Source of the DNA: Candidatus Shapirobacteria bacterium
GTDB lineage: Bacteria > Patescibacteriota > Microgenomatia > UBA12405
Direction: 5' to 3'
Length of the DNA stretch: 64,000 bases
Assembly (NCBI GenBank): GCA_041665485.1
Contig: JBAYIT010000002.1
Coordinates: 197,867-261,866, forward strand
In this document: positions 1-64,000 of the stretch, one piece after another
Numbering within the stretch: the first letter of the stretch is position 1
Layout: each line of letters starts with the position of its first letter
Program-made: the position numbers and the translations under genes
The notes under the pieces: generated by a model
What the model was told of the DNA's origin: nothing
Databases searched by the model: none
Seen by the model: the letters and a program-made list of their open reading frames with translations, nothing else

Positions 1-67
1 TAGTGTTTTTTAGTTTAGGTTCCGGAGTTTTCTTTATTAATACAAAGTAGCCGATTAAAAATAACAA

Positions 68-105
68 CAGGATTAAAGCTACTCCAAGCTGGAGTAGCTT
101 TCGTG
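68..105. terminator. Palindromic hairpin (agctactccaagctggagtagct) followed by a T-run; candidate intrinsic terminator at the window edge
   Basis: Perfect inverted repeat with a 3-nt loop followed by ttcgtgttttt on the + strand. Confidence 0.3.
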
Positions 106-146
106 TTTTTAAATTTAAAGGATTCAATTCAATGTCTGTCATATCA

Positions 147-917
147 TTATTGTATATAACCCAATGGATTAACCGCTCTCCAAGTATTTCCATCTTTAAT
201 ACGTATTTCGTAATGTACATGATCGCCGGTTGAAAAGCCGGTATCCCCCATAATTCCGACTGGTGTTCCTGATCTAACCATATTTCCATTTTCAACCAAA
301 GCCAAGCTGAAATGAATGTACTTTACTCTAAACGTATTATTTGTATTTGTTATTTCTACTGTTTCTCCCCCGTAGGTATCAATATAGTGATTAACACTAC
401 CACTAATCGTAGCAAATATAACGACTTTATGCGTTTCTTTATAAGTCAAGCTATTTTCATAATATGCTGAACTAGGAACAAGATCTATCGCTGGATGTTC
501 TTTCCCGTATTGGAGGTAGTAGCCGGGGTCCAAAAAATACGAGGTAATCGTAGTGTAAGACATACCACTACCACCAAAAGGGTTTTTCCTAGGTACTTGA
601 GTGTCTCCAAAACTAGAATCTGATGGAATGTTTGAGTTGTTTGAACCAAACACCGATGTAATGTTAGTTAAGATACTCGATCCTAAAATTACGGGTGACA
701 TAAAAATAGTGCCGATAACAGTAAGCATAAATAAGAAAAAGATAAGCAAAGTAACCAGTAAGGTAGCGATTGGCTTTTTAAACTGGGCTACCAGATCACC
801 GGCTAAAGGAAGTGGAATCAGTAAATTAACGATAAAAGCAATGATCTTATCTATAAAAAATCCAAAGGGATCATCTTTTATTCTATTTAGTTGCAGTGGG
901 AGTTTGGCAACTTTCAT
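147..917 (-). CDS. Membrane-anchored M23 (LytM-type) peptidase; probable cell-wall hydrolase of the adjacent T4SS-like cluster
   Basis: C-terminal GDTGFSTGDHVHYEI motif typical of peptidase M23; N-terminal hydrophobic helices; co-oriented and overlapping with the VirB4-like gene. Confidence 0.7.
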   Translation of the reverse strand: MKVAKLPLQLNRIKDDPFGFFIDKIIAFIVNLLIPLPLAGDLVAQFKKPIATLLVTLLIFFLFMLTVIGTIFMSPVILGSSILTNITSVFGSNNSNIPSDSSFGDTQVPRKNPFGGSGMSYTTITSYFLDPGYYLQYGKEHPAIDLVPSSAYYENSLTYKETHKVVIFATISGSVNHYIDTYGGETVEITNTNNTFRVKYIHFSLALVENGNMVRSGTPVGIMGDTGFSTGDHVHYEIRIKDGNTWRAVNPLGYIQ

Positions 918-3049
918 AACCCATTGTTTCCGCCATTAAATATTAAGGGTTCTTCAAAAGGCAGGACAACAATATTTAACCGGATATGCTCTTCCTCTCT
1001 GAATAAAACCACCTCGCCAATGTTGAGATACCCTAGTTGCTGTTTTTCATCATCAGTCATTGGATATATAGTTCCAATTTCTGAAAGAGCGGCATATGAT
1101 TGCTTAAGAAGAATTTTGGTTTCCGAGTTAGTAATAATTGCTTTACCGTATTCGTTATGTAAAAAGTCCTCCACATCTTGAGTCACAGAAATGACACCAA
1201 TATTGCGCTTCCTTGCTTGTTTGACTAATTCACGATAAAAGACGGCTACTTCTGGATCAATTAATAACTTATGAGCTTCATCAATAAATAATGCTCGTCT
1301 TCTGCCGTTGTGATTATTTACCAAATTCCAAATAAGAGAAGTTAATAAATACATTGCCGGATCTCGTTTTTCATCTTTTTTCAAATCGTGAAGATCAAGC
1401 ACAATAATGTCATTATCCAGCTCTAATCTTCTGGTTGAATTAAATACACCTCTTAAACTTCCACTGGATAAGACGCTTAAATCTTTTTGCATGGGATGAT
1501 CTCCCAGAAGATCAAGTAAATTTTCGAAGCTTGGGGTTCCGGCATCATATAGTTTAATTAACTTCTCATCAAGCAAAGCACTGTCAAAATGAGCTGGAGG
1601 AATAAAGAACTTGAAGAATGTTTTTAAAGTAGAAATATGATCTAAGATATCGTTTTCTTTTGAGCTATTAATATAAAAAGGATTGATGCCATTTTCTCTT
1701 GAAAACTGAATAACTTCACCGCCTAGAGCTTTAGCCAAATTTACATATTCCCCCTCAGGATCAATAGCTAGAATTTGAACTCCTCGCATATAAAGCCTAT
1801 TCATTAAAATCTTGGCAGTGACGCTTTTACCCGATCCTGAAACACCGAATATATTAACGTTATTATTTCTTGAGGTAAAAGGATCAATAAAAACTAAAGA
1901 GCTATTGTAGGCGTTTACTCCCATAAATATCCCGTTTGGATCTTGAAGTTGTTTGGAAACAAAAGGCATCAAATAAGAAGTCGCGGTTGATTGCAGAATT
2001 CTGTTTTCTTTTAGATGATCAGTGGCAAAGGGTAAAAAGTTTTTGTAGGCGGTTTTTTGACCGAAACTATAGCGGTTAAAAGTTAGATCCATTGATAAGC
2101 TTAAATCTTGGAGTTGTTTGTGAAGGAGGGATAATTCTTTTTCGTCCTTTGCTTCCAGTTGAAGATACAGTGAATAAATAATTCCTTTTTCTGCTTCATG
2201 AATTAATTCATCTACAAAACTGGATACCTCTTCGATATTTTTATCAATCTGTTGGTCACGGATTTTACCTAGCTTAAGTCGTTCGTTTTGTTGCATTTCC
2301 AAAACTGAAAGACGTTGTTTGGCCTTTTTGAGTAGTTCACTTGAAGGAGAGGGCTCAATAAAAATACTTAAAGTAAATGGAAGTGAAGAAGTCAGCAATC
2401 TAAAAAATATATATGGGCTAAGGTACGCCGGAATATCCGCCAGATAATAAAAGCTTTTTATCCTGTCGCCGGTTTGTACATAAGAATTGGTCTCTTTAAT
2501 ATATTCACTTTTATATGATCGGTTCTGTGTCTTTTCAACCATCAAAGTATCGATGTTTTTTTCTAAGGTCAGATGAAACTCTGATTTTCCGCTCTCTGCG
2601 ACAGCTTGTTTATAATTTTTTAACTCTTTTTGGAAATCTAAGTAATTTTTAATCAATTTAACTGGATTCTTATTTGGCCTAAGAGTAGGTCTGCGAATGT
2701 TGGAAATATCACTACTTAAGAAATTATCTTTTTTTATTATTTCCTCTTGACCGGCGACTATCTCCATTAGCCGTTTAACTTCTTCTTTTAAGGCCTCGGC
2801 AGTTGCATTTTTAGGGATATCGGATTGACCATTAAAAAATTCCTTTTCCGCTATTAGTAACCCTTCATTTTTCCTTTTTATTAGATTGTATTCCTGCTTC
2901 AATTTGGCAAGTTCTTCAATCTCGATATTTTTATCGTAGGAAAGATCGGTAATTTGTTCCTTTAATTTTTGGGTTAAACTAAAATTACGAATATATCTAT
3001 ATGTCCTAATAACTCGTTTATGGAATTTTTTTATCAGATTTGTTTTCAT
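914..3049 (-). CDS. VirB4/TrbE/CagE-family type IV secretion ATPase (C-terminal ATPase portion)
   Basis: Walker A GVSGSGKS followed by IDPEGEY; Walker B FIDEAHKLL; VTQDVEDF motif; size and neighbourhood fit. Confidence 0.75.
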   Translation of the reverse strand: MKTNLIKKFHKRVIRTYRYIRNFSLTQKLKEQITDLSYDKNIEIEELAKLKQEYNLIKRKNEGLLIAEKEFFNGQSDIPKNATAEALKEEVKRLMEIVAGQEEIIKKDNFLSSDISNIRRPTLRPNKNPVKLIKNYLDFQKELKNYKQAVAESGKSEFHLTLEKNIDTLMVEKTQNRSYKSEYIKETNSYVQTGDRIKSFYYLADIPAYLSPYIFFRLLTSSLPFTLSIFIEPSPSSELLKKAKQRLSVLEMQQNERLKLGKIRDQQIDKNIEEVSSFVDELIHEAEKGIIYSLYLQLEAKDEKELSLLHKQLQDLSLSMDLTFNRYSFGQKTAYKNFLPFATDHLKENRILQSTATSYLMPFVSKQLQDPNGIFMGVNAYNSSLVFIDPFTSRNNNVNIFGVSGSGKSVTAKILMNRLYMRGVQILAIDPEGEYVNLAKALGGEVIQFSRENGINPFYINSSKENDILDHISTLKTFFKFFIPPAHFDSALLDEKLIKLYDAGTPSFENLLDLLGDHPMQKDLSVLSSGSLRGVFNSTRRLELDNDIIVLDLHDLKKDEKRDPAMYLLTSLIWNLVNNHNGRRRALFIDEAHKLLIDPEVAVFYRELVKQARKRNIGVISVTQDVEDFLHNEYGKAIITNSETKILLKQSYAALSEIGTIYPMTDDEKQQLGYLNIGEVVLFREEEHIRLNIVVLPFEEPLIFNGGNNGL

Positions 3050-3858
3050 GGTCGTAAGGTAGAACTCATAAAGCGTATTAATTCTTGATTGACTAGTGGT
3101 TTGACCGTTATATTGCAGGCTGATAATGCTCCGGCAAAACTAATGCTTAAGTCGTTTAGCTTTTTAATTGCAATAGTAAACTCCGAAGTTTTTCTGGCAT
3201 TACAGCCCATGGATAACACCGCGTAATGGCGGGTAATAAATAAGGTGTCAGTACTTATGAATTTTGACAAATCATTGATATAACGGGTGATAAGGGATTC
3301 GCGGTTAAGTTTCGCCCCACCATAAAGTGAAAAGAAGTGTTTAGAATAATCCTTAATTTCGGCTTTTTCTTTTCGGACAATCAATTGTACCGGTGCAGGT
3401 AGTATATTTATCGCTTGTTTAAGTCTAATAAAGAAGTTTTCGCGATCTTGTTCGTTTAGCAAAGCTACATCAAATGGTTCAATCGCTAGCATTTTGACAA
3501 TACTGCCGTTTCTGACAATCAGATTATCCTGAATGGTAAAGTCAGTAAAATACGGCTCAATATCTTTGAAGCGTTTTTCTTTTCTTCCAGATTTAAAGGT
3601 AAGCAGGCGTGGTACAACTTTATAAATTGGCTGGTTATCAATATTTTGGGTAATAAAAGCGACAAAAAAGATGGTCGTTACAATCACCGATGAAATGTAA
3701 TAGCTCCACTGAAACAAGTGGAGAATATGGTGAAAAACTAAATATAAAGATATGGCTATGATTACAGTCCCAGCAATCACCAGAACAGAGTCTGTAAAAA
3801 ACAGACTTCGCAGTATATGAACCCTAATATCGTCTTTATATATTCTTACGTTTTTCAT
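3046..3858 (-). CDS. Membrane protein; possible VirB3 / VirB4 N-terminal domain-like component (split VirB4)
   Basis: Two N-terminal TM helices then a soluble domain; stop overlaps the start of the VirB4-like ATPase (atga), suggesting translational coupling. Confidence 0.35.
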   Translation of the reverse strand: MKNVRIYKDDIRVHILRSLFFTDSVLVIAGTVIIAISLYLVFHHILHLFQWSYYISSVIVTTIFFVAFITQNIDNQPIYKVVPRLLTFKSGRKEKRFKDIEPYFTDFTIQDNLIVRNGSIVKMLAIEPFDVALLNEQDRENFFIRLKQAINILPAPVQLIVRKEKAEIKDYSKHFFSLYGGAKLNRESLITRYINDLSKFISTDTLFITRHYAVLSMGCNARKTSEFTIAIKKLNDLSISFAGALSACNITVKPLVNQELIRFMSSTLRP

Positions 3859-5599
3859 AGTTTTTATGAGAATAAATCCTAATTATTGGATCAGTCCCTT
3901 TTTTAGCTTGACGCTCAACTATCACACCCGAAATACCATATGCTTGATTTCTGCTCTTTGCTATTTCCAAGAAATTTTTAACTCGGTGGGGTGGGCTAGC
4001 TTGATTGATAAAGGCATAATTAATTTCTTTACCCTGTCGTTTTGATTCTTCCATCGCATTAAAATTATGAGGGTTAGGGTTGTTTTTGCCAAAACTGGAG
4101 AGATCAATAAACTGCTCGTGATCAAAAGTCACTTTTTGCAGTTTATCTTCTGCTACGCCATCCTGTACTGCCTCTAATCTGGATGGATAGTATGAAACTA
4201 AAGCATTTTTCTTGTCTTCATATTTATACGCATCGCCGCTTACCGAAACTACTCCCTGCTTTGGGTTTTCTGTTTCTATCACAAATCCTTTACCTGTTAA
4301 ATTTTGAGAAAAAGGAGGAACGGTAACTTTTTCTTTACCTTGGGGATTTTGATTGTTACCCTTATTAAAGATGTTTGTTTTCTGATTCGAGTTGGTATTA
4401 TCGGAAGTTGCGGTTTGTTTACTATTATAATCACCACCCGAGTCTCTGTTTTGAAATAACGATCTGGTTTTATGTCCCAATTGACTGCTGATATTTCCAC
4501 CGATAAAGCCTCTGGAGAAATTACTAATGGGTGATGTTACCGCTTTAGATAATCCCCGATACGATATTGCTGCATACATGTTTCCAGACATAGCCGTCCA
4601 AACATCTCCAAACATTTTAGCCACCAGCACATTAACACTACCTAAAAAAAATAGGAAGCCGGTGTAAAAGAAAAGCATACCCACACTTGGACCTTTAGAA
4701 TTTAGAATGCTGGTAAAAATATCAGTAGCAATCGCAAACCCCAAAACAAAGGCAGGTTGCTCGATGAGAAAGGTAAACCACGATTTAAAAAAGGTATGCA
4801 CGATCCCTTCTGTTCGTTCTGACAGGGCAAAAGGGAGAATAATCGGATAAAGCACTCCCAAAAATAATAAAGAGGCGAAGCGAATTACAAACTGAAATCC
4901 TATGTAAATAAAGCCACATAGTAAAAAGACAAAGGTTAAAGCAAAAAGAAGAATTTGGACAATAAACTTACCAAGTGAATGGAAGATTCCACCCCGTAGC
5001 GAGATATCAAATGAGGGGATACCAAAAGTCTCTGACGGATTGTTATTTTCACTTATCGCTTCTTGAGATTTATTAAAGTAGTCATCTAAAAACCCGGTAA
5101 ACTTTTGGGTAGTTGAGATTTTATCAACCAAAAGATTGTTAAACTGGATACTGTAAGAAAGTACTGATGGTACGGTGACAAAAAGAACAATAACTATAAG
5201 TAAACGAACAAAAAAAGATTTTAGTTGTTGAGCATTATCAGAGCCGAGCTTTGTCATGGCAATACCGGCGATGATTATGGCAAGTATTGGGATAGCAATT
5301 TGATAGAACATATCTCTATATTTGGTAACTCCCGGAATTTCAGAGTTATCTTTTAGCTTGATGGTGTTAGCCAGCGGATCGGGAGTATAGAAAATAAAAC
5401 CACCTAAAAAGGAATCAAATCCGGCAATAAAGTTTTTTAGCAGTGAGATTATTGAAGACGGTTCGTTTTGAACAGTAAATTCATTTGTATACTGAATGAC
5501 GGGAGCAGGTGTTGGAGTCGGGGTTTCTTGAGCTAATACAATTTGTGAAGTTAAGAGAAAGGCAATTGTTGTAAAAGCGATTATTAATGCTATTTTCAT
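3836..5599 (-). CDS. Polytopic membrane protein with signal peptide; VirB6/TrbL-like candidate
   Basis: Signal peptide MKIALIIAFTTIAFLLTSQIVLA, PT-rich linker, multiple hydrophobic helices, C-terminal N/Q/S-rich tail; sits between pilin-like and VirB4-like genes. Confidence 0.4.
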   Translation of the reverse strand: MKIALIIAFTTIAFLLTSQIVLAQETPTPTPAPVIQYTNEFTVQNEPSSIISLLKNFIAGFDSFLGGFIFYTPDPLANTIKLKDNSEIPGVTKYRDMFYQIAIPILAIIIAGIAMTKLGSDNAQQLKSFFVRLLIVIVLFVTVPSVLSYSIQFNNLLVDKISTTQKFTGFLDDYFNKSQEAISENNNPSETFGIPSFDISLRGGIFHSLGKFIVQILLFALTFVFLLCGFIYIGFQFVIRFASLLFLGVLYPIILPFALSERTEGIVHTFFKSWFTFLIEQPAFVLGFAIATDIFTSILNSKGPSVGMLFFYTGFLFFLGSVNVLVAKMFGDVWTAMSGNMYAAISYRGLSKAVTSPISNFSRGFIGGNISSQLGHKTRSLFQNRDSGGDYNSKQTATSDNTNSNQKTNIFNKGNNQNPQGKEKVTVPPFSQNLTGKGFVIETENPKQGVVSVSGDAYKYEDKKNALVSYYPSRLEAVQDGVAEDKLQKVTFDHEQFIDLSSFGKNNPNPHNFNAMEESKRQGKEINYAFINQASPPHRVKNFLEIAKSRNQAYGISGVIVERQAKKGTDPIIRIYSHKNYEKRKNI

Positions 5600-5628
5600 A
5601 AGGCGGCAGAATGGACTTATGTTGGTCC

Positions 5629-5958
5629 TTAGTTAGTGCCACCGACAAACTGTTTCAAAATACTGGCCAAACTTGCCGCACCAAAGACTAGAAGACCTCC
5701 AATTAAAATATTAAAGATCCATCCTTTAAGTCGTGATTTTCTTTCGGTATCATCGCCACTGGCAATAAGAGCAATACCGAGTGCAGCAATTGAAAGCGCC
5801 ATAACAGGGAGTGAAAAATATTGAAGTGTTTTAACCACGCCCCATAACAACTGATCAAGACTAGTAAATTGGATGGGTTGAGCTGTATTATAAGCTGTAA
5901 TATCGTTTGCCATATTATTTGTGCGAATTATACTAAATAATATGAGGTATGTCAACAA
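5629..5958 (-). CDS. Small two-helix membrane protein; VirB2/TrbC pilin-like candidate
   Basis: 109 aa with two hydrophobic helices separated by a charged loop (SGDDTERKSRLK); first gene of the co-directional cluster. Confidence 0.4.
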   Translation of the reverse strand: MLTYLILFSIIRTNNMANDITAYNTAQPIQFTSLDQLLWGVVKTLQYFSLPVMALSIAALGIALIASGDDTERKSRLKGWIFNILIGGLLVFGAASLASILKQFVGGTN

Positions 5959-6089
5959 TAAGACCGTAGCGACAATGATTTATGCAATAAACTCCAATGT
6001 TTATGCTTCTTGCAATCAAAATTACTTAAGACTTGGAAGTTATTACTATAAACATAAATGTGCAATAATCGTTTGAATTATCAAGAACT

Positions 6090-8117
6090 TTACTCGTATC
6101 TTAAGGCGTTAAGAGCAGAGATTTTGGTGGCCCGTCTGGCCGGATAAATACCGGTAATAATCCCGACCAAAAGTGAGAGAAAGATGATTACAAAAACAAA
6201 CGATAGTGGTAAATATGAGATATCGACAAACCCAATCCCTTTAAAGATCGAAAAAATGGAAATAACGATTCCGGCAAACTTGCCCAAGATAAATCCTAAA
6301 ATAATTCCCAAAATCCCTCCGAAAAATCCCATAATCATGGATTCTGTTAAAAATAATTCCTGTACCTCAGAAGATTTCATTCCCATTGCTTTCATTAACC
6401 CTACTTCTCGAGTTCGCTCCAGAAGCGATACGGTGAGGGTGTTAAACATGCCCAAAGCGGCTACTGACAAAGCTACCATACCCAGAAGCATCAAAAGAGT
6501 TCTGGCTGTCGCAAAAAGCGAGTTAATTTGTTCTACCGTATCGGCAACCGATCTGGTTACGTACCCCATAGCTTCAACTTGTTTTCTGACTTTGGGAAGG
6601 TCTGTCTGGTTATTAACCACTACTTTTACTTGTGAGTAGTTCGTAATTCCCAAAGTGCGAAGGTCAATAAAAGGCACGTAAAAAACCGGTGTTTTTTCCT
6701 CTGGCGTCACTCCAATGATGGTATATTCTGCTGGAGCCGATTCAATTTTTTGGGTGGGATCAGTCAGAAGATCGCCAACAACAACAAACGAAGCCGTAAA
6801 CTTTTTCCCGACTGCTTCACTTTCTTTTATCCCAAGAACCGATAACATGGCACGGTTGACCACCGCTTGCTTTCTTGCTTCAGCAGCTAATTCAATTGTT
6901 TTTGTTTCCGGGGTTGCAATAACGCCGGCTTCAGAGGCAATTTCTACCCAACCAACCATATCGTCAACTTTTTTACCTGAAGCAGTTGAGTTATTAGTCG
7001 TTACACCTAAAACCTGTGGTTCAGTCACATTTACACCAGAGATTTTTATATTTATCTCGGCAAAAAAGCCGGTCTTTTGCACCTGCTTATTATCCTCATC
7101 CCGTAAAACAACATATTTTCCCTCCTCACAATCTCCTTGTGTTTCTGAATCACATTTTTCCTCTTTCCAAAGAAGCACTGGCGCTTTGATCCATTTCCCC
7201 AATGATGATCCTTCTTCTGTATTGCCGAATTCACCTGCGCCGTAGTCTGATAAATAACTGTCACCCCAAACTTCTTCGCCCGCAGACGTTCCTTCAACAC
7301 GCTTGGTATACCCTAAAACCTTAGCGGTAGTTGATGGGTTTTCCCGCACCCTAATCCAGGAAGAAGCATCTACAGCATAGTCTAATTTCTGTATTGACTC
7401 ACCTTGTTTACCAATCCGGTTTTCCGTTGTTGCACCGGCCACCTGCCCGGTCTTTTCCAATAATTCTGCCGTCAGCTCATTGCTGTCAAAGATTTTTCCC
7501 TCAACTGGCTTGATGGCTGATTGTTGGAGGTAGTCGGTCGTCACTCCGTAAACTGCCATATCGGACTGCGAATTTTGATAGTTGACTCGGCCAACAACGG
7601 CAATCAAGGGTAGTGCCATGTTAATCGCCGATATATCTTTAAAGTTGGAAAGAGTTTTGTCGTCAATTTTTATTTTTCCTCCCGATTGAGTGGTTATATC
7701 GGCTTGTCTCATCTCCTCAAGTCGGGCCACCCGGGTAATCACCAGTTGTTGCAAACCATAACCAATGGATACCAAAAACACAATCGCTCCAATGCCAATC
7801 ATCATCCCGCCGATAGTAACTATAGTTCTCGTTTTTTTGGATTTCATATTTCGAACCGAAAGTTCAATCAGGTCAACTCTTGAAATCGTGTTGCTGCGAT
7901 GTTGGTCTAAAAGCTTTGTTGCTTTGACGTAAAATGATAGAAGTGGAGAGGTTAATCGTGCTTTTACGCCTTTGGGAAATAATTTCCAATTAGAAATCGT
8001 AATTATTCCATTTGCGGTCACATAAAGCATGATAAGCAAGGCAAACGTTACCGCATGCCACAAAGCACCGGTAAAGTTTAAAAAACTAAATTTAGATTTT
8101 GATTGGTAATTTTGCAT
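6090..8117 (-). CDS. MacB/FtsX-family ABC transporter permease with large extracytoplasmic domain (SH3b-like insert)
   Basis: N-terminal TM, roughly 400-aa periplasmic domain, C-terminal FtsX-type 3-TM bundle; paralog of 28705..30582. Confidence 0.75.
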   Translation of the reverse strand: MQNYQSKSKFSFLNFTGALWHAVTFALLIMLYVTANGIITISNWKLFPKGVKARLTSPLLSFYVKATKLLDQHRSNTISRVDLIELSVRNMKSKKTRTIVTIGGMMIGIGAIVFLVSIGYGLQQLVITRVARLEEMRQADITTQSGGKIKIDDKTLSNFKDISAINMALPLIAVVGRVNYQNSQSDMAVYGVTTDYLQQSAIKPVEGKIFDSNELTAELLEKTGQVAGATTENRIGKQGESIQKLDYAVDASSWIRVRENPSTTAKVLGYTKRVEGTSAGEEVWGDSYLSDYGAGEFGNTEEGSSLGKWIKAPVLLWKEEKCDSETQGDCEEGKYVVLRDEDNKQVQKTGFFAEINIKISGVNVTEPQVLGVTTNNSTASGKKVDDMVGWVEIASEAGVIATPETKTIELAAEARKQAVVNRAMLSVLGIKESEAVGKKFTASFVVVGDLLTDPTQKIESAPAEYTIIGVTPEEKTPVFYVPFIDLRTLGITNYSQVKVVVNNQTDLPKVRKQVEAMGYVTRSVADTVEQINSLFATARTLLMLLGMVALSVAALGMFNTLTVSLLERTREVGLMKAMGMKSSEVQELFLTESMIMGFFGGILGIILGFILGKFAGIVISIFSIFKGIGFVDISYLPLSFVFVIIFLSLLVGIITGIYPARRATKISALNALRYE

Positions 8118-8125
8118 TGTTATTT

Positions 8126-8884
8126 TTACGCTTGGATTTTTAAATCTTTACCTCGCTTACTTTTAATTTCACTCATTAACTCTTTTTGGTCTTCCTTGTC
8201 ATAGACACCAACAACACTCCCGTTAAACATCTTTACCGCCGTAATGGCATACTTTAAATACTCTAAATCATGGGTGACCATCAAAATGGTTTTTTTGTGT
8301 TCTTTATTTAACTCCGTTAACAGTTTCATTAGTCCTTGTCCTGATTCATAATCCAAGTTTCCGGTTGGTTCATCAGCAATAATTACTTCAGGATTGGTAA
8401 CCAAGGCCCTAGCTAGTGCTACCCGCTGTTGTTGGCCGCTTGATAATTCAGTTGGGATGTACGTTGCCCAATTGATCATTTCCACCGTTTCCAATATAAC
8501 TCGGGCTTTTTCCAAACTATGAAAACGGTCAAGTCCCAAAAGCTGCAGGGGGAAGGCGACGTTTTCGACAACCGTAAGCGACCTAATCCAGTTTGGCTGT
8601 TGATAGACGATGCCGGTATGCTCTTTTCTAAAATCCGACCGGTCATCTTCGGTTAATCCATCGTAGAGATTTTTACCGGAAAAATACACACTTCCCTTAG
8701 TTGGTGCTTCCAGCCCCAGCATGGTATGTAACAGCGTTGACTTACCACAACCGGATGGGCCAAAAATAATGACAAAGTCACCACTTTTAATTTCCAAAGA
8801 AATATCTTTAAGTACCGGTACATCTTGGTCGCCGATATGGAACGACTTGGCCACATTTTGTATTTTAAAAAGATAATCATTCAT
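8126..8884 (-). CDS. ABC transporter ATP-binding protein (MacB/LolD-like)
   Basis: Walker A GPSGCGKST, signature LSGGQQQRVALARAL, Walker B IIADEPTGNLD, H-loop VTHD. Confidence 0.9.
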   Translation of the reverse strand: MNDYLFKIQNVAKSFHIGDQDVPVLKDISLEIKSGDFVIIFGPSGCGKSTLLHTMLGLEAPTKGSVYFSGKNLYDGLTEDDRSDFRKEHTGIVYQQPNWIRSLTVVENVAFPLQLLGLDRFHSLEKARVILETVEMINWATYIPTELSSGQQQRVALARALVTNPEVIIADEPTGNLDYESGQGLMKLLTELNKEHKKTILMVTHDLEYLKYAITAVKMFNGSVVGVYDKEDQKELMSEIKSKRGKDLKIQA

Positions 8885-8886
8885 AG

Positions 8887-11800
8887 TTATTTATTAGTTC
8901 CTCCCATAAATCCAAAGGCTTGCTGCAGGTTAGTAATCACCAGATTTAAAGCGTTATCGGTGGCCTTAGGTGTAATCGTTACCGTGTCAATTGAGTTGCC
9001 GACATTACCCACTTTGTCTTTGGAAGTTGACCGCACATGATAAACTTTTGCTGGCGTTAAGTTTGAAATTATTACCAAGTGGTTTATGGTCAAGTTAGTA
9101 TCTTCTTGCGTTTTTTGTGAGTAGGTTGTGCCGGTACCTTCGCCAAACTCTACTTGAGAAGTTGCCGGTTCATCCGTATTCCAGGATACGATTAGTTGGG
9201 CGGTTGATTCCTGGGCGGTTGAAGCGGTGGGTGGGATAGTTGCACCTTCAACATGAAGCTCTAAAACCTGCGGCGGTCTGGTATCGGTTGCTGTTGTCAG
9301 CCGCTGCGAATCAGAAGCAGCTTCGTTGCCGATTTTATCGCGCCCTCTTACCACCATAATATAATTTGTTTGGGGCAAAAGTCCGCGGATAATCATTCGG
9401 TGGTCACCTTTCGTTAAAGCGACATTAACTTCATCGCGGGCGTCAGCGGAATTACCCTCAGGATAGTAGGTGACAATTGAAGAGACTTCGGTGTTGGTAA
9501 TCCACGTCACTAAAAGAGTTGATTGAGCGGTGTTGGCTACTTGCTGAATCCTGACATTGCTAATTTTTGGCCTTGGTAGGGTAGTAAAGTCCAAGATTGT
9601 GCCTTCGTATTCGCTTGATTCGCTGTCAAAGGTATTGATTTTATAGTAATACTTTGTCCCATCCAAAAGTCCTGTGAGTTCGGCTGTGTAAGTGGTCTCA
9701 GTAGTTGAGGTTGAAATTTCTTTAGCTCCGCCAAAACTGGTGGTGGTGCCATAGTATATTTTGATTTTTGAGGCGTTGTTGGAAGTGAACTGGATAATAG
9801 CGGTAGTTAAACCAATGTTTTTAGCGCTGACGTCTTTAACGGTTGGCGCCGAAGAGGTAGAAAAGCTTTTTTCTTCACTGGCTCCAGTATTACCGTCTTC
9901 ATCTGTCCATTTGGTTTTATAGTAATAGGTTGTTCCCGGATTTAAGCCGGTCAACTGGATTGAATGCGAAGAAACCTGAGAGGAGTTGCTGGGCTCAACC
10001 GTATTATAACTACCGCTGGTTGTGCCGTACTGCACTTTGGAATCCGAGCTTCTGGAAGTTGTCCAGGTAATTGTGGCTTTTTTTGTGGTAATTGATCCGA
10101 CGTCTGGTCCGGTTGAGAGACTAGGGGCTGATGTCCATTTACCTGTAGGAGTGATTGAAACTGCATTAGATCCCGATGATTGGGCGTTAGCGCCGTCTTT
10201 GGCGTAAATCTTGTAGTAGTATTTGGCCGATGTAGGAGTGTTATCTACATAAGAAAGGCCCGAAGTTGTTCCGGTTTGAGCAAAAGTTGTGCCGTCAGTT
10301 GAGCGATAAACAAGATAGGTCAGATTTCCCGCACCTTTATAAGTTGGCGCCGTCCAAGTCAGGGTCACATTCCATTGGGATTGAGATTTAATCGAAGAAT
10401 CGGAAGCCACCAGATTCCCGGGATTGTCAGGATCAGTCGAGTCAAGAGTAAATGACGCCGAAATATAGTTTGAAGGCGAATAATTGGGAGTTGACGCATT
10501 ATCAATTGCCACAACATTGACGGTATTTGTGCCTTTGTTCACACCGGGCAAGGCTGCGGCCGAAACCGTTCGTGATGTTCCGTTGTCAATATAGGTAGTG
10601 GCGTTTCCTTGTAAAGTCGCCAAGGTTGAAGGCGGCGAAGTGTTGATCATATAATAATAATGGGCCACAGTTTTACCATTGGTCGGTGTTGCCTCTGGCC
10701 AGGATAAAGCATATGAATTAGAAGTTGAAGTTGATGGGGTTACGGTTACAGTCGCTAACCCGTCAAACGCCGGAGCTGCCCCGCCGTAATTGAGATTACA
10801 GGTTCGGATTGTCGCATCAGTTGAAATATTACCGGCAATATCGACTGTCCGGAAATAAATGATGTTATTGCCAGAATCAATTCCGTGCGGCAAACTATCA
10901 GACTTACCGTCCTGGGCCTGGGTTAATGTCCGCGAAGTGGCACTTGTGGGAACGTAATTATTGATACCAACCAGTGCTTCCGTGGTTGTCCCCAGCCATG
11001 TACCAGTTGTAGTATTAATCTGGTATTGCCAACCTAATATTCCCGATCCAACCACTTCGGTAACCGTATCAGAGGATGCCACGCTGTCAGTTGTCGGCCA
11101 GGAAAAGTTCATATCAGCAACATTGGAAAAACTACCCGAAGCGCAGGAAATATAGGCAGTATTTAAAGGCCGAGTATCGTCATACCTGAATTTAAAAGTA
11201 GCCGAGTTTCCGGCAAAAATATTACCTGATTTATCCACTACCTTGACAGCAAAAAGATAAGACTTAGGTGAGGTTGACAGAGGCGTTGTAAAATGACTTG
11301 CTAAATCAATACTGGTTCCGGTCACAATAAATTGGCAGGTCGTGCCGTCTGTTGGCACCGGACTGGTACTTAAAAGTCCCTTGGCTGTTGCCGGATCATT
11401 ATCTGGGATATCATCTCCGTTATTATCAAGGCTTAATGACAAACAATAGCCTTTAACTCCACTTTCGTTAGGATTATCGGCTCCGGCTGTCCAGGAAAAG
11501 TAAGGAGATGGGTTATTCGTCCAACCGTTTGAAGCCACCGTCGTTCCGCCGTTTGACCGAGACATTAAAATTGTAGAGGCATTACTTCCCCCGTTTGCAA
11601 CGTTTGGCGGGTTGGTGTCGGTGGTAAAACCAACTGATATATGAGGCAGTTTTGGTACATCAGCGCTTTCCGAGTTAAAAATAGCCTTAACTGAAATTTT
11701 ATGCGAAGTGGCAATAAGTGACGCATGTTGCATAATCGGGTTTTGTGCGTCCATTAGTTGTGCTGCCGTATTACCATCCGTTGCTCCGGCTACCACCCAA

Positions 11801-13767
11801 GAACTGCCGTTCCAATATTTCCAAGTGTTGCCGGACTCACAAGCTGTTCCCTGCCCGACACTTTTATTATCACTTCCAGCCGCGCCCAAATCATCGGTAC
11901 ATAATTGGTATTTGATGGTGGAGTTGCCAGTATGAGTGGCATCAGCCGTACAAACTGAACCAACCAGAGTTCCTTCACACAAATTGTCCCAGGTATTAAC
12001 CAGACCATTAAAATAACCGTCTTTATTGAAAACACTGTAGGTGCCTTGTTTTATCAAAGTCAGCTCATCAACTTTAACGGATTTGCCTCTTTTGACCAAA
12101 ACTCCGGCATCAACTGCGCTGTTAACACCGGTAACCGTGCCGGTTAATTTGTACCAGTTGCCGGTAACCGAAGTGTATGTGGGGCTGGTGATGGTGTTGC
12201 CGCCGTAATAAAGAGTAGCCACGGTGTCATCAACCACTCCACCAACCGGATCGGAACTCAAGTTATAGACATATGCTGAAATGGTGTAAGGAGCAGTATC
12301 GCCAACATTAACTGATTGATAGAGTTTGCCATCGACAATAGAGCCTATAGTAATTGTATTTCCACCGGCGCCGGGAAACCCGGAACTAGATGAGAAAGAT
12401 TGAGAGATTGCTACGGGACCACTGGCGCAGCGGAAACCAAGACTGTAGGCCGTACCCGTGGGCGCATAGATCAGATGCAAGGCGAACACACCCGCGCCCG
12501 TGGTATCGTTCCAAGCGCTGCCGCGTAAGAACGCGAAATTAGTGCCGTTTGTTCGAGCCCCCATATAATATTTACCCATGCCTTGAGCAGAGCCCCATGC
12601 AGTATTAGATGGCCTTAAAAGATCATAAGCTAAAGTACCGTAGTTACCGGCGCTGTTAAAGTACGGCCAATCAACATAAGCAGCAGTCTGAGCACTATCA
12701 GGTTTATTTTGTCCTAAAATTGAATCATTTGTCCACTCCCAGACGTTACCGGCCATATCCCAAATAATTTGTCCATTTGATAGAGTAAAAGTTCTTTTTT
12801 GTTTGCCTGAAGTATTATCGCAAACTGTTGCCCCTGTGGTTGTTTTATAACAGGCATAGGTGTCGTTGGTACTGGCATCAAGCGCCAGCCCCGTATCACC
12901 GTTTATGGCTTCGCTTACATTATCATTGTGGCCAGAGGCTAGCATGCCGGTTCCCGGCGTATTGCCGCATGGATAAACGCCATAACCGCCAACCGCAGTG
13001 CACCAGTTAGCGCTTTGACCTTCCGCATTGCGGGCAACTGTCATCCATTCGTTATTCGTAATCAGATGAGGGGCAGTAACTCCGACTCCCAATGACATAT
13101 TCGAACAGTAGCTTTCCGCATCGTTGGCGGTGCTGTCGTTTTGAGGAATATAGGCGATAGGAAAACCTTGGGCAGTTGAAACAACATGTTTTGCCCCAGT
13201 ACTATTACTACAGCTACATCCAGCTCCATTATTTCGGTACGTTCCGTATTGATCTCCCGTGCCATCTGCACCTGCCGAGCCATTACAGACATTACCTGAA
13301 GCGACCGTATTTCCCACATTGTCGCCGTCAGTGTCGCATTTGGCTTCATATTTCATTGCCAAAAAATTACCAGTAGGAGGATTATAGGTTGCGTTGGCGG
13401 GTACTTCTACCCAGCCGGAAGGGGGAACCGCGGCCACACTCCAAGAATCAGCATTATCTGTAAAGGCCGGATTAGCGAATTTATTAGCGCCAACTGTTCC
13501 GCCCGTTGGCTGTGCACCAGTATCATTAACCGTGGTTAAACTGGTCGTGTAGTCTGAAGCGGTCGCGCTTGAGAATGTCCATTCTTTTTTGCTGTCATTT
13601 AGGGCAAATACATTGGGAAATAGTTCTGATAAAGCCAGATAGGAACCGCCAAAAAGTCCGATTGTAATAAACAATATAGCCAACAGGTTAAACTGAAACC
13701 TGGAAAAATGAAATCGCGGCTCAAAGAAATACTTTTTAATGTTATGAATTAGGTTCATGTTGGTCAA
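8887..13767 (-). CDS. Giant (1626 aa) membrane-anchored surface protein: N-terminal signal-anchor, FGE-sulfatase/C-type-lectin-fold domain carrying the DGR variable region, long FN3/Ig-like repeat stalk; DGR target protein
   Basis: FGE/CLec motifs (NVWEWT, RGSAWN, GFRCAS); VR at codons about 411-450; C-terminal roughly 500 aa highly similar to the 23526..28031 protein. Confidence 0.8.
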   Translation of the reverse strand: MTNMNLIHNIKKYFFEPRFHFSRFQFNLLAILFITIGLFGGSYLALSELFPNVFALNDSKKEWTFSSATASDYTTSLTTVNDTGAQPTGGTVGANKFANPAFTDNADSWSVAAVPPSGWVEVPANATYNPPTGNFLAMKYEAKCDTDGDNVGNTVASGNVCNGSAGADGTGDQYGTYRNNGAGCSCSNSTGAKHVVSTAQGFPIAYIPQNDSTANDAESYCSNMSLGVGVTAPHLITNNEWMTVARNAEGQSANWCTAVGGYGVYPCGNTPGTGMLASGHNDNVSEAINGDTGLALDASTNDTYACYKTTTGATVCDNTSGKQKRTFTLSNGQIIWDMAGNVWEWTNDSILGQNKPDSAQTAAYVDWPYFNSAGNYGTLAYDLLRPSNTAWGSAQGMGKYYMGARTNGTNFAFLRGSAWNDTTGAGVFALHLIYAPTGTAYSLGFRCASGPVAISQSFSSSSGFPGAGGNTITIGSIVDGKLYQSVNVGDTAPYTISAYVYNLSSDPVGGVVDDTVATLYYGGNTITSPTYTSVTGNWYKLTGTVTGVNSAVDAGVLVKRGKSVKVDELTLIKQGTYSVFNKDGYFNGLVNTWDNLCEGTLVGSVCTADATHTGNSTIKYQLCTDDLGAAGSDNKSVGQGTACESGNTWKYWNGSSWVVAGATDGNTAAQLMDAQNPIMQHASLIATSHKISVKAIFNSESADVPKLPHISVGFTTDTNPPNVANGGSNASTILMSRSNGGTTVASNGWTNNPSPYFSWTAGADNPNESGVKGYCLSLSLDNNGDDIPDNDPATAKGLLSTSPVPTDGTTCQFIVTGTSIDLASHFTTPLSTSPKSYLFAVKVVDKSGNIFAGNSATFKFRYDDTRPLNTAYISCASGSFSNVADMNFSWPTTDSVASSDTVTEVVGSGILGWQYQINTTTGTWLGTTTEALVGINNYVPTSATSRTLTQAQDGKSDSLPHGIDSGNNIIYFRTVDIAGNISTDATIRTCNLNYGGAAPAFDGLATVTVTPSTSTSNSYALSWPEATPTNGKTVAHYYYMINTSPPSTLATLQGNATTYIDNGTSRTVSAAALPGVNKGTNTVNVVAIDNASTPNYSPSNYISASFTLDSTDPDNPGNLVASDSSIKSQSQWNVTLTWTAPTYKGAGNLTYLVYRSTDGTTFAQTGTTSGLSYVDNTPTSAKYYYKIYAKDGANAQSSGSNAVSITPTGKWTSAPSLSTGPDVGSITTKKATITWTTSRSSDSKVQYGTTSGSYNTVEPSNSSQVSSHSIQLTGLNPGTTYYYKTKWTDEDGNTGASEEKSFSTSSAPTVKDVSAKNIGLTTAIIQFTSNNASKIKIYYGTTTSFGGAKEISTSTTETTYTAELTGLLDGTKYYYKINTFDSESSEYEGTILDFTTLPRPKISNVRIQQVANTAQSTLLVTWITNTEVSSIVTYYPEGNSADARDEVNVALTKGDHRMIIRGLLPQTNYIMVVRGRDKIGNEAASDSQRLTTATDTRPPQVLELHVEGATIPPTASTAQESTAQLIVSWNTDEPATSQVEFGEGTGTTYSQKTQEDTNLTINHLVIISNLTPAKVYHVRSTSKDKVGNVGNSIDTVTITPKATDNALNLVITNLQQAFGFMGGTNK
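12364..12385 (-). promoter_or_regulatory. GC-rich hairpin (ggcgccgggaaacccgg) about 35 nt 3' of VR on the coding strand; candidate DGR target-recognition hairpin
   Basis: Stem ccggg/cccgg with aaa loop in otherwise AT-rich DNA; absent next to TR. Confidence 0.4.
12420..12535 (-). repeat. DGR variable repeat (VR), 116 bp, inside the giant surface protein gene
   Basis: 99 of 116 identity to TR at 15381..15496; all 17 mismatches are where TR has A on the coding (minus) strand; encodes ...APTGTAYSLGFRCAS. Confidence 0.85.
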
Positions 13768-14009
13768 TTCAGTTACATATAAATGTAACTGCTATCAGTA
13801 TGGCAAATTATCAATGTATATTCAATAGCATTTGAGATATCTACTCATCCCGACTTCTCCCTTTTTTGAGGTTGATAAATAATGTCTAAAAGACTAAAAA
13901 GACATTTGCAAATTTTTTCTGGCTTGCCATTTCTTTTTAACCCCCATATCTTCCCCTCGTGTTACAGATTCAGCATAACAAATAGCTGATCAAAACTAAA
14001 GGTGTGTTT

Positions 14010-15167
14010 TTAAGAAATAAATAAAAACCAGAGTATTATTGAGAACAACTTAAGTTGTTCATTAATTTTGGTTTTAATTTTCTCTTTTGATTTAATAATA
14101 GTTTTTTCAGTAGTGATATTTCTTTCAAATAGGTTTTTTTCTAACCCATAAGCATTGGCACGTTTTAGGTGCCCCCGAATCGAGCTGTAAGTTGCCTCAA
14201 GTTTATGCTCCTCGCCGTTCTTTAAGTTTTCATTTCTTCTCAACTTCAGCTTTTGTCTCATTCTTAAAAGTGTCTTCCCTCTAACAAGGACATGATCATA
14301 GAAAATAAGGTAGCCGACAAACGGTATCCCGCTTTTGACATTTTGGATTATGACTTTTTTAGGATGAAGACTAAGATGTAAATGACATTCCAAGAATGAT
14401 TTAAAATCCTCTTTAGTCTGTTTCAAATATTCTTTGTCAGAGTCAATAACCAAAAAGTCATCCATGTAGCGGGCATACCATCTGATATGTAAGGTTTCTT
14501 TGGCAAAATGATCAAGCTCGTTAAGATAAATATTGGCAAACAGTTGACTGGTTAAATTACCAATCGGTACACCCCGGCGCAGATCCGGATTAACCACATC
14601 TTCCGGTGCTTCAATCGGGCGGCCCTTGATATTAAAACATTTATGTTTAGTGATAATTTTTTCAATGAGCCTCTTTGTCTTATCACAAGGCACGGTTTTA
14701 TTGACAAGTGTCAGTAAGACATCCCAGGAAATGCTGGCAAAATATTTTTGAATATCCATCCTCAAACAATAAATTTGCGCGTCCTTTCCGTAAATTGACC
14801 TGGCCGCCTGTAAAAACTTTTTAATTCTGGATAAGCCGAAATGGGTGCCTTTATTCTTTCGGCAAGCGAAAGAATCGTAAATAAATTTTGATTCAAAAAG
14901 GGGCTCGATCCGAGAAACTAAAGAATGTTGGAGCACTCGGTCGCGAAATGCCGGTGCCGCCACCTTTCTTAGTTTAGGATCAGATACGGTAAAACAAACA
15001 TAGGATGAAGGTAAATAAGTCTCCAGTATTAATTCCCGTTGTAATTTAAACAAGTTGCTTTCCAGAAAAAAGCCATAATTGACGATATTACTTTTATACC
15101 GTTTGCATTTTCTGGCTGCCTGGTAGGCTGATAGCAGGTTGTTAAAATCATAGATTTCTTCATACAT
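14010..15167 (-). CDS. DGR reverse transcriptase
   Basis: RT motifs including PIGNLTSQLFANIYLNELD and YARYMDDFLV (YxDD); 385 aa with no maturase/endonuclease domain; TR and Avd-like gene immediately upstream. Confidence 0.85.
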   Translation of the reverse strand: MYEEIYDFNNLLSAYQAARKCKRYKSNIVNYGFFLESNLFKLQRELILETYLPSSYVCFTVSDPKLRKVAAPAFRDRVLQHSLVSRIEPLFESKFIYDSFACRKNKGTHFGLSRIKKFLQAARSIYGKDAQIYCLRMDIQKYFASISWDVLLTLVNKTVPCDKTKRLIEKIITKHKCFNIKGRPIEAPEDVVNPDLRRGVPIGNLTSQLFANIYLNELDHFAKETLHIRWYARYMDDFLVIDSDKEYLKQTKEDFKSFLECHLHLSLHPKKVIIQNVKSGIPFVGYLIFYDHVLVRGKTLLRMRQKLKLRRNENLKNGEEHKLEATYSSIRGHLKRANAYGLEKNLFERNITTEKTIIKSKEKIKTKINEQLKLFSIILWFLFIS

Positions 15168-15380
15168 ATTGATTCAACAAAAAGCGGGCCGGTTGTTAAG
15201 CCGGCCCACATACACTTAATCAGGTACCTATTTACCTTATCCCTGGTGTTTAATACAAGAATAAGAATACAGGCTTTATGTTCTCCCGCCATAAGCAGGA
15301 CAGAGAAAACCTGGTGATCGTTTGGACACCGAGTATATATCCTTGGACATATACCACTCCATCCTGGCGCATTATTTGGT

Positions 15381-15496
15381 CACTGGCGCAGCGGAAACCA
15401 ATATTGTTGTTCGTATTCGTGGGCGCATTGTTCAGATTCAAGGCGAACACACCCGCGTCTGTGGTATTGTTCCAATTGCTGCCGCGTTAGAACGCG
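15381..15496 (-). repeat. DGR template repeat (TR), 116 bp
   Basis: Homologous to VR at 12420..12535; Asn (AAY)-rich when read in the VR frame (NAPTNTNNNIGFRCAS); lies between the Avd-like gene and the RT. Confidence 0.85.
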
Positions 15497-15561
15497 TTAC
15501 GGTTTTCCCTAAGTATTTAGAATAACAGAATTTAACTTTTTATGCAGGGTTATCTGGCAGC

Positions 15562-15903
15562 TTAGTTTAGGTTTGTCCAACCGTAGAGGATTTTTCCTAT
15601 CTCATTTATTTTTTCAGCAGCATGTTTGTATTGGATAATACTCATGAAGTGAAGATCTTTTGTTAAACGGATAAGAATTCTTAGTTCATCCAGTTGATCG
15701 GACATTTGAAGTTGAATAACCTTTCTGGTGTTGTCCCTAATTTTATTAGCTTGAACCGAAGAAAGTAAAATCTTTAATCCCAACTCTTCCAAATGTTTCC
15801 CCAAAACCAGCCGATGACTTTTAGGAATCCTATTTATCAATGGATACAGCCAAAGGAGAAAGTCGTAAATTTTCTGGAAAATGATAAGTTTTTCGGCACC
15901 CAT
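15562..15903 (-). CDS. avd: Avd-like DGR accessory protein (four-helix-bundle family)
   Basis: 113 aa; KIYDFLLWLYPLINRIPKSHRLVLGKHLEE pattern resembles Avd/PF05635-type proteins; position immediately 5' of TR-RT. Confidence 0.5.
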   Translation of the reverse strand: MGAEKLIIFQKIYDFLLWLYPLINRIPKSHRLVLGKHLEELGLKILLSSVQANKIRDNTRKVIQLQMSDQLDELRILIRLTKDLHFMSIIQYKHAAEKINEIGKILYGWTNLN

Positions 15904-16022
15904 GTTTCCAGTGTAGTCCCTTGTAAGAAAAATTCCTATGTCTAATTAAAAGAACTAAAAACAAACGATCTTCACTCTTCGAGTGGCGCTTGAAGCGCCG
16001 CGATTAAAAATTTAGAAAGGGA

Positions 16023-16853
16023 TTAAAAACTAACTTCTCTACCAACTTCACCTTCAAAACTATTGGCATAATTTAACAATTGCCCATGGCTGTTAAAAGC
16101 TATTTGGATGATTAGCTGTCTCATATCCTCATAGGTTTTATAACATGGCGTCCCGTCTGCCTGGTAATAAATACCTTTGGTATCTTTAGCAATGTCTTTG
16201 CTACAGGTAACCGATGGCGGATCAAGCTTAACAATTTGTTTTGCTCCCTTCCATGTAAAAAAGTAATTAGTGACTTTTTGACCTGTTTCTAACGTGTATT
16301 GGCCAATATTGATATTTCCCAAAGCCAAACTGTGGTTAGTGATAAAACTTTTTGCCAAGTCTTCTGCTTCTTTAGCAGACAGAACTTTAGCAACGGTTTC
16401 AAATTCCTGGATATTGGCGGAAACGACATGATTAGTCTGGGGATTAACCAACAAGGTGTTTAAGCCAACAGTATAAGTTTCGGATCGGGCTGGTACCAAT
16501 TTATTATTTGTTGCGTCATAAAAAGCGTCACTACACTGATATTTCACTTCAACCGTTGGTTTATCCAAAAAGTTTCTAATGGCGGTAATGGCCCGATTTT
16601 GTTCTGCTGCTGTCCGGGCAGTTAACTGGCAGATTTCTTTCCTGGCAGCTTGAGCACTCTTTTCGTCTGGATATCCGGCTGAACTTAAACTATTTTCGGT
16701 TAATTCTTTAATTCTTTTTAGATTGAGCTCTTGAGTAGAGACTAATTTTACGTTTTTAAATTCTCTATTAAATATTTTGTAAACGCCAATAGATACAAAG
16801 ATGATTAGGATTAACCCGAGTATTAGTCTCGTCCGTATAAAGTTTTTCTTCAT
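16023..16853 (-). CDS. Hypothetical N-terminally membrane-anchored protein
   Basis: Single N-terminal TM then a roughly 240-aa soluble domain; no recognisable motif. Confidence 0.4.
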   Translation of the reverse strand: MKKNFIRTRLILGLILIIFVSIGVYKIFNREFKNVKLVSTQELNLKRIKELTENSLSSAGYPDEKSAQAARKEICQLTARTAAEQNRAITAIRNFLDKPTVEVKYQCSDAFYDATNNKLVPARSETYTVGLNTLLVNPQTNHVVSANIQEFETVAKVLSAKEAEDLAKSFITNHSLALGNINIGQYTLETGQKVTNYFFTWKGAKQIVKLDPPSVTCSKDIAKDTKGIYYQADGTPCYKTYEDMRQLIIQIAFNSHGQLLNYANSFEGEVGREVSF

Positions 16854-17172
16854 AACAATATATTACGCCTTTTTAAGTATTTATAACTCTTTTTTGATTC
16901 TTTGTCCTGTCCTGCTTTCTCATTATATGGGGTCCAAACCAGCTATCAAAAGGTGGGTGTTTAAGCCTGTAGAAAAATGCCATTAGGAATAATGCTTATT
17001 ATTTAAGGAATGCATTTTTCTAACAGGCATTAAAATCCTTTTTTCTCAAACTCCGTTTTTCGAAAAAACTTTTGACATCTGTTTTTCACCCCATACCCCT
17101 CTTTCAATGGACAGGACAAAAACATGTCTATCCAGATCATTATTAGTTTTTAAGAAAGGAGGTGAAAAGCGT

Positions 17173-17616
17173 ATGTATGTGCTGCCTAGTTTCAAAGGTT
17201 ACACCGTAGATGAAAGACTGAGCGAATTTCGCAAAGCAAAATACGGTGAAAGTTTAGAGTTTATAAGTTTCAAGAGCATTAAGGGTAAAAACCTGCTCTC
17301 AAAATATAGAAAGGAACAAACTATGATGATACTTACCAAAGAAATAATAAATAAATTGCCACCGCTCTACTCTCAAGAAAATGAGCCGGATCCGATGGTA
17401 ATCTGTAAATTCTTTTTCCCTGATTTCAGCTGGACCTGGTATGTAATCGAGTTTGACGGTAAAGATACCTTCTATGGATTAGTGGACGGCTTTGAGGAAG
17501 AGTTGGGATACTTTACTCTTACTGAACTTCTGGCTAACAGAGGTCAGCTTGGGCTTCCGATAGAACGGGATCGATTCTTTACACCCAAAAGACTATCAGA
17601 AGTCAGAAAGTCCTAA
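17173..17616 (+). CDS. DUF2958-family protein (typical of conjugative and mobile elements)
   Basis: LTKEIINKLPPLYSQENEPDPMVICKFFFPDFSWTWYVIEFDG matches the DUF2958 pattern; strong RBS aaaggaggtg 8 nt upstream of ATG 17173 (track ORF starts at 17107). Confidence 0.6.
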   Translation: MYVLPSFKGYTVDERLSEFRKAKYGESLEFISFKSIKGKNLLSKYRKEQTMMILTKEIINKLPPLYSQENEPDPMVICKFFFPDFSWTWYVIEFDGKDTFYGLVDGFEEELGYFTLTELLANRGQLGLPIERDRFFTPKRLSEVRKS

Positions 17617-17620
17617 AACT

Positions 17621-17660
17621 AAACCGCAGGCGAGGGAAACCTTGCTTGCGGTTTTTTTAT
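17621..17660 (+). terminator. Intrinsic terminator after the DUF2958 gene
   Basis: Imperfect hairpin aaaccgcaggcgagg / ccttgcttgcggttt followed by a T7 run. Confidence 0.5.
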
Positions 17661-17664
17661 AGTC

Positions 17665-18426
17665 CTAATTGATTTCTGCTTTTTTGAACAAGCTGATTTC
17701 CATACCATTTTGATCAATTTGATCTGTAGTAGTTGTGTAGAAATTGGCATTGATACCGCCTTCATCTCTGATATGTCTATAGATATGTTTTTCTATAAAT
17801 GCTCTAGTTAAATCATTCCTACAGATAAAGACGATATTAGTAGGTCTGTCTTCATCATTTTCAAAGTACTCCATAAATTTGTTAATTCTGCCTCTAATGG
17901 CATAGCGAGGCATCTTTTCGCTAAATATCTCCCCGACAAAATGCTCTAAGTGTTTTTCAGCTTTATATACATAGGCAAAATCAGGGAGTAATACCCTGAT
18001 AACTCCGTCTATAGGAAAGTCTTGCTGGGTATAAAATTTAAAATCAGCATGGTCTAAAGTATCAATGTTTAAGAGTTTGAGGTAAATATCCGCGATCAAA
18101 ATTGACTTATCAATAAAGCCGTTTGATCGTCGTTTTTCCTGACGAAATTTTTTTAGTAAGGAAACATTTATATCTTTTAGAGTTTTGAGATATTTAATCG
18201 AGTTAGTTGTTAAGTAGTATTTAGCCGGTAGTGTATTTTTCTGATAAGAGTTGTCGTAGATACGGCCAACATAGTTTTTTGCAGTTAAATCTTTTAGCCA
18301 GACATTGATATTTCGGTGATCTTTATTTTTAAGTAGTTTTTGAATTTGAATTCTATTTAAGAAGCGGAATCTATATAACAAGAGAATAATCTCTTTTTGT
18401 TTATTAGTTATATTAGGTATAGTCAT
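17665..18426 (-). CDS. Replication-relaxation family protein (plasmid/ICE-associated, N-terminal wHTH)
   Basis: N-terminal NKQKEIILLLYRFRFLNRIQIQKLL wHTH-like segment and about 250 aa length typical of PF13814-like proteins; adjacent to the coupling ATPase. Confidence 0.45.
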   Translation of the reverse strand: MTIPNITNKQKEIILLLYRFRFLNRIQIQKLLKNKDHRNINVWLKDLTAKNYVGRIYDNSYQKNTLPAKYYLTTNSIKYLKTLKDINVSLLKKFRQEKRRSNGFIDKSILIADIYLKLLNIDTLDHADFKFYTQQDFPIDGVIRVLLPDFAYVYKAEKHLEHFVGEIFSEKMPRYAIRGRINKFMEYFENDEDRPTNIVFICRNDLTRAFIEKHIYRHIRDEGGINANFYTTTTDQIDQNGMEISLFKKAEIN

Positions 18427-18578
18427 ATTAATTTTTAGTAACCTACCTGTATCCTCCCTTTATTTAGGGAGGAGTGTGTTCTCTCCTTATATATAAGGAT
18501 ATAGAGACTACAGAATATTTATTTATTGCCTTTATATAGCGCTAATATTATATCCTATTATCCCAGCCTGCTGGGATA

Positions 18579-21248
18579 TCAAAGTGCCTTGATTTGTTCA
18601 AACTTATTCTCATTACCCGCGATAGTTTTCTTTGTTTTGAGAGTTACTGGTACACCTTGTTTAATCCCTGTTTTAGTGCCGTACAATGATCTTGAGTTGC
18701 TAATAGCTTTTTCCTTTGTGGCATTACTTCCGGTAATTGTAAAATCGTCAATCTCACCAGTAAAAGAATCTTGAGGTTCGAGGGCGTTTATTTTGATATA
18801 GAAATGATATGAGGGTAGGTTGCCAATTTGGCCTTCTTCTACTTGGGGCGCAAAAATTGGCAGGATTTTACTTTCATCCTTAGGGCTTGAGGTTCTAAAA
18901 GAGATAATTGTTCCGCTATTTCCAATGATCGTATCCAATAGATCGTCATCTAACTGGACAGTGTTTTGATGGGCTAGAATGGCACATAGTCGGTATTTTC
19001 GAGCCTCAGATAACACTTGAGCAAAGGTGGTTGTAGCAAAGTTTTGGAATTCATCAACATATAGGAAAAAGTCGGTTCGGTTACTTTCCAATAGATTAAT
19101 TCTTCGAAAAGCAGCCAGTTCCAGTTTGGCAATTATTAAGCTACCTAAAAAGAAAGAATTGTCCTCACCGATTTTTCCCTTGGACAGATCACATAAAAGT
19201 ATCTTCTTATTATCCATAATATCGTTAAAATCCAGCTTAGTTTTGGGTTGATTCAAAATATTACGCGTTAGGGTAGTGGTTAAGAATCGACCCAATTTAT
19301 TGGTAATGGGTGAAATTTGTTCCGCTCTCTGGTAACTTCCGGCAGCCCCAAACTCATTTTTCCAAAAGGTCTTTAAGACTTCATCAGTTAATTCATTTAC
19401 AACTCGTTTACGGTATTTGGTATCAGTTAGAAGTTCATATATGGTAAATAGAGTCGGTGTTTCAAGTTCTAAGGCAGTTAAAATGACATTTCTTAATATA
19501 TGCTCCATTCGGGGACCGGAATATCTGGCTTCGTATAGCTTATGAAATACGGATATAAGACTTGAGGTAATAAAATCTTTTTCCCGCTCTCTTTCAACTG
19601 GTGGTAAATCTTTAGGTAATTCCAGAAAATTTAGACCAATCGGATATTCGATATCATAGGGATTAAAGTAAACCACATCTTCGATTCGGTCTTTGGGGAT
19701 TATTTCCAGAAGTCTTTTTGATAAATCTCCATGAGGATCTATCACTGCCAAACCTTTACCATGGCCTAAATCTTGATAAATCATTTGTAGAAGTAAGGTA
19801 GTTTTACCTGTACCAGTTGCTCCGATCATGTAGGTATGGCGTCTTCGTTCTTCCAGTGTTTGACCAATAACTGTTTCTGTCTCGCCGTATTTGTTTTTGG
19901 CAAAAGTAATGTCAAAACCAATATCGGCTTTTTTTAATGATAAAGGAGGTGGTAATTGAGGACTTTTTATTTTTTGTAAATCTTCTGTTTGCGTAGTTGT
20001 AGTAAAAGGAAAGTGATACAAAGAAGAAAGTTCAGTTACCGATAAAATCGAGCTATTTGTAAGTACAGATAGGCGGTCAGTTAAAAGAATTTTGAAAATG
20101 TTGTCAAAAACCTTATTATGAAAAATCAAAGCTGATGAATCCTTAACCTGAAACGACTGATTGGGAGTGGCAAAAGTGTCAAAAGACGAGGTAAGACCGC
20201 TTAAACGTCTCTTATTGTTTTCTTGATCTTTAGTTTGGGAAATAAACCGAATGGTAACATCAAATAACGGCTGGTTAATCTTATCTTGAATGGTTTGATA
20301 AAGCTGTTGTTTTGGTAAACCAATTTCGTTTAAGCGTTTATTATTACCACCATCAAAGACCCACCAAGCGAGAAGTTGGGCATGATTATCTTTATCGAGA
20401 AACCAATCGATAAGAGTAAATGGTGAAAGAATTAAAACCAAAAATAGTCTAAAAATTAGATTAATAGCATCATAAAGTAAATTAACAACTGAAAGATTCA
20501 AACCGTTTCTAATTTTGTGTGAGATATCAGTGTTTCCCATAAATAACTCGCTAATTTCCCTGTTGTGGTGAGTAATTCTCGGATAGGTATTTTCTTGAAT
20601 CGGTGAACAGATGAATTGAAGAGAAACTAGCTCATTCTCAAGCAGTTTAGTCATGTGGGCTGTCACATATGCAATTGGATCATACTCATTAAGAGATGCT
20701 TGGCTTTGAAGCGGATATACATAAGAGCTTTTTAAACTAATTTCTTTGATACCAATAGGAAAACTAGTTAAACTATCATTTAAATAATCGGTAGTTTCTC
20801 TGATCTCAACTCCCGGAAGATAAGCTAACAGTGTTTTTTTAACAACGGATTTATCTTTATCTGAAATTCGTAGAATATACCTAATACCCAGTTGTTTGGT
20901 GGATACTAATTCAAAAGTTAGTTTTCTTTTAAAACCTATTATCCGCTCAATAAATGAATTTTGTTTTCCCAGCGAATGAAATAGGGTATAAAGCTCATTG
21001 GTTGATAAGGGGCTTTTTAAGGTTTTATCTGTTGGTCTGACTTCTAGGTATGCATAGCTTTCTGTAATTGCTTTTTTTATCCTGATATAGAGCAAAATGA
21101 CAGATACAACTCCTAAAAAGGAAAATATCGTTATCAGTAATACGGGAAGTGCAGATAAATATTGGCTAATTGGTGCGGTAAATAACCATGAGAGATAGCT
21201 TGGAAAAACTTTGGAATAATCTATAGTGGCAATGTTGCTGTCCATCAT
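18579..21248 (-). CDS. Type IV coupling protein (VirD4/TraG/TraD-like ATPase) with N-terminal TM helices
   Basis: Two N-terminal TM helices; Walker A GATGTGKTT followed by IDPHGDL; Walker B-like LYVDEFQNF; 889 aa. Confidence 0.7.
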   Translation of the reverse strand: MMDSNIATIDYSKVFPSYLSWLFTAPISQYLSALPVLLITIFSFLGVVSVILLYIRIKKAITESYAYLEVRPTDKTLKSPLSTNELYTLFHSLGKQNSFIERIIGFKRKLTFELVSTKQLGIRYILRISDKDKSVVKKTLLAYLPGVEIRETTDYLNDSLTSFPIGIKEISLKSSYVYPLQSQASLNEYDPIAYVTAHMTKLLENELVSLQFICSPIQENTYPRITHHNREISELFMGNTDISHKIRNGLNLSVVNLLYDAINLIFRLFLVLILSPFTLIDWFLDKDNHAQLLAWWVFDGGNNKRLNEIGLPKQQLYQTIQDKINQPLFDVTIRFISQTKDQENNKRRLSGLTSSFDTFATPNQSFQVKDSSALIFHNKVFDNIFKILLTDRLSVLTNSSILSVTELSSLYHFPFTTTTQTEDLQKIKSPQLPPPLSLKKADIGFDITFAKNKYGETETVIGQTLEERRRHTYMIGATGTGKTTLLLQMIYQDLGHGKGLAVIDPHGDLSKRLLEIIPKDRIEDVVYFNPYDIEYPIGLNFLELPKDLPPVEREREKDFITSSLISVFHKLYEARYSGPRMEHILRNVILTALELETPTLFTIYELLTDTKYRKRVVNELTDEVLKTFWKNEFGAAGSYQRAEQISPITNKLGRFLTTTLTRNILNQPKTKLDFNDIMDNKKILLCDLSKGKIGEDNSFFLGSLIIAKLELAAFRRINLLESNRTDFFLYVDEFQNFATTTFAQVLSEARKYRLCAILAHQNTVQLDDDLLDTIIGNSGTIISFRTSSPKDESKILPIFAPQVEEGQIGNLPSYHFYIKINALEPQDSFTGEIDDFTITGSNATKEKAISNSRSLYGTKTGIKQGVPVTLKTKKTIAGNENKFEQIKAL

Positions 21249-21347
21249 AATTTAATAAGACTTGGCAGAACAATCTTTCCCGTTAAATTAGTGTGGAGTA
21301 TACCAAATCCTATAAGAATATTAAAGCGACGTAGTGCATAAATCCAC

Positions 21348-21695
21348 TTGACAACTATCCCGAACAAGATATATACTATCTCTAACGAGATAGTTATGGA
21401 AACACTAAAACTACAACAATATCCAGCATTTGAAACACCGCAGAAGTTAGCTACTTCGTATAATCCGCAGCAATCAATCGAAACAGCGATAAATAACATA
21501 TTCCCGTTACAGTCAGAAGAAAACAAAACTTCAAGGATGAGAAAAACTTTGGGAGAATCTGCCCAGTCTCTTTCAAACGAACAAATAGAAACAATCACGT
21601 CAGAATTTCAGTTTTTAATTGACTCCTGGATGGATGAGTTCGAAAAGGAGGTCTTTTGTGGATCGACGTTAAAAGAAATTTTAAATGAAGGCTGA
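21348..21695 (+). CDS. Hypothetical small protein upstream of the serine recombinase (possible directionality factor)
   Basis: ORF with ordinary composition co-directional with the recombinase; the opposing ORF 21245..21598 looks spurious (Cys-rich, odd composition). Confidence 0.3.
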   Translation: MTTIPNKIYTISNEIVMETLKLQQYPAFETPQKLATSYNPQQSIETAINNIFPLQSEENKTSRMRKTLGESAQSLSNEQIETITSEFQFLIDSWMDEFEKEVFCGSTLKEILNEG

Positions 21696-21697
21696 AT

Positions 21698-23230
21698 ATG
21701 GAAATCATCAAAAGCGATAACAGTATTAAAGGAGCAATCATGTATCTAAGGGTATCGACCGAAGAACAAGTCGATAATTTTTCGCTGGAAACTCAAGAAA
21801 AGATTTGTAGACAAGAAGCGGAACGTCGAAACATGGAAGTCATTCAAATCTTTAAAGAGGAAGGTCGATCAGCAAAAAACATTACAGGCAGACCCGTATT
21901 AATTGAAATGCTTGAGTTTTGTCGAAAAAATAAACGGACTGTTGATGCTTTGATCGTGTATCGTTTAGACCGTCTTTCTCGTCAAACCGTTGACTTCCTC
22001 GCTATTCGGAAAAAACTATCAGAAAATCAAATCGCTATTATTTCGACATCAGAGCCAACAGGAAACAGCCCGACAGAAAGATTTATTGAAACGATGTTGG
22101 CGAGTTTCGCTCAAATGGATAACGATGTCCGAAGTGAAAGAACAAAAAATGGCTTAAAAGCACGATTTATGTCTGGTTTAACCAGTGGCGTACCACCAAT
22201 TGGATATATAAGCGAAAATGGCTACGCAGTCAAAGACCCTAAAACTTGGGATAATATCAAAAAGTCCTGGGAACTCATGGGAACAGGAACAAAATCACTC
22301 AAAGAAATGGCTGTTATCATGAATGCATGGGGAGTAAGGCAGCATTTTCATGGCAAGGAACATATTGTAAGGCATCAGGCCATTGGTCGAATGTTTCGGA
22401 ACAAATACTACATCGGTATATTGACTTCAGAGAGATATCCCGAAGAAGTCAAAGGACAACATCTTCCCATGGTTACAGAAGCCCTCTTCTATCGCATTCA
22501 AGCCATCATTGACGGTAGAAATACCAATATTAATGTACCAAACGTACGACATAATCGTGATAACCCGGAATTTCCCCTTAGAAGAATCGTAAAATGTGGT
22601 CTTTGTGACAACCCTATGACTGCTGGATGGAGCAAAGGGAAAAATGCCCGCTATGCTTATTATCGTTGTCAAAGATGTAATAAAGCTCCATCAATTCCAG
22701 CAGATAAAATTAACAATTCCGCCATTAGCTTTTTATCAACCATTTCTCCGACTGACGAGGCTCTTAAAGCTTTTGTTGGTCTTCTTCGTCACACTTACTA
22801 TCAAAGGATTGCTCGACTCCAAAAACGCAAAGATGAGGCAGATGGCGAGTTGAAACGCTTAAAAACCCTTCGACAGTCTTTAATTGAAAAGAATCTTAAC
22901 GGAATATATTCAGACGAGATTTTTCGTGAACAAAATAAACTGATTGAGGAACAGATTGCTAATGTCCAAGTTACCAAAGATGACACATTACTTGCAAAAT
23001 TTAATCTCCAAGATATCGTCAAATTTATGCTGGATAAATTCGCCAATTTGGGAAGAACGTATCAAATGTCAAACCTAAACCAGATCAGAATGCTTCTGTG
23101 TTCAATATGCCCCTCTGGATTGAAGTGGGACAATTTAAGCTACTCGAACACCGAGATTAGCCCGATATATAAATCAATTCGTATGTTTGAAGCAGAGGTC
23201 TGCTCCTTTGGTGCCGGGAAGAGGACTTGA
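21698..23230 (+). CDS. Large serine recombinase (integrase), probable true start at ATG 21740
   Basis: N-terminal resolvase domain with catalytic Ser motif YLRVSTEEQ; recombinase domain; zinc ribbon CGLCDN...YYRCQRC; coiled-coil; 3' end overlaps tRNA-Leu. Confidence 0.8.
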   Translation: MEIIKSDNSIKGAIMYLRVSTEEQVDNFSLETQEKICRQEAERRNMEVIQIFKEEGRSAKNITGRPVLIEMLEFCRKNKRTVDALIVYRLDRLSRQTVDFLAIRKKLSENQIAIISTSEPTGNSPTERFIETMLASFAQMDNDVRSERTKNGLKARFMSGLTSGVPPIGYISENGYAVKDPKTWDNIKKSWELMGTGTKSLKEMAVIMNAWGVRQHFHGKEHIVRHQAIGRMFRNKYYIGILTSERYPEEVKGQHLPMVTEALFYRIQAIIDGRNTNINVPNVRHNRDNPEFPLRRIVKCGLCDNPMTAGWSKGKNARYAYYRCQRCNKAPSIPADKINNSAISFLSTISPTDEALKAFVGLLRHTYYQRIARLQKRKDEADGELKRLKTLRQSLIEKNLNGIYSDEIFREQNKLIEEQIANVQVTKDDTLLAKFNLQDIVKFMLDKFANLGRTYQMSNLNQIRMLLCSICPSGLKWDNLSYSNTEISPIYKSIRMFEAEVCSFGAGKRT

Positions 23231-23293
23231 ACCTCCATGGATTGCTCCACACGCACCTCAAGCGTGCTTGTCTACCAATTTCAACATCCCGGC
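23209..23293 (-). tRNA. tRNA-Leu (anticodon GAG), long variable arm, CCA encoded
   Basis: Acceptor gccggga/tcccggc, anticodon stem cacgc/gcgtg with loop ttGAGgt, T-arm ggttcaagtcc. Confidence 0.75.
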
Positions 23294-23388
23294 TCTAGTC
23301 GCTATTATACCTAATGATTTATCAATTTTATACTTCTTCGTAATCTGACAACACGTTTACGACAACTGCAAACTGTAAACCGATCTAG

Positions 23389-23461
23389 TGGCTGTTGAGG
23401 GACTCGAACCCCCGACCGCCCCGATGTAAACGGGATGCTCTACCAACTGAGCTAAACAGCC
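23389..23461 (-). tRNA. tRNA-Val (anticodon TAC)
   Basis: Acceptor ggctgtt/aacagcc, D-arm gctcagttggtagagc, anticodon loop ttTACat, T-arm gggttcgagtccc. Confidence 0.75.
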
Positions 23462-23525
23462 TATTAGGTTAAAACATCCAAATTTTATCAAATTCTCCAT
23501 TAATAATCTCTAAAAACAAAGCCAT

Positions 23526-26500
23526 ATGCAATATCAACTATGTATAAAATACATATTAGATATACGTTATTATCTCCCCAAACATCGGACAAAAGACTTG
23601 CCTTTCTCTCGGATAACTGACACAATGATAATGGTCTTTATTCAGACCATTTTTGTCATGCCCATAACCCTTTTTCATCATTTTTTAACCAAAAAAATCA
23701 CCATTGCCAGATGGCAACTTAATTTCTTTGCCTTTATTTGTCTAACCACCGGTCTAATTACAGGATCCTATCTCGCCCTAAAAGGAATCACGGGCATTTT
23801 TGCCACTTCCAACTCTTCAATAACCAAAACTACCGATACTGATTTTAATCAGGGAACATTGTCCTCACTTTCAATTTCCGGTACCGGAAATTCTGCCACC
23901 GTTCTCCTTTCCGGAACAAGTGGATTTTATAACCGTAATTGGGGTTATCGAAAACAAATAATAATCGACCACACTAAAGTGTCAGCCGATTTAACGGACT
24001 TCCCTGTCCTCATCTCCATAACCAACGCCAGCCTCAAAAGCACCTCCAACGGCGGTCATGTCAGTCAAGACGATGGTGACGATATCTTATTTATCGCCTC
24101 CGACAATCTAACCAAACTAAGTCACGAAATTGAAAAATATGACAGCGCCACTGGGCAATTAACTACTTGGGTCAAAATACCCACTCTTTCAAGCTCTGTT
24201 GACACCACCATCTACCTCTACTACGGCAATGTCAGCACCGCTTCAATGCAAAACCCCACCGATGTTTGGAGTAACGGTTATGTTGGTATCTGGCATTTTT
24301 CTACCGGAGCCACCGGCCTTTCCGGAATAGATTCAACTTCCAATGAATACAACATGACTTTAAATGGAGTCACCGCCGGATCAGGCACCATCAACGGTGG
24401 AGCCAATTTTGACGGTAATCACTATTTATCAATTGGAACAAACATTTCTGCCCTGGACAACGCTAGTAATCTCACCATTGAACTTTGGACAAACTTAAAT
24501 GCCTATGGTTCTTATGGAACTGCTTTTTTTCAAAAACTGTCAATCAATAACTGGTCTAACGACATTTTATTTTTCGTCGGTAATGACTCATCTGTAAACC
24601 TTCAAATTGACAAAGGCGCCGACGGAGGGCCTTCTTATCTCGCCACCGACCTTCGCAACAGACAAGTTCACTTGGTAGGTACTTTTGATGGCACTCAAAC
24701 TGGAAACGCCAACCGAATGAAAATCTACGAAAACGGAGTCCAAAAAACACTCTCGTTTGGCTCCTGGTCGGCACCAACAACAACGGCTGATATGAACGGT
24801 TATAGTCAAAAAATCGGCCAATATACCAACGACGGTCCATATAACGCCTATGGTGTTTTTGATGAATTTCGTCTTTCTAGTGTTGCCCGCACCGCCGAAT
24901 GGGTAACCACAGAATACAACAACCAGCTTTCTCCAGCCACTTTTGTTTCTTTCGGTTCGGAAGAATCAGTTTTAGCCACTTCCGGCACTTGGGAATCGCC
25001 AACAAATTCAAATATTATCGATCTAATTTGGAATGGTGGTTGGGGTATCGGAACAAGTGAATCTACCGCCTTTTCGGCAACAATCTCCGGTGTTGGCGCC
25101 AGCAACACTATCGCCTTCGCCATCAAAACAGCCAATTCAGTCGCCAACCTCACTTCAGCCAATTACATTAATCTCGGCACGGCCAATTCCGGCACCACAT
25201 TTACCAAAACAAAGGCTGAATTAGATGCCCTAGGCGTTGCCACCGGCACGGCCAGATATGTTCAGGTCAAAGCCACTTTTGCCCAAACTTCCGACATCAC
25301 TCCTCAATTACATAGTTTTACTCTTTCCTATCTTTCCGACAACTCTGGCCCGGAAACTAACGCTACCAACATTGTCATGCTTCGCGATGTTGGCGGATCA
25401 GCTGTCGCTCAAAATGGTTGGACCAACAACTCCGCTCCTTACTTTTCCTGGACCGCCGGAGCCGACTCTCAATCCAATATTAAAGGATACTGTCTCTCTA
25501 TCACTGCCGGCAATACTAACCCCAATCTGGGAACCGTAATTAGTGACTTTCTCTCCGACAATACCCCATCCACTCTCGATAGCACTCATATTTCATCAGC
25601 CGGCACTCAATGTGGCAACGGCGCCGGATTTCTGGTCACCACCAACAACATTGATTTTGCTCAAACTAAATACCGGGGAACCGCCGTAAGTAAATCATGG
25701 TTAACTTCCTCAAATACCGCCTACTATCTATATATCAAAGCCATCGATAATACCGGAAATATCGCCCCCGATCCCAACACCTCATTCTATTTTCGTTTTG
25801 ACAACACTAATCCGACTAACCCCACTTATTTCTCCATGCCCAGCGACTGGGTTTCTACCCGATCCGTCTCACTTTTATGGGCCTCATCAGGCGACGATGG
25901 CCCGCAAGACAGCAATTCTGATATTGCCGGCCTCCAATATCGAATCGGCACCACTGGTCTCTGGTATGGTGATTCTCATTCCGGAACACAAGACAACACT
26001 GACCTATTAGCCAACGACGGCAATTACAGCATCCAACAGACTCCTGATTTTACTTCTCTGTCTGAAGGAACAAACAATATCTATTTACGCACCTGGGACA
26101 ACGCCGGAAACGCCTCCTCCTCCTATATTTCCGGAACTTTAAAAATCAACACCATCTCTCCCTCTGCCCCCAGAAATTTAAATGTCGAACCAACCGACAA
26201 CACCAGTAATTCCTACTCTTTTACTTGGGACACTCCTTCTACCTTTACCGGCCAAGCCAGCAATCTTAGTTATTGTTACACCATCAATACTCTTCCCACT
26301 TCCACCACCTGTACATATACCGGAATTGGCACCACCTCACTTTCCGCTGATGCCTTTGCCACCCAGCCGGAAACAAACACTCTTTACCTTGTCGCCAAAG
26401 ACGAGGCAGGCAACATTAATTACAATGCCTATACCTCCATTGCTTTCACTTATTCCGGTACTGCCCCGGGGTTGCCACGAAACGTTGACGTCTCAGACAT

Positions 26501-28031
26501 CTCTATTAAGTCAACTTCCAACTGGAAGTTAGCTATTTCTTGGGATATTCCTTCCTCGGTTGGCGCCGGAGTTTCCTCATATAAAATTTATCGTTCAACC
26601 ACCAACACCACTTGTTCCGCCAGTCCTTCCTTGTTTACTTTAATTGGAACCAGTGCCGGAACCTCCTATTCAGACATTAGTCTCTCTCAAGTTACTTATT
26701 ATTACTGCATTAAAGCCTGTGACAGTGCCTCAAATTGTTCTGCCTATTCTTCAACTGTTTCCAAGATTCCAACCGGAAAATACTTCACCTCAGCCGGCCT
26801 CACTTCCGGTCCAGCAGCCGGATCAATTACCACCAAAAAAGCCACTATCACCTGGAGTACTGACCGTTCTTCGGATTCAAAAATTGCTTTCGGCACAGCC
26901 AGCAATTCTTATGGATCCGACGAAGTCTCAAACTCCTCCCAAGTCACTTCTCACACTGTCAATCTAACCAACCTTAAGGCAGGAACAACCTACTACTACA
27001 AAGCCAAGTGGACAGACGAAGATGGTAACACCGGCACCTCCGACGAGAAAACTTTTACCACCGAATCAGCTCCCACCGTCAAGGACGTTTTAGCAAAAAA
27101 TATTGGTCTATCCACTGCTACCATCCAATTTACTTCCAAAGGCGCCACCAAAATCAAAATTTATTACGGAACAAACACTAGTTTTGGAGGTGGCAAAGAA
27201 ATTTCTACTTCTACTACTGAAACTACCTATACTACCGAATTAGTTGGCCTCAACGATGGCACTAAATACTATTACAAAATTAATACTTTCGATAGCGAGT
27301 CGGGTGAGTATGAAGGAACTATTCTCGATTTCACCACCCTTCCTCGTCCCAAAATCAGTAATGTTCGAATCCAGCAAGTCGCCAATACCGCCCAATCTAC
27401 CATTCTGGTTACCTGGTCCACCAACACCGAAGTCTCTTCAATTATCACTTATTACCCTCAGAATCAACCAGATGGTGCCAAAGATGAAGTCAACATCGCT
27501 CTTATTAAAGGCGATCACCGTTTGATTATTCGCGGTCTTTTACCCGAAACCGACTATATTTTAGTAGTTAAAGGTCGTGACAAAATTGGCAATGAAGCCA
27601 CCAGCGATTTTCAAAGTCTAACCACCGCCACCGACACTCGTCCGCCACAAATTTCTGAACTTCGGGTTGAAAGTTCAAATATTCCTCCCGTAACTCAAAC
27701 CGCTCAAAACCAAACGGCCCAGCTCGTAGTTTCTTGGAACACCGACGAGCCGGCTACCACCCAAGTTGAATTCAGTGAAGGTACTGGCGTCACTTACAGC
27801 CAAAAAACCCAAGAAGACAGCAATCTAACCCTCAATCATATCGTCATTATTTCCAATCTCTCTCCCTCAAAGGTTTATCACCTCCGTGCCATTTCCCGCG
27901 ACAAAGCCGAGAACTTAAGTAGCTCGATTGATGTTGTCACCATCACTCCTAAGGCCACTGAAAACGCCCTTAATCTCGTTATCACCAACCTTGAACAAGC
28001 CTTCAGCTTTTTGGGGGGGTTAAAAGACTAA
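23526..28031 (+). CDS. Giant (about 1500 aa) membrane-anchored surface protein paralog with N-terminal LamG/ConA-like domain and FN3-like repeats; no DGR variable region
   Basis: TM segment with GSYLAL motif as in the 8887..13767 protein; LamG-like region; C-terminal roughly 500 aa near-identical in pattern to the paralog; true start possibly downstream of 23526. Confidence 0.75.
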   Translation: MQYQLCIKYILDIRYYLPKHRTKDLPFSRITDTMIMVFIQTIFVMPITLFHHFLTKKITIARWQLNFFAFICLTTGLITGSYLALKGITGIFATSNSSITKTTDTDFNQGTLSSLSISGTGNSATVLLSGTSGFYNRNWGYRKQIIIDHTKVSADLTDFPVLISITNASLKSTSNGGHVSQDDGDDILFIASDNLTKLSHEIEKYDSATGQLTTWVKIPTLSSSVDTTIYLYYGNVSTASMQNPTDVWSNGYVGIWHFSTGATGLSGIDSTSNEYNMTLNGVTAGSGTINGGANFDGNHYLSIGTNISALDNASNLTIELWTNLNAYGSYGTAFFQKLSINNWSNDILFFVGNDSSVNLQIDKGADGGPSYLATDLRNRQVHLVGTFDGTQTGNANRMKIYENGVQKTLSFGSWSAPTTTADMNGYSQKIGQYTNDGPYNAYGVFDEFRLSSVARTAEWVTTEYNNQLSPATFVSFGSEESVLATSGTWESPTNSNIIDLIWNGGWGIGTSESTAFSATISGVGASNTIAFAIKTANSVANLTSANYINLGTANSGTTFTKTKAELDALGVATGTARYVQVKATFAQTSDITPQLHSFTLSYLSDNSGPETNATNIVMLRDVGGSAVAQNGWTNNSAPYFSWTAGADSQSNIKGYCLSITAGNTNPNLGTVISDFLSDNTPSTLDSTHISSAGTQCGNGAGFLVTTNNIDFAQTKYRGTAVSKSWLTSSNTAYYLYIKAIDNTGNIAPDPNTSFYFRFDNTNPTNPTYFSMPSDWVSTRSVSLLWASSGDDGPQDSNSDIAGLQYRIGTTGLWYGDSHSGTQDNTDLLANDGNYSIQQTPDFTSLSEGTNNIYLRTWDNAGNASSSYISGTLKINTISPSAPRNLNVEPTDNTSNSYSFTWDTPSTFTGQASNLSYCYTINTLPTSTTCTYTGIGTTSLSADAFATQPETNTLYLVAKDEAGNINYNAYTSIAFTYSGTAPGLPRNVDVSDISIKSTSNWKLAISWDIPSSVGAGVSSYKIYRSTTNTTCSASPSLFTLIGTSAGTSYSDISLSQVTYYYCIKACDSASNCSAYSSTVSKIPTGKYFTSAGLTSGPAAGSITTKKATITWSTDRSSDSKIAFGTASNSYGSDEVSNSSQVTSHTVNLTNLKAGTTYYYKAKWTDEDGNTGTSDEKTFTTESAPTVKDVLAKNIGLSTATIQFTSKGATKIKIYYGTNTSFGGGKEISTSTTETTYTTELVGLNDGTKYYYKINTFDSESGEYEGTILDFTTLPRPKISNVRIQQVANTAQSTILVTWSTNTEVSSIITYYPQNQPDGAKDEVNIALIKGDHRLIIRGLLPETDYILVVKGRDKIGNEATSDFQSLTTATDTRPPQISELRVESSNIPPVTQTAQNQTAQLVVSWNTDEPATTQVEFSEGTGVTYSQKTQEDSNLTLNHIVIISNLSPSKVYHLRAISRDKAENLSSSIDVVTITPKATENALNLVITNLEQAFSFLGGLKD

Positions 28032-28034
28032 TTT

Positions 28035-28742
28035 ATGAACAAAACTGTCATTCAGATCCAAAACCTTTCCAAATCCTTTCCTGTCGGCAATCAAAAGGTG
28101 CCGGTTCTTAAAAATCTTAACTTCGGGATTGAAAGTGGTGACTTCTGTATTATCGTCGGTCCTTCTGGTTGTGGTAAATCAACTCTGCTTCACACTATTC
28201 TTGGGCTGGAAAAGCCCACCTGGGGCACCTGTCACCTTTTATCACAAGACCTTTATCACGACATGGATGAAGACCAAATAAGTGAGTTTCGTAAAAACCA
28301 TATCGGCATGATTTATCAACAGCCAAATTGGATAAAGTCACTCACTGTTCTGGAAAATGTTGCTTTTCCCTTGGTTTTAATGGGCAAACCCCACTCCGAA
28401 AATTTGATCAACGCCAATAACTTACTTACCGCCATCAAAATGGATCCCTGGGCCTCCTACCTTCCCACTCAACTCTCAAGCGGTCAGCAACAAAAGGTTT
28501 CTTTAGTTCGCGCATTAATTAGCAACCCCGAAATAATCATTGCCGATGAGCCCACCGGTAATCTGGATTTTGAATCAGGTCAGGAACTAATGCAACTTCT
28601 GGTCGATCTTAACCATCAAAAAGGCAAAACTATTCTTATGGTTACTCACGATCTTGAATACCTTAAATTCGCCAAAACGATACTAAAAATGTTCGACGGC
28701 AACATTGTCAGTAAATATAAACAAAAGCAACATGATCGATAG
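28035..28742 (+). CDS. ABC transporter ATP-binding protein (paralog of 8126..8884)
   Basis: GPSGCGKST, LSSGQQQKVSLVRAL, IIADEPTGNLD, VTHD. Confidence 0.9.
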   Translation: MNKTVIQIQNLSKSFPVGNQKVPVLKNLNFGIESGDFCIIVGPSGCGKSTLLHTILGLEKPTWGTCHLLSQDLYHDMDEDQISEFRKNHIGMIYQQPNWIKSLTVLENVAFPLVLMGKPHSENLINANNLLTAIKMDPWASYLPTQLSSGQQQKVSLVRALISNPEIIIADEPTGNLDFESGQELMQLLVDLNHQKGKTILMVTHDLEYLKFAKTILKMFDGNIVSKYKQKQHDR

Positions 28743-30582
28743 AACACGTAAAATTATCAGTTTTATTCTTCTTCTTACTGTTTATTTATTTACCAAACTA
28801 GGAAAATATATTTTTCCCAAACTAAGGCTTAATCAACGATTAATCTCCATTTTAGACATCCACAGCTCCAATTCCATTTCCGGTATCGAGATTATTGATC
28901 TTGCTCTACGAAACATGAAATCAAAGAAAACAAGAACTTTAATAACTATCGGTGGAATGACTCTAGGCATTGGCGCTATTGTTTTTCTTGTTTCTATTGG
29001 TTATGGTTTCGAAAAACTTGTCATCACCAGAGTTGCCAGGCTCGAAGAAATGCGTCAGGCAGACATCACCACCCAACTCGGAGGCAAAGTGAAAATTGAC
29101 GACAAAACCCTTTCCGATCTCAAAGGAATTCAAACCGTCGAGTCCGTTTTTCCTTTAATTGCTGTTGTCGGTCGTGTCAGTTACCAGAAATCGGTCACCG
29201 ACACTGCCGTCTACGGTGTCACTAGTGAGTATCTCAATCAATCAGCCATCAAACCCGTTAGTGGTCAAATTTTTAATAGTAACGATCTCTCTCTTGATGT
29301 TTATCAGCCAATTGGAAAAGTTGCCGGAATTACCAGCGAAACAGAAGTTGGAACCATCGGTGAAAAAATTCAAGATGTTGACTTCACTATTAATCCGGAA
29401 AGTTGGATTAAAGTTCGGGCCAATCCAAACACAAATTCTCAAATTTTAGGTTACACCAAAAGAGTTGAAGGCCAATCAAGCGGGCAGGAAGTATGGGGAG
29501 GGGAATACCAAATCGATAACAACCAAAAGCTTGAAAAATGGATTAAAGCCCCCGTTCTTCTCTGGAAGAAAGAGGGAGCTCAATATTTAGTTATCAACGG
29601 CCAAGACAACAGCCAAATTCAAGAAACTGGCTATTTTGCCGAAATCAATTTACAAATCTCTGGCGCCAGTCTAAAAGAACCTGATGTTTTAGGGGTTGTC
29701 AGTAACCAAAGCAATCTCGATTGGGTAGAGATAGCTTCAGAATCAGCCACTCTGTCTCCTCCGGCCACAAAAATTGTCGATCTCTCTTCTCAAGCCAAAC
29801 GGCAAGCCGTTGTCAACCGGGCCATGCTCTCTGTCTTGGGAATTAAAGAAAGCGAGGCCCTTACTAAAAGGTTTAACGCCTCCTTTATTGTTGTCAGCGA
29901 TCTCCTTAACGACCCCACCACCAACATCGAGTCAAGTCAGGCAGAATATTCCATTGTTGGTGTCACTCCCGACGAAAAAACACCTGTCTTTTATGTTCCG
30001 TTCATTGACCTTAGAACCCTCGGTATCACCAACTTTTCTCAAGTTAAAGTCGTCGTTAAAAATCAAAACGAACTTTCCAAAACCAGGCGCCAAATCGAAT
30101 CAATGGGCTACATCACCCGTTCTGTTGCTGACACTGTTGCCCAAATCAATTCACTGTTCGCCACCGCCCGAACTATTCTCATGGTTTTAGGTATGGTTGC
30201 CCTGGGAGTTGCTGCCTTGGGAATGTTCAACACCCTAACTATTTCTCTTTTAGAAAGAACCCGTGAAGTTGGATTAATGAAAGCAATGGGCATGAAATCT
30301 TCTGAAGTTCAGGAGTTGTTTTTAGCAGAGTCAGTAATTATGGGTTTTCTCGGAGGTGTTTTTGGTATTCTTCTCGGCTGGATTTTAGGAAAATTTATTG
30401 GTCTTTCTCTCTCTTTCTTTTCTTTTTTTAAGGGAGTTGGAGTTATCGATGTTGCCCACATTCCCACTCCTTTTATTATCACTATTGTTTTCCTTTCTCT
30501 CTTAGTTGGTCTATTAACCGGCATTTATCCCGCCAAAAGATCAACCAGAATTTCCGCCCTCAACGCCCTAAGATACGAATAA
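28705..30582 (+). CDS. MacB/FtsX-family ABC permease (paralog of 6090..8117)
   Basis: Same architecture and long stretches of identity with the 6090..8117 product. Confidence 0.75.
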   Translation: MSVNINKSNMIDRTRKIISFILLLTVYLFTKLGKYIFPKLRLNQRLISILDIHSSNSISGIEIIDLALRNMKSKKTRTLITIGGMTLGIGAIVFLVSIGYGFEKLVITRVARLEEMRQADITTQLGGKVKIDDKTLSDLKGIQTVESVFPLIAVVGRVSYQKSVTDTAVYGVTSEYLNQSAIKPVSGQIFNSNDLSLDVYQPIGKVAGITSETEVGTIGEKIQDVDFTINPESWIKVRANPNTNSQILGYTKRVEGQSSGQEVWGGEYQIDNNQKLEKWIKAPVLLWKKEGAQYLVINGQDNSQIQETGYFAEINLQISGASLKEPDVLGVVSNQSNLDWVEIASESATLSPPATKIVDLSSQAKRQAVVNRAMLSVLGIKESEALTKRFNASFIVVSDLLNDPTTNIESSQAEYSIVGVTPDEKTPVFYVPFIDLRTLGITNFSQVKVVVKNQNELSKTRRQIESMGYITRSVADTVAQINSLFATARTILMVLGMVALGVAALGMFNTLTISLLERTREVGLMKAMGMKSSEVQELFLAESVIMGFLGGVFGILLGWILGKFIGLSLSFFSFFKGVGVIDVAHIPTPFIITIVFLSLLVGLLTGIYPAKRSTRISALNALRYE

Positions 30583-30825
30583 AAAACAAGAGCTGGTAAC
30601 CGTAATTGGCTCGGACCTATTTGATCTTGATGACGATATCAAACAATATCTACTCGACCCCGAATTGCCACTTATTTTTAAAACAAAAATCGGTCTTCGC
30701 TATTACATTACAGCTGACCTTATTTTACAACTTCAAGTTCTAAAAGACCATCTAAATATCGAAAGTTTCGAAAAAATTTCTTTATACTATCCAAAGTCGT
30801 ATAATCGTATTAAGAAGATAACAAT

Positions 30826-31557
30826 ATGAAAACAAAATTATTACTAGGATTATTGATAGTGGTCGTTATAGGAGGAATCATCTTGTGGAATTCAGGAAAA
30901 AAGACTCAATCTTTAACTACAAATTCTGAGCCTACCCCTCTTCAGGAAGAAAACTCCCAACAAAAAGACATTGACGCGATAAGATCCTTCATGAGTGAGC
31001 CCAATCTTGAATTATCTTTCATCAACATCGGTTTACCGACACAATATTTTAGAGTCGGGAAAATCACAAAAGTAGGGAACGGTGAAAATATGGATGCAGT
31101 TGACACTTGGACCCGCAACATTAACGTCTATGACCAGAAAGAATTAATTAATAAAGAATGTTCTGTTTATGAATTTAATACTGATGCCAGAAATCACAAT
31201 TTAACTGCCGTAATTATCCGTGGTTTGCGACAAAATGAAATTGAAAACCTTAAAAATTCAGGAAAAACGTGCGATTTCAATTCTAAAAATGTTCAAAAAT
31301 TAACCAAAACACAGGCAGAAACTATTGCCATGGGTTATCTAAAACGAGCATTACCAAATTTCGATCAAATTAAAGATCAATTCGTCTATTCCTCCCAAAA
31401 CAACGGCGAATCACACGAATGGCTTTGGCAGGATAAAAACTACAAATTACCAGAAGGTTTAAGTAGCCGACCATACCCAGGCCCAATTATCCGGATATCT
31501 TTTTATGGTGATAATCAGATTCAATATTGGAACACCACGTCACTTTTTGCAAATTAA
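30826..31557 (+). CDS. Hypothetical protein with N-terminal TM/signal anchor
   Basis: ORF with N-terminal hydrophobic segment; no motif recognised. Confidence 0.4.
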   Translation: MKTKLLLGLLIVVVIGGIILWNSGKKTQSLTTNSEPTPLQEENSQQKDIDAIRSFMSEPNLELSFINIGLPTQYFRVGKITKVGNGENMDAVDTWTRNINVYDQKELINKECSVYEFNTDARNHNLTAVIIRGLRQNEIENLKNSGKTCDFNSKNVQKLTKTQAETIAMGYLKRALPNFDQIKDQFVYSSQNNGESHEWLWQDKNYKLPEGLSSRPYPGPIIRISFYGDNQIQYWNTTSLFAN

Positions 31558-31571
31558 ATGCAAAAAACTAA

Positions 31572-33818
31572 TTATGAGTCGAACGTAATTGTCTCTTTAG
31601 CTTTATTGAAAATTTCAACTCTATTATCTATATCAACTCTGCTTACTAGCCAGCCGCGCAGCTCACATTGACGAGTAAAGTCATTAATTCTATTAACTCC
31701 GTTAATTTCTTTTAGCGTCACTACTAGACCAAATTTCGTACCTACTCCAAGCCGCTTAATTAGCCTTTCTTTTGTTTTGATACTTATTCCCCACAAACCA
31801 TGTTCGTAAACTTTACGCGCACCAATTTTGTCTGTGTACAATTCACTTATATGTTTCGTATTGTCCCATTTTCGATAGAATTGCCTTGCATTACCCTCAT
31901 ATATATAATGTCTCTCACCGTCGTCGGCACTTTGTACGTTTTTATTTATAGATTTAATCCCATCTTTCACCACTCTTCCTACATATATATCTAATTCGGT
32001 GTTCGTATAATCAACACCCTGATTGACTGAACAACTAGGGAAATAGCACAGAGTGGCCTTTGCAACAAAGGGGTGTTTTTCATTATGTATAGGGACAGGT
32101 AAATTGTAAGTATACGTATCCCACTTTTCTGAAATACCACTAATGACAAACTTTATTTCGCTATCACTTGACTTGACAATATCATCAATTTTCTTTGGCA
32201 CTACACCATGTCCTACCAGTGGCGCTAGTTTAAGATCGTTTCCCACACCATTCCATCCAGCTGCAGCATCTACAATTAACGCTTTCGCAACCTCACGACT
32301 AAGACCCAGCACTTCTATTAGGTATGCAACTTTTCGAGCCACCCATGGTGCAGCAAATGAAGTACCACAATGAAGTTCTCTGCCAGTTGGAGTATAAACA
32401 CAAACATAATCATTTGTGTCACCGCCAAAACTACTAACATCTGGTTTGTTAAAAAATGATAAAACCAAGCCTTTTCTAGTATAAGATGCAGGAGTTCCAG
32501 CACTATTGACCGAATTTACTACTATAGCGTTAATTGAATCGGCTGGTGAACCTATCATCTTCTCAACTTTAGGATCATCATAGCGCTTATTAGTTCCAGC
32601 AATCACAAAAATAACGTCATTTTCATACTGAATCTGATCCAATATTGCCGCTTCTGGTGATATAAAATTAGGATTAATTTCCCTATCAGATCCCAACGAT
32701 AAATTCCACACCTTTATATCAGTATTAGCCACAACAATCTCCTTTATTGCCTTCATTATAGAAAAAGAACTATACTGGCCTTGAGCAGCTACACCAAAAT
32801 GTCTCACTCTAAATCTTCCGCAACCATCATCTAATTCAGGGTTAATGGTCGGTCCATCAACAATAATTGAACTTACAGAGGTTCCATGGACATAGTCATC
32901 AGAAACTGTTGGTATTTCATCGTTAATCATTTTTCTAAAATCAACCCATTCAGAAAAATAGACTCGCTCGTCAAATAGCGTATCAATAACACCAATAATA
33001 GGTTCACCATTTGGAGGATCAATTGTAATTGTTGGATCGTTCACTGTACTACCAACAATATCATCATGACTTAGTTTAGATAAATCCTCAGTTGCCATAG
33101 CTATTAGATATGGCGCCTTTTCAGACAACAAAGTAATTTGATCTGGGTATAGGAGTAGAGTAGTTTCACTTATTATTTTATCTGGCTGTACATTAATACC
33201 AATTTTTTTCATTAAGCCAACCAAATCTACACTAGTTTTATATATAGTAATTATTGACTGGTTGGTAGTGTTTGCACTATTGTCAGGTATAGTAAAATCT
33301 TCTACGTAGTGAGAGTCGACAATCAGATTGCAAAAAGTAGTTTTAGCAATCCTATAATGCGAATATTTTATATCTTTTTTTTGTAGATTCTCAATCAAGT
33401 CATGAGTAATTGATCCAGCAAACTCTTCATTCAAGAGCTTTATGCAACTTTGTATATTTTCAATTGTATGATTGATAACTTCTTTGCCAACATAATGAGT
33501 AATAATATGTTTTATCTTCTTATCATTAGCAAATCTCGCACCAACAACTGTATTATTTATAGAGTCACCGCCTCCCGAAAGGAAACCTTTTATTCTATTA
33601 CTCTTAGCTATAACATCGGTATAACAGACATCAATAAGACAACCCCCGATAATATTTTGACCTACCCAATAATTATACAAATTCTTAAACTCGTCCAACA
33701 ACGACTGAAGTTTTTTGGAGGTAATAGGCGTGGCATTCTTGGGTATGTTTCTATAACCTGGTTTGTTATCACTTGATCGCTGTTGGAATGTTCCTTTCAA
33801 TTGAAGAATGTTATTCAT
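31572..33818 (-). CDS. Subtilisin-like (S8) serine peptidase with roughly 270-aa N-terminal domain of unknown function; IetS-like
   Basis: Catalytic triad contexts GVIDTLFDE (Asp), HGTSVSSII (His), GTSFAAPWVA (Ser); directly downstream of the AAA ATPase gene. Confidence 0.7.
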   Translation of the reverse strand: MNNILQLKGTFQQRSSDNKPGYRNIPKNATPITSKKLQSLLDEFKNLYNYWVGQNIIGGCLIDVCYTDVIAKSNRIKGFLSGGGDSINNTVVGARFANDKKIKHIITHYVGKEVINHTIENIQSCIKLLNEEFAGSITHDLIENLQKKDIKYSHYRIAKTTFCNLIVDSHYVEDFTIPDNSANTTNQSIITIYKTSVDLVGLMKKIGINVQPDKIISETTLLLYPDQITLLSEKAPYLIAMATEDLSKLSHDDIVGSTVNDPTITIDPPNGEPIIGVIDTLFDERVYFSEWVDFRKMINDEIPTVSDDYVHGTSVSSIIVDGPTINPELDDGCGRFRVRHFGVAAQGQYSSFSIMKAIKEIVVANTDIKVWNLSLGSDREINPNFISPEAAILDQIQYENDVIFVIAGTNKRYDDPKVEKMIGSPADSINAIVVNSVNSAGTPASYTRKGLVLSFFNKPDVSSFGGDTNDYVCVYTPTGRELHCGTSFAAPWVARKVAYLIEVLGLSREVAKALIVDAAAGWNGVGNDLKLAPLVGHGVVPKKIDDIVKSSDSEIKFVISGISEKWDTYTYNLPVPIHNEKHPFVAKATLCYFPSCSVNQGVDYTNTELDIYVGRVVKDGIKSINKNVQSADDGERHYIYEGNARQFYRKWDNTKHISELYTDKIGARKVYEHGLWGISIKTKERLIKRLGVGTKFGLVVTLKEINGVNRINDFTRQCELRGWLVSRVDIDNRVEIFNKAKETITFDS

Positions 33819-33821
33819 ATA

Positions 33822-34862
33822 TTAAGTGTTTAACTCTCTTGATACTTGACTCTTGGAGACACCCGTCAATATTTCTATTTCTCTGACGGTAAAGCCACCA
33901 TTTTGTAATGTTTTTAAGTCTAGATTTCTTCTTTTCGAGTTGATAGATTCGTACAATTTTTTTAGATAGTCATATTCATTAGTCGGATCACTGAATGCAA
34001 TGGAAGTCTTAATTATGTTTTTTAAATCACCTGGATAAGGAATATCGTTCATGGTTGAGATTATCTTCTTGAATAGCCTCATATTACGTCCAACAAACTT
34101 AAATCTCACCAACAGATCATTCAATATAGAATCGGCAACTTCAAGCAATTCTTCTCTACTGTATCTATTGAAGTTAATAATCGAGTCAAATCTCCTAAGT
34201 AGTGCCTTATCAAACTGCCCAAATAAATTGGTCGTGGCTATAAGCACGACACTGTCAGTTAAACCATCTAGACCTTTTAGAACCGAAGATGTTACTCGTC
34301 CCATTTCTCGCAAATCATTAGAATTTACTCTATCTAGAGCTATTGCATCTATCTCATCAAATAAAATAATTACCTTTTCTGGTTGCGGTAGACTTCGCAA
34401 CTCCATAAAAACAGAAGCAATATTTTTCGACGTTTGTCCCAATTTACTGTCAATGATACTATCAAAATCTATTACATATAATTCACGTTCAAGAATACGA
34501 GCAATTTGTTTTGCAGTCTCCGTTTTACCCGTCCCAGGGTCACCTTCAAACAAGAATTTGTTCACTCCTGCATTGTGATTAATCGAATTAATAACACCAA
34601 CAATGTCATTTTTTATTAAAATCGGAAGAGGAAAAGAGTTTCCATTGGTTAAGTTTACCTTTGTAAAAAATGAGGAATTATATTCATTATTCTGTGGAAC
34701 AAAGGTATTTGTACCAGATAATAAAGCCATAATATATTGAGCCAACTCCGAGTCACCAAGAGAGTCAAGGTATCTAGCTATATCATAAGCTTCGTTCCTA
34801 AAACCAGCCTCGTTTTTCTCGGCATGATATTTTATTAAATTCAAAATATTTTTTTTACGCAT
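33822..34862 (-). CDS. AAA+ ATPase with C-terminal HTH-like tail; IetA-like
   Basis: Walker A GDPGTGKTETAKQIA, Walker B ILFDEIDAIA, arginine finger region; 3-bp gap to the S8 peptidase gene. Confidence 0.7.
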   Translation of the reverse strand: MRKKNILNLIKYHAEKNEAGFRNEAYDIARYLDSLGDSELAQYIMALLSGTNTFVPQNNEYNSSFFTKVNLTNGNSFPLPILIKNDIVGVINSINHNAGVNKFLFEGDPGTGKTETAKQIARILERELYVIDFDSIIDSKLGQTSKNIASVFMELRSLPQPEKVIILFDEIDAIALDRVNSNDLREMGRVTSSVLKGLDGLTDSVVLIATTNLFGQFDKALLRRFDSIINFNRYSREELLEVADSILNDLLVRFKFVGRNMRLFKKIISTMNDIPYPGDLKNIIKTSIAFSDPTNEYDYLKKLYESINSKRRNLDLKTLQNGGFTVREIEILTGVSKSQVSRELNT

Positions 34863-35084
34863 CTGTAAATTAATTTAACCATATTAACAACAATGGGACA
34901 AGTACTCAATAAAGTGGGACATATTATTGAAATTAAAAACTGGATTATCAGATATAGGTCCGACTCCGGTTACCGGTATGAATTTTTCCAGGCTAAAGAC
35001 AAAACGCTAAAAATAGTGGCTAGAACTCGGGATAATGTTGATTTCTTGAGGAAAATAGGAGAAAACACAAAACCATTTCGCTAT

Positions 35085-35159
<75 letters not shown>

Positions 35160-35245
35160 AAAACCAGTTAACAGTTTTCAGTTCACCGTTTACCGTAAAA
35201 TTTCTTTTTACTGTTAACTGTTAACGGTAAACTATAAACGGTAAT

Positions 35246-35318
35246 GTGCCGAAGGTTGGACTCGAACCAACATCCCAGGTTTTTCAGACCAGTGCCGTGA
35301 CCATCTTGGCTACTTCGG
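35246..35318 (-). tRNA. tRNA-Phe (anticodon GAA), copy 1
   Basis: Acceptor gccgaag/cttcggc, anticodon loop ctGAAaa with a U-U mismatch in the anticodon stem, T-arm ggttcgagtcc. Confidence 0.65.
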
Positions 35319-35391
35319 CTAGAAGTGACTTTATTATATCAATTCAATCTTTAATTCGTAATTCTAAGTTGAAGATTGAAGATTGATCTAG

Positions 35392-35473
35392 TGCCGCTAG
35401 TGGGACTTGAACCCACACGCCTTTCGGCATACGCTTCTGAGACGTACGTGTATACCAATTTCACCACAGCGGC
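35392..35473 (-). tRNA. tRNA-Leu (anticodon CAG), long variable arm
   Basis: Acceptor gccgctg, anticodon stem tacgt/gcgta with loop ctCAGaa, T-arm gggttcaagtccc. Confidence 0.7.
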
Positions 35474-35527
35474 TTACCCCCTATTTTACCCCAAACTCAC
35501 CTCAACTCCTATTTATGCATTTTCAAG

Positions 35528-36238
35528 TCAAGCATTTTCAAACGCTTCCAAGTTAGCTAAAAACCAAGGACTATTTACATCCCCTGATTTTGAGCACATT
35601 TCAATCGGGCCAAGATAATTAAACATTCTTCCAATTCTAATCATCTTTTTACCAAAAACAATGTCATATTTTGTATCCAGCTTTTTTCGAACAGTCAAAT
35701 AGCACTCCTCTAGTTCGTCCTGCCAGCCCAAAGGGTAATATTTTTTCTGCCAGTTTGGATTCGTACAATGCAAATCACCCAAAAATCGGCCAATATCATG
35801 TTCCGCAAACCCTCCTCTCATATTTTCCCAATCAATTATTTTAACCACCCGGCCGTCTGTAACCACATTTTGAGGTAGGAAATCATCATGAATCAACTGA
35901 TAATTACTCTCAATGATTTCGAGTGATCTTTTAAGTTCATTCATCTGCTTTTCTGGTAAGTTCAAATTCAAATCAAGCGAATTAGCATAATACTTTTTAT
36001 CAAACTTAATAAAATCACATTTTATTTCTTTAACGAAATGGTGAAATTTGGCTATAGCCTCAACCGCCATTAGATAATATTTCTTTTCTTTACCAATTAA
36101 ATCTCCTCCCTCAAACCAGGGAAAATAGCCAATATTATTTTCTATTTTTTCCGGAAACAAGACAAAATCAAACCTCGAATCTCCCTTTAATAGTTCATAA
36201 AATCGAATTTCACTGGAATTAAGAGCCTTTTGCTTCAT
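35528..36238 (-). CDS. Aminoglycoside/small-molecule phosphotransferase (APH)-family kinase-like protein
   Basis: HDDFLPQNVV (catalytic-loop HxDxxxxN) and IIDWEN (DxE-type) motifs. Confidence 0.55.
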   Translation of the reverse strand: MKQKALNSSEIRFYELLKGDSRFDFVLFPEKIENNIGYFPWFEGGDLIGKEKKYYLMAVEAIAKFHHFVKEIKCDFIKFDKKYYANSLDLNLNLPEKQMNELKRSLEIIESNYQLIHDDFLPQNVVTDGRVVKIIDWENMRGGFAEHDIGRFLGDLHCTNPNWQKKYYPLGWQDELEECYLTVRKKLDTKYDIVFGKKMIRIGRMFNYLGPIEMCSKSGDVNSPWFLANLEAFENA

Positions 36239-36483
36239 TATTTTTCGACCAATCTTTTATAAACAAAAGCTTTACCAGATCCCGACTTAAGGTAAAGTTC
36301 AAATTCTTCAGCTTTTTGCTTATCTTTAAAGCCACAAAACCAAACTAACTTCCAAGGAACGTGACCTTTTGTAAATTTCGACTGGCCGTTATTATGCTCC
36401 TCAACTCTTTTTTTTACATCTCTCGTATACCCATAGTATAAAAGTCCAGATTTCAAACTCCTAAGTATATAAACGTAATACAT
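36238..36483 (-). CDS. GIY-YIG nuclease-domain small protein
   Basis: MYYVYILRSLKSGLLYYGYT...RVEEHN GIY-YIG motifs; ATG at 36483 (track ORF extends to a TTG at 36495). Confidence 0.7.
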   Translation of the reverse strand: MYYVYILRSLKSGLLYYGYTRDVKKRVEEHNNGQSKFTKGHVPWKLVWFCGFKDKQKAEEFELYLKSGSGKAFVYKRLVEK

Positions 36484-36492
36484 TTTCTTTCG

Positions 36493-36635
36493 CAATCGTC
36501 CGAAGCTTTAAATAGAGCAATCGTCCGAAGCTTTAAATAGAGCAATCGTCCGAAGCTTTAAATAGAGCAATCGTCCGAAGCTTTAAATAGAGCAATCGTC
36601 CGAAGCTTTAAATAGAGCAATCGTCCGAAGCTTTA
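36493..36635. repeat. Perfect tandem array of a 25-bp unit (caatcgtccgaagctttaaatagag), about 5.7 copies
   Basis: Five identical head-to-tail copies plus a partial sixth, starting 10 bp upstream of the GIY-YIG start codon. Confidence 0.9.
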
Positions 36636-36647
36636 GCGTAGGACGAG

Positions 36648-36718
36648 AGCGGGTAGGGGGAATCGGACCCCCGCCGAGAGATTGGAAATCTTTCGTTCTA
36701 CCACTAAACTATACCCGC
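36648..36718 (-). tRNA. tRNA-Gly (anticodon TCC)
   Basis: Acceptor gcgggta/tacccgc, anticodon loop ttTCCaa (one A-C mismatch in stem), T-arm ggggg tccgatt ccccc. Confidence 0.6.
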
Positions 36719-36763
36719 ACTACTGCTTATTTTATCAGAACTTCTGCTTTATAATACACCTAG

Positions 36764-36849
36764 GCCGCTGTGGCGAAACTGGTATACGCGCAAGACTTAA
36801 AATCTTGTGGTCTCAAAAACCGTGTGGGTCCGATTCCCGCCAGCGGCAC
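36764..36849 (+). tRNA. tRNA-Leu (anticodon TAA), long variable arm
   Basis: Acceptor gccgctg/cagcggc, anticodon stem caaga/tcttg with loop ctTAAaa. Confidence 0.7.
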
Positions 36850-36916
36850 ACCGTCTGTTACTGCAAACACACTTAGCGGGTTTACCCGCCGTAGTCCCGC
36901 AGTAGCGGGACGTAGG

Positions 36917-36990
36917 CGGGGATTGGCGCAATTGGCTAGCGCGCACGGTTTGGGACCGTGAGGTTGCTGGTTCGAATCCAGTATCCCCGA
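36917..36990 (+). tRNA. tRNA-Pro (anticodon TGG)
   Basis: Acceptor cggggat/atccccg, anticodon stem cacgg/ccgtg with loop ttTGGga, T-arm gctgg ttcgaat ccagt. Confidence 0.7.
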
Positions 36991-37023
36991 CTTCGACCGC
37001 CGTAGTTTTTAAAACGAAGGCGG

Positions 37024-38139
37024 TTGTATTTTATGCGCCCCACCCACTTCAAAACCATCACCGGCCAGAGTATCCCCTTGCCTGTCTTTTTTCCCGATGC
37101 CACTCGGGCCGTTCTCAAGGCTCTTGACAGCGCCGATATTGTCGGCACCAAAACTCCCGGTATCTTAGTCAACACTTTTCATCTTTTCTCTCAACCTGGG
37201 CTTTCGGTAATTAAGCAGTTCAAAGGTGTCAGGCCCTTCATGGACTGGGGTGGGGGAGTCATCTCCGATTCCGGCGGCTTTCAAGTCATGTCTTTAGCCA
37301 AGGCCGACGGCAATAAAAACGCCGTCACCGACAAGGGTGTCACTTTCAAAACCCAAAATCTTGGCAAAGTTTTTTTTACTCCGGAAATGTCGATCAATAT
37401 GCAATTTGCCATTAAGTCCGACATGATCGTCGCTTTAGACGACTTCACCCCACCCAACGCCAGTCCCGCCGAAAGTCGAGAAACAGTTGAGCGAACTATT
37501 CTCTGGGCCAAAGTTTGCAAAAAGATATTTACTAAAACTTGTCAGGAACGAAAAATTGACCCCGAAAATCAACCCTATCTTCTTGGGGTTGTCCAGGGTG
37601 GTGATGATCTAAAGCTTCGAACCGAATGCACAGAGCGTCTAGTTGATATCGGTTTTGACGGTCTTGGTTATGGTGGCTGGCCTCTTAATGAAGATGGCTT
37701 TAATTACGACGTTGCCAAAACTATAGCTAAAAATTCCCCCAACAACTATCTCCTTTACGGCCTCGGAGTTGGCAAACCCGACGAAATCGCCGGTTGCGCT
37801 CGTCTGGGTTGGCAAATTTTTGATTGTGTCTTGCCCACCCGCGATGCCCGTCACCGCCGTCTATATGTTTATAATGCCGATAATATAGATCATATAGATA
37901 TTAATCAATCTAAGTTCTACTCCTATTACACCCCCGACAAAGAAATTCATTATCGCAGTCAGAAGCCGGTTAGTACTGCCTGCGACTGTCATCTTTGCAC
38001 CCACTACTCCCGAGCCTATTTAGGCCATCTTTTCCGTATCGGCGATATGACCGCCGGCCGCTTGGCCACCATTCACAATCTTCGTTTTTACTCGATTTTA
38101 ATGGACAAAATCCGTGAACAAGTTAACCCGAATTCTTAA
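37024..38139 (+). CDS. tgt: Queuine tRNA-ribosyltransferase
   Basis: Tgt motifs VQGG, DGLGYGG, zinc site CDCHLCTHYSRAYLGHL. Confidence 0.8.
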   Translation: MYFMRPTHFKTITGQSIPLPVFFPDATRAVLKALDSADIVGTKTPGILVNTFHLFSQPGLSVIKQFKGVRPFMDWGGGVISDSGGFQVMSLAKADGNKNAVTDKGVTFKTQNLGKVFFTPEMSINMQFAIKSDMIVALDDFTPPNASPAESRETVERTILWAKVCKKIFTKTCQERKIDPENQPYLLGVVQGGDDLKLRTECTERLVDIGFDGLGYGGWPLNEDGFNYDVAKTIAKNSPNNYLLYGLGVGKPDEIAGCARLGWQIFDCVLPTRDARHRRLYVYNADNIDHIDINQSKFYSYYTPDKEIHYRSQKPVSTACDCHLCTHYSRAYLGHLFRIGDMTAGRLATIHNLRFYSILMDKIREQVNPNS

Positions 38140-39160
38140 TCGGCTCCCACCCCATGCCACTTTTGAAACCATCACTTTTGGTTGCCGGGTCAACGCCGCC
38201 GAATCCCACCAATTTTCCCAACTACTAATCGACAATGGTCTTTATCCCTGTTGTAATAATCCCAATCTGTTTATTATCAATACTTGTGCCATCACCCAAA
38301 AAGGGGAGTATGAATCTACTGCTAAAATCCGCCACCTTTTAGATCTTCACCCTCAATCTCTAATTATCGCCACCGGCTGTGCTTCTCTAAAGATCAAGCA
38401 TCCCCGTCTTTTTGTTTTATCCAACACCGAAAAAGAAGCTCTGCTTGATGCCCTCAATAGTTCCTATTCTCCAGAAATCACCGATAAATACACCCATAGT
38501 CACCGTTTTCTTCTCAAAATCCAGTCCGGTTGCACTGCCAATTGCTCCTATTGTGTCGTCCCCACCCGTCGTTCCTATCTCAAATCGTTACCTATCGATA
38601 AGGCCATCATTACGGTCAATAAGGCCGTCGAAAACGGCTATAAAGAAGTGATTATCACCGGCGTTAATCTGGCTCAATATACTCCTGGCCTTTCTAATCT
38701 GCTCGAAGCCCTCCTCACCCAAACCCAAATCCCTCTCATCTCTTTTGGCTCCCTCCCCCTCCTCTGCATAGACGACAAATTCTTATTTTTAATTAAAAAT
38801 TTCAAATTAAAAATTAAAAATTTTCTTCATATTCCCATTCAGTCCGGCTCCGACCGTATTCTCAAACTCATGTCCCGCCCCTATACTCAAAAAGATATTT
38901 TATTTAAAATTAAAAATTTAAAATTAAAAATTAAACATTTAAAACTTGGCACCGACATTATCATCGGTTTCCCCTCCGAAACCGAGGATGATCTTCAAGA
39001 AACCCTTAATTTGTGTAAATCTTTATCATTCACTAAAATCCACACCTTCCGTTTCTCCCCCCGCCCCGGCACCCCTGCCTGGGATCTCAACCAAAAATTC
39101 CCCGTCAAACCCTCCGACATCAACTCCCGCTCCCGCCTCCTCCGCAAATTAGTTTCGTAA
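38114..39160 (+). CDS. Radical-SAM methylthiotransferase (MiaB/RimO/MtaB family) with two AT-rich low-complexity insertions
   Basis: N-terminal MTTase domain (TFGCRVNAAES), radical-SAM CxxxCxxC (SGCTANCSYCVVP), C-terminal TRAM-like region. Confidence 0.65.
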   Translation: MNKLTRILNRLPPHATFETITFGCRVNAAESHQFSQLLIDNGLYPCCNNPNLFIINTCAITQKGEYESTAKIRHLLDLHPQSLIIATGCASLKIKHPRLFVLSNTEKEALLDALNSSYSPEITDKYTHSHRFLLKIQSGCTANCSYCVVPTRRSYLKSLPIDKAIITVNKAVENGYKEVIITGVNLAQYTPGLSNLLEALLTQTQIPLISFGSLPLLCIDDKFLFLIKNFKLKIKNFLHIPIQSGSDRILKLMSRPYTQKDILFKIKNLKLKIKHLKLGTDIIIGFPSETEDDLQETLNLCKSLSFTKIHTFRFSPRPGTPAWDLNQKFPVKPSDINSRSRLLRKLVS

Positions 39161-39209
39161 TTTTTTTCAAATTCTAGATTCGTACATTCGTATATTCGTA
39201 GATTCTTAA

Positions 39210-40298
39210 TTATCTCCCAAACCACACCTCCATCTCATCAAACACCGGGTAGCTAAACGACACTTCTTGGCCGGCGAAGCGCGCTTCTTTCCCCCACACA
39301 AACGCTCGATTAACATCCTCGCTCATTTGTCCCGATATTTTCCTCAACACCTCTTTTAACGTCTGTCCCCGTTTCATCACTAATGGCTCTTTTCTATCTC
39401 CTTCGCTCGTTCTCTCTCTTTTCAAATACACCCTCACCCGTCCTAATTTTTGCCACACCTTTTCCTTAAACTCTTCTATCCCTGTTCCCTTATCCGCACT
39501 GATATACACTCTATCTTTTGACATTGGAAATTTGGCATTAGAAATTTCGTCAATCTTAGTTACTACCTCCAGTAAGGGGATATATGTTCTCGATTTGGCC
39601 AAACCATCGATAAATCGGTCTATAGTTTCAATTTTTTCTTGTAGCTGTATCACTACATTTTCCAGCCCCATTTCTCGGGCCACTGTTTCCATCATCTCCA
39701 CCGGTAATACCCCAAAAGCATCCATAATTCGAATACTCCCCGCTCCACTTCGATCAACTTGCATTTTTGGTGGCCTTTGATTAAGCCTCACCCCTGCCTC
39801 CTCCATTTCCCTCCTAATCTTGTCAAGCCAGGCAATTCTCTTGATATCAATCATCAACACCACTAAATCCGAGGCTCTAATCACCGACAGCACCTTTTTT
39901 CCAAAACCCTTACCCGAGGCTGCCCCTTCAATAATTCCCGGTAAATCCAACATCTGAATTCTTATTCCCTTATATTCCATCATCCCCGGCACCACTCCTA
40001 AAGTCGTAAAATCATAGTTGCCGACTTTCGATTCAGCGTTAGTCACCGCATTAAGTAAAGTTGATTTCCCCACCGATGGTAAACCTACTAAAACCACCGA
40101 AGCATCGCCTGAATGCTTAATTGCATACCCGCCTCCGCCACCCCCTCCGCTGGCAATTTTAGCCTCCAACATGTCTCTTAATTTGGCCAACTTGGCCTTC
40201 AACACTCCATGATGAAATTGGCTACTTTTGTCATAAGGAGTGTCATGGATCTCCTTTTCCACCGCTATTATTTTGGCTGATATTTCCTCTTTAATCAT
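39210..40298 (-). CDS. DRG/Obg-like GTPase (OBG-HflX superfamily) with C-terminal TGS-like region
   Basis: G1 GLPSVGKST, G3 DLPG, glycine-rich stretch preceding the G domain. Confidence 0.7.
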   Translation of the reverse strand: MIKEEISAKIIAVEKEIHDTPYDKSSQFHHGVLKAKLAKLRDMLEAKIASGGGGGGGYAIKHSGDASVVLVGLPSVGKSTLLNAVTNAESKVGNYDFTTLGVVPGMMEYKGIRIQMLDLPGIIEGAASGKGFGKKVLSVIRASDLVVLMIDIKRIAWLDKIRREMEEAGVRLNQRPPKMQVDRSGAGSIRIMDAFGVLPVEMMETVAREMGLENVVIQLQEKIETIDRFIDGLAKSRTYIPLLEVVTKIDEISNAKFPMSKDRVYISADKGTGIEEFKEKVWQKLGRVRVYLKRERTSEGDRKEPLVMKRGQTLKEVLRKISGQMSEDVNRAFVWGKEARFAGQEVSFSYPVFDEMEVWFGR

Positions 40299-40331
40299 CT
40301 TTAAGGTAAAATCGTCAAGACTTATTATATT

Positions 40332-41717
40332 ATGAAAAAGCTTTTTCTTACTGTTTCCATTCTAGTTTCTTGTTTCATGTTTCTGGTTTCTAACATTTTT
40401 GCTAATAACAAAAATGTTTTTGGCCTTCATCTTACCCAAATTTCCGACGTTGACAAGGCTAAAAACATCATTAACAGTAGTGGTGGCGATTGGGGCTATG
40501 TCACTATCGTTCTTCCCTTAAACCAAATGGATAAAAATGCCTGGCAGGATTTTTTCAACAATTGCCGTTCCTCCCACCTTATTCCCATTGTTCGCTTAGC
40601 CACCATTATCGATAATGACGATTGGATTCAGCCATCCTTTTCTAATATCGACAACCAAGCTGACTTTTTGGCTTCTCTTAATTGGCCAACCTCTCAAAAA
40701 CATATCATTCTTTTTAATGAAATTAACCACGCCTCCGAATGGGGTGGGGGAGTCGATGTCAAGAAATACGTTGACTTGGCTCTTTACGCCATCGGTAAAT
40801 TCAAATCCCTTGACCCTAATTTCTTTATTATGGGAGCTGGGCTCGACCTGGCCGCCCCCAGCTCTCCCCCCAATTTTCTTTCTGCCAGTGATGTTTATAA
40901 TCAAATTTACCAATATAATCCAGACTATTTCAATCAAGTCGACGGATTGGCTTCCCACTCTTACCCTAATCATGGCTATGTTGGCACTCCCTCCGACACT
41001 GGCCAACACAGTATTAAAGGCTATCTTTGGGAACTAAAATTCCTCAAAAATCTCGGAGTTTCAAAAACTCTTCCTGTTTACATCACCGAAACCGGCTGGC
41101 CTCATCGGGAAGGGGTCGTTAAAAACAACTCTTTTTATTCGGTCACTACCAGCGCCAAGTTTCTCGAACAAGCTATAAGCTTCTGGTCCAAGGATCCGCA
41201 AGTTGTCGCCATAACTCCATTTATATTTAATTATCCTAATGAGCCTTTTGATCATTTTTCCTGGCTCGACCGCTCTGAATCTCTTTATCCACCGTATCAA
41301 AATTTAATATCTCTCCCTAAAACCGCCAACGCCCCCGTCCAAACCAATAGCTATAAAATCGGTAATTTTTTAATTCCACTTGTTCTCTTCCCTGATGTTG
41401 ACTATCGGGGCAAAATTATTCTCACCAACACCGGCCAGAGTATCTGGGGGGCAGGGGAAACAAAGTTTTGTCTTAAATCCATTTCCAGCTCCAATCTTTC
41501 CGTTACCAATCTCTGTGTCGACGACAATCTAATTCCTCCTCAAAAAAGCACCGAAATTGTTTTTAACTTTAAGATTGTCGACCCCAAAGCCCACTCCTTC
41601 CTCCAATGGGAAAATACTCCCCAATACCCCATTGAAGCTTTTTATACCAACGCCACCATCTATCATCCTCAATACTCTCTCTGGCAATCCCTCAAAATGC
41701 TTTTTACTCGAATTTAA
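40332..41717 (+). CDS. Secreted glycoside hydrolase (clan GH-A, GH5-like)
   Basis: Signal peptide; catalytic-type motifs FNEINHASEW (acid/base NE) and VYITETGWPH (nucleophile). Confidence 0.55.
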   Translation: MKKLFLTVSILVSCFMFLVSNIFANNKNVFGLHLTQISDVDKAKNIINSSGGDWGYVTIVLPLNQMDKNAWQDFFNNCRSSHLIPIVRLATIIDNDDWIQPSFSNIDNQADFLASLNWPTSQKHIILFNEINHASEWGGGVDVKKYVDLALYAIGKFKSLDPNFFIMGAGLDLAAPSSPPNFLSASDVYNQIYQYNPDYFNQVDGLASHSYPNHGYVGTPSDTGQHSIKGYLWELKFLKNLGVSKTLPVYITETGWPHREGVVKNNSFYSVTTSAKFLEQAISFWSKDPQVVAITPFIFNYPNEPFDHFSWLDRSESLYPPYQNLISLPKTANAPVQTNSYKIGNFLIPLVLFPDVDYRGKIILTNTGQSIWGAGETKFCLKSISSSNLSVTNLCVDDNLIPPQKSTEIVFNFKIVDPKAHSFLQWENTPQYPIEAFYTNATIYHPQYSLWQSLKMLFTRI

Positions 41718-42049
41718 CCCTTATTAACCCACACCCGCTTCTTATTTATTTCTTCTTTCTCCCGAAAAACCTCTTCCAAGTCGATGTTAAATCGATTACA
41801 AATACATAACAAATAGAAAAATACATCAGCAACTTCGTGTTCAAGTAAAAATTTCTCCGACTTATTATCAATCTTTATATTTTGAGTCTTTCTTGCCGCC
41901 TTAGCCATTTCCCCACATTCTTCAAGAAAAAGCATAAAAATCTCAGGAACAGTTTCTTTATCGAAACCACGTTGCTTAACCATTTTTCCAACATACTTCT
42001 GAAAATCTTGAAGGGTTGGCCTTTTCTTAAAAATAAGACTATGTTGCAT
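41714..42049 (-). CDS. MazG-like nucleotide pyrophosphohydrolase
   Basis: EECGEMAKAARK and EHEVADVFFYLLCICNRFNIDLEE motifs; start set at ATG 42049 because the longer track ORF runs into tRNA-Lys. Confidence 0.55.
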   Translation of the reverse strand: MQHSLIFKKRPTLQDFQKYVGKMVKQRGFDKETVPEIFMLFLEECGEMAKAARKTQNIKIDNKSEKFLLEHEVADVFFYLLCICNRFNIDLEEVFREKEEINKKRVWVNKG

Positions 42050-42057
42050 ATTATTAG

Positions 42058-42130
42058 TGGGTTGCGCGAGACTCGAACTCGCGACCGATCGCTTAAGAGG
42101 CGATTGCTCTACCAACTGAGCTAGCAACCC
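42058..42130 (-). tRNA. tRNA-Lys (anticodon CTT)
   Basis: Acceptor gggttgc/gcaaccc, anticodon stem atcgc/gcgat with loop ctCTTaa. Confidence 0.75.
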
Positions 42131-42131
42131 G

Positions 42132-42203
42132 TACGCCTAGGAGGAATTGAACCTCCATCACTAGTTCCGAAGACTAGTACTCTATCCATTGAGCTATAGG
42201 CGC
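42132..42203 (-). tRNA. tRNA-Arg (anticodon TCG)
   Basis: D-arm gctcaatggatagagt, anticodon stem ctagt/actag with loop ctTCGga, T-arm ggaggttcaattcctcc. Confidence 0.65.
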
Positions 42204-42204
42204 G

Positions 42205-42278
42205 TATCCCCAGCAGGAATCGGACCTGCGACCTCTTCCTTAGAAGGGAAGCGCTCTATCCAACTGAGCTATGGGGAC
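42205..42278 (-). tRNA. tRNA-Arg (anticodon TCT)
   Basis: D-arm gctcagttggatagagc, anticodon stem cttcc/ggaag with loop ctTCTaa, T-arm gcaggtccgattcctgc. Confidence 0.7.
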
Positions 42279-42326
42279 AAGACAGCTTATTGTAGCAAAA
42301 TATTGATAAAATAGGCTTACACACGA

Positions 42327-42408
42327 GCCGCAGTGGTGAAATTGGTATACACGTACGCTTTAGGAGCGTATGCCGAAAGGCGTGGAGGTTCAAGTCCTCT
42401 CTGCGGCA
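42327..42408 (+). tRNA. tRNA-Leu (anticodon TAG), long variable arm
   Basis: Acceptor gccgcag/ctgcggc, anticodon stem tacgc/gcgta with loop ttTAGga. Confidence 0.7.
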
Positions 42409-42429
42409 CATTTCTGCTACACTATTCTT

Positions 42430-43257
42430 ATGCTCTGGTTAATCCTCTTAACCTTCTTTTGTCACCCGGTGGTTTTTGCCCAGAATATCCCCAGCCCCCT
42501 CGTCACCCAAGATCTAGGATCTACCATCCAAGAACCAATCCCCACACCAACCCCAAACATCCTCCTCCAATATCAAACCGACTATCTATATCAGCGCGAT
42601 CTTTACCAGCAAGCCTACCTCACCTACATCAATAAGCGCCAAGTTCACACCAAATATCAAAGTCTAACTACTCAAAAAGACAAGCTCGAAGCCACTAAAA
42701 ACGCCCTTTTGGCTAGAAACAATCTTCTCAAAAGTTATCTTCTGGCCCTCCGTGTTAGCCTTGACCCCTACAAAACTCAGAACCCCACTGAAACCGAGAA
42801 AAATCAAATTGAAATCAGTAAATGGGAAACTTATTTTGACGAACAGAACTCGATTGTCTCCGCTCTTAATAACGAAGCAGACATCAGCCGTTGGGCCAAT
42901 GATTTCAAAACTAAATACATCTCCATCCAGCAGGTTATTTACGCCGCCCTAGTCCGCCAAGAGGTCAATCAAAAAAGTTCCATCATTGCCGATATCGAAA
43001 CCCTGGCCACCACTATTCAATCAAACCCCAACCTCAAACCCGAAGGTCAAAACTGGTTTAGCAACCTCCCCATTAAAATAGATTTAGTCAAAACCGCCAC
43101 CAATGACGCTTTTAATCAAAGCCAACGCCAACAAAATCAAAACAACTTTATTAATTTCTACCCCAGCGCCAAAGTTGAGCTAAATAAAGCCACCGGCTAT
43201 CTTACCGAAATCAACGACAACCTTAAATCAATCGTCATTAAATTTTGGCAAAAATAA
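42430..43257 (+). CDS. Hypothetical secreted protein (signal peptide), Q/N-rich
   Basis: Start placed at MLWLILLTFFCHPVVFA downstream of the tRNA; the longer track ORFs begin inside tRNA-Leu. Confidence 0.45.
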   Translation: MLWLILLTFFCHPVVFAQNIPSPLVTQDLGSTIQEPIPTPTPNILLQYQTDYLYQRDLYQQAYLTYINKRQVHTKYQSLTTQKDKLEATKNALLARNNLLKSYLLALRVSLDPYKTQNPTETEKNQIEISKWETYFDEQNSIVSALNNEADISRWANDFKTKYISIQQVIYAALVRQEVNQKSSIIADIETLATTIQSNPNLKPEGQNWFSNLPIKIDLVKTATNDAFNQSQRQQNQNNFINFYPSAKVELNKATGYLTEINDNLKSIVIKFWQK

Positions 43258-43629
43258 ATGGACACCTACCAAAACCCCCTCTATACTTCCTCTACTCCAA
43301 TTAAAACCACTGAAGTTGGTTCTCAAACTCCGATTAAATCAAAGTTTAATCTTCCTAAAGACCGAAAAATTATCGCCATTATCGGCCTTTTTGGTTTTAC
43401 TTTAATTCTTCTTCTTATTAGTACTATTGTCAGTGCTGGCAAAAAAACAAAAGTCACTGTCAACCAAGTTACTCCAACTCCGATTCCTTCAATTATCCTC
43501 CCGACTCCTAACTTTCAGCTTATTCCCGAAACGCTCAAGCCATCGTTTGATTCAATTGATCAAAAAATCAAAAACCCGGGCAACTTTCTACCTATCCACC
43601 AAATCGACCCAGACATCGGCCTAAACTAA
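43258..43629 (+). CDS. Hypothetical small membrane protein
   Basis: One TM helix (IIAIIGLFGFTLILLLISTIV); adjacent to the previous ORF. Confidence 0.35.
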   Translation: MDTYQNPLYTSSTPIKTTEVGSQTPIKSKFNLPKDRKIIAIIGLFGFTLILLLISTIVSAGKKTKVTVNQVTPTPIPSIILPTPNFQLIPETLKPSFDSIDQKIKNPGNFLPIHQIDPDIGLN

Positions 43630-43657
43630 GATCTAGGATCTAAGAACTAAGATCTAA

Positions 43658-44221
43658 TTACTTCCTCGACAAATATGCTCCTGTTTCCGTACTTATTGAA
43701 ATGTCATCTCCCAACTTCACAAATAATGGCACTTGAATTTTCGCTCCCGTGTCCACTACCGCCGTTTTCATGGCATTGGTCGCTGTATCTCCCTTAACTG
43801 AATTCTCCGTATCCACCACCTTGCAAATAATACTCTTTGGCAAAGTCAATCCTACTGGTTTCTCTTCATAAAACTTAATTCGGTAAAGAAGACCTTCTTT
43901 CAAATAAACCTTATCATCTCCCACAATTTCGGATGGCACCGGGTATTGCTCAAAAGTTCTTGGCTCAATAAAAACATAATTACTACCGTCAAAATACGAA
44001 TATTCTGCTTCATGTGTTTCCACCATCACTTCTTCAACTTTTTCTCCCGATTTGTAGGTATATTCCACCACCCTCCCTGTAAACAATGATTTTAATTTCG
44101 TTCTATAAAATGCCGACCCCTTTCCCGGAGACACAAAGCCAATGTCCACCACAATATGTGGCTCATCATGAAAAATAATATAAATGCCTTTTTTGAATTG
44201 CGCCGTGCTTATCATTCCCAT
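43658..44221 (-). CDS. efp: Elongation factor P
   Basis: 187 aa; KGSAFYRTKLKSLFTG and KOW-like N-terminus typical of EF-P. Confidence 0.8.
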   Translation of the reverse strand: MGMISTAQFKKGIYIIFHDEPHIVVDIGFVSPGKGSAFYRTKLKSLFTGRVVEYTYKSGEKVEEVMVETHEAEYSYFDGSNYVFIEPRTFEQYPVPSEIVGDDKVYLKEGLLYRIKFYEEKPVGLTLPKSIICKVVDTENSVKGDTATNAMKTAVVDTGAKIQVPLFVKLGDDISISTETGAYLSRK

Positions 44222-44260
44222 AAGGCCTATTTTACCTCAACCGCCACCAATTTCCCACCC

Positions 44261-44677
44261 CTATTTTTTCAATCCCTCTAATCTCCCTTTGACAAGGGAG
44301 ACTTCTAAAACATTTTTTATATGAGCAGGATCATTTAACACTTCACCATTTGTAAATCTAATTGTTTTAATTCCAATTTGTTCTAAAAACTTATCTCGCT
44401 TGCGGTCATATTCTATTTTTTTAATATGAGAACCACCGTCAATTTCGATGGCTAAATTTAACTCTGAACAGTAAAAGTCAACTATAAATCTATGGATTGG
44501 TTTCTGGCGCAAAAATCTGAACCCTGTCTTATTCCTAGCCAAATAATCAACCCACATTTTACGTTCTGCCTCAGTTGGATTGTTCCTATTTTTCTTTGCC
44601 ACAAAAGCCAACTGACTCAAATATCTCACACATCCTCTCTCCGAATGTATCGCCTCCGATTCAATTTTCTTTCTCAC
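44261..44677 (-). CDS. DUF559 / Vsr-like endonuclease-domain protein
   Basis: RQKPIHRFIVDFYCSELNLAIEIDGGSH...IRFTNGEV matches the DUF559 pattern. Confidence 0.6.
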   Translation of the reverse strand: MRKKIESEAIHSERGCVRYLSQLAFVAKKNRNNPTEAERKMWVDYLARNKTGFRFLRQKPIHRFIVDFYCSELNLAIEIDGGSHIKKIEYDRKRDKFLEQIGIKTIRFTNGEVLNDPAHIKNVLEVSLVKGRLEGLKK

Positions 44678-44699
44678 AACACAATTGTATTCATATTAT

Positions 44700-44857
44700 C
44701 CCCCTCCTTGTCAAAGGGGGGGGTAGGGGGGAAGATTGAACACAAACTTGTCAAAGTTTATCCACCAATGGTGAAGAGGGGGTAGGGGGGAAGATTGAAC
44801 ACAAACTTGTCAAAGTTTATCCACCAATGGTGGAGAGGGGGTAGGGGAAAGGGTTTA
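44700..44857. repeat. G-rich dispersed repeat element: palindrome ccccctccttgtcaaagggggg plus two tandem roughly 57-bp units (gggggtaggggggaagattgaacacaaacttgtcaaagtttatccaccaatggtg) and a partial third
   Basis: Direct reading; related copy at 54786..54920. Confidence 0.7.
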
Positions 44858-44966
44858 GGCCAAAAAAAATCCCAGAGCGTGCTTTTAGAGGAGCCACCCC
44901 GGGATCTAAGGAGTCACTATAGCACTATCTACTACAACTGTCAACTACCCAATTGTTACACATCAC

Positions 44967-45578
44967 CTAAAAATCTCCCGTACTCAATTGTCCAATGAAT
45001 TTACTTACTCCAAACGCCCAAGATCCATTAGAGCTCGGGCAATATTTTTTCATAATCAACTCCGGCGTATTAAGGCCCTTATCGAAATATTGCTTCTTTA
45101 AATATTCGGCATAACTATTCAACGCTAGCTCATAATTATCAAAGCCCAATGTCCCCTTACTATGAATTCCATAACCCCAGCAATTGTGGGAACCATCAGG
45201 AATCTTCTTACACAAATTCGACTCTTGTTGAGCAATCGCCACCATCCAGTAAAAATCAAACTGATATCTGTCCGATAACTCCACTATCATTTCTGCATAA
45301 GGCAATAGGGGGGAATTATATTTTTTCAAATACCGTCTGACTATCTCTGCCCTGGCATCTTTGCCTCTAATGTCACTTTTAACCTCAACTTCACTATTTT
45401 CCGTTTCCATTGCTCTGGCCACTTCCACCGGTTGTGATGGCTCTTGCCACCCCAGCCAACCAAGTTCTACTGATTCTACTTTTTTTGGTCCAATCAAGCT
45501 CATTGCCTCCCAATACATCAGGCCACCACCACCCAAAACCACCATTATGACAAAGAAAATTCTCGCAATAAATCTCAC
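44967..45578 (-). CDS. Membrane-anchored lytic transglycosylase/lysozyme-like protein
   Basis: N-terminal TM; MVAIAQQESNL resembles the SLT active-site region. Confidence 0.45.
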   Translation of the reverse strand: MRFIARIFFVIMVVLGGGGLMYWEAMSLIGPKKVESVELGWLGWQEPSQPVEVARAMETENSEVEVKSDIRGKDARAEIVRRYLKKYNSPLLPYAEMIVELSDRYQFDFYWMVAIAQQESNLCKKIPDGSHNCWGYGIHSKGTLGFDNYELALNSYAEYLKKQYFDKGLNTPELIMKKYCPSSNGSWAFGVSKFIGQLSTGDF

Positions 45579-45606
45579 CTTGTATCTATGGTATCATAAC
45601 CACCAA

Positions 45607-46362
45607 ATGATGTCAGCCCCACTTAAATTGAAACTTGATCCCGATCAAAAATTTACTTTAACTGGCGAAATTAAGGCCGAAGATGTTCGCTCTGCCTATC
45701 AAAAAAACCTCGTTCATCATCAGCAACATTTAAAACTTGATGGTTTCCGCCCCGGCAAAGTTCCCCTAAATCTCGTCACTCAAAACACCGATCCCCAAGA
45801 ATTACTTGAAGAAACTATTAACGAATCGGTTTCTCAAATTTACCAATTATCTTTAGACCACCATCAATTAAAACCTATTATCCCGCCCCAGGTTAGCTTT
45901 CTCTCCACCAAATTCGAACTCGACAAAGACTGGCCACTTGAAATAACCTCCTGTCTTGTTCCCAAGATAGAGCTCAAGCCCACCCTCTATTCTCTAATTG
46001 CCAAACTCGACTCGAAATTAGAATTAAAGGCCAAAACAGAAAAAGTAATTTCACTTTTAGAAAAGTCCACCAAAATCACTGTTCCTCAAATTCTTCTTGA
46101 TTATGAATTTTCTCGACAAAAGCCAGATTCAAAAAAACCAACTCCCCAAGACAAGGCTGAGTTTGAGGCTAAACTAACCAATGAATGGGCTGTCAATTTG
46201 GCCATCAATCAAATCGCCACAAACGAAAAGATTAGTGTTTCTCCAGAAGAGATGAAAGCTGTCATTTCTCAAAACCCTTCTTTGTCCCAAAATCCAAATC
46301 TTGTTTATTACCTTCTCTTGCAACAGAAAGCTATCGACTTTCTCCTGGCTAAAATCAGCTAA
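45607..46362 (+). CDS. tig: Trigger factor-like chaperone (short form)
   Basis: LDGFRPGKVPLNLV matches the trigger factor N-terminal ribosome-binding signature region; start moved to ATG 45607 to avoid overlap with the opposing gene. Confidence 0.5.
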   Translation: MMSAPLKLKLDPDQKFTLTGEIKAEDVRSAYQKNLVHHQQHLKLDGFRPGKVPLNLVTQNTDPQELLEETINESVSQIYQLSLDHHQLKPIIPPQVSFLSTKFELDKDWPLEITSCLVPKIELKPTLYSLIAKLDSKLELKAKTEKVISLLEKSTKITVPQILLDYEFSRQKPDSKKPTPQDKAEFEAKLTNEWAVNLAINQIATNEKISVSPEEMKAVISQNPSLSQNPNLVYYLLLQQKAIDFLLAKIS

Positions 46363-46364
46363 GT

Positions 46365-46967
46365 TTGCTAGAATCATTGCCAATGGCAGGTGGTTTTGCT
46401 GTAAAGCTAGACCCCAATAAGGTCAAAAACCTTCGTAATGGTTTAAGTGGCGAGTTCGACTCGAAAACTTACTCGTCTCAAAATTCTCCCGACACTCCCA
46501 AATTTTCTCTCCGTGGTATCCTCGGTCTTGGTCAGTCAGTAGAAATTAGCCATTCTCCTAAAACCAATTGGGGGGAAAAGCTTTATTTTGGAGGCAATCA
46601 TCTTGATGTTGAAATTCAGCGCCTCCGCGACAACCAAAAAGAAGATCTGGAAAAAGTCATCAAACAGCTTCAGGAAGAAATAAAACTTATGAAAACCGCC
46701 CTAGGCACCATGGAAAAAGTTGGCGACGAGATTGTTCTCCAGCCTATTTCTGAAATTAGCGAATATCAGCTTAATTTTATTTCCCGTATCAGAAACTTTC
46801 TCTCATCTCTCCGCCAAAACATCAATCAGGCCACTATTTGGATGGAAACTTTCAACCGTAAAAAGAAAAAGAAAAATTATTTTTGGTCAACCGCCAAGGA
46901 CAAGAAAAAAGGTGGCCAACAATATATGTTTAGCAATGAGCACTCCGCCGCCCGTTCCGGTACCTAA
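46365..46967 (+). CDS. Hypothetical coiled-coil protein
   Basis: ORF immediately downstream of the tig-like gene; no motif recognised. Confidence 0.35.
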   Translation: MLESLPMAGGFAVKLDPNKVKNLRNGLSGEFDSKTYSSQNSPDTPKFSLRGILGLGQSVEISHSPKTNWGEKLYFGGNHLDVEIQRLRDNQKEDLEKVIKQLQEEIKLMKTALGTMEKVGDEIVLQPISEISEYQLNFISRIRNFLSSLRQNINQATIWMETFNRKKKKKNYFWSTAKDKKKGGQQYMFSNEHSAARSGT

Positions 46968-46991
46968 AAGTTTTGCTATAATCCCTTTGTT

Positions 46992-47067
46992 GACCGCTTA
47001 GCTCAGTTGGCTAGAGCATTCCGTTGACATCGGAAAGGTCGGTGGTCCGAGTCCACTAGCGGTCACA
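46992..47067 (+). tRNA. tRNA-Val (anticodon GAC), CCA encoded
   Basis: Acceptor gaccgct/agcggtc, anticodon stem ttccg/cggaa with loop ttGACat; extended -10 tgctataat 17 nt upstream. Confidence 0.8.
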
Positions 47068-47236
47068 AGAAGGCAAAGTCGAAGGGGAGTTTATCCGCCT
47101 TTGGCGGAATCCCTTCCAGACTCACAAGTTTAATGTTATAATCTCTCAATGTACTCAAAAGTTTTAGTCACTACTACCACTACCAACTCCCTTTTCGGGG
47201 GATGTGTTAGTGGCTAAAACCAAAATTTTAACCTTT

Positions 47237-47270
47237 AAGACGCCTCCCGAAAAACGGGAGGTTTTTTATT
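47237..47270 (+). terminator. Intrinsic terminator/attenuator in the thrS leader (cctcccg aaaaa cgggagg tttttt)
   Basis: Perfect 7-bp GC-rich stem, 5-nt loop, T6 run, about 115 nt upstream of the thrS ATG. Confidence 0.55.
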
Positions 47271-47384
47271 CGTTTCTTTAGGTGGAATTTTGGACTAAAA
47301 GGACAAAATTCTCCTAAAGACACAATCCCGATGGTGCGAAGCATAATATCGGGATTAGTTATTATTTTTTGTTAAAATACAACT

Positions 47385-49154
47385 ATGTCACAAATAGATG
47401 CCAAAAGCCATCAAAATGATGAACTTTATAAAATTCGTCACAGCGCCGAACACGTTTTGACTCAAGCCGTCGAAACACTTTATCCCAATCAAACTGTTAG
47501 AGTCATGGGTCCGGCCACCGATGACGGTTTTTACATGGACTTCGAACCTCTCGGCGATCTCAAAATCTCCGATGCTGATTTTCCTAAAATCGAAGCCGAA
47601 ATGGCTAAAATCATCAAAGCCAATTTACCTATAGTTAGGAAAGAAATTAGTCTAGATGAAGCCAAAAAAATCTTTGCCGATAATCCATACAAAATGGACT
47701 GGCTTAATTCCATTACCGATAGGGGAGAAGTGATTAGTGTTTACCATACCGCCGATCAATATTTTGACCTCTGTGCCGGCCCCCACGCCGCCTCTACGGG
47801 TGAAATCAAAGCCTTCAAACTTCTTTCTATTGCCGGCGCTTACTGGCACGGCGACGAGAAAAACAAAATGCTTACTCGTATTTACGCCACCGCCTTTGAA
47901 TCTCAAAAAGAATTAGATTCCTATTTGTTCATGATTGAAGAGGCCAAAAAACGCGATCATCGCAAATTAGGCCCGCAATTAGGCTTATTTTTCCTCGACG
48001 AAACTGCTCCAGGCATGCCCTACTGGCTACCCAAGGGCACAATTATCATCAACGAGTTATTAAGTTTTTGGCGTCAAGAACACGCCAAACGTGGTTATCT
48101 TGAAACTATTACTCCTCTTTTGAACAAAAATTCACTTTACATCACTTCCGGCCACTGGGAGCATTATCGCCAACACATGTTTATCGCCGATATGAAAGAA
48201 GACGGCCTTTACTGTCTTAAACCCATGAATTGTCCCAACGCCATGACTATTTATTCTAAAAGCAAACATAGCTATCGAGAGTTACCCCTCCGTCTCTCCG
48301 ATTGCGACACTCTTCATCGTCACGAAAAATCTGGCGAATTAAATGGCCTTCTTCGTGTTCAAAAGTTTGCCCAAGATGACGCTCATATTTTCGTCACTGA
48401 AAGCCAAATTGCCGACGAATACAAAAGAATACTTGAAATTGCCAACCTCTTTTATTCCATTTTTGGCATTAAATTTAAAATTCGTTTAGGCACTCGACCA
48501 GATGATTTTATGGGTGACATCGAAACCTGGAACAAAGCCGAAAAAGAACTGGAACAAATTTTAGTCGACAACAAGTTCGATTATTTTGTTGGTGAAGGAG
48601 AAGGAGCTTTTTACGGCCCTAAACTCGATATTCTTATGGATGATTGCCTTGGGCGCCAATGGCAAACCGGCACCATCCAACTCGACTTCCAATTACCCCG
48701 TAATTTCGACCTAAAATACACTGACTCTGACGGCACCGAAAAAACTCCAGTTGTCATTCATCGGGTAATTTATGGATCGCTTGAACGTTTCATGGGAATT
48801 TTAATTGAGCAATTTGCCGGGGCGTTTCCTGTCTGGCTTTCTCCACTCCAAGCCAAAATTATTCCCATCACCGATGCTCAACACGAGTATGCCAATAAAG
48901 TTTTGGCCAAATTGATAGGGGAGGGGATTAGAGTCGAAATTGACGACCGTGGTGAAAAAATGCAGGGAAAAATCCGCGATGCCCAATTAGAAAAAATCCC
49001 TTATATGTTAATTATTGGCCAACGCGAAATCGATGCTGGTGCTGTCGCCGTTCGTCAACGCGACGGCCAAGATCTGGGGGCGATAAGTATTGATGACTTT
49101 ATTGCCAAAGTTAAGGACCAAATCACCACCAAGTCTTTAAATTTGATACAATAA
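47385..49154 (+). CDS. thrS: Threonyl-tRNA synthetase (short form without the N-terminal TGS domain)
   Basis: Editing-domain start HSAEHVLTQAV, class II motifs, RDHRKLG motif, anticodon-binding C-terminus. Confidence 0.9.
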   Translation: MSQIDAKSHQNDELYKIRHSAEHVLTQAVETLYPNQTVRVMGPATDDGFYMDFEPLGDLKISDADFPKIEAEMAKIIKANLPIVRKEISLDEAKKIFADNPYKMDWLNSITDRGEVISVYHTADQYFDLCAGPHAASTGEIKAFKLLSIAGAYWHGDEKNKMLTRIYATAFESQKELDSYLFMIEEAKKRDHRKLGPQLGLFFLDETAPGMPYWLPKGTIIINELLSFWRQEHAKRGYLETITPLLNKNSLYITSGHWEHYRQHMFIADMKEDGLYCLKPMNCPNAMTIYSKSKHSYRELPLRLSDCDTLHRHEKSGELNGLLRVQKFAQDDAHIFVTESQIADEYKRILEIANLFYSIFGIKFKIRLGTRPDDFMGDIETWNKAEKELEQILVDNKFDYFVGEGEGAFYGPKLDILMDDCLGRQWQTGTIQLDFQLPRNFDLKYTDSDGTEKTPVVIHRVIYGSLERFMGILIEQFAGAFPVWLSPLQAKIIPITDAQHEYANKVLAKLIGEGIRVEIDDRGEKMQGKIRDAQLEKIPYMLIIGQREIDAGAVAVRQRDGQDLGAISIDDFIAKVKDQITTKSLNLIQ

Positions 49155-49218
49155 TGAAGTCTATCGTCCATAACTTTTTGGACTTTATAACTTTTAACTT
49201 TAAACTTTCAACTAAATA

Positions 49219-49791
49219 GTGGCTACTTACCGTAAAACTAATCACAGCAAAATTTTTTACAAAATTAATCAGTATATCTCTGCTCCCGAAGTTCGTCTGG
49301 TCGACGAAGATGCCAAACAAATCGGTGTTCTTTCTATCGCCGAAGCCCGGGCTAAATCAGCCGAAACCGGCCTTGATCTGGTTGAAATCGCCCCGCTAGC
49401 TAAACCACCGGTTGTCAAACTAATTGAATTTGCCAAATTTAAATATCAAGAATCAAAAAAGCTTAAGGCTGAAAAGAAAGGTGTTCGTGGTGGTGAGCTC
49501 AAAGAAGTTCAAATGACCCCCTTTATTGGCGCTCAAGACTTTATCACCCGCGTCAAACGCTCACGCGAATTTCTAACTACTGGAAATAAAGTTAAATTAA
49601 GTATAAAATTCCAAGGTCGCCAAATCCAGCGTAAGGAGTTTGGCTATCAGTTAGCCGACAGATTCACTCAGGAGCTATCCGATATTTCCGCTCGCGAAGG
49701 CGAGCCACGGCTTATCGGTAAGCAACTAATTCTAACCTTGACTCCTGTCAAGAAAAAAAATGAAAAAAGCAAGCCAGAGACTAAAAATTAG
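49219..49791 (+). CDS. infC: Translation initiation factor IF-3 (start codon uncertain, likely non-ATG)
   Basis: EVRLVDEDAKQIGVLSIAEARAKSAETGLDLVEIAPLAKPPVVKLIEFAKFKY matches IF-3. Confidence 0.8.
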   Translation: MATYRKTNHSKIFYKINQYISAPEVRLVDEDAKQIGVLSIAEARAKSAETGLDLVEIAPLAKPPVVKLIEFAKFKYQESKKLKAEKKGVRGGELKEVQMTPFIGAQDFITRVKRSREFLTTGNKVKLSIKFQGRQIQRKEFGYQLADRFTQELSDISAREGEPRLIGKQLILTLTPVKKKNEKSKPETKN

Positions 49792-49969
49792 AAAGTCGGT
49801 TAGTAACCGCTTTGAGGTCACTAAAAACGGCAAAGTTCTTCGCCGGAGTTCTTTCGACCGCCATCTTCGCTCCAAAAAATCAAAAAAACAACTTCGCCGT
49901 CTTAAAGGTAAAAAATTAGTCTTAGGTAAATTTGCCAAAAAAGTTAAACAAATACTTGGCATGGCCTAA
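49760..49969 (+). CDS. rpmI: 50S ribosomal protein L35
   Basis: MKKASQRLKIRKSVSNRFEVTKNGKVLRR... basic 69-aa protein in the conserved infC-rpmI-rplT order. Confidence 0.8.
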   Translation: MKKASQRLKIRKSVSNRFEVTKNGKVLRRSSFDRHLRSKKSKKQLRRLKGKKLVLGKFAKKVKQILGMA

Positions 49970-49989
49970 ACCCAAAATTATTTATTAAA

Positions 49990-50117
49990 TTACAATTTCC
50001 AAACTAACAATTTCCAAACAAGTAACAAATAATCAAATAACAATTTCCAATTTGGAATTTGTAAATTTGAAATTTGTTTGGAACTTGTAAATTTGTTCTT
50101 TGGAACTTAAATAAAAT
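49990..50117 (+). promoter_or_regulatory. Long imperfect inverted-repeat structure (3 copies of acaatttccaa then 3 copies of ttggaa(t/c)ttgt) in the rplT 5' leader
   Basis: Direct reading; could form a roughly 55-nt-arm hairpin immediately upstream of the rplT ATG. Confidence 0.35.
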
Positions 50118-50468
50118 ATGCGCGTTAAAACAGGTATCGTCAGACACCGAAAACATAAAAAAATCCTCGAACAGGCCAAGGGTTTTTGGATGACCCGCCA
50201 CAAACGGTTTAAGGTCGCCAAAGAAGCTGTTATGCACTCCGGCCAATACGCCTACGAAGGTCGTCGTATTCGTCGCCGTGACATGCGCCAAATTTGGATT
50301 GTTCGGCTCAATGCTGCTCTTGCCTCCTACAATCTAAAGTACTCAGTCTTTATCGCCAAACTTAAAGAAGTCAAAGTCGAGCTTAATCGAAAAATGTTGG
50401 CCGATATTTCCGTCACTGACCCAGCTACCTTCAAATCAATTATCAACACTCTTTTTCCTACTAAGTAG
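50118..50468 (+). CDS. rplT: 50S ribosomal protein L20
   Basis: MRVKTGIVRHRKHKKILEQAKGF... Confidence 0.9.
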   Translation: MRVKTGIVRHRKHKKILEQAKGFWMTRHKRFKVAKEAVMHSGQYAYEGRRIRRRDMRQIWIVRLNAALASYNLKYSVFIAKLKEVKVELNRKMLADISVTDPATFKSIINTLFPTK

Positions 50469-50599
50469 GAAACATCTTCTTGACTTCACTATTTATCCGC
50501 TTTAACATACCCCCAATGACCAAAGCAGTCTCTTTATCTTTTGCTTTCTTTTTCTTTACCGGCCCTCGCGGGAGAATTGCTTAGTCATTACAAGAAATC

Positions 50600-50630
50600 A
50601 CTAAGACCTCCCGCAAGGGAGGTTTTTTGT
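50600..50630 (+). terminator. Intrinsic terminator after rplT (cctcccgcaagggagg tttttt)
   Basis: GC stem-loop with T-run; immediately precedes tRNA-Phe. Confidence 0.55.
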
Positions 50631-50632
50631 TG

Positions 50633-50708
50633 GCCGGAGTAGCCAAGTTGGTCACGGCACTGGTCTGAAAAACCTGGGATGTTGGTTCGATTCCAACCTC
50701 CGGCACCA
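50633..50708 (+). tRNA. tRNA-Phe (anticodon GAA), copy 2, CCA encoded
   Basis: Acceptor gccggag/ctccggc, anticodon loop ctGAAaa (U-U mismatch in stem as in copy 1), T-arm gttgg ttcgatt ccaac. Confidence 0.7.
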
Positions 50709-50737
50709 ACCTTAAAATAAGTTAAAATATATAAAAT

Positions 50738-51724
50738 ATGGATCTAAATACAATTAAAATCGAAGTCAACGATTGTCAAAATCAATCTGACCTTGAGGCT
50801 GTTCGAATTAAATATCTCGGCCGCCAAGGCCTAATTAACCAAGAATTCTCCAAAATCAAAACTGCTACAGATCCAAAAAAATTTGGTCTAGAATTGAACA
50901 AACTAAAAAACAACGTTGAAGGAATAATTAAAAATAAATTATCAACCATAAGGACATTGCCCACAAAGTATCTACCTGAAAAAAGGGAAAAAAATATTAT
51001 TTCTCTTCCAAAAATAGGTCATTTGCACCCCATCACCCAAACCGAACGTGAACTAAACGAAGTTTTCCGTAAGTTAGGCTTTTCTATTTACGGTGGACCA
51101 GAGCTGGTTACTGACGAATATAATTTCAGACGCCTTAATGTTCCTGTCAATCATCCTGCCCGCGACATGCAAGACACCATTTACATTAAAGAACCCGAAC
51201 TGCTTCTACAAACTCAGGGTTCAGCTATTGAATCACAATTATTAGCCAGTCATAAACCCCCCATTCGTTGTGCTTTCCCTTGTAAAGTTTTTCGTAACGA
51301 AAAAGTTACCAAAAGCAATCACTTCGTTTTTCATCATTATCAGGCTGTCGTCGTTGATAAAGGTATTACCATGAAAGATTTAATCGGCACTATGGATCTA
51401 ATGTTTAAAACCATCTATGGACCCAACGTCATCGTCCGTTATCGTTGTAAATATTATCCAGAAATTGAACCCGGTGTCGGCCCCGACATGCAATGCTTTA
51501 ATTGTAAGGGCACCGGTTGCGCTCTCTGCAAGTACGCTGGTTGGATCGAAATGGGTGGCTCGGGTATGATTCACCCTAAAGTTCTGGAAATGGCTGGTAT
51601 CGACCACCATGTTTACTCTGGTTTCGCCTTTGGCATGGGTCTTGATCGTTGGACTATGGCTCAAAAAAATATTAAAGATATTCGCACCCTTATGGGTGGA
51701 AATCTCGCTTACAAACCCAACTAA
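50738..51724 (+). CDS. pheS: Phenylalanyl-tRNA synthetase alpha subunit
   Basis: HPARDMQDTIYI, FRNE, GFAFGMGLDRWTMA class II motifs. Confidence 0.9.
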   Translation: MDLNTIKIEVNDCQNQSDLEAVRIKYLGRQGLINQEFSKIKTATDPKKFGLELNKLKNNVEGIIKNKLSTIRTLPTKYLPEKREKNIISLPKIGHLHPITQTERELNEVFRKLGFSIYGGPELVTDEYNFRRLNVPVNHPARDMQDTIYIKEPELLLQTQGSAIESQLLASHKPPIRCAFPCKVFRNEKVTKSNHFVFHHYQAVVVDKGITMKDLIGTMDLMFKTIYGPNVIVRYRCKYYPEIEPGVGPDMQCFNCKGTGCALCKYAGWIEMGGSGMIHPKVLEMAGIDHHVYSGFAFGMGLDRWTMAQKNIKDIRTLMGGNLAYKPN

Positions 51725-51726
51725 TT

Positions 51727-54243
51727 ATGAAATTAATCTATTCCTATCTCCAAAAATTTCTTCCTGACTTAAATGTCGAACCTCAAAAGCTTCGTGATGA
51801 TCTGACCATGATTGGCCATTTCACCAATTTTTATGAAAAAATTGATAATGAAATTGTTTTTGATTTAGATATTAAAATTAATCGCGGCGATTGCCTTGGC
51901 TATTATGGCTTAGCCAACGATCTTTCTGTTCTTTACAATATTCCACTGGTTTTACCCCAAAATTTTTCTTATCCTGCATCTAATTGTTCCCTACCAATTC
52001 AAGTTACTACTGACAATGTCACCCGTATCATGGCGGTTAAAATTGTCCACCTAAAAAACTCAACTTCACCTCAATGGTTGCAAACTTTTTTAAAATTACA
52101 TGGAGTTAATTCAATTAATACATTAGTTGATCTAACCAACTATGTCATGTTCATGTATAGTATACCAAATCATGCCTTCGATACCGCTAAATCTAATGAT
52201 AATCTTATTTGGGAAATGAATTCTAAATATTCAGAATTTACTAGTCTTGATGGTACTGTTTTAAAACTTGACCCCAGTATTTTAATGATCAATAATCCCC
52301 AACGGCCTTTGAGTCTTAGTTTCTGGGGAGGAGAAGATTGTGCTATCGACAATCAAACCACCAGTACTATTATTGAAATGGCTATCTACAAGCCCACCAC
52401 TGTTCGTCAAAACAGTCGTGGCTTAAAAAGTGTTACCGAAGCTTCAATTCGTCTTGAAAAACAATTGGACCCCGATTTAATTCCTACTGCTCTTGACCAT
52501 TTAGTTAAATTAATTAATGAAAATTGTGGTGGCCAAATTACTTCGCAAGTTTTTGATTATTACCCCAATCCCATCACTCCGCCAACCATTGAATTTAATT
52601 TAGATTTACCATCAATCATGTCTGGCATCAACATACCTCAGGATGTCTCTCTGGACATATTAAAACGTCTTGGTTGCACTATTAGAGGTAAGTTCATTAC
52701 TCCTCCTAGTCTCCGTCTAGACATTACCCAAGAAGAGGATTTAGTTGAAGAAGTTGTTCGATTCTATGGCTACAACAAAATTCCCATAAATGAACCACTA
52801 ACTCTTAAACAACTTCCAGATATTACCCCCAAAGAAATTTACCAAATTGAGGAACTTAAGGATAAACTAGTTGCATTAGGTTATGATGAAATTTTATCTT
52901 GGCCAATTATTTCAAAACCATCTAACCCTAAAACTGTCGTTACCACTCAAAACAGCATCAACTCTGAATCCATTTATCTTCGTCAAAGTATGACCCAATC
53001 CCTTCGTGGTCAACTGGATCAATATACCCGCTACAATCTTCCCCGTCCCCAATTTTTTGAAATTGGTGAAGTTTTTTCCAAAGAGGGAGACAAAATTACC
53101 GAACAAACTTCTCTCGCTCTATACAATCAGGATTCCGATCAGTTGCATACCGACACTTTACGATGCCTTTCTTCTGAAAATTGGCTCTTTCAAGATAACT
53201 TCGCCGAAATAATCCTCGACAATCTCCCCAAACCCGAAAGCTATATCCCCCAAACCATCAACAATGAGGCCATCGAGCTTACCTCCCAAATCATTACTCT
53301 CGACGCCAATATCACTCTTCCCCAAAAACGCGATCATCAAGAATTGATCCGCGAATATCGGTCTAAAATCAGTGAAAATATTTTATGGTCGATGGACATC
53401 GTCGATATCTTTAATAACAAATACACCTTCCGTGTTTCCTACTACAACTGCACCGACAAACTGGCCAAATCCACCCACCTTTCCGCCTTTGGACTACTCG
53501 ACCAGACCAAAACAACCACCATCGCCATTGACCCCAACACTGAAACTAAACTTCTCTATTACGATGATATGTACCAAACCACCGCTAAAGCCCAAATTAT
53601 TGATATTAGAAAGGTTAATAATCAGAATTATTTGATACTAGACCAAACCGTTTTCTTCCCCGAAGGCGGTGGTCAGCCCGGCGACCAGGGCACGATTTCC
53701 AACTCTTCAAATAACCTAAAAATTAAAGTTATTTTATACAAGGATGGTCAGATCTTACATGCCACCAGCAACAACACCCTTTCGATTGGTGATCAAATTG
53801 ATCTAAAGATAGATTGGAATCGGCGATACAAATACATGAAAATTCATTCCGCCGGACACCTGCTCCATGAGATTTTAATGGAAGTTGATTCTACTCTTGT
53901 CCCTCTTAAGGGCTACCATCACGACGAATCATATTTAATCTACTCTGGATATATTGATCCTAAATCCATTTCTCAAATTGAATCTAAATTATCAACCGCC
54001 ATTACGGCCGATTTACCAATCATTTGCGACTATACCGATTTAGAAACGCTAAAAAAAGATGCCAGATCGGTCCCCCAAAATCTCCCCCTTCACAAAAAAC
54101 TCCGCCGTCTTAAAATCGGCAACTTTCCCAGTATGGCTGACGGCGGTGTCCAAGTCAAATCAACCGAAGAAATCGGCCAAGTTAAAATTACCGCCATTGA
54201 AAATACTCAAAATCAGTGTAAAATATCCTACCAAGTACTATGA
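51727..54243 (+). CDS. pheT: Phenylalanyl-tRNA synthetase beta subunit with a C-terminal AlaX/ThrRS-SAD-like (putative editing) domain fusion
   Basis: B3/4 and B5 region motifs; C-terminal roughly 230 aa with FFPEGGGQPGDQG and HSAGHLL...H motifs characteristic of AlaX-type editing domains. Confidence 0.8.
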   Translation: MKLIYSYLQKFLPDLNVEPQKLRDDLTMIGHFTNFYEKIDNEIVFDLDIKINRGDCLGYYGLANDLSVLYNIPLVLPQNFSYPASNCSLPIQVTTDNVTRIMAVKIVHLKNSTSPQWLQTFLKLHGVNSINTLVDLTNYVMFMYSIPNHAFDTAKSNDNLIWEMNSKYSEFTSLDGTVLKLDPSILMINNPQRPLSLSFWGGEDCAIDNQTTSTIIEMAIYKPTTVRQNSRGLKSVTEASIRLEKQLDPDLIPTALDHLVKLINENCGGQITSQVFDYYPNPITPPTIEFNLDLPSIMSGINIPQDVSLDILKRLGCTIRGKFITPPSLRLDITQEEDLVEEVVRFYGYNKIPINEPLTLKQLPDITPKEIYQIEELKDKLVALGYDEILSWPIISKPSNPKTVVTTQNSINSESIYLRQSMTQSLRGQLDQYTRYNLPRPQFFEIGEVFSKEGDKITEQTSLALYNQDSDQLHTDTLRCLSSENWLFQDNFAEIILDNLPKPESYIPQTINNEAIELTSQIITLDANITLPQKRDHQELIREYRSKISENILWSMDIVDIFNNKYTFRVSYYNCTDKLAKSTHLSAFGLLDQTKTTTIAIDPNTETKLLYYDDMYQTTAKAQIIDIRKVNNQNYLILDQTVFFPEGGGQPGDQGTISNSSNNLKIKVILYKDGQILHATSNNTLSIGDQIDLKIDWNRRYKYMKIHSAGHLLHEILMEVDSTLVPLKGYHHDESYLIYSGYIDPKSISQIESKLSTAITADLPIICDYTDLETLKKDARSVPQNLPLHKKLRRLKIGNFPSMADGGVQVKSTEEIGQVKITAIENTQNQCKISYQVL

Positions 54244-54324
54244 AAGTCATTATCCGTTCTATTTTGTTTTTCCCCAAAGCCCTCAAGTGGGAGACTTTAA
54301 CTTAACCTCAAACATCCAATGATC

Positions 54325-54356
54325 AAGTTAAAAGCTCCCAAATGGGAGCTTTTTTA
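54325..54356 (+). terminator. Intrinsic terminator after pheT (agctcccaaatgggagct ttttt)
   Basis: Perfect stem-loop plus T-run. Confidence 0.55.
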
Positions 54357-54435
54357 TTATCTCTACTTTCTGTTCTTTCCCCGAAAGGGGATAACATGAA
54401 AGTATTTTTAACTTTTTTATATATTAATTTTAATT

Positions 54436-54672
54436 ATGTCTCAAACATTAAAACTTGAAACTTGCAGTGGCGCCTGTGTCAACTGCAATGTCTTGGGCAT
54501 TGCCCAACGGCGAATTGGTAATCGCCAAATTACCGATGAAACCAATATGATTGCAGTTGCCCGACAACTCCAATTAGAACGTTGTCCTGAAGGTCAGGAG
54601 ATGAAGATTGGCTTACTAAATCCCGCCAATCTTTCCAGACAAAATCTTGCTGACCTACCCACTTGGTTCTAA
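54436..54672 (+). CDS. Hypothetical small Cys-containing protein (78 aa)
   Basis: ORF only; CSGACVNCNV and ERCPEG segments; no RBS evident. Confidence 0.2.
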   Translation: MSQTLKLETCSGACVNCNVLGIAQRRIGNRQITDETNMIAVARQLQLERCPEGQEMKIGLLNPANLSRQNLADLPTWF

Positions 54673-54785
54673 TAGGTAAAGCTTCACCCCGGCTTCGGCC
54701 GGGGTGTTAGCACTCTCCCACCTCGACTGCTAACAACTACCTCAAACTCAATCTTTCCTATACATCGGCACTTTCTATATCATAA

Positions 54786-54920
54786 TATATAGATATATAT
54801 TGTTCCCCCTCCTTGTCAAAGGAGGGGGTTAGGGGGAAGATTGGACATCACCCCCGTCTTGCCTGCCCGGCCGGCAGACGGGTTAAAGAAGGGGGTAGGG
54901 GGAAGATTGAAAATCAGGGT
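54786..54920. repeat. Second copy of the G-rich dispersed repeat family (ccccctccttgtcaaaggagggggttagggggaagattgg ... gggggtagggggaagattgaaaatcagggtgaggggtttaggg)
   Basis: Shares the palindrome ccccctcc...ggaggggg and the gggggtagggggaagattga core with 44700..44857. Confidence 0.6.
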
Positions 54921-54927
54921 GAGGGGT

Positions 54928-57543
54928 TTAGGGAAGAGTCGAACCCGTTCCCGTTGGGCTCACCGCCGGCACTGCTGTCGGCGCCACTGTCACCGTCGGC
55001 ACCGGGGTATTAGTTGGTAGGGGGGTTGGGGTAGGAGTAGGGGAGGGCGTCCAATCCCAAGGCTTATTGACGCCAATCTTTATCTCTCTTTCCGCCGTAT
55101 TTCCATCTTTATCAGTTATCTTTGCCTTAAGGGTATACAAACTATCATCCAATTTTAAGCTAACCTCAAATGGTCTTTCTGTCCACGTCTTTTTCTCTTC
55201 GCCATTGACCCACAGTTTAGCCTCAACCACCTTTGTTAAAGAGCTAGTTCCAAGCCTTATTGTCACATCGTTACCCACCGTTGATTTATCCGATGGCGCA
55301 TCAAAATTAACCACCAGCCTCCCATCCTGTCGGCAATAACTCTCCGGCGGCTGATATTTTCCCTTATCACTTTGTTGATTAATCCAAGCGTCGATTCCCT
55401 CCTGCCAGCGATTTTTACCATCAGTCGACACTTTGTCATCTTCCCTAAATCGGAAATATTCTTTTTCTTCATAATTGCCATTGGCCACATCTTCCGGTGG
55501 CGCTAACCCTGACTGTCCCCGGCAAATTTTTAATTTAAGGTGAATTGGATCGGATGTCTTTGGTTGCGTCCCTTCAATAAAATAACTCCCTCGAGCAGCA
55601 AATCCGTCATGAGCCACAAACCCGGAAACCCGGTCAACTTCCATGTTAACAATACTGGCGGGAATGGGAAAATCCTGTTTTGGTCGTCTGGGTAGCACGC
55701 TCTGTGTTATTCGTTTCCAAATCGGGCTGGCTCCGCTTACTCCGGAGGCAACCTTCAGCATCGGGCTATTATCATTATTGCCCACCCAAGTCGCCACCAA
55801 CAAATTCGGCGTCCAGCCAATACACCAATTATCCCTTTTATCATTCGTCGTTCCTGTTTTCACTGCCACTTGATAGTTAGGAATTATCAGTCCGTTAACC
55901 GCCCCGAAAGTTATTTCTCTCATGGCGTTATCAGTCAGAATATTAGAAATTATAAATACTTCCTGCGGGCTGGCCACCTGTTTTCCCGGCACTGATTTAA
56001 ACTCTTCCAAAACCTTACCATTTCTATCCTCAACTTTTAGTATCCCCACCGCTTCCACCTTCCTCCCTCCATTAGCAAAGGCCGAGTAAGCCGCCGCCAA
56101 GTCAATCATTTTTACTTCCGCCCCTCCCAAGGTCACCGCCAAACCAAACCTCTTCAGATTTTCCGGAGTCGGTTCCAAAGTCGACAAACCCATATCCGAT
56201 GCCTGTTGCAACATACTTGTCAAGCCAACATTGGCCAGCATCTTTACCGCCACCGTATTAATCGAATTCCCTAGTGCCTCCCCCAAACTCATTGGACCGT
56301 TAAATTTACCGCTGTAATTTTGCGGGCTATAATCTTTTTGCCCTCCGCTTCCCGGAAAAGTAACTGGTGTATCCATCACCAGGCTACTGGCTGTCCACCC
56401 CCGCCTAATTGCCGTCAAATAAGTCACCGGTTTAATAGCACTTCCCGGTTGCCTTAATCCCTGAGTCACCACATTAAAATTACCATCAGTTTTATCGGAA
56501 AAATAATCCCGCGACCCCACCATCGCTAATACTTCTCCCGTCGTTGGGTCCAAAACCAAAGCTGCCCCATTACTAATTCCCTTACTCTCTGCTTTATCTA
56601 TTTCTTCACCCACTATTTTCTCTGCCTCCTGTTGCATTTCCAAATCTAATGTCGTTGTTACTCGTAAGCCCCCGCCATCCACCATTTCCGCTCCATAGGT
56701 TTTTTCCAGTAAATCCTTCACCCAGAAAACAAAATGGGGTGCCGTTATAATAGTCTTGTTTTGGCGAAAATTATAATTTTTTACTTCCTCCATCGTTTTT
56801 GTTTTTTCTTCCAAAGTTATGTTTCCCATTGCCACCATCCTATCCAACACGTGATCAGTTCGATCAACATAAGCCTTGGGGGTTTTTGAAAATGGCGAAT
56901 AAACATTTGGTCTTTGGGGTAAACCAGCCAAAATCGCCGCTTCCGCCAAAGTTAGGTCTTTGGGACTTTTACCAAAATAATGCTCACAAGCCGTTCCCAC
57001 CCCCCAATCGGCCCCCCCATAAGGAGCTTCGTTTAAATACATTAAAAGTATCTCATCCTTTTTGTATCTAGCCTCAATTTGAACCGCCAAAATAAACTCT
57101 CGAATTTTCCTTGTCACACTCCGCTCCGATGTTAGTAAAACATTTTTGACCAATTGTTGGGTTAAAGTCGAGCCGCCGATTAGCCGGTGATAAACCACCA
57201 CATTTTTTATAATTCGAAGCGGTGTTAGCGGATCAAAACCTTGATGATTATAAAAATCTTTATCTTCCACCGCCACCGTCGCCTTCTTTAAATTATCAGA
57301 AACTTCTTCCCAAGTTACCGGATTTCTTTTCTCATCCTTATAAACATCGTAAAGCAATTTACCATTCCTGTCAAAAATTCTTGAAGCAAAGCCATCTCTT
57401 CTTACTACTTTTGTTGGCGTTGGCAAATCTTTTGAATACCAGGCAAACACCACTATTATTCCAATATATCCCACCACCATCGCCACCAAAAAACCGGTCA
57501 TTAATCGCAACCAAAACCTTTTACTTTTTAGTTTCTCTCTCAC
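54928..57543 (-). CDS. Class A penicillin-binding protein (PBP1A; glycosyltransferase + transpeptidase) with PT-rich C-terminal tail
   Basis: GT51 motifs (EDKDFYNHQGFD, RQPGSAIKP), transpeptidase SxxK/SxN/KTG contexts, N-terminal TM. Confidence 0.85.
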   Translation of the reverse strand: MREKLKSKRFWLRLMTGFLVAMVVGYIGIIVVFAWYSKDLPTPTKVVRRDGFASRIFDRNGKLLYDVYKDEKRNPVTWEEVSDNLKKATVAVEDKDFYNHQGFDPLTPLRIIKNVVVYHRLIGGSTLTQQLVKNVLLTSERSVTRKIREFILAVQIEARYKKDEILLMYLNEAPYGGADWGVGTACEHYFGKSPKDLTLAEAAILAGLPQRPNVYSPFSKTPKAYVDRTDHVLDRMVAMGNITLEEKTKTMEEVKNYNFRQNKTIITAPHFVFWVKDLLEKTYGAEMVDGGGLRVTTTLDLEMQQEAEKIVGEEIDKAESKGISNGAALVLDPTTGEVLAMVGSRDYFSDKTDGNFNVVTQGLRQPGSAIKPVTYLTAIRRGWTASSLVMDTPVTFPGSGGQKDYSPQNYSGKFNGPMSLGEALGNSINTVAVKMLANVGLTSMLQQASDMGLSTLEPTPENLKRFGLAVTLGGAEVKMIDLAAAYSAFANGGRKVEAVGILKVEDRNGKVLEEFKSVPGKQVASPQEVFIISNILTDNAMREITFGAVNGLIIPNYQVAVKTGTTNDKRDNWCIGWTPNLLVATWVGNNDNSPMLKVASGVSGASPIWKRITQSVLPRRPKQDFPIPASIVNMEVDRVSGFVAHDGFAARGSYFIEGTQPKTSDPIHLKLKICRGQSGLAPPEDVANGNYEEKEYFRFREDDKVSTDGKNRWQEGIDAWINQQSDKGKYQPPESYCRQDGRLVVNFDAPSDKSTVGNDVTIRLGTSSLTKVVEAKLWVNGEEKKTWTERPFEVSLKLDDSLYTLKAKITDKDGNTAEREIKIGVNKPWDWTPSPTPTPTPLPTNTPVPTVTVAPTAVPAVSPTGTGSTLP

Positions 57544-57653
57544 TTCGCCAGCAAAACACTAAAGGTTGGCACCAAACCCGACAGAAGCAACACCAACATC
57601 GTTATAATTAAAACTAGCTTTTTAAGTTGTTTGCGTTTAACACTCATATATAG

Positions 57654-59645
57654 ATGATAACACTAAAAGGAGTGGGGCCAGGCTCTCGGCAAAAGTTGGC
57701 CCGCCTCAAAATTATTGAATCCAGAGATCTCCTTTATCATTTTCCCCATCGCTACCTCGATTTTTCCCACCACCTTCCCATCAATAAAGCCACTCCTAAT
57801 CAAAATATCACCGTTTCCGGCAAACTAACTAGCCTTAAAAATATCTATACTAAAACCGGTAAAAATATTCAAATTGGCACCCTTGCTGACGAAACCGGTA
57901 GTCTCAATTTGATGTGGTTTAGCCAACCCTATCTTATTAAAAATTATTTTATAGGCGCAACCTATCTTTTTGCTGGCACCATTGTCCTCGTCAACAATCA
58001 CCCCACCCTTATCCACCCTTATTCGGGGCAGGGGAGTGCTGGCAAAATCATCGGCATCTACCCCGCCACGGCCGGGCTTACCTCCGCCTGGTTTCGTCGT
58101 CTTTTTCAAAACCATCTCATCTCTCTTCTCTCCACTCAAACAGAAACCCTTCCCCTAGAAACTCAAAATAAATTTAAACTCTTACCCCTAAATCAGGCAC
58201 TAAATTACATCCACCAGCCCCCAAATCTAACTCTTTTGAAACAGGCCAGAAGTCGCCTAAGCCTCGACGAAATTATTTCTCTTGAAGCTCAAAGTTATCT
58301 CCTCAAAAAGAAGGGTCAAGATTTGTCTCCCGCCAAAATCTTTAAAGAAAGCCCCCTTATCAATAAAAAAATTGACAAACTAATTAGTTCTCTTCCTTTC
58401 ACTCTCACCCCCTCTCAGCTTCAAGCTTGGCAAGAAATAAAAGCCGATCTTCTTTCCCTTAATCCTGCCAATCGGTTGCTTCTTGGCGACGTTGGTTCCG
58501 GTAAAACCATCATTGCCCTCCTTGCTTGTTATTTGGCCCACCTCAATCATGCCACCTCGCTAATTATCGCTCCCACCACCATTCTCTGTCATCAACACTT
58601 CAACAATCTTCAAAAACTTTTTTCCAATCTTCCTTTTTCTTTAATTACCGCCAAAACAGTCAAAAATCATCTACCTCTCCAGGGTTCAATTATTATTGCC
58701 ACCCATACGGCTATCCACCGTTCCAAAATTCTTTCCTCAAGTCTCGGCTTGGTTATTTTCGACGAACAACACAAATTTGGCGTCGACCAAAGGCAAGCTT
58801 TTTCTACCTCCTCGCCACCTCATTGTCTCACCATGAGTGCCACTCCCATCCCCCGAACCGTCAGCCTTACCCTCTTGTCTCACCTGCCCGTCTCCCGTCT
58901 TGAACCTCGGGAAAACTCTCATCCCCAAAAAACATTTCTTGTTCCCAGCTCCAAACAAATCGACTGTTACCGCTGGATGGAAAAAACTATCAATTCAACC
59001 CACCAACAAGCATTTATTGTCTGCCCGTTTATTGAAACTTCTCCCGATCTTCTCGGTGTTAAATCCGCTGTCGATGAATTCAAACGTCTCCAGCAAGATA
59101 TTTTTCCTAATCTCAAACTTGGTCTTCTTCATAGTCAGTTAAAAACTAAGGATAAAGAAGAATTAATGGCCAAGTTTGTTAAAAACGAAATTAATATCCT
59201 CGTCACCACACCTATTATCGAAGTCGGTATCGATATTCCCAACGCCAATATTATTGTCATCCAATCCGCCGAAAGGTTTGGTCTGGCTCAACTCCACCAA
59301 CTTCGGGGGCGGGTGGGGAGGGGAGAAAACCCCGGTTTCTGTTATCTTTTTGCCTCCTCTACCAGCCCTAAAAGTCGGCAACGTCTTAGTTTTTTCTCCT
59401 CTCATCACTCTGGCAATCAAATTGCCGAATATGATCTTAAAACCCGTGGTCCGGGAGAAGTCTTCTCCTCCCTCCAGCATGGTTTCCCCAATCTCAAGCT
59501 GGCCAATATCGAAGACCTGGCCCTCCTCTCCCTCGCCAAAGACGTCTTTCAGCATCTTCTTATTAATCACAATTCACTTGTCACTGATCACAGTTCACTG
59601 ATCACAAATCTCCCCCATTCCCAGCATTACACCACCACCAATTAA
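57654..59645 (+). CDS. recG: ATP-dependent DNA helicase RecG
   Basis: Wedge/OB domain then helicase motifs GDVGSGKT, DEQHKFGV, QLRGRVGRG. Confidence 0.85.
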   Translation: MITLKGVGPGSRQKLARLKIIESRDLLYHFPHRYLDFSHHLPINKATPNQNITVSGKLTSLKNIYTKTGKNIQIGTLADETGSLNLMWFSQPYLIKNYFIGATYLFAGTIVLVNNHPTLIHPYSGQGSAGKIIGIYPATAGLTSAWFRRLFQNHLISLLSTQTETLPLETQNKFKLLPLNQALNYIHQPPNLTLLKQARSRLSLDEIISLEAQSYLLKKKGQDLSPAKIFKESPLINKKIDKLISSLPFTLTPSQLQAWQEIKADLLSLNPANRLLLGDVGSGKTIIALLACYLAHLNHATSLIIAPTTILCHQHFNNLQKLFSNLPFSLITAKTVKNHLPLQGSIIIATHTAIHRSKILSSSLGLVIFDEQHKFGVDQRQAFSTSSPPHCLTMSATPIPRTVSLTLLSHLPVSRLEPRENSHPQKTFLVPSSKQIDCYRWMEKTINSTHQQAFIVCPFIETSPDLLGVKSAVDEFKRLQQDIFPNLKLGLLHSQLKTKDKEELMAKFVKNEINILVTTPIIEVGIDIPNANIIVIQSAERFGLAQLHQLRGRVGRGENPGFCYLFASSTSPKSRQRLSFFSSHHSGNQIAEYDLKTRGPGEVFSSLQHGFPNLKLANIEDLALLSLAKDVFQHLLINHNSLVTDHSSLITNLPHSQHYTTTN

Positions 59646-59667
59646 GTCAATTGGGGAAAGCAAACAT

Positions 59668-60531
59668 TTATTTATTTACCAATCCCCATAGAAATCCGAT
59701 AAGTTTTCTATGAAATTCGTGTCCCGGCCTAATAAAACTCATATCTGCCTGTATCGGAAAACCCAACGTAGTCAAATCACCAATAATATCAAGTATTTTG
59801 TGACGAACGGGCTCCATTGGTTTTATTCCAGTAACCCAAACTCCATTGCTTCTAACCATGGCAGGGGAATCTTCCATTTTTTTAGGAAAAGCCCTAAGTA
59901 ATCTGATTGCCTTCAAATAATCGTCATTGGTCGGACAATCAACTCTGACAAACGGCCTCGCCCACATAATCTCACTCCAATAATTTTCCTGATTTAATTC
60001 TATCTTAAGATATTGATCTTCAAATAAACTTGAAAATTGGATTAATGCCGAAATTTTTGTCGTATCACACGGCCGGAAAATAACAAAAGACCCTAACCCA
60101 TCAGTAAAATAAATATCTTTCACCACCTTGGCACACAGCAAATCCTCCCTCGTATCTTTAATTCCGACCTTTTTAATCTCCCTACAAAATATTTTGGCAG
60201 TTCTGTCTGGAACCGGAACCTGACTACTACCTTCCAAATAAATATCCGCCGCAGTGACACCCATACCAGTTAAGGCTGACAACAAATGTTCCGTTAATCG
60301 AACCTCCTTTCCACTTCTGTTGGTCAAATAAGTGGCATGTATTCCATCCGTTGACTTAGTATTGGCACCAATAACTTTTATCTCTCCACCTCTAACAAAA
60401 AACCTAAATCCTGATTGGGCGGGCACAACCTTAACCCGAGTAGTATGGTTGTCTAGATATGGTGTTGGACCATCAACAATAAACGGTTCCCTAACGGTAC
60501 GTTGTTTACCAATCTTAATTAACTCAATCAT
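59668..60531 (-). CDS. LpxC-family (UDP-3-O-acyl-GlcNAc deacetylase-like) protein
   Basis: EHLLSALTGMG and VRHKILDIIGDL...GHEFHRKLI resemble LpxC signature regions. Confidence 0.55.
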   Translation of the reverse strand: MIELIKIGKQRTVREPFIVDGPTPYLDNHTTRVKVVPAQSGFRFFVRGGEIKVIGANTKSTDGIHATYLTNRSGKEVRLTEHLLSALTGMGVTAADIYLEGSSQVPVPDRTAKIFCREIKKVGIKDTREDLLCAKVVKDIYFTDGLGSFVIFRPCDTTKISALIQFSSLFEDQYLKIELNQENYWSEIMWARPFVRVDCPTNDDYLKAIRLLRAFPKKMEDSPAMVRSNGVWVTGIKPMEPVRHKILDIIGDLTTLGFPIQADMSFIRPGHEFHRKLIGFLWGLVNK

Positions 60532-61268
60532 AATTGTGAATGTGCCAACCTAAATCCGACACGGGGATTTCTATCAATAACGTCAAAAACACGGCGACGA
60601 TGGACTCCGGGAGAAAATTTACACCTCCCCCAAGAACCTCCCTTCGCAATATAATAAGTTCCATCAGATTCAAACCCATTGGTTCCAGGTATTTCATATG
60701 TACCTTGGGTCATTTCGATCACATTGTATCCTATTTGATCTAATCCAAGATAATTCGGCTTCCATCTCAAATCCCCAACAGGAGCGCATCCAAACTCGTG
60801 ACCATCATTAAAAATATGACCAGCACCCATATCTGGTTCTTGTCCGTGCGGATATTCCCAACCATAAGGGGCAGCCACATAAACCCATTCAACCTCATTC
60901 GGAAGACGAAAAGTCATTCCGGTCACTTCGTTCAATCTTCTACAATATTCCATCACCTCATTATAAGTAACATCAACTACCGGATGATCATCTAGTTGAG
61001 AATGTGGCGATCGTTTATGTTTAGGAAAAAATATTTCAAAATCTTCATTCGTTACTTTGAACTTACAAATCCAAAAAGAGTCAACCGCTGCCATGTGGAC
61101 AGGTGTTTCATTGTGTCGATAACCTTCCACCCCACCAGACAAAGGTTTTCTAGTTCCTAATACCAAATCACCATCTGAAACTAAAATAAAATCCATTTGT
61201 CGCAACAGCTCCACCTTCTTTTGGTTATCCACCAATGGCTCTGCGGGCCTCTCAACACCTCTATACAT
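60528..61268 (-). CDS. Formylglycine-generating-enzyme (FGE/SUMF1)-family protein, stand-alone
   Basis: VTYNEVMEYCRRLNE...RLPNEVEWVYVA...GGSWG...RVGFRLA pattern of PF03781. Confidence 0.7.
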   Translation of the reverse strand: MYRGVERPAEPLVDNQKKVELLRQMDFILVSDGDLVLGTRKPLSGGVEGYRHNETPVHMAAVDSFWICKFKVTNEDFEIFFPKHKRSPHSQLDDHPVVDVTYNEVMEYCRRLNEVTGMTFRLPNEVEWVYVAAPYGWEYPHGQEPDMGAGHIFNDGHEFGCAPVGDLRWKPNYLGLDQIGYNVIEMTQGTYEIPGTNGFESDGTYYIAKGGSWGRCKFSPGVHRRRVFDVIDRNPRVGFRLAHSQL

Positions 61269-61404
61269 GTCTTTTTTAATCTAACGTTATTCTACCACTA
61301 AATACCGCTAAAAACAACAGTACGGCCCATACATATCAGATATATCATTTTTTATTATTTCTTAGTTCTTGTCTCTTATCTCTGATTTACGCTATAATTC
61401 CCCC

Positions 61405-61557
61405 ATGACTGCTTTACCTAAACATTGGCCGAGTTCCCGCCGACAGGGAAAACGTCGGGCTACATTCAAAACCAAAAAAGTCGCCACTACCATAATTTGC
61501 CGTAACTGCGGTCAGCCCAAAAGGCCTAACTTCCGTTGCCAAAACTGCAATAAATAG
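61405..61557 (+). CDS. rpmF: 50S ribosomal protein L32
   Basis: Basic N-terminus SSRRQGKRRATFK and CxxC...CxxC zinc ribbon (CRNCGQPK...CQNCNK); track ORF begins at an upstream TTG. Confidence 0.6.
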   Translation: MTALPKHWPSSRRQGKRRATFKTKKVATTIICRNCGQPKRPNFRCQNCNK

Positions 61558-61937
61558 TGAAAAGCTCCAAAGATCCACGCCATCTCCACCGGATTCGATT
61601 AATGCGCTCTCTTTTTGCCAAAAGTCTCTCCAGTGCTTCTCAAAACCCGGAAATCGATCCTATTGTCGCCAAACTCGACCAAATCGACGCCAAAATCACT
61701 CTCTATGCTCCCAAATGGCCAATAAATCAAATAAATAAAATTGACTTGGCCATCCTCCGTCTAAGTATTTGGGAACTACATTATGAAACTCAAACTCCTC
61801 CCAAAGTTATCATCGATGAAGCTGTCGAAATGGCCAAAACCTTTGGTAATGATGCCAGCCCGGGTTTCATCAACGGCGTTCTTGGCGCCGTTTTAAAACA
61901 GTTATCTAATCCCCATGAATCAACTCCCACATCTTGA
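61557..61937 (+). CDS. nusB: Transcription antitermination factor NusB-like
   Basis: EAVEMAKTFGNDASPGFINGVLGAVLK C-terminal NusB signature. Confidence 0.7.
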   Translation: MKSSKDPRHLHRIRLMRSLFAKSLSSASQNPEIDPIVAKLDQIDAKITLYAPKWPINQINKIDLAILRLSIWELHYETQTPPKVIIDEAVEMAKTFGNDASPGFINGVLGAVLKQLSNPHESTPTS

Positions 61938-62610
61938 AGCCAACCTCGGCTATCAATTTAAAGACAAAGTTCTCCTTCAACAGGCTCTAACTCATCGCTC
62001 TCATCTCAATGAAAATCGAAGTCTCAACCTTGTCTCCAACGAAAGGCTTGAGTTTTTAGGTGATGCCGTTCTTGAAACCTGGGCCTCAATTCGCCTTTAC
62101 CATCAGTTTCCCACCTCTCCTGAGGGCGATCTTACCAATCTTCGCTCTCTTTTAGTCCGCACCGAAAGTCTTTCCCAAACAGCCATTAAAATCGACCTTG
62201 GCAAGTTTGTTCTTCTAAGTAAAGGTGAAGAGGCCCACGGCGGTCGTCTTAATCAGTCAATTTTGGCCGATACTTTCGAAAGTATTATTGGTGCCATTTA
62301 CCTCGACGGCGGTTTTGCCAATAGTGATGCTTTTCTCGATCGTCTACTTCTCCCCAGCCTTGAAGTTATCCGCAACCAAAAAAACATCAAAGATCCCAAA
62401 AGCTATTATCAGGAAATTGCCCAAAACAAATTTAACCTCACCCCTCACTATCTTTCTCTCTCCGAATCCGGCCCCGATCACGCCAAAACCTTTGTTGTTG
62501 GTGTTTATCTTGGAGATAAGCTTATTGCCCAAGGCTCGGGAAACTCAAAACAAAAAGCTGAAGAATCCGCCGCCATTCTCGCCACCGAATTAACCCTTGA
62601 AACCAGATAA
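61915..62610 (+). CDS. rnc: Ribonuclease III
   Basis: ERLEFLGDAVLE catalytic signature, C-terminal dsRBD. Confidence 0.9.
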   Translation: MNQLPHLEANLGYQFKDKVLLQQALTHRSHLNENRSLNLVSNERLEFLGDAVLETWASIRLYHQFPTSPEGDLTNLRSLLVRTESLSQTAIKIDLGKFVLLSKGEEAHGGRLNQSILADTFESIIGAIYLDGGFANSDAFLDRLLLPSLEVIRNQKNIKDPKSYYQEIAQNKFNLTPHYLSLSESGPDHAKTFVVGVYLGDKLIAQGSGNSKQKAEESAAILATELTLETR

Positions 62611-62615
62611 ACTCT

Positions 62616-62730
62616 ATGTACGTCATTGCGAGGACTCCGAAAGCTTTCGGAGGACGAAGCAATCTCGTCGAGATCACCACGGCCTTCGGCCTTCCGTCTG
62701 AGCCGGACGCGGCGCGATGACGTAAAGTTA
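62616..62730 (+). other. GC-rich structured element (multiple hairpins closed by a long-range inverted repeat) between rnc and rpsP; candidate small RNA or leader
   Basis: tacgtcattgcg ... cgcgatgacgta outer pairing; internal palindromes ctccgaaagctttcggag and gacgaagcaatctcgtc; GC content far above flanks. Confidence 0.25.
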
Positions 62731-62779
62731 TTAATTTTGGTTATTGGATATTAATCGATATTTGGTATAATTCCCCAGT

Positions 62780-63010
62780 ATGTTGAAAATCAAACTTTTC
62801 CCCAAAGGCAAAAAACATCAACGAACCTTCCGTATTGTCATTGCCGAAAATACAAGTAAATATAATGGAAATGTTGTCGATGACATTGGTTTCTTCACTC
62901 CTCAAACCGATACTTTAACTATCGATCAAGAGAAACTCAACTCCTGGATTAAAAAAGGCGCCAAGGCGACTGCCGGTGTCGACAAACTTCTTAAATCAAA
63001 GTCAAAATGA
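62780..63010 (+). CDS. rpsP: 30S ribosomal protein S16
   Basis: MLKIKLFPKGKKHQRTFRIVIAE... Confidence 0.85.
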   Translation: MLKIKLFPKGKKHQRTFRIVIAENTSKYNGNVVDDIGFFTPQTDTLTIDQEKLNSWIKKGAKATAGVDKLLKSKSK

Positions 63011-63282
63011 ACTCCCTCGTTAGCACTCTTGAACACATCATCAACGGTATAGTTTCCGATCCCTCCCAAATCGCCATCACCCAATCGGAAACCGACAACC
63101 CCCTCACCATCACCGTCACCGCTCCCGACGAAATTGTTGGCCAAATAATTGGTAAAGAAGGCAAGATAATCAAATCAATTCGCGCCATACTTAATCTCTG
63201 TTACCCCACCCAAAGATACATTCTTGATGTTAATCCGGATTCGAAAACTGCGACGCAAACGGATCAGCCCGATCATACCTAA
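63007..63282 (+). CDS. KH-domain RNA-binding protein (YlqC-like)
   Basis: GQIIGKEGKIIKSIRAIL KH GxxG motif; conserved position after rpsP. Confidence 0.7.
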   Translation: MNSLVSTLEHIINGIVSDPSQIAITQSETDNPLTITVTAPDEIVGQIIGKEGKIIKSIRAILNLCYPTQRYILDVNPDSKTATQTDQPDHT

Positions 63283-63994
63283 TAAACTGCCCCTGATTCT
63301 CTTTGTTGTCACCCACCTTGTCTGGCAAAACAACTTTAAATCCATCCAAAAGCGATAATAAATCCATTTCCGAAGCACTTAGCTTTAGTTCCGATAATGC
63401 TATTTTGTCTACTTTGGTTAGTGTTGTTGCTGGTACAAAATAAGCGTTAACTTCCATTTCAAGAGAGGTTAAATCACCACTCGATTTGGCTTTCAAACTC
63501 TCAATTGAAACCACCGGCAAGCCCTTCTCCATCGCCACTAAATAATCTTCATATTTTTCCCTCGGCCCAACCAAACCGACTTTGATTCTCAATGGCACCG
63601 CCTGATTGGCCTTAACCATTTCTCCACCCCTAACCAATTCTCCCGGAGAAAGATCAAAGCTATCAACTTGGTAGCCAAACACCCCAGCCACACTTCTAAC
63701 CGTATCTAATAAATAATAAGCCTTATTATCGGAAAAAACAGCTTCGTTCAACAAATTAACCAGCTTCCCAATTTCTGTTTGATCAACCGATTCCAGATAA
63801 TCAACTTTAGCCTTTACTGCCACTAATTCTGTTCTTGCTCTACTGCTATCCTGGGAATACTCCATAATCTTGGCCACCATTCTTTGTCCCAAAACTAGAT
63901 AAAACAACACCCCTCCTCCTAAAATTACGCCCGGCAACCAGGCCAATTTCACTAATTGCCAATCTAAACTAAATATCGGTAATTTCTTTTTCAT
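63230..63994 (-). CDS. Hypothetical membrane-anchored protein (PilN/PilO-like topology)
   Basis: N-terminal TM followed by coiled-coil and soluble domain; 3' end overlaps the KH gene by about 50 nt. Confidence 0.35.
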   Translation of the reverse strand: MKKKLPIFSLDWQLVKLAWLPGVILGGGVLFYLVLGQRMVAKIMEYSQDSSRARTELVAVKAKVDYLESVDQTEIGKLVNLLNEAVFSDNKAYYLLDTVRSVAGVFGYQVDSFDLSPGELVRGGEMVKANQAVPLRIKVGLVGPREKYEDYLVAMEKGLPVVSIESLKAKSSGDLTSLEMEVNAYFVPATTLTKVDKIALSELKLSASEMDLLSLLDGFKVVLPDKVGDNKENQGQFIRYDRADPFASQFSNPD

Positions 63995-64000
63995 TTTTTT

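Follow-up and report, generated by a model that had tools for sequence, protein, structure and literature searches.

Type IV secretion systems (T4SSs) are pilus-bearing membrane channels that carry DNA or proteins from cell to cell; those of the kind considered here were described in Patescibacteria between 2023 and 2025 (Wang 2023; Quinonero-Coronel 2025). Of 3,035 assemblies, 2,417 have VirB4 homologues; the majority of these homologues form a monophyletic VirB4 clade nested in MPF_FATA, and TrsD and VirB2-like pilins adjoin virB4 in this family (PMC12102498). This clade, which occurs in about 80% of the Patescibacteria assemblies, is near-universal and essentially single-copy; it agrees with class taxonomy and rarely crosses classes. 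Epibiotic growth of the saccharibacterium Southlakia requires the T4SS with its pilins but not the T4CP. The operon analyzed here belongs to this published family and is of a kind already known; here, though, it sits in an island of ~28 kb, together with genes for an integrase, a relaxase-like nuclease and a coupling ATPase. In the literature, relaxases are inferred to be absent, whereas this block is ICE-like and carries a relaxase candidate. The experimental evidence all comes from Saccharimonadia, from a cluster without T4CP and relaxase.

The window, by which we mean the whole 64-kb stretch of DNA analyzed, is chromosomal DNA of an ultrasmall bacterium of Candidatus Shapirobacteria (CPR/Patescibacteria). 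We recovered the five minus-strand reading frames given in the initial annotation (Table 1), including the pilin frame drawn from 5629 to 5958, but the TTG start at 5958 was wrong; since the promoter occupies 5955-5927, and gene callers and all orthologues give 94 aa, the ATG at 5913 is the start. The count of five genes stood, except that a sixth operon gene (g6) starting at ATG 139 had been missed; its full length is 263 aa, the remainder lies outside the window start, and a complete gene is found in locus L001 (12908-13699). The reported tight packing was also borne out: VirB4/M23 and TrsD/VirB4 each share 4 nt (ATGA), the VirB6-like and TrsD genes overlap by 23 nt, and 29 nt separate the pilin and VirB6-like genes. 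These same overlaps were also seen in 11 other genomes. Gene order is kept in 11 genomes at 44-89% amino-acid identity, with the six-gene order collinear in 11 Microgenomatia/WWE3 genomes. Given this conservation and family-level HMM support for every protein, the operon is far beyond chance. Judged from sequence, the five genes and the sixth at the window edge constitute the predicted channel-and-pilus operon of a Patescibacteria-clade T4SS.

Table 1. Features of the operon and the surrounding block (positions within the window).
Feature	Position	Strand	Basis or remark
g6, sixth operon gene, 5' end (46 codons)	1..139	-	ATG 139, 7 nt past M23 stop
M23 (LytM-type) peptidoglycan endopeptidase, membrane-anchored, 256 aa	147..917	-	Pfam Peptidase_M23, 53.2 bits
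VirB4-family ATPase, 711 aa, Patescibacteria / MPF_FATA-like	914..3049	-	VirB4 HMMs, PDB, plasmid matches
TrsD-type protein, 270 aa, two TM helices and VirB4 N-terminal-like domain	3046..3858	-	HMMs
Extended VirB6/TrbL-like polytopic membrane protein, 587 aa	3836..5599	-	Pfam TrbL
VirB2/TrbC-type pilin, 94 aa, two-helix hairpin	5629..5913	-	Pfam TrbC
Operon promoter, TTGACA-17 nt-TATAAT	5927..5955	-	12/12 consensus positions (sigma-70)
MacB/FtsX-type permease, cargo	6090-8117	-	HMMs
ABC ATPase of MacB/FtsX-type permease, cargo	8126-8884	-	HMMs
Surface protein, 1,626 aa, DGR target, cargo	8887..13767	-	Variable repeat 12420-12535
DGR reverse transcriptase	14010-15167	-	RVT_1, 62.5 bits
DGR template repeat	15381-15496	-	TR/VR alignment
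avd of DGR	15562-15903	-	ORF; orthologues annotated bAvd in L022, L023
DUF2958 protein	17107..17616	+	Pfam, 49 bits
Replic_Relax (PF13814) protein, relaxase candidate	17665..18426	-	Pfam 33.4 bits; gathering score 25.3
VirD4-type coupling protein, 889 aa	18579..21248	-	TrwB_AAD_bind 38.5 bits (gathering score 20.5); TraG-D_C 24.4 bits
Small conserved ORF, 99 aa	21397-21696	+	Orthologues paired with recombinase
Large serine recombinase, 510 aa	21698-23230	+	Resolvase 116 bits; Recombinase, Zn_ribbon_recom
tRNA-Leu(GAG), left block boundary	23209..23293	-	tRNA 3' 22 nt antisense over last recombinase codons

The ATPase motifs quoted earlier are present (AIDPEGEY and ALFIDEAHKLL), together with a Walker A motif (GVSGSGKS). 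VirB4 models scored 228.8 bits (NCBIfam conju_CD1110, E=1e-67), 222.5 (Mycoplasma-ICE VirB4), 143.6 (TraC) and 102.6 (VirB4_CagE), against 12.6 bits for FtsK_SpoIIIE and 17 bits for HerA_C. The only PDB sequence match is 4ag5, VirB4 of the monoderm Thermoanaerobacter pseudethanolicus (E=2e-33). All 1,896 plasmid matches are below 60% identity (~24-28% among the matches listed); the commonest genera are monoderm (Bacillus, Enterococcus, Staphylococcus, Clostridium, Spiroplasma), with actinomycetes and archaeal Sulfolobus also among the best matches listed. The protein has a 100%-identical counterpart in a Candidatus Shapirobacteria MAG; it is 69-82% identical to VirB4 of the other listed clusters, those named being Roizmanbacteria, and 70-76% identical to genes in genomes labelled Levyibacteriota, Daviesbacteria, WWE3 and Roizmanbacteria. 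A reading without any secretion system, in which the genes encode a DNA pump of FtsK/HerA type or a packaging module of a phage or plasmid and the membrane proteins are unrelated, can draw on a further match of the ATPase to the DUF87/HerA central domain, which is generic (44.9 bits). However, this reading is effectively refuted by the VirB4 scores (100-229 bits for the specific models), the 4ag5 match and the plasmid VirB4 matches, and we regard it as exceedingly improbable; phage genes are absent, and the TrsD, VirB6-like and VirD4 proteins all match T4SS families.

The remaining membrane proteins bear out the description of a minimal monoderm-type T4SS, with T4SS-family HMM matches for the pilin, VirB6-like, TrsD and VirB4 proteins; by score the ATPase is a VirB4, not an FtsK/HerA protein, and the small membrane proteins have VirB2/VirB6-like matches. 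The pilin passes the gathering score of Pfam TrbC/VirB2 (33.5 bits versus 27.9), matches T4SS_pilin at 18.5 bits and is 71-89% identical across 11 genomes; the family HMM detected no second copy in the window. The VirB6-like protein itself scores 19.7 bits with TrbL/VirB6, under the gathering score of 25.9, and eight of its ten orthologues match this model (best E=6e-7). Its topology comprises a signal peptide, at least five TM helices and a variable low-complexity linker (~375-430), followed in the orthologue alignment by a conserved C-terminal domain of ~160 aa; it had no PDB sequence match. For the TrsD-type protein (TM helices 24-42 and 52-70), the N-terminal part (12-258) of NCBIfam VirB4_plasma, a VirB3/VirB4-type ICE ATPase, is matched at E=8e-11 and is matched by all 12 orthologues, of which 8 also match the TrsD model; through the ATGA overlap, its gene is predicted to be translationally coupled to virB4. 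The M23 protein, with TM segments within 18-71 and HxxxD (HPAID) and HxH (HVH) motifs kept in 11/11 orthologues, is a functional stand-in for VirB1. The g6 product, 45-55% identical across 11 genomes, had no Pfam match but is predicted to form a six-bladed beta-propeller behind an N-terminal TM helix; for an orthologue with 91% identity, AF2 (pLDDT 89.3) models a TM helix at 11-35 and ~24 strands, and Foldseek with this model returned nothing beyond generic propellers. The promoter precedes the pilin ATG by 13 nt, and reading by eye showed near-consensus hexamers ahead of the pilin gene in L004, L006, L008, L009, L015 and L016.

Synteny also supports the proposed link between the operon and the VirD4 gene. 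In six genomes, namely those of the window, L008, Roizmanbacteria CP065004.1 (L018+L004), L019, WWE3 (L021+L009) and L023+L024, VirD4 is followed on one strand by Replic_Relax, 5-15 kb of variable genes and the pilin operon. The VirD4 protein has N-terminal TM segments, a Walker A (GATGTGKTT) and a Walker B (LYVDEF) motif, and its gene is directly upstream of Replic_Relax in seven of the eight genomes examined. The relaxase candidate lies within the window beside VirD4 and not beyond the window start, where the initial annotation had suggested looking. The Replic_Relax protein combines an N-terminal winged helix with a restriction-endonuclease-like domain, and the best PDB fold match of its AF2 model (pLDDT 88.8, pTM 0.88) is FokI (E=8e-5). 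With 1,169 clusters at 50% identity (E<=1e-3), this is a large family; 85 of 91 sampled representatives match PF13814, which is the MobC relaxase superfamily (PMC5357655). One putative catalytic Asp, D149, is not conserved, being present in 23/47 close and 61/91 distant homologues; E/D97, E/D166 and E/D169-170 are kept better. No PLSDB plasmid gave a tblastn match to Replic_Relax, and a search for oriT-like iterons found none. The T4SS operon is intact everywhere, including L019, where virD4 is broken into three frames, and L008, where Replic_Relax is frameshifted, which suggests weaker constraint on the DNA-processing module.

Divergently from virD4, the small ORF and the recombinase are transcribed as a pair that recurs in L018, L019, L022, L023 and the P0284 locus (recombinase orthologues 60-75% identical, 510-541 aa). 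The 3´ end of the recombinase gene lies over the tRNA 3´ end in all five checkable loci, and the adjoining tRNAs are Leu-GAG (window, L023), Glu-CTC (L018, L019) and Gln-CTG (L020). A direct repeat of the tRNA 3´ end (at least 10-11 nt) was found neither at the far end, in the window and 9 kb beyond, nor in 38 kb of the Roizmanbacteria genome, L019 or L023. Serine integrases require only a very short shared core, so the absent att repeat is weak negative evidence. Streptococcal IMEs are known to combine VirD4, MobC and a serine integrase in a compact module for mobilisation (PMC5357655), and the content of the 17.1-23.3 kb region (recombinase, small ORF, VirD4, Replic_Relax, DUF2958) matches IME_Class_8 (VirD4 + MobC/PF13814 + serine integrase; PMC5357655). 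A separate ~6-kb integrative mobilisable element at tRNA-Leu, hijacking the mating pore of a resident chromosomal T4SS, would account for this compact module adjoining a tRNA, and for L020, where Replic_Relax lies within ~3 kb of a tRNA-overlapping recombinase and the 16.8 kb shown contain neither VirD4 nor a T4SS operon. We nevertheless consider it unlikely, as the operon follows 5-15 kb downstream on the same strand whether the tRNA is Leu (window, L023) or Glu (L018, L019), and a relative at 81% VirB4 identity (L023/L024) is collinear over the entire block, from tRNA-Leu to ~170 nt beyond the PLD gene. The genes flanking the relative's block (left UvrA, UvrC, SecG, SBP; right RuvB, FG-GAP, RuvA) had no counterpart in the window or 8.4 kb beyond.

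The block thus delimited runs from tRNA-Leu(GAG) to the PLD-family nuclease gene in the order serine recombinase, VirD4, Replic_Relax, variable cargo with a DGR and its giant surface target, an ABC exporter and defence genes, and lastly the T4SS operon; in gene content it has every module of an integrative conjugative element (ICE). We consider it most likely, at about an even chance, that the operon forms the distal part of an ICE-like block with a conjugation-like function. This working model draws on the VirD4/Replic_Relax/pilin-operon synteny, the large PF13814 family, the known VirD4-MobC-integrase module, a recombinase at three different tRNAs, differing block flanks, mobile-type cargo and low backbone GC3; against it we counted the absent att repeat and oriT-like iterons, the patchy conservation of D149, the lack of a plasmid match, the broken virD4 and Replic_Relax genes, and an operon GC content equal to that of the flanks in other genomes. 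A substantial but less probable competitor is a domesticated, vertically inherited T4SS for bacterial-host interaction, delivering effectors or taking up host macromolecules such as DNA or RNA for nucleotides; the block would no longer transfer, and its recombinase, T4CP and MOBC-like genes would be left over, or re-used, from an ancestral conjugative element. The near-universal, single-copy VirB4 clade and the Southlakia essentiality fit such a machine better than a selfish element, and the very strong conservation of pilin and VirB4, the consensus promoter retained by genomes with different candidate-phylum labels, the frameshifts beside intact operons in two genomes and the missing att repeat agree with it. 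A convergent PLD nuclease with intact HKD motif adjoins the operon, 0.3-3.9 kb downstream, in 11/11 genomes, which fits nucleic-acid scavenging (PMC11665869; bioRxiv 10.64898/2026.06.21.733656). However, most genomes keep recombinase, VirD4 and Replic_Relax intact and in synteny, unlike relics, the tRNA species and both block flanks vary, and the supporting experiments concern another class.

In the ICE-like working model, the operon would be transcribed from the consensus promoter, the M23 peptidase would open peptidoglycan locally, and the extended VirB6-like protein would form and power the membrane translocon with the TrsD/VirB4 pair, probably a VirB4 divided between an ATPase and an N-domain protein anchored in the membrane. 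The pilin would be polymerised into a pilus, and the beta-propeller of g6 may be an accessory part outside the membrane. The MOBC-type protein would bind and nick DNA, VirD4 would pass this substrate to the VirB4/VirB6 channel, and the recombinase would integrate or excise the block at the tRNA gene; we infer present-day mobility in that the block may still move DNA.

Base composition and cargo were also compared. Within the window, GC3 is 0.28-0.35 for backbone genes versus 0.41-0.49 for housekeeping genes. Mobile elements typically carry cargo of the type seen here (RM systems, ABC-3C, AbiE, DGR); the permease and ABC ATPase pair is collinear in L023/L024, and the DUF2958 gene has an identical place and strand relative to the relaxase-like gene in L019, L021, L022 and L023. 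The DGR, with its giant target protein, is complete, and all 17 mismatches in the TR/VR alignment fall at template A positions.

The predicted ATPase of the operon at the start of the window groups with VirB4 in HMM searches, scoring 228.8 bits against conju_CD1110 (E=1e-67), 222.5 against VirB4_plasma (the Mycoplasma-ICE model), 143.6 against TraC and 102.6 against VirB4_CagE, compared with 12.6 for FtsK_SpoIIIE, 17 for HerA_C and 14.5 for TrwB. An FtsK/HerA assignment, the outcome that the initial annotation had set against its VirB4 call, is ruled out by these scores. The two motifs it had quoted, IDPEGEY and FIDEAHKLL, are both present, as are a Walker A (GVSGSGKS) and a Walker B (ALFIDEAH) motif, and the sole PDB sequence match is 4ag5, the VirB4 of the monoderm Thermoanaerobacter pseudethanolicus (E=2e-33). 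The two best scores fall short of the equivalog cut-offs of CD1110 (325 bits) and Mbov_0397 (590 bits), and the protein is therefore a VirB4 of a distinct subfamily, though no equivalog of either named Firmicute/Mycoplasma subfamily. Its 1,896 plasmid matches were all below 60% identity (~24-28% among the matches listed) and came most commonly from Bacillus, Enterococcus, Staphylococcus, Clostridium and Spiroplasma, genera that are the host range of MPF_FATA; the top matches among those listed also included actinomycetes (Embleya, Streptomyces) and the archaeal Sulfolobus. The protein is 100% identical to one encoded on a 335-kb contig of a Candidatus Shapirobacteria MAG and 70-76% identical to the VirB4 of Roizman-, Levyi-, Daviesbacteria and WWE3 genomes; the contrast with the plasmid matches would fit a place in the monophyletic Patescibacteria VirB4 clade (PMC12102498). 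Given the Shapirobacteria match and the content of the rest of the window, which holds 14 tRNA genes and housekeeping genes for TGT, ThrRS, PheRS-beta, PBP1, RecG and trigger factor, the locus is chromosomal and belongs to a CPR/Patescibacteria genome of the class Microgenomatia.

All five minus-strand ORFs of the initial annotation were found where it had placed them, with the small two-helix ORF ending at 5629, and they are as tightly packed as claimed: neighbouring genes share 4 nt (ATGA) at 914-917 and again at 3046-3049 and 23 nt at 3836-3858, and 29 nt separate the pilin gene from the next. Two details were revised. The pilin gene exists, but the TTG start giving a 109-aa ORF is too long; an ATG at 5913 yields a 94-aa pilin, which is the length assigned by gene callers and agrees with the 92-94 aa of the orthologues in most other genomes. 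This start lies downstream of a sigma-70 promoter (TTGACA-17-TATAAT, 5955-5927) that matches 12/12 consensus positions, and near-consensus hexamers were read in the sequences upstream of the pilin gene in 6/11 other genomes. In addition, the operon does not end with the fifth gene but continues past the window edge with a sixth, whose ATG at 139 is 7 nt past the M23 stop and whose complete 263-aa product is encoded on L001, the same contig extended beyond the window start.

Features of the T4SS operon and of the block up to the tRNA-Leu gene, with protein identities in 11 further genomes
Feature	Position	Strand	Identity to window copy	Remarks
Propeller protein (sixth gene)			45-55%	
M23 peptidase	147-917	-	44-56%	
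VirB4 ATPase	914-3049	-	70-76%	
TrsD-type TM protein, 270 aa	3046-3858	-	51-61%	4-nt overlap with virB4
VirB6-like polytopic protein, 587 aa	3836-5599	-	59-66%	
Pilin, 94 aa	5629-5913	-	71-89%	ATG start, from promoter and gene-caller length
T4SS operon	1-5955	-		
ABC ATPase + MacB/FtsX permease	6090-8884	-		
DGR target, 1,626 aa	8887-13767	-		
Complete DGR	14010-15903	-		
TM protein of no assigned family	16023-16853	-		
DUF2958	17107-17616	+		
Replic_Relax protein, 253 aa	17665-18426			33.4 bits (gathering score 25.3)
VirD4 coupling protein	18579-21248			Above Pfam gathering score; Walker A/B
Large serine recombinase	21698-23230	Opposite to tRNA		Preceded by 99-aa ORF
tRNA-Leu(GAG)	23209-23293	-		

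In the promoter region (5913-5955), only 13 nt separate the end of the -10 hexamer from the pilin ATG, with no recognisable Shine-Dalgarno sequence, and the pilin mRNA would therefore be nearly leaderless. A similar spacing is seen in L006, one of the loci from other genomes, and a longer one (~60 nt) in L004, L008, L009 and L016.

The 270-aa protein encoded just upstream of virB4 has two TM helices and, in 12/12 orthologues, matches positions 12-258 of VirB4_plasma, a model of Mycoplasma VirB3/VirB4-type ATPases (best E=7e-14). The TrsD model was matched by 8/12 orthologues (best E=1.4e-5), at scores far under its 200-bit cut-off, and an hhalign comparison of the TrsD alignment with a single Bacilli VirB4 (L017) was not significant, the aligned stretch being the VirB4 N-terminus. 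Both features that characterize TrsD, homology to the VirB4 N-terminus and a gene adjoining virB4, were found, and the protein is a membrane-anchored VirB4 N-domain that is encoded by its own gene and translationally coupled to virB4. The pilin passed the gathering score of TrbC/VirB2 (PF04956; 33.5 bits, threshold 27.9). Its hydrophobic helices span residues 33-51 and 62-80, no hydrophobic leader is evident in the 94-aa product, and its gene is the only pilin gene in the window. The VirB6-like protein carries six or seven hydrophobic segments along with a signal peptide; it scored 19.7 bits against TrbL/VirB6 (PF04610), under the gathering score of 25.9, with matches for 8/10 orthologues (best E=6e-7). 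Since a conserved C-terminal domain of ~160 aa follows a variable low-complexity linker, the protein would be an 'extended VirB6' as defined in PMC12857230; PDB searches with its sequence and profile returned chance matches only.

For the M23 protein, the HxxxD and HxH motifs are kept in 11/11 orthologues. Peptidase_M23 was the only domain found, with no SLT or CHAP domain as in VirB1, and the protein is therefore a functional analogue rather than a homologue of VirB1. The sixth gene product has no Pfam match. For a 91%-identical orthologue, AlphaFold (53-sequence alignment, pLDDT 89.3) predicts an N-terminal TM helix and a 6-bladed beta-propeller, for which Foldseek found generic propellers only. 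As the only bitopic candidate in the operon, at ~260 aa, this protein was considered as VirB8, but the modelled domain is a beta-propeller rather than NTF2-like, and we identified no VirB8-like gene (TM helix plus NTF2-like domain). In the mechanism best supported by homology, the M23 enzyme would open the cell wall, the VirB6-like protein, TrsD and VirB4 would form and energise a membrane channel, the VirB2-like pilin would build a pilus, and the propeller protein would be an extracytoplasmic accessory.

The six genes, with their order and overlaps, are conserved in 11 further genomes, among them genomes labelled Roizmanbacteria, Levyibacteriota, Daviesbacteria, WWE3, Candidatus Parcubacteria and Patescibacteria group bacterium. 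In 11/11, a convergent small PLD-family gene, usually paired with an HTH gene, lies 0.3-3.9 kb downstream of the operon. The HxK(x)4D(x)6GSxN nuclease motif of its product is intact, and T4SS-linked nucleic-acid processing is one possible role. On L001 this gene occupies 17201-17653 (~4.2-4.6 kb beyond the window start) and encodes a 150-aa, single-HKD, Nuc-like protein that has no signal peptide and has orthologues in L004-L015; the HTH partner is 60-70 aa, and the PLD gene marks the right end of the collinear block described below.

The operon is certainly a T4SS of the published Patescibacteria type; this Microgenomatia version comprises six conserved genes, including a single conserved pilin gene, behind a consensus promoter. 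The proposal of a minimal monoderm-type T4SS that is linked to VirD4 and could serve in DNA transfer, DNA uptake or interaction with a host is supported, for a kind of system that is already in print. In the survey of Quinonero-Coronel et al., 2025 (PMC12102498), 2,417/3,035 assemblies had VirB4 homologues, most of which form a monophyletic clade within MPF_FATA, with TrsD and VirB2-like pilins adjoining virB4. The locus has the same MPF_FATA-type VirB4, a TrsD just upstream of virB4 and a nearby VirB2-like pilin; it is likewise chromosomal and lacks outer-membrane components, and Microgenomatia is a class surveyed there. In that survey VirB6 was scarce in Microgenomatia and VirB1 and VirB3 were mostly unlinked, and for two Shapirobacteria genomes TrsD and VirB4 were the sole adjacent components, with no VirB6 and no MOB (PMC12102498, Table S3). 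The window adds a hydrolase of M23 type, a beta-propeller protein and a divergent, putative extended VirB6. Its pilin gene is single and highly conserved in place of a variable array, and a linked pair of VirD4 and PF13814 proteins and a tRNA-abutting serine recombinase are also identified.

The T4SS of the saccharibacterium Southlakia epibionticum ML1 (SEML1_0006-0019) is also of monoderm type, with VirB2-like pilins, in a CPR epibiont, and also has a wall hydrolase, a peptidase/lysozyme, encoded downstream of virB4; Tn-seq showed that Southlakia needs the cluster and its pilins to grow as an epibiont (Wang et al., 2023; PMC10633639). Essentiality is established by Tn-seq for Southlakia only, whereas the Microgenomatia version is known here from its genes. 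In Southlakia, six divergent genes encode pilins and neither a coupling protein nor a relaxase is recognisable (Wang et al., 2023; PMC10633639), in contrast to the one pilin and linked T4CP and MOBC-like protein of Microgenomatia. MPF_FATA systems (pGO1 TrsD/TrsE, C. difficile CTn2 CD1110, Mycoplasma ICE Mbov_0397) supply the best VirB4 models and share with the operon the TrsD-type split of the VirB4 N-domain and the lack of VirB7, VirB9 and VirB10, but use surface adhesins instead of VirB2 pilins, whereas the window operon has a VirB2-type pilin.

Upstream of the operon lies a putative DNA-processing module. VirD4 scored 38.5 bits with TrwB_AAD_bind (gathering score 20.5) and 24.4 with TraG-D_C (gathering score 22), and has GATGTGKTT and LYVDEF motifs and N-terminal TM segments. 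Its gene is at most four genes upstream of the gene for Replic_Relax, a PF13814/MOBC-family relaxase candidate, in 7/8 genomes examined. The order virD4, Replic_Relax gene, 5-15 kb of variable genes and pilin operon, all on one strand, was found in six genomes: the window, L008, the complete Roizmanbacteria genome CP065004.1 (L018 and L004), L019, a WWE3 MAG (L021 and L009) and the relative represented by L023 and L024. Among the variable genes are RM systems, the defence genes ABC-3C and AbiE, IS elements and, repeatedly, a diversity-generating retroelement (DGR) with a giant surface protein. Divergent from virD4, a pair consisting of a small ORF and a recombinase gene is present in the window, L018, L019, L022, L023 and the P0284 locus. 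In 5/5 loci that could be checked, the recombinase 3' end overlaps a tRNA 3' end antisense, and three tRNA species are involved: Leu-GAG in the window and L023, Glu-CTC in L018 and L019, and Gln-CTG in L020. The recombinase-tRNA spans are 21698-23293 in the window, 2154-3779 in L018, 5149-6735 in L019, 3116-4882 in L020 and 5143-6738 in L023; in the window, the TGA stop of the recombinase is the antisense of a TCA in the tRNA T-loop. tRNA genes are unusual targets for serine integrases.

The relative represented by L023 and L024 (81% identity to the window for VirB4, 85% for Replic_Relax) is collinear with the window from the tRNA-Leu 5' end to ~170 nt past the PLD gene, a block of ~28.1 kb in the window genome and ~24.9 kb in the relative. 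Nothing in the 64-kb window or in the 8.4 kb past its start corresponds to either of its flanks (UvrA, UvrC, SecG and SBP on the left; RuvB, FG-GAP and RuvA on the right). Integrase, relaxase-family protein, T4CP and VirB4-containing MPF module are contiguous within ~23 kb (147-23230) in a block with the defined ends of an ICE, namely a tRNA-sited integrase and flanking sequences that vary from genome to genome. With its tRNA integrase, T4CP, relaxase-family protein and MPF operon, its cargo of defence genes and a DGR, and its discrete ends, the block has the anatomy of an ICE. The reading we favour, though with only middling confidence, is that the whole locus is an ICE-like conjugation-type system that handles DNA via VirD4 and the MOBC-like protein.

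PF13814 is the MobC/MOBC relaxase superfamily, and VirD4, MobC and a serine integrase form a compact mobilisation module in streptococcal IMEs (PMC5357655). The window has the same combination as IME_Class_8 and MOBC systems (pAD1 TraX, CloDF13 MobC), and a small IME next to a resident T4SS is conceivable but improbable; compared with those systems, the window Replic_Relax is very divergent and its module is linked to its own T4SS operon. In MOBC relaxases such as pAD1 TraX, a winged helix at the N-terminus is combined with a catalytic domain that resembles restriction endonucleases. An AF2 model of Replic_Relax (47-sequence alignment, pLDDT 88.8, pTM 0.88) shows a wHTH and an alpha/beta domain whose best PDB fold match is FokI, a predicted layout that is exactly that of MOBC/TraX. 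Clustered at 50% identity, the family found by profile search comprises 1,169 clusters, of which 367 have E<=1e-30, and almost all are full-length proteins of ~250 aa; PF13814 was matched by 85/91 sampled members (best E=1.5e-18), and the window protein matches the N-terminal 111 of the 191 profile positions only. Among putative catalytic residues, candidates for the acidic, metal-binding 'DEE' motif of MOBC relaxases, E/D97 is kept in 47/47 close and 84/91 distant homologues and E/D166 in 42/47 and 73/91, with D149 kept in only 23/47 and 61/91; the window copy has all three acidic residues. By tblastn, Replic_Relax had no match in 72,556 plasmids. The initial annotation had advised looking for a relaxase and an oriT beyond the window start; a relaxase candidate was found, within the window itself, but the intergenic regions around virD4, the Replic_Relax gene and the recombinase gene contained no iterons or convincing inverted repeats that would mark an oriT.

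Searches for traces of integration gave negative results. No repeats of at least 22 nt were found in window 1-24000 except the DGR template and variable repeats, and 13.7-24 kb of the window compared with the 8.4 kb beyond its start gave only chance-level matches of 12-14 nt (best E=0.27). The tRNA-Leu 3' 25-mer, allowing up to 3 mismatches, had no second copy in the window or L001, and no partial tRNA copy of at least 10-11 nt was present in L019, L023 or the Roizmanbacteria region of 38 kb obtained by merging. As serine integrases require hardly any common sequence, the absence of att repeats is weak evidence against mobility at most. A metagenome scan for an empty site, with the GIY-YIG protein of the right flank as query, gave only distant relatives (<=59% identity) of uninformative context, as close relatives were lacking in the metagenomes scanned. 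Backbone genes have low GC3 in the window, and operon GC equals flank GC in 10 other genomes; composition is not consistently deviant across genomes and was set aside as a sign of foreign origin or recent transfer.

Other observations weigh against present-day mobility. The pilin and VirB4 are unusually conserved, and the published VirB4 clade occurs almost universally, essentially as a single copy, and agrees with the taxonomy of classes (PMC12102498). The virD4 gene is in three reading frames in L019 (7179-9845) and the Replic_Relax gene in two in L008 (1187-1832), whereas the T4SS operon is intact throughout; the cause is decay of the DNA-processing module or an error of assembly. A machine domesticated for host interaction or uptake and retaining relics of an ICE would be in line with such conservation; set against the repeated linkage to virD4, the Replic_Relax gene and a tRNA-abutting recombinase gene, we consider it a serious alternative that is less probable than the ICE-like reading.

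Rickettsiales RAGE elements have a tyrosine integrase and an F-type diderm T4SS and are multicopy, whereas the window block is single, of monoderm type, and carries a serine recombinase. The two are alike in combining a tRNA-adjacent integrase with T4SS genes in a reduced-genome, host-dependent bacterium (PMC10732058).

We found no description in the literature searched of an ICE-like organisation for a Patescibacteria T4SS. The system is essential for epibiotic growth in the one Patescibacteria species tested, and its substrate is unknown (PMC11665869). Reviews describe its role in Patescibacteria as completely unknown, with effector delivery or nucleic-acid uptake proposed (PMC12857230; PMC11665869), and a 2026 preprint ties putative T4SS pili to feeding on host RNA (bioRxiv 10.64898/2026.06.21.733656). 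The case against DNA transport rests mainly on the absence of relaxases and of linked coupling proteins (PMC10633639; PMC12102498), with only 109 relaxases detected in the large survey, 58 of them MOBC and 39 near t4cp (PMC12102498). This argument may fail in at least one large class, because here the T4SS operon is syntenic with VirD4, a PF13814/MOBC protein and a tRNA-abutting recombinase in an island-like block. The ICE-like reading thus runs counter to the current 'relaxase-less' view for that class and is moderately novel. More tentatively, and with rather more doubt than belief, the T4SS of Microgenomatia (and WWE3) could be the mating-pore module of a widespread family of tRNA-inserting serine-recombinase ICEs that have their own VirD4 and a very divergent MOBC-type relaxase and shuttle DGR-diversified adhesins and defence systems among ultrasmall bacteria, rather than a relaxase-less co-opted secretion machine. 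The MOBC-type relaxase would then have been overlooked by standard MOB profiles, at least in the two Shapirobacteria genomes checked, and conjugation would be active in CPR. The locus raises three candidate functions, nicking by Replic_Relax, excision at tRNA-Leu and a role for the conserved PLD nuclease, and adds Microgenomatia components overlooked by profile searches (a putative VirB6, a wall hydrolase and a propeller accessory protein). If the block is immobile, it is an ordinary, well-annotated and still useful member of a published family.

Several further features of the region were noted. The DGR and its target (8887-15903, minus strand) comprise avd (15562-15903), a template repeat (15381-15496), an RT gene (14010-15167) and a variable repeat (12420-12535), with 17/17 mismatches between the repeats at template A positions. 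The variable repeat sits in a CLec/FGE-like 'GFRCA' region in the N-terminal third of the 1,626-aa surface protein, not at its C-terminus. In L022 and L023, similar pairs of a DGR and a giant protein are located in the interval that separates Replic_Relax from the T4SS operon; L020 also has such a pair close to Replic_Relax. An ABC-three-component-type defence cassette (DUF2326 ATPase, MC6 and effector) is inserted between the T4SS operon and the HTH/PLD pair on L001 (13773-16763, beyond the window start); such a cassette adjoins virD4 in L022 (935-3817) and is missing from the position between operon and HTH/PLD pair in the close relative L024.

Just outside the block, past tRNA-Val, a giant surface protein, an ABC ATPase and a MacB/FtsX permease are encoded at 23526-30582 on the plus strand, inverted relative to the copies at 6090-13767 (minus strand), to which they are 52%, 60% and 62% identical; such inverted paralogues could mediate inversion of the intervening segment. 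At 30826-34862, genes of low GC3 (0.26-0.32) encode a 243-aa protein of no assigned family, a 748-aa subtilase (S8) and an AAA ATPase, and their composition resembles that of the T4SS backbone genes rather than housekeeping genes. Finally, tRNA genes for Lys-CTT, Arg-TCG and Arg-TCT lie head to tail at 42057-42278 (minus strand), with zero spacer between the ARAGORN calls.

Follow-up and report, generated by a model that had tools for sequence, protein, structure and literature searches.

The window, meaning the whole 64,000-nucleotide stretch of DNA analysed here, derives from a Candidatus Shapirobacteria MAG, a tiny, uncultured bacterium, and carries two gene triplets in mirror orientation, each encoding a giant protein, an ABC ATPase and an FtsX/MacB permease with spacings of 0–8 nt or overlapping genes. 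These open reading frames lie where a first-pass annotation had placed them, and both peptides that it quoted, as well as the motif GSYLAL, are found in the translations:

8887..13767, minus strand: giant surface protein 1 (G1), 1626 aa counted from TTG, 1623 aa in the public call; signal peptide/anchor, CLec head, CBM-like middle and FN3-rich scaffold
8126..8884, minus strand: ABC ATPase 1, 252 aa; LolD/FtsE/MacB-like nucleotide-binding domain (PF00005, 121 bits)
6090..8117, minus strand: permease 1, 675 aa; TM1, an extracytoplasmic domain of ~420 aa (MacB_PCD) and three TM helices (FtsX domain)
23526 (open reading frame) or 23631 (public start) to 28031, plus strand: giant surface protein 2 (G2), 1501 aa or 1466 aa; signal-peptide motif as in giant 1, DUF2341 + ConA/LamG head and FN3-rich scaffold
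28035..28742, plus strand: ABC ATPase 2, 235 aa
28705..30582, plus strand: permease 2, 625 aa; four TM helices, MacB_PCD and FtsX, start codon uncertain

The homology suggested for the triplets is borne out by BLASTP, with identities of 52% over 977 aa for the giants (G1 687–1623 versus G2 575–1498, E=0), 60% over 231 aa for the ATPases and 62% over 653 aa for the permeases. Alignment of the giants revealed colinear domain homology and ruled out low complexity as its source. A shared C-terminal region had been proposed at ~500 aa; the sharing is real but spans ~940 aa, with the last 470 aa 71% identical and the preceding 460 aa ~35%. DNA identity between the copies is just 68–70%, and a copy-versus-copy comparison found no stretch of recent gene conversion. 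The giants comprise the following parts:

13603..13767, minus strand: extended signal peptide/anchor of giant 1, PRFHFSRFQFNL...GSYLAL...VFA|LND, conserved
12403..13470, minus strand: FGE-sulfatase/C-type-lectin-fold head of giant 1, about aa 100–455
8899..11709, minus strand: scaffold of giant 1 held in common with giant 2, aa 687–1623
8890–10299, minus strand: last 470 aa of giant 1, four tandem FN3 domains and a C-terminal helix
23808..25205, plus strand: head of giant 2, DUF2341 + ConA/LamG-like jelly roll (PF10102, 42–46 bits)
25209..28016, plus strand: scaffold of giant 2

Profile matches and AlphaFold/Foldseek comparisons agree with the earlier proposal that different heads, CLec in giant 1 and LamG in giant 2, sit on a conserved scaffold, and add DUF2341 to the giant 2 head. 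The giant 1 head matches PF03781 (FGE-sulfatase) at 24–27 bits, barely over the Pfam cut-off of 23.3, and its homologues bear precomputed PF03781. The AF2 (AlphaFold) model of the giant 2 head (pLDDT 73.9) retrieved BoNT/TeNT Hc-N, the trans-sialidase lectin domain and AbnA domain 4 at E ~1e-8, with a TMt of 0.71 listed at AbnA domain 4. The GSYLAL region, previously read as a shared TM segment, is indeed shared, and a GSYLAL-type motif is common to ~40 giants across head classes; it is better described as a family-wide extended signal peptide/anchor with a likely cleavage site (hydrophobic segment of giant 1, aa 21–49), in which case the head would lie at the free N-terminus and the best-conserved part at the C-terminus.

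A scan of species-representative genomes identified 372 relatives, of which the 80 loci most like G1 were kept, so that CLec types are over-represented; retrieval with the C-terminal region also makes the universality of that region partly a matter of construction. ATPase and permease homologues were both present in 74 of the 80 loci (tblastn), the gene order was giant, ATPase, permease wherever coordinates were inspected, and reverse look-up from permeases found a giant and an ATPase upstream in 3/3 loci. Some homologues are ATPase-permease fusions, and one locus (L073) has three tandem giants followed by one ABC pair. Giants of the family measure 1,400–3,200 aa and join at least six head classes, at one fixed junction, to a scaffold of ~940 aa with a fixed architecture that ends in four strongly conserved FN3 domains followed by a short helix. 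The G2 scaffold is 70.8% identical to that of L042, a CLec-headed DGR target, versus 52% to G1, while the G1 scaffold is 66.6% identical to that of the LamG-headed L020, and both similarities begin at the same junction. These pairings indicate repeated head exchange across the family at a single junction; the modular exchange envisaged in the first-pass annotation thus stands as a general, cross-family process, but not as a local swap in this genome.

A complete DGR (Avd, TR and RT) targets giant 1:

14010..15167, minus strand: DGR reverse transcriptase (PF00078, 62.5 bits), with IGNLTSQ and YMDD motifs read in the translation
15381..15496, minus strand: template repeat (TR), between avd and RT
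15562..15903, minus strand: accessory protein Avd (bAvd; PF22296, 77.6 bits, cut-off 40; NF033474, 88.2 bits, cut-off 80)
12420..12535, minus strand: variable region (VR), aa 411–450 of giant 1, 86% identical to TR

All 16 TR/VR mismatches fall at TR adenines; 15 affect the first or second codon position, and the VR terminates in LGFRCAS. It is the only VR in the window and copy 2 has no DGR, in line with the earlier view that copy 1 alone is under DGR control. The giant 1 VR is identical in both assemblies of this genome that cover it, and adenine-biased TR/VR pairs occur in 19/21 other CLec loci. The sister cassette to copy 1, found in a phage-like element, is represented by L004 and L011 from two assemblies, which are 99.9% identical across a shared 19.5 kb; base-by-base comparison of ~14.7 kb gave only 17 differing sites, all in the VR and 16 at TR adenines. 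That these loci differ almost solely inside the VR indicates that this DGR lineage is active.

Copy 1 and its DGR are flanked by genes of an integrative and conjugative element (ICE)-like cluster:

147–917, minus strand: M23 peptidase, in the T4SS mating-channel block (147..5958)
914–3049, minus strand: VirB4, same block
3046–3858, minus strand: ORF, same block
3836–5599, minus strand: VirB6/TrbL-like, same block
5629–5958, minus strand: VirB2/TrbC pilin, same block
16023–16853, minus strand: 276-aa membrane protein, on the DNA-processing side (16023..21248)
17107–17616, plus strand: DUF2958, same side
17665–18426, minus strand: Replic_Relax (relaxase), same side
18579–21248, minus strand: VirD4-like coupling protein (T4CP), same side
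21698–23230, plus strand: large serine recombinase, last 22 nt overlapping tRNA-Leu(gag)
23209–23293, minus strand: tRNA-Leu(gag)
23388–23461: tRNA-Val, next after tRNA-Leu(gag)

The order around copy 1 is T4CP, relaxase, DGR, triplet, VirB2/6/4 and M23. The T4SS block is colinear with L045, L054, L095 and others, and the whole ICE-like backbone is colinear in L012, L015, L036, L045, L054 and L095, the first five of which also have the same DNA-processing order; the same gene set occurs within the 10-kb flanks of L016, L035, L038 and L048. This conservation places copy 1 inside the core of the ICE-like element, flanked by the coupling protein and relaxase on one side and by VirB2/B6/B4/M23 on the other. 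The triplets do lie around the DGR/ICE-like segment, as had been noted, but that segment is not a mere spacer, for the conserved backbone includes triplet 1 as well as the T4SS genes on its left. The element presumably ends on its right at the recombinase/tRNA-Leu boundary; no att repeat was detected and no excised or empty site seen. Copy 2 begins 340 bp beyond this end and has no DGR or conjugation genes with it.

Association of these features was evaluated in the 51 loci with enough upstream sequence, drawn from the set ranked by similarity to copy 1. CLec heads and DGRs occurred together in 19 loci, CLec alone in 2, DGR alone in 2 and neither in 28 (Fisher p=8e-10), and T4SS genes accompanied 12/21 DGR loci versus 1/30 others (p=2e-5). 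The remaining 9/21 DGR-linked cassettes lack T4SS genes within 10 kb, three being in a phage-like context, and the cassette is therefore not strictly a T4SS component.

The first-pass annotation held that one ancestral triplet had undergone inverted duplication in this genome, after which one copy took another head. Mirror orientation, the same gene order and 52–62% protein identity favour such a duplication, but we regard it as very improbable. In a neighbour-joining tree of ATPase plus permease (915 columns, deep nodes unsupported), G1 groups with L040/L004/L011 (bootstrap 98) and then L001 (90), G2 groups with L012/L015 (97), and the two are never sisters; each copy is more similar to cassettes from other genomes than to the copy beside it. 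The G1 ATPase and permease are 73.5% identical to those of L004/L011 versus 62.5% to those of G2, which in turn are 67% identical to L015; the low inter-copy DNA identity without recent tracts, the affinity of the G2 scaffold for L042 and the colinearity of the copy 1 backbone in many other genomes point the same way. Copies 1 and 2 are thus, on phylogeny and synteny, xenologues rather than products of local duplication. Both triplets could instead be cargo of one composite mobile island, with copy 2 also acquired horizontally, either with a second element or as an older layer of the same tRNA-cluster integration hotspot. The grouping of the G2 ABC genes with the ICE-borne DGR cassettes L012/L015, together with the tRNA-Leu/Val on one side of copy 2 and, on the other, a low-GC stretch with a 243-aa membrane protein, an IetAS defence pair and a further three tRNAs, suggests that copy 2 may be such cargo, and the DGR targets L042 and L037 have the scaffolds most similar to its own. 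We nevertheless consider this unlikely, since housekeeping genes surround the DUF2341/LamG-type cassettes of L007 and L097, the recombinase and tRNA-Leu lie between copy 2 and the T4SS element, and copy 2 is accompanied by neither conjugation nor DGR genes.

Similarly doubtful is that the T4SS cluster is a resident Patescibacteria host-interaction system rather than a mobile ICE, with the DGR-diversified giant as a dedicated host-cell adhesin. Saccharibacteria carry a chromosomal T4SS that is essential, includes pilins and is believed to act on their host (PMC10633639), and the triplet and DGR hold a fixed position within the T4SS gene order in several lineages; the failure to find an excision product or att site also fits. 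The cluster differs from the Saccharibacteria system, however, in its VirD4-like coupling protein, Replic_Relax and terminal large serine recombinase beside a tRNA. Immediately outside the window on the left, the T4SS genes are followed by candidate defence genes; GC of the cluster is 35–38% versus 40–44% in the window's housekeeping part, and a phage-like element carries the same DGR-triplet module. Equally at issue is whether the ABC pair is an ordinary MacB-like efflux or peptide-resistance pump and a mere neighbour of the giant gene, as source annotations ('antimicrobial peptide transport system') and similarity to MacB, DevA and bacteriocin exporters would imply. This is very improbable given the giant-ABC linkage described above, with minimal gaps, across at least six head classes and in chromosomal, ICE-like and phage-like contexts. 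All NCBIfam equivalog scores are far under their cut-offs, those of the best matches of ATPase 1 (LolD, DevA, FtsE, MacB) included, no membrane-fusion partner is present, and the permease extracytoplasmic domain is ~2x the size of that of MacB.

The family permease is a four-TM member of the MacB/FtsX/LolCDE (type VII ABC) superfamily with an enlarged extracytoplasmic domain, its nearest solved relatives being YtrF, MacB and LolC/E/F. Known type VII ABC systems work on an extracytoplasmic partner instead of moving a solute across the membrane. The cassette pair has the same four-TM MacB_PCD/FtsX permease and LolD/FtsE-like ATPase as the mechanotransducers FtsEX (with PcsB/EnvC/CwlO/RipC), LolCDE, MacAB-TolC and YtrEF, but is the equivalog of none, has an outer domain of ~420 aa and lacks MacA or TolC, and its presumed partner is a giant adhesin-like protein rather than a hydrolase, lipoprotein or toxin. 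Across the family the C-terminal 470 aa of the giants are more conserved (62.5%) than the ATPase (55%), and their distances correlate best with those of the permease outer domain (rho 0.51), a weak signal confounded by common ancestry. By analogy, we infer that the ABC pair anchors or deploys the giant mechanically through the conserved four-FN3 C-terminus and is probably not a solute transporter.

Giant RTX adhesins such as LapA/LapBCE and SiiE are likewise very large repetitive proteins encoded beside an ABC transporter that handles them. Substrates of type I secretion (T1SS) lack an N-terminal signal peptide and carry a C-terminal RTX signal, and the machinery comprises a different, exporter-type ABC fold whose ATPase is fused to the transmembrane domain, together with a membrane-fusion protein and a channel in the outer membrane; the cassettes have neither the RTX signal nor any of these components. 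In the R64 shufflon/PilV and Gram-positive PrgB systems, as in copy 1, a surface adhesin is carried by a conjugative element, and its binding specificity varies or serves to select and hold the partner cell. The protein families are unrelated, copy 1 is varied by mutagenic retrohoming rather than site-specific inversion, and a mating role for it is conjectural. Another parallel is the Legionella pneumophila DGR/LdtA, which as cited in PMC5758913 also resides in an integrative conjugative element, has Avd, TR and RT components as in copy 1, and diversifies a surface-displayed C-type-lectin-fold protein. LdtA is a small lipoprotein with a C-terminal VR and no linked transporter, whereas the VR of giant 1 lies well inside a 1,626-aa FN3-rich protein linked to a MacB-type ABC pair, and DGR and target here sit mid-way in the T4SS gene order. 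Clade-2 DGRs of the Patescibacteria (CPR), from the same phylum, show the same Avd-TR-RT-target arrangement, and their lectin-type VR likewise ends in GFRC (PMC8144416; PMC5758913). Published surveys describe CPR targets as typically devoid of transmembrane or other recognisable domains, with function and ties to mobile elements essentially unknown (Roux et al. 2021, PMC8144416; Wu et al. 2018, PMC5758913); the cassette giants differ in having a signal peptide, a long FN3 scaffold and a dedicated ABC pair, and in lying in T4SS or phage-like surroundings.

The best overall explanation, which taken as a whole we judge somewhat probable, is that the triplets are separate, xenologous representatives of three-gene surface-display cassettes, a large family specific to Patescibacteria, with swappable heads, a DGR-retargeted mobile copy and a mechanical ABC pair. 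The product of gene 1 would be a Sec-exported giant whose interchangeable N-terminal head may bind surface ligands, probably glycans, of another cell, be it a conjugation partner or the bacterium that hosts this probable epibiont. Rewriting by the DGR of up to 31 adenine-templated positions on the lectin binding face would retarget the mobile copy. The ABC pair would spend ATP hydrolysis acting mechanically on the giant, by analogy with FtsEX, LolCDE and MacB, most likely holding and deploying it via the C-terminal FN3 array and helix on the permease outer domain. A giant with an exchangeable head and its own ABC motor would be a widespread kit, of which the copy on the conjugative element has a tip rewritten by a retroelement.

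All six open reading frames that the first-pass annotation had assigned to two paralogous triplets were found where it placed them, and the peptides it quoted, together with GSYLAL, are present in their translations:

13767-6090, minus strand: triplet 1, encoding the giant protein G1 (1626 aa), ATPase 1 and permease 1
23526-30582, plus strand: triplet 2, encoding the giant protein G2, ATPase 2 and permease 2

Homology extends across all three gene pairs, with BLASTP identities of 52% over 977 aa for the giants (G1 687-1623 against G2 575-1498), 60% over 231 aa for the ATPases and 62% over 653 aa for the permeases. The giants had been described as sharing their C-terminal 500 or so residues; they do share this end, but the span of the BLASTP alignment puts the common region at about 940 aa, the final 470 aa being 71% identical and the 460 aa before those about 35%. 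At the DNA level the triplets are only 68-70% identical and no long near-identical tract was found between them, nor was homology found between the membrane proteins trailing each unit (16023-16853 and 30826-31557). A sequence search of the PDB returned zero matches for either giant. The N-terminal heads differ, as proposed earlier, with Pfam matches to FGE-sulfatase and FN3/Pur_ac_phosph_N in G1 and to DUF2341 (42-46 bits) and FN3 in G2. The Pfam Laminin_G_3 profile has no match in G2 and matches only in its homologues. An AlphaFold model of G2 residues 95-560 (pLDDT 73.9) retrieved ConA/LamG-type jelly rolls in Foldseek (probability 1.00, E about 1e-8), among them the Hc-N domain of clostridial neurotoxins (BoNT/TeNT), the trans-sialidase lectin domain and domain 4 of AbnA (TMt 0.71). 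The G2 head is thus predicted from the model to be a ConA-like/LamG beta-sandwich with DUF2341.

The GSYLAL stretch, previously taken for a shared transmembrane region, is indeed shared, but it belongs to an N-terminal motif found across the family (PRFHFSRFQFNL, a hydrophobic core with G.Y(L/F)(A/T)L, P.(I/V)FA, then (L/A)ND) that we read instead as a signal peptide of extended length, probably containing a cleavage site. The motif is common to the C-type-lectin (CLec), LamG and propeller head classes, and giants with beta-helix heads have ordinary signal peptides. Given cleavage, the head would form the free N-terminal end, with the C-terminus kept at the cell. The C-terminal 470 aa are modelled as four tandem FN3 domains followed by a terminal helix (pLDDT 82.5).

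Family-wide mean pairwise identity of the parts of the triplet
Permease TM part: 69%
Giant C-terminus (470 aa): 62.5%
ATPase: 55%
Permease outer domain: 47%
Middle scaffold of the giant: 42.5%

Of the other modules, the permease outer domain tracks the giant C-terminus most closely in its distances (rho 0.51; ATPase, 0.35), a weak hint that is confounded by shared history.

Both ATPases match ABC_tran (PF00005, 121 and 109 bits); the Walker A, signature and Walker B motifs (GPSGCGKST, LSSGQQQ and IIADEPTGNLD) were seen in translation, and the best NCBIfam matches are LolD, DevA, FtsE and MacB. Both permeases match MacB_PCD and FtsX (PF12704, PF02687), and hydrophobic segments at 98-116, 540-558, 601-619 and 636-654 describe a MacB-like topology of TM1, an outer MacB_PCD domain of ~420 aa and three FtsX-domain TM helices; the nearest solved structures in a PDB search are YtrF, MacB and LolC/E/F. 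In topology and NBD the pair belongs to the MacB/FtsX/LolCDE (type VII) ABC superfamily. Neither protein reaches an NCBIfam equivalog cut-off, all scores falling far below (for example 73 against 362 for lolCE and 84 against 966 for MacB), and the locus contains no MacA/TolC, LolA/B or hydrolase-activator partner genes; MacAB-TolC, LolCDE and FtsEX proper are ruled out on these two grounds. A type I secretion system for an RTX adhesin is likewise ruled out, as the ABC proteins are MacB-type with the ATPase encoded separately in the window triplets, and RTX/haemolysin-type repeats, MFP genes and OMP genes were not matched. ATPase-permease fusions of ~930-970 aa, as in MacB proper, were seen in four permease homologues (P0284, P0294, P0308 and P0311). 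Open reading frames antisense to permease 1 (6184-6639 and 6715-7245, plus strand) match antisense frames at other loci because the permease gene itself is conserved, and are no evidence of genes.

The DGR adjoining triplet 1 is complete, comprising a reverse transcriptase, Avd and a template/variable repeat (TR/VR) pair with adenine bias:

15562-15903: bAvd (PF22296, 77.6 bits against 40; NF033474 equivalog, 88.2 against 80)
14010-15167: DGR reverse transcriptase (PF00078, 62.5 bits; IGNLTSQ and YMDD motifs in translation)
15381-15496: TR, with 31 adenines
12420-12535: VR, inside G1 at aa 411-450 of 1,626

Every one of the 16 mismatches between the 116-nt repeats is at a TR adenine, and 15 affect codon position 1 or 2; both repeats share an identical GC-rich end of 21 nt, TTGGTTTCCGCTGCGCCAGTG. 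The 100 nt downstream of VR fold no better than shuffled sequences (z=-0.61), giving no sign of a hairpin 3' of VR. The G1 head matches FGE-sulfatase just above the cut-off and VR ends in LGFRCAS, placing VR in a predicted C-type-lectin fold. No TR match other than VR was found in the window, which bears out the earlier proposal that only one copy is under DGR control. An LpxC-like deacetylase gene followed by one for a 246-aa stand-alone FGE-sulfatase/lectin-fold protein (60528-61268) was also observed at 59668-61268 on the minus strand; the latter has no TR match and is therefore ruled out as a second target of this DGR.

Natural evidence for activity of the DGR lineage comes from a sister element. 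The VR is identical between the window and L093, the two assemblies of this genome that cover it; 0-3 base differences separate the window, L093, L006 and L091, and no such difference falls in VR. In two independent assemblies of a phage-like element (L004 and L011), 19.5 kb are 99.9% identical, and within the ~14.7 kb that allow a gap-free base-by-base comparison only 17 sites differ, all within VR (L004 7327-7445, L011 7872-7990) and 16 of them at TR adenines. Since the differences are confined to VR, this DGR lineage appears to diversify in nature.

Between the triplets lie genes for a VirD4-like coupling protein (matching TrwB_AAD_bind and TraG-D_C), a Replic_Relax protein, a DUF2958 protein and a large serine recombinase, the final 22 nt of which overlap tRNA-Leu(gag). 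These genes had been noted as a DGR/ICE-like segment separating the two copies, and they are present; the segment is not, however, merely between them, as T4SS genes also lie to the left of triplet 1, namely those for a VirB2/TrbC pilin, a VirB6/TrbL-like protein, a 270-aa ORF, a VirB4 of the Gram-positive/ICE type and an M23 peptidase. The conjugation gene set therefore surrounds triplet 1 and the DGR instead of adjoining them. VirB4 matches P-loop_TraG and also CD1110 (229 bits, below the cut-off of 325). Together with the TrbL, TrbC and M23 genes, this composition matches that of an ICE with a Gram-positive-type T4SS, the relaxase assignment being weak (Replic_Relax, 33 bits). A search for att direct repeats between the tRNA-Leu/recombinase end and the 9.8 kb left of the window yielded only chance 10-12-mers. 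The element's far left end would be some 6-8 kb beyond the left edge of the window, by the PLD/GIY-YIG genes of L090. Three other assemblies have the same arrangement as the window. The right half of the window is housekeeping in character (TGT, MiaB-like, Obg-like GTPase, ThrRS, PheRS, trigger factor, PBP1, RecG and RNase III).

Several further features of the surroundings were observed. To the left of the window and past the T4SS genes (L090 10725-17166) are genes for a DUF2326 protein (PADLOC candidate PDC-M68B), an MC6 protein and a 341-aa protein, followed by an HTH regulator, a PLD-like nuclease and a GIY-YIG protein, with exosortase/VIT genes after these. Directly right of triplet 2 and left of a three-tRNA cluster, an S8 subtilase (748 aa) and an AAA ATPase (346 aa; 31572-34862, minus strand) match the IetS/IetA anti-phage defence pair in PADLOC (1e-58 and 3e-43). 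The 64 kb contain 14 tRNA genes (23209-50708) in small clusters on both strands, two of them between the recombinase and the G2 gene.

With the aligned C-terminal 470 aa as query, a scan that took a single genome for each species returned 372 relatives, the best 80 of which were kept as loci, so that the sample is biased towards G1-like sequences. All loci are Patescibacteria-like (Microgenomates lineages, Moranbacteria, Saccharibacteria, WS6 and WWE3), some of the MAG taxon labels being evidently wrong. An ATPase and a permease follow the giant in 74 of the 80 loci, and where loci were seeded from the permease, a giant and an ATPase were found upstream in three of three; the giant's genetic linkage to a type VII ABC pair appears obligate. 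The permeases fall into more than 900 clusters, a few of which are ATPase-permease fusions. At least six head classes occur among complete giants (CLec; DUF2341/LamG; LamG with an inserted beta-propeller; glycine-rich beta-helix; Kelch-like propellers; BNR-like repeats). Among the 51 loci with at least 4 kb upstream, 19 have both a CLec head and a DGR, 2 CLec alone, 2 a DGR alone and 28 neither (Fisher p=8e-10), and T4SS genes were found at 12 of the 21 loci with a DGR but at just 1 of the other 30 (p=2e-5). The remaining 9 of 21 DGR cassettes have no T4SS genes nearby, and some of these lie in a phage-like element. TR/VR pairs of ~120 nt with adenine bias were found at 19 of 21 other CLec loci. 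At one locus (L073 6329-20984), three tandem giants of 1689, 1712 and 1472 aa with different heads precede a single ABC ATPase gene, within which the locus ends.

The gene order around triplet 1 recurs, whole or in part, in L001/L002 (Pacebacteria), L012, L015, L036, L045, L054 and L095, running T4CP, relaxase, DUF2958, Avd, RT, CLec giant, ATPase, permease, VirB2, VirB6, ORF, VirB4 and M23; the same gene set lies within the flanks of L016, L035, L038 and L048. In L004/L011 and L040, a near-identical Avd-RT-giant-ATPase-permease module is instead found between portal-like and major capsid genes, with an endolysin nearby, the portal and capsid of L040 being 87% and 94% identical to those of L004/L011. 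This element (L004 58-20868, L011 and L040) looks like a phage-like carrier of the cassette, and the L040 MAG has a different class label despite its 94% identical capsid. DUF2341/LamG triplets, by contrast, occur amid housekeeping genes and without mobile-element genes in L007-L009 (gltX, aspS, relA/spoT, recJ) and in L097 (ddl, trigger factor). No synteny was common to the flanks of copy 2 and other LamG-type loci.

Small proteins were also noted at some of these triplets. Four-helix 23S_rRNA_IVP (Avd-like) proteins adjoin or lie inside triplets in L097 (3228-3614, 7939-8169) and L096 (7814-8224), and a 164-aa protein with no Pfam match lies by the L007 triplet (5957-6451); L097 and L007 have no reverse transcriptase nearby. 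These proteins could be DGR remnants or an extra component. L096 and L007 have housekeeping surroundings in common (recJ, relA/spoT, aspS, PBP, gltX) and differ in giant length, head and the presence of RT, Avd and an Lcl_C protein.

The two triplets had been interpreted as inverted duplicated operons, an interpretation that the phylogeny does not support. In a neighbour-joining tree of concatenated ATPase and permease sequences (72 taxa, 915 columns, 100 bootstraps), triplet 1 groups with its closest relatives, the phage-like cassettes L040/L004/L011 (bootstrap 98), and with L001 (90), and triplet 2 with the ICE-borne CLec/DGR cassettes L012/L015 (97); the two are never sisters. On this evidence copies 1 and 2 are best regarded as xenologues. 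Copy 2, flanked by tRNAs and the IetAS pair, may have been inherited vertically or may also be island cargo. A single clade of CLec/DGR cassettes on the ABC tree is rejected as well, as they are intermixed there with LamG types: LamG-headed L049 nests with the CLec/DGR/T4SS loci L054 and L036 (100) and LamG-headed L057 inside a CLec clade (100). Scaffold similarity also crosses head types, upholding the proposal that binding heads were exchanged on a conserved scaffold. G2 527-1462 is 70.8% identical to L042 617-1553, with no similarity before this region, and L042 is a giant with a CLec head whose locus also has homologues of RT and Avd and a TR/VR pair with adenine bias; G1 685-1623 is 66.6% identical to LamG-headed L020, above several CLec-headed giants. 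Together with the tree placements, these comparisons indicate that heads were exchanged repeatedly at a single junction, just before the conserved NGWTNN.(S/A)PYFSWT stretch. A shufflon-like swap of heads by inversion between the inverted scaffolds is rejected for this genome, because scaffold DNA identity is only 68-70% and the arrangement is the same in all four assemblies.

We posit that the heads (lectin, propeller and beta-helix, all types that commonly bind glycans or surfaces) probably bind another cell, which could be the epibiont's host or a conjugation recipient, and that the DGR would retarget the mobile copy. By analogy with FtsEX, LolCDE and MacB, which act on extracytoplasmic partners, the ABC pair may act mechanically on the giant, with the C-terminal FN3 array and helix as its likely handle. 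The fixed place of the cassette in the T4SS gene order favours a link to T4SS-mediated contact, against which stand the 9 of 21 DGR cassettes that have no T4SS genes nearby and those carried by a phage-like element. It is possible, if rather doubtful, that the DGR-giant-ABC module is a portable, self-reprogramming cell-targeting device of Patescibacteria mobile elements, both T4SS ICE-like and phage-like. Were this so, the cell to conjugate with or attach to would be picked by the hypervariable lectin tip, the giant would be deployed via its conserved FN3 C-terminus by the type VII ABC pair, a motor or anchor not recognised before, and chromosomal copies with other heads would be a non-variable housekeeping version of the display machine; the module would then be a retroelement-based counterpart of the R64 shufflon.

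The ingredients of the cassette (DGR, lectin head, type VII ABC transporter, T4SS ICE) are already familiar. In Legionella, a DGR inside an ICE diversifies a surface lectin-fold protein (PMC5758913), and the window DGR is itself conventional. According to published surveys, neither transmembrane nor other recognisable domains are typical of the targets of CPR DGRs, whose function and association with mobile elements are essentially unknown (PMC8144416, PMC5758913); the present family differs in its clear architecture, ABC pair and T4SS or phage-like context. Saccharibacteria possess an essential T4SS without coupling protein and relaxase, and essential lectin/FN3 surface proteins (PMC10633639), but the cassette is not described in that work. 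Literature on DGRs combined with Patescibacteria, T4SS, MacB/FtsX or ICE yielded neither the triplet family nor a MacB/FtsX-coupled DGR target. What appears to be undescribed is the conserved combination of DGR, lectin head, ABC pair and T4SS ICE, the unusual position of VR (aa 411-450 of a 1,626-aa target) and the head-swapping scaffold.

Patescibacteria are a huge, mostly uncultured group, probably living attached to other cells, and how they recognise their partners is an open question. Through this locus one family of targets of CPR DGRs gains a clear architecture, that of a secreted giant with a binding head at its predicted free end, an apparently obligate genetic partner in the MacB/FtsX-type ABC pair, and a context in the core of a conjugative T4SS element or in a phage-like element. 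The heads have been exchanged at one constant junction, and the scaffold that bears them is more conserved than the ATPase itself. If the ABC pair truly handles the giant, the mechanotransmission paradigm of FtsEX, LolCDE and MacB would extend to adhesin display, and a head that selects conjugation partners would make this the first DGR linked to mating specificity. Saccharibacteria, which are genetically tractable and have members of the family, offer a setting in which both ideas can be tested.

What the first reader, a model, noticed from the sequence alone, without database searches (positions are those of the whole stretch)
6090..8117. MacB/FtsX permeases with SH3b-like insert dedicated to a giant adhesin-like protein
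Both permeases carry a large extracytoplasmic domain containing an SH3b-like segment (SWIRVRENPSTTAKVLGYTKRVEG... / ESWIKVRANPNTNSQILGYTKRVEG...). The copy linked to the DGR target has an extra acidic Cys-containing insertion (EEKCDSETQGDCEEGKYVVL). MacB-type mechanotransmission ABC systems coupled to a 1500-1600-aa surface protein suggest a dedicated export, anchoring or remodeling machine for the adhesin. This pairing is not a textbook system.
Basis: partly seen in the sequence, partly recalled or inferred. Interest (0 to 1): 0.55.

Follow-up and report, generated by a model that had tools for sequence, protein, structure and literature searches.

The report
ABC motor paired with giant fibre
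In this ultrasmall Patescibacteria (candidate phyla radiation) bacterium, an ATP-driven membrane complex of the MacB/FtsX type, carrying an extra SH3-like domain on its outer face, is almost always encoded right after a giant surface fibre protein, which points to a conserved and apparently undescribed surface machine for displaying a host-recognition fibre.

Summary
Window 6090-8117 (minus strand) encodes a 675-aa MacB/FtsX-type (type VII ABC) permease. Its extracytoplasmic domain is about twice the usual size because a 133-aa all-beta module is inserted. That module folds confidently (pLDDT 93.5). By fold and by a 25-residue motif it resembles bacterial SH3b domains, but it fails the Pfam SH3_3 threshold.

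A paralogue (62% identity) lies at 28705-30582. Each permease follows an ABC ATPase and a 1500-1626-aa FN3-rich protein.

The pairing is conserved. Of 56 related Patescibacteria loci with enough upstream DNA, 54 keep giant, ATPase and permease on one strand. The insert occurs almost only in this permease family.

One correction: the Cys-containing acidic loop is ancestral (at least 90% conserved). Copy B lost it.

The giant protein has four parts:
- a conserved leader with a cleavage-like site
- a swappable head, diversified by a DGR in copy A
- a ~1000-aa stalk at 60-85% identity
- a near-invariant C-terminal amphipathic helix

My best reading is that the ABC complex is an extracytoplasmic base or actuator for the fibre, not its translocation channel. 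This mechanism is inferred, not shown. I found no description in the searched literature.

The parts
6090..8117 (-). Permease A, 675 aa, MacB/FtsX type (type VII ABC). Order of elements: a family-specific N-terminal extension of about 90 aa, TM1, an extracytoplasmic domain of about 400 aa, then TM2-4.
   Evidence: ORF and translation. Pfam FtsX and MacB_PCD above threshold. AlphaFold model pLDDT 75. Foldseek: MacB 5gko E = 3e-18, also LolCDE, YtrEF, HrtBA. Closest solved sequence is YtrF 9o9x, E = 7e-33.
7020..7418 (-). SH3b-like all-beta insert, residues 234-366. It sits inside the membrane-distal (Sabre-type) part of the extracytoplasmic domain, between two low-confidence linkers (residues 216-233 and 362-400).
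   Evidence: The domain model has pLDDT 93.5 and pTM 0.85. Foldseek top hits are SH3b domains but not significant. Pfam SH3_3 gives E = 0.57, and only for copy B. The insert profile hits 150 clusters among 1.84 billion proteins; nearly all have the length and insert position of this permease family (two Pfam-checked), the checked outliers are mainly SH3_3-repeat proteins, and some fragments and outliers were not checked. hhalign to those SH3 repeats gives 94.6% probability over 25 columns, but that test is circular. The MacB_PCD alignment breaks at profile position 142 of 207.
7107..7166 (-). Acidic two-cysteine loop EEKCDSETQGDCEEGKYVVL (residues 318-337) within the insert. A disulfide-stapled hairpin is inferred, not shown.
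   Evidence: Present in copy A and absent in copy B. C322, D329, C330, E331 and G333 are at least 90% conserved in 63 homologues. The loop is lost in about 10 of 82 permeases.
8126..8884 (-). ABC ATPase A, 252 aa. It starts 2 nt after the giant A stop codon and ends 8 nt before the permease A start.
   Evidence: Pfam ABC_tran E = 7e-35. The best NCBIfam resemblances are LolD, DevA, FtsE and MacB NBD, all below their cut-offs. Walker A GPSGCGKST, signature LSSGQQQR, Walker B IIADEPT and H-loop VTHD are readable in the translation.
8887..13767 (-). Giant protein A, 1626 aa. Order of elements: a conserved leader with a hydrophobic helix, a C-type-lectin/FGE-sulfatase head, a conserved FN3-like stalk of about 1000 aa, and a near-invariant C-terminal helix.
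   Evidence: Translation. Pfam FGE-sulfatase, fn3 and Pur_ac_phosph_N x4. The C-terminal 976 aa are 59-85% identical to nearly all of the top 120 homologues, whose heads vary. Coverage profile. No PDB sequence match and no NCBIfam family.
13603..13767 (-). Giant A leader: the motif YFFEPRFHFSRFQFNL, a hydrophobic helix of about 20 aa, then SELFPNVFA. The last segment looks like a signal-peptidase I site ([IVL]-[FL]-A). Cleavage is inferred.
   Evidence: Aligned N-termini of 43 complete giants show two recurrent motif types and a shared P-x-[IV]-[FL]-A element just before the variable head.
8890..8979 (-). Giant A C-terminal tail ...DTVTITPKATDNALNLVITNLQQAFGFMGGTNK, an amphipathic helix with heptad-like hydrophobic spacing.
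   Evidence: It is nearly invariant across 43 giants from divergent lineages. Mean pairwise distance is 0.32, against 0.30 for permease TM2-4 and 0.45 for the ATPase.
12420..12535 (-). DGR variable region inside the lectin-fold head of giant A, at about residues 411-449.
   Evidence: Direct repeat with 15381-15496 at 86% identity. Within the repeat core, all mismatches fall on template adenines.
14010..15903 (-). DGR cassette: Avd (15562-15903), template repeat (15381-15496) and reverse transcriptase (14010-15167).
   Evidence: Pfam bAvd E = 1e-21. RVT_1 E = 6e-17. TR/VR alignment. The same Avd-RT-giant arrangement occurs in 15 related loci.
23526..28031 (+). Giant protein B, 1501 aa. It has the same stalk and tail as giant A but a different head (DUF2341) and a type-2 leader (KKITIARWQLNFF).
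   Evidence: Translation. Pfam DUF2341, fn3 and Pur_ac_phosph_N. N- and C-terminal comparisons.
28035..28742 (+). ABC ATPase B, 235 aa. It starts 3 nt after the giant B stop codon.
   Evidence: Pfam ABC_tran E = 3e-31. NCBIfam profile resembles that of ATPase A.
28705..30582 (+). Permease B, 625 aa as listed; the probable ATG start is at 28732. It is a paralogue of permease A with a shortened SH3b-like insert (about 29344-29679) that lacks the Cys loop.
   Evidence: Translation. 62% identity to permease A with two deletions in the insert. Pfam FtsX and MacB_PCD. The insert HMM matches residues 214-325.
914..5958 (-). Neighbouring type IV secretion genes downstream of cassette A: VirB2/TrbC-like (5629-5958), VirB6/TrbL-like (3836-5599), a 270-aa protein, and VirB4-like (914-3049). 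These are context, not part of the conserved three-gene core.
   Evidence: Pfam TrbC E = 5e-8, TrbL E = 8e-4, and TraG P-loop/AAA_10. The same T4SS genes follow the permease in only 7 other loci. A perfect sigma-70-type promoter match at 5955-5927 suggests a separate transcript.

Best explanation
The feature is one component of a conserved three-gene surface module of Patescibacteria, found in Microgenomates-type lineages, WWE3, WS6 and relatives. The module is giant fibre protein, then ABC ATPase, then MacB/FtsX-type permease.

Shown here:
- The permease is a type VII ABC membrane subunit.
- Its extracytoplasmic domain carries a flexibly tethered SH3b-like beta module that is almost exclusive to this family.
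- It is co-encoded, tightly spaced and co-duplicated with the giant protein.
- The giant protein is modular: a conserved leader, an exchangeable and sometimes DGR-diversified head, a strongly conserved FN3-like stalk, and a near-invariant C-terminal amphipathic helix.

Inferred mechanism:
1. The giant protein crosses the membrane through Sec, N-terminus first, and the leader is probably cut at the conserved [IVL]-[FL]-A site.
2. The variable head ends up distal and the invariant C-terminal helix ends up next to the membrane.
3. The ABC complex does not translocate the giant, because MacB-type transporters have no transmembrane channel (review PMC5985334). Instead it acts from the outer face.
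4. Its conserved core extracytoplasmic domain captures the fibre base. ATP hydrolysis in the cytoplasm drives movements of that domain (mechanotransmission) that load, hold, tension or release the fibre. FtsEX acts on EnvC or PcsB in a comparable way, and LolC recruits LolA.
5. The SH3b-like module most likely braces the complex on peptidoglycan or another variable wall ligand, rather than binding the invariant tail.
For: Family and fold:
- Pfam FtsX and MacB_PCD above threshold.
- Foldseek MacB E = 3e-18, LolCDE, YtrEF. YtrF is the closest solved sequence at E = 7e-33.
- The ATPase motifs are intact.

Insert:
- pLDDT 93.5, with SH3b-dominated fold hits.
- The insert profile finds only 150 clusters among 1.84 billion proteins. 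Nearly all are permease-like in length and insert position, and most checked outliers are SH3_3-repeat hydrolases.
- The insert is present in all 82 permeases examined.

Dedicated pairing:
- 54 of 56 loci have a giant homologue upstream on the same strand, 49 in strict order, at permease identities down to about 50%.
- Spacers are 2-8 nt or the genes overlap.
- The whole cassette is duplicated in this window and in three other MAGs.
- Natural NBD-permease fusions exist.

Giant protein anatomy:
- The stalk is about 60-85% identical across the top 120 homologues while the heads differ.
- The leader motifs and the cleavage-like site are conserved.
- The tail is nearly invariant. It is as conserved as permease TM2-4, and its distances co-vary most with the core extracytoplasmic domain (partial r 0.33-0.35 after controlling for the ATPase).

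Head as ligand binder: the DGR cassette is confirmed with adenine-specific TR/VR mismatches and recurs in 15 loci.

Precedents for partner capture by FtsX-type extracytoplasmic domains: PMC7668044, PMC6355983, and PDB 8tzk and 8i6o among the hits.
Against: - No physical interaction was tested. Both structure-prediction jobs went on the permease, so no complex model exists.
- Conserved synteny shows functional linkage, not a mechanism.
- The mirror-tree signal is weak and confounded by shared phylogeny.
- Leader cleavage is inferred from a motif only. If the leader stays as an anchor, the proposed geometry changes.
- The invariant tail could equally mediate self-oligomerisation or wall binding.
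- The SH3b assignment fails the independent Pfam test, and the hhalign support is circular.
- One locus (L028) has the ABC pair without a detectable giant, and in L050 the giant is on the opposite strand.
- The topology of the permease N-terminal extension is unresolved.
Confidence: 0.5

Rival explanations
1. LolCDE-like extractor. The ABC complex grips the giant protein's conserved N-terminal hydrophobic helix laterally in the membrane. It uses ATP to pull the helix out, releasing the fibre to the wall or S-layer or presenting it to signal peptidase. This is the way LolCDE extracts the lipid anchor of lipoproteins.
For: The giant leader carries family-specific juxtamembrane motifs (RFHFSRFQFNL or KITIAKWQFNLF) and a conserved segment after the helix. 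The permease has its own family-specific N-terminal extension of similar design, an aromatic/basic motif followed by an F.LLL.LY helix. LolC and LolE are among the closest folds. MacB-type pumps are known to take substrates from the outer leaflet or periplasm (PMC5985334).
Against: The permease N-terminal extension is the least conserved part of the protein (mean distance 0.73). The leader types do not map cleanly onto permease features. This model leaves the near-invariant C-terminal tail unexplained. There is no LolA-like acceptor and no outer membrane, and the LolCE model scores 73 bits against a cut-off of 362.
Confidence: 0.2
2. Wall-remodelling regulator. Like FtsEX, the ABC complex controls local peptidoglycan remodelling so that the very long fibre can be threaded through or fixed in the wall. 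The SH3b-like module is the peptidoglycan sensor, and the link to the giant protein is indirect.
For: SH3b domains are typically peptidoglycan-binding modules of wall hydrolases, which are the proteins recovered. FtsEX is the paradigm for a type VII ABC that regulates hydrolases (PMC7668044, PMC6355983). The insert evolves fast, as expected for a wall-chemistry reader.
Against: No hydrolase or coiled-coil activator gene is conserved in the cassette. The giant protein has no detectable catalytic domain, and the genes downstream are heterogeneous. FtsX models score 30-38 bits against cut-offs of 225-255.
Confidence: 0.15
3. Generic efflux or antimicrobial-peptide resistance pump, as in the automatic annotation, that merely sits beside a large surface-protein gene.
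For: JGI names homologues 'ABC-type antimicrobial peptide transport system permease subunit'. MacB-family members include drug, peptide and heme exporters.
Against: Synteny with the giant gene holds in 54 of 56 loci across deep lineages. The genes are tightly spaced and the cassette is co-duplicated. The family-exclusive insert and conservation matching the giant's stalk and tail also argue against it. No membrane-fusion or exit-duct partner was found among the neighbours scanned.
Confidence: 0.05

Closest known systems
MacB (MacAB-TolC) and the type VII ABC 'mechanotransmission' superfamily
   Same: Same overall architecture: an elbow helix, TM1, a Porter/Sabre-type extracytoplasmic domain, then TM2-4, with a separate or fused NBD. 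Best fold match 5gko, E = 3e-18. Pfam FtsX and MacB_PCD are met.
   Different: There is no membrane-fusion protein or TolC partner, and the host is a monoderm-type cell. The extracytoplasmic domain is about 400 aa instead of about 200 because of the SH3b-like insert. There is an extra N-terminal extension of about 90 aa. The MacB equivalog model scores 84 bits against a cut-off of 966. The genetic partner is a giant FN3 protein.
YtrEF of Bacillus subtilis (PDB 9o9x)
   Same: It is the closest solved sequence (E = 7e-33 over TM2-4) and a high-ranking fold hit. It is a monoderm MacB-type system without an outer-membrane partner.
   Different: The match covers only residues 499-675. YtrF (436 aa) has no SH3b-like insert. 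I know of no giant-protein partner for it. I found no paper on YtrEF function in the library.
FtsEX with EnvC, PcsB, CwlO or RipC
   Same: A type VII ABC that transports nothing and instead uses ATP to move an extracytoplasmic domain that grips a helical element of a partner protein (PMC7668044, PMC6355983). This is the best functional analogy for capture of the giant's C-terminal amphipathic helix.
   Different: FtsX models are far below cut-off (30-38 bits against 225-255). The FtsX extracytoplasmic domain is small and has a helical lobe rather than an SH3-like barrel. The partner here is a fibre of 1500-3000 aa with no hydrolase or activator domain.
LolCDE
   Same: Close fold (9rld, E = 5e-17). 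A partner-recruiting element is inserted in the extracytoplasmic domain (the LolC hook; from my own knowledge). It extracts a membrane-embedded anchor.
   Different: The TIGR02212 model scores 73 bits against 362. The permease gene is single, which suggests a homodimer rather than a LolC/LolE heterodimer. There is no outer membrane or LolA.
Bacterial SH3b wall-binding domains (lysostaphin, ALE-1, phage endolysins; Pfam SH3_3)
   Same: They dominate the fold hits: 2kt8 probability 0.89, 1r77, 5leo, 7aqh, and a BFVD 'SH3 domain protein' at E = 0.027. They share the W/L-R-V-R-x-x-P-S-x-x-x-x-[IV]-L-G-Y motif.
   Different: The insert is about 133 aa, roughly twice an SH3b domain, with extra hairpins and a two-Cys loop. 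The Pfam SH3_3 score is 10.8 bits against a threshold of 27. The domain is embedded in an ABC permease rather than in a hydrolase.
DGR-diversified C-type-lectin-fold receptor-binding proteins (Mtd/TvpA class)
   Same: Giant A's head is an FGE-sulfatase/CLec-fold domain whose variable region differs from the template repeat only at adenines, with Avd and RT adjacent.
   Different: The variable region lies about 1170 residues from the C-terminus of a 1626-aa protein. The target is hard-wired to an ABC pair and, in a subset of genomes, to T4SS genes.

Membership tests
Type VII ABC / MacB-FtsX permease superfamily | C-terminal FtsX-type transmembrane bundle (Pfam PF02687) | tested here: met
   64.4 bits (copy A) and 72 bits (copy B) against a gathering score of 25.5.
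Type VII ABC / MacB-FtsX permease superfamily | Large extracytoplasmic domain of MacB_PCD type between TM1 and TM2 | tested here: met
   54.4 and 43.4 bits against 27. The alignment is interrupted at profile position 142 of 207 by the insert. The predicted topology has helices 95-130 and 524-577 flanking a beta-rich domain.
Type VII ABC / MacB-FtsX permease superfamily | Overall fold similar to solved MacB, LolC/E or FtsX structures | tested here: met
   Foldseek gives 56 PDB matches with E <= 0.001. The top ones are MacB, LolCDE, Spr0694-0695, YtrEF, HrtBA, YbbAP, BceAB and FtsEX.
Type VII ABC / MacB-FtsX permease superfamily | Cognate ABC ATPase with intact catalytic motifs, adjacent or fused | tested here: met
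   ABC_tran E = 7e-35 and 3e-31. The catalytic motifs are readable. Fused NBD-permease homologues exist (P0053, P0063, P0080).
Type VII ABC / MacB-FtsX permease superfamily | Dimeric assembly and ATP-driven movement of the extracytoplasmic domain | not testable with these tools
   This needs a complex structure or biochemistry.
MacB proper (macrolide/toxin exporter with MacA and TolC) | Equivalog-level sequence match, plus a membrane-fusion protein and an outer-membrane duct | tested here: not met
   NF007826 scores 84 bits against a cut-off of 966. No HlyD/MFP or TolC family was found among the cassette neighbours scanned.
LolCDE lipoprotein-release permease | Equivalog-level match to LolC/E | tested here: not met
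   TIGR02212 scores 73 bits against 362; the LolC and LolE models score 36-41 bits against 439-540.
FtsX (cell-division FtsEX) | Equivalog-level match to the FtsX models | tested here: not met
   NF038347, NF038346 and TIGR00439 score 30-38 bits against cut-offs of 225-255.
Bacterial SH3b (Pfam SH3_3) | Sequence match to the family model | tested here: not met
   Copy B gives E = 0.57 and 10.8 bits against 27, over 16 residues. Copy A gives no hit.
Bacterial SH3b (Pfam SH3_3) | SH3-type beta-barrel fold | tested here: inconclusive
   The model is confident (pLDDT 93.5). The top Foldseek hits are SH3b domains in both libraries, but the best E is 0.027 to 0.15 and TM-scores normalised by target are 0.36-0.55. 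The reverse profile hits to SH3_3-repeat proteins (E = 5e-10 summed over repeats) and hhalign at 94.6% over 25 columns are supportive. They were, however, selected by the query itself.
Diversity-generating retroelement (context of copy A) | RT, accessory Avd, a TR/VR pair with adenine-specific mismatches, and a CLec-fold target | tested here: met
   RVT_1, bAvd, a 116-nt repeat at 86% identity, mismatches within the repeat core only at TR adenines, and FGE-sulfatase fold in the target.

The most novel reading that the evidence does not exclude
The module is an 'active adhesin'. A type VII ABC motor forms the membrane base of a giant host-recognition fibre with an exchangeable tip that is often diversified by a DGR. 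ATP hydrolysis mechanically loads, tensions, retracts or releases the fibre. In some Microgenomates the module works alongside the adjacent type IV secretion system to establish contact with host cells. This would be a new class of bacterial surface appendage that is anchored and powered by a mechanotransmission ABC complex rather than by sortase, a pilus machine or a secretion system.
Probability: 0.25. Interest if true: 0.85.

Novelty: new variant of a known kind. Interest (0 to 1): 0.62.

Why it matters
Patescibacteria make up a large share of bacterial diversity and are thought to live attached to other cells. The molecules that mediate recognition and attachment outside the Saccharibacteria are almost unknown.

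It is under strong purifying selection except at a swappable, sometimes hypermutated tip. It is linked in some genomes to a T4SS that is essential for epibiotic growth in a cultured relative (PMC10633639). That makes it a concrete candidate for a host-recognition apparatus.

For ABC-transporter biology, it would add a new output to the mechanotransmission family, which so far covers efflux, lipoprotein extraction and hydrolase activation. It would also be the first case of an SH3-like module built into the extracytoplasmic domain.

For DGR biology, it places a diversified lectin head on a defined, conserved, ATP-coupled scaffold.

Tried and rejected
1. A conserved fourth gene. The small ORF after the permease is VirB2-like only in the window and 5 loci. 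Elsewhere it is heterogeneous (CBS protein, GIY-YIG, response regulators and others). Rejected.

2. T4SS as part of the core module. VirB4 follows the permease in only 7 of about 56 loci. The recurrent gene set downstream in the L074 group turned out to be CBS, CHASE4-PAS, GroEL and PilB. Rejected as a general feature and kept as a subset association.

3. The insert as docking site for the giant's invariant tail. The insert is the most variable structured part of the extracytoplasmic domain and has the lowest partial correlation with the tail (0.08). Disfavoured, although the test is weak.

4. Correlation between leader type or head type and loss of the Cys loop or the permease N-terminus. No clean pattern emerged.

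5. An extra transmembrane helix 'TM0'. The hydrophobic helix in the N-terminal extension is retained in NBD-fused forms, so a simple single-span topology is impossible there. Left unresolved.

6. Southlakia Tn-seq lead. The essential FN3 protein SEML1_0890 is a small unrelated protein next to glycosylation genes. I could not establish whether cultured Saccharibacteria carry the module.

7. Literature. Seven full-text searches and the papers I opened did not describe the pairing. The papers covered the CPR T4SS, the Pam pilus, Vampirococcus, Patescibacterium danicum, a Yanofskyibacterium parasitism study and a PNAS perspective.

8. Promoter and terminator scan of the cassette. Counts were at chance level apart from one perfect promoter before the VirB2-like gene.

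9. Sequence search of giant A against PDB and NCBIfam. No hits.
Full report
WHAT IS THERE

The flagged interval, window 6090-8117, is a 675-aa ORF on the minus strand. A paralogue lies at 28705-30582 on the plus strand (625 aa). The two are 62% identical, and the differences are concentrated in two deletions in copy B.

Both proteins pass the Pfam thresholds for the FtsX transmembrane bundle and the MacB periplasmic core domain. They score far below the curated cut-offs for MacB proper, LolC/E and FtsX.

An identical protein in public data is annotated as an FtsX-like permease of a Candidatus Shapirobacteria MAG. The rest of the window is ordinary chromosomal housekeeping: tRNA synthetases, TGT, PBP1 and RecG.

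STRUCTURE OF THE PERMEASE

I built an AlphaFold model from 63 homologues (alignment A1). It has mean pLDDT 75. Its closest solved folds are MacB (5gko, E = 3e-18), LolCDE, Spr0694-0695, YtrEF, HrtBA, YbbAP and BceAB, with FtsEX more distant. By sequence the nearest solved protein is B. subtilis YtrF (E = 7e-33), but only over TM2-4.

The extracytoplasmic domain spans about residues 131-523, roughly twice the length in MacB. The Pfam MacB_PCD alignment stops at profile position 142 of 207. In the model, two low-confidence linkers (216-233 and 362-400) bracket an all-beta block.

Modelled on its own with 33 homologues (alignment A2), that block (residues 234-366) gives pLDDT 93.5 and pTM 0.85. 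It is therefore a discrete, flexibly tethered domain inserted in the membrane-distal part of the extracytoplasmic domain. In LolC, the partner-recruiting element sits in the same region (my own knowledge).

IS THE INSERT SH3b-LIKE?

There are three lines of evidence, none decisive alone.

(i) Pfam SH3_3 gives only E = 0.57 on copy B and nothing on copy A. Family membership by the independent sequence model is not met.

(ii) Foldseek finds no significant match. However, the top of both lists is dominated by SH3b wall-binding domains: 2kt8, ALE-1, lysostaphin, the phage 2638A endolysin and PlySb in the PDB, and an 'SH3 domain protein' at E = 0.027 and probability 0.99 in BFVD.

(iii) A profile of the insert, searched against 1.84 billion representative proteins, finds only 150 clusters. 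Nearly all are proteins of 600-1000 aa with the match at about residues 220-400, the pattern of this permease family; two were confirmed by Pfam. Five of the seven multi-stretch outliers I checked (P0344 at 5e-10, P0346 at 4e-9, and others) are multi-repeat SH3_3 glucosaminidases, and the other two are unrelated. The SH3_3 proteins match the W-I-R-V-R-x-x-P-S-...-L-G-Y segment.

hhalign between the insert and those SH3 repeats gives 94.6% probability over 25 columns. That comparison is circular, because the query itself selected the repeats.

My conclusion is that the insert is an SH3b-like barrel, elaborated to about twice the normal size, and essentially private to this permease family.

THE CYS LOOP

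The segment EEKCDSETQGDCEEGKYVVL is not a novelty of the DGR-linked copy. C322, D329, C330, E331 and G333 are at least 90% conserved in the family. Copy B and about nine other permeases have lost the loop. In this window and in two other MAGs with two cassettes, the Cys-less copy coexists with a Cys-bearing one.

IS THE PAIRING WITH THE GIANT PROTEIN REAL?

In the window, each permease follows an ABC ATPase with intact catalytic motifs and a giant protein. Spacers are 2 nt, 8 nt and 3 nt, plus one overlap.

A scan of one genome per GTDB species returned at least 566 loci encoding a relative. I fetched the best 80 with 10-kb flanks. I then applied crude ORF calling and BLAST against the window proteins. 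Of 56 permease loci with at least 4.5 kb of upstream DNA:
- 54 have a homologue of the giant within the four upstream genes on the same strand.
- 49 of those are in strict giant-ATPase-permease order.
- L050 has the giant on the opposite strand.
- Only L028 lacks it.

The named records cover Woese-, Collier-, Davies-, Roizman-, Beckwith-, Pace- and Moran-bacteria, WWE3 and WS6. Permease identity to the query falls to about 50%. Three other MAGs, like this window, carry two complete cassettes.

ANATOMY OF THE GIANT PROTEIN

Homology across loci is confined to roughly the last 1000 residues. That region alone retrieves 120 homologues at about 60-85% identity, and their N-terminal heads differ: FGE-sulfatase/CLec, DUF2341, Laminin_G_3 and others.

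The N-termini share a family-specific leader. It has an aromatic/basic motif of two main types (EPRFHFSRFQFNL or KKITIAKWQFNLF), then a hydrophobic helix of about 20 residues, then P-x-[IV]-[FL]-A immediately before the variable head. That last element fits a signal-peptidase I site.

The last ~45 residues (...SKVYHLRAISKDKAGN.GNSIDTVTITPKAT.NALNLVITNL.EAFGFLGG) are nearly invariant. Their mean pairwise distance of 0.32 equals that of permease TM2-4 (0.30) and is lower than that of the ATPase (0.45). The final 16-20 residues have the hydrophobic spacing of an amphipathic, groove-binding or coiled-coil helix.

Giant A has no sequence match in the PDB and no NCBIfam family. Pfam detects no catalytic domain in either giant.

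THE HEAD AND THE DGR

Giant A's head is a genuine DGR target. Avd, a 116-nt template repeat and an RT lie upstream, and within the repeat core all TR/VR mismatches are at template adenines. The same Avd-RT-giant arrangement recurs in 15 related loci, and 15 of the 16 CLec-headed giants have it. This marks the head as an exposed ligand-binding tip.

WIDER CONTEXT

Type IV secretion genes follow permease A: VirB2-like, VirB6-like and VirB4-like. The same is true in seven other loci, but not generally. A perfect promoter match precedes the VirB2-like gene.

A T4 coupling protein and a serine recombinase lie between the two inverted cassettes.

The recent survey of patescibacterial T4SS does not mention an ABC pair or giant proteins.

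HOW IT PROBABLY WORKS

Established knowledge of the family says that MacB-type transporters have no transmembrane channel. They convert cytoplasmic ATP hydrolysis into movements of the extracytoplasmic domain (review PMC5985334). FtsEX uses this to grip and activate EnvC or PcsB through helical elements (PMC7668044, PMC6355983).

Combining that with the anatomy above, my preferred model is as follows:
1. The giant protein is exported by Sec, N-terminus first.
2. The leader is cleaved, so the variable head ends up distal and the invariant C-terminal helix ends up at the membrane.
3. The ABC complex captures the fibre base with its conserved core extracytoplasmic domain.
4. It uses ATP to load, hold, tension or release the fibre.
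5. The SH3b-like module braces the complex on peptidoglycan or another variable wall component.

The only test I could run on the interface was a mirror-tree comparison of 39 non-redundant cassettes. After controlling for ATPase distances, tail distances correlate best with the core extracytoplasmic domain (partial r 0.33-0.35) and least with the SH3b-like insert (0.08). This is weak and confounded by phylogeny.

Every step after 'the genes are a conserved unit' is inference.

RIVALS

- A LolCDE-like extractor of the leader helix. The conserved leader and the family-specific permease N-terminal extension favour it. It leaves the invariant tail unexplained.
- An FtsEX-like wall-remodelling regulator. 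The SH3b-like module fits, but no hydrolase is conserved in the cassette.
- A generic efflux pump beside an unrelated gene. The synteny, co-duplication and family-exclusive insert contradict this.

NOVELTY AND LIMITS

The components are of known kinds: a type VII ABC, an SH3-like barrel, an FN3 stalk and a DGR/CLec head. The combination has no description in the literature I could search: an SH3-like module inside a MacB-type extracytoplasmic domain, hard-wired to a giant modular fibre with conserved leader and tail. I rate it a new variant of a known kind.

No phyletic profile over complete genomes was possible. I could not determine whether any cultured patescibacterium carries the module.

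Noticed in passing
window 14010-15903 with 12420-12535; loci L001-L006, L013, L014, L017, L019, L020, L024, L049, L057, L068: A complete DGR (Avd, TR, RT) targets the lectin-fold head of giant A. The same Avd-RT-giant-ATPase-permease arrangement recurs in 15 related loci, and 15 of 16 CLec-headed giants have it. The variable region lies about 1170 residues from the target's C-terminus, an unusual position for a DGR target.
   Followed up: yes
window 914-5958 (minus strand); L004, L006, L017, L049, L053, L057, L068: Type IV secretion genes (VirB2-like, VirB6-like, a 270-aa protein, VirB4-like) lie directly downstream of permease A and of the permease in seven other loci. The recent preprint on patescibacterial T4SS does not mention the neighbouring ABC pair or giant protein.
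   Followed up: partly
window 5927-5955 (minus strand): A perfect 12/12 sigma-70-type promoter match (TTGACA, 17 nt, TATAAT) sits just upstream of the probable ATG of the VirB2-like gene. This suggests that the T4SS genes are transcribed separately from the ABC cassette.
   Followed up: no
window 18579-23230: A type IV coupling protein (889 aa, minus strand) and a large serine recombinase (510 aa, plus strand) lie between the two inverted cassettes. The same set of a 253-aa protein, T4CP and recombinase sits next to the cassette in L019. This hints at a mobile or invertible segment.
   Followed up: no
window 7836-8117 (permease A residues 1-94); P0080 residues about 290-400: The permease family has an N-terminal extension of about 90 aa, with an aromatic/basic motif followed by a conserved hydrophobic helix (F.LLL.LY). 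Its design resembles the giant protein's own leader. It is retained in NBD-fused homologues, so it cannot be a simple single-span helix there. Its topology and role are unresolved.
   Followed up: partly
P0241, P0245, P0247, P0250, P0253 (proteins of 830-870 aa): Some family members match the SH3b-like insert profile in two separate stretches, which suggests a tandem duplication of the insert.
   Followed up: no
window 15184-15209 (minus strand): A GC-rich 9-bp hairpin followed by a T-run lies between the DGR template repeat and the RT start. It may be a structured element of the DGR RNA or an attenuator.
   Followed up: no
window 31572-34862 (minus strand): A 748-aa subtilase (Peptidase_S8) and a 346-aa AAA ATPase lie convergent to cassette B. 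I did not examine whether they are linked to the surface module.
   Followed up: no
L042, L047, L051, L056, L062, L066, L070, L074: One clade of giants of about 2060 aa ends in a shorter variant tail (...NALDLVITSLRSILGQ) that lacks the AFGFLGG end. Their permeases have long N-terminal extensions containing an FFRHSF motif.
   Followed up: partly
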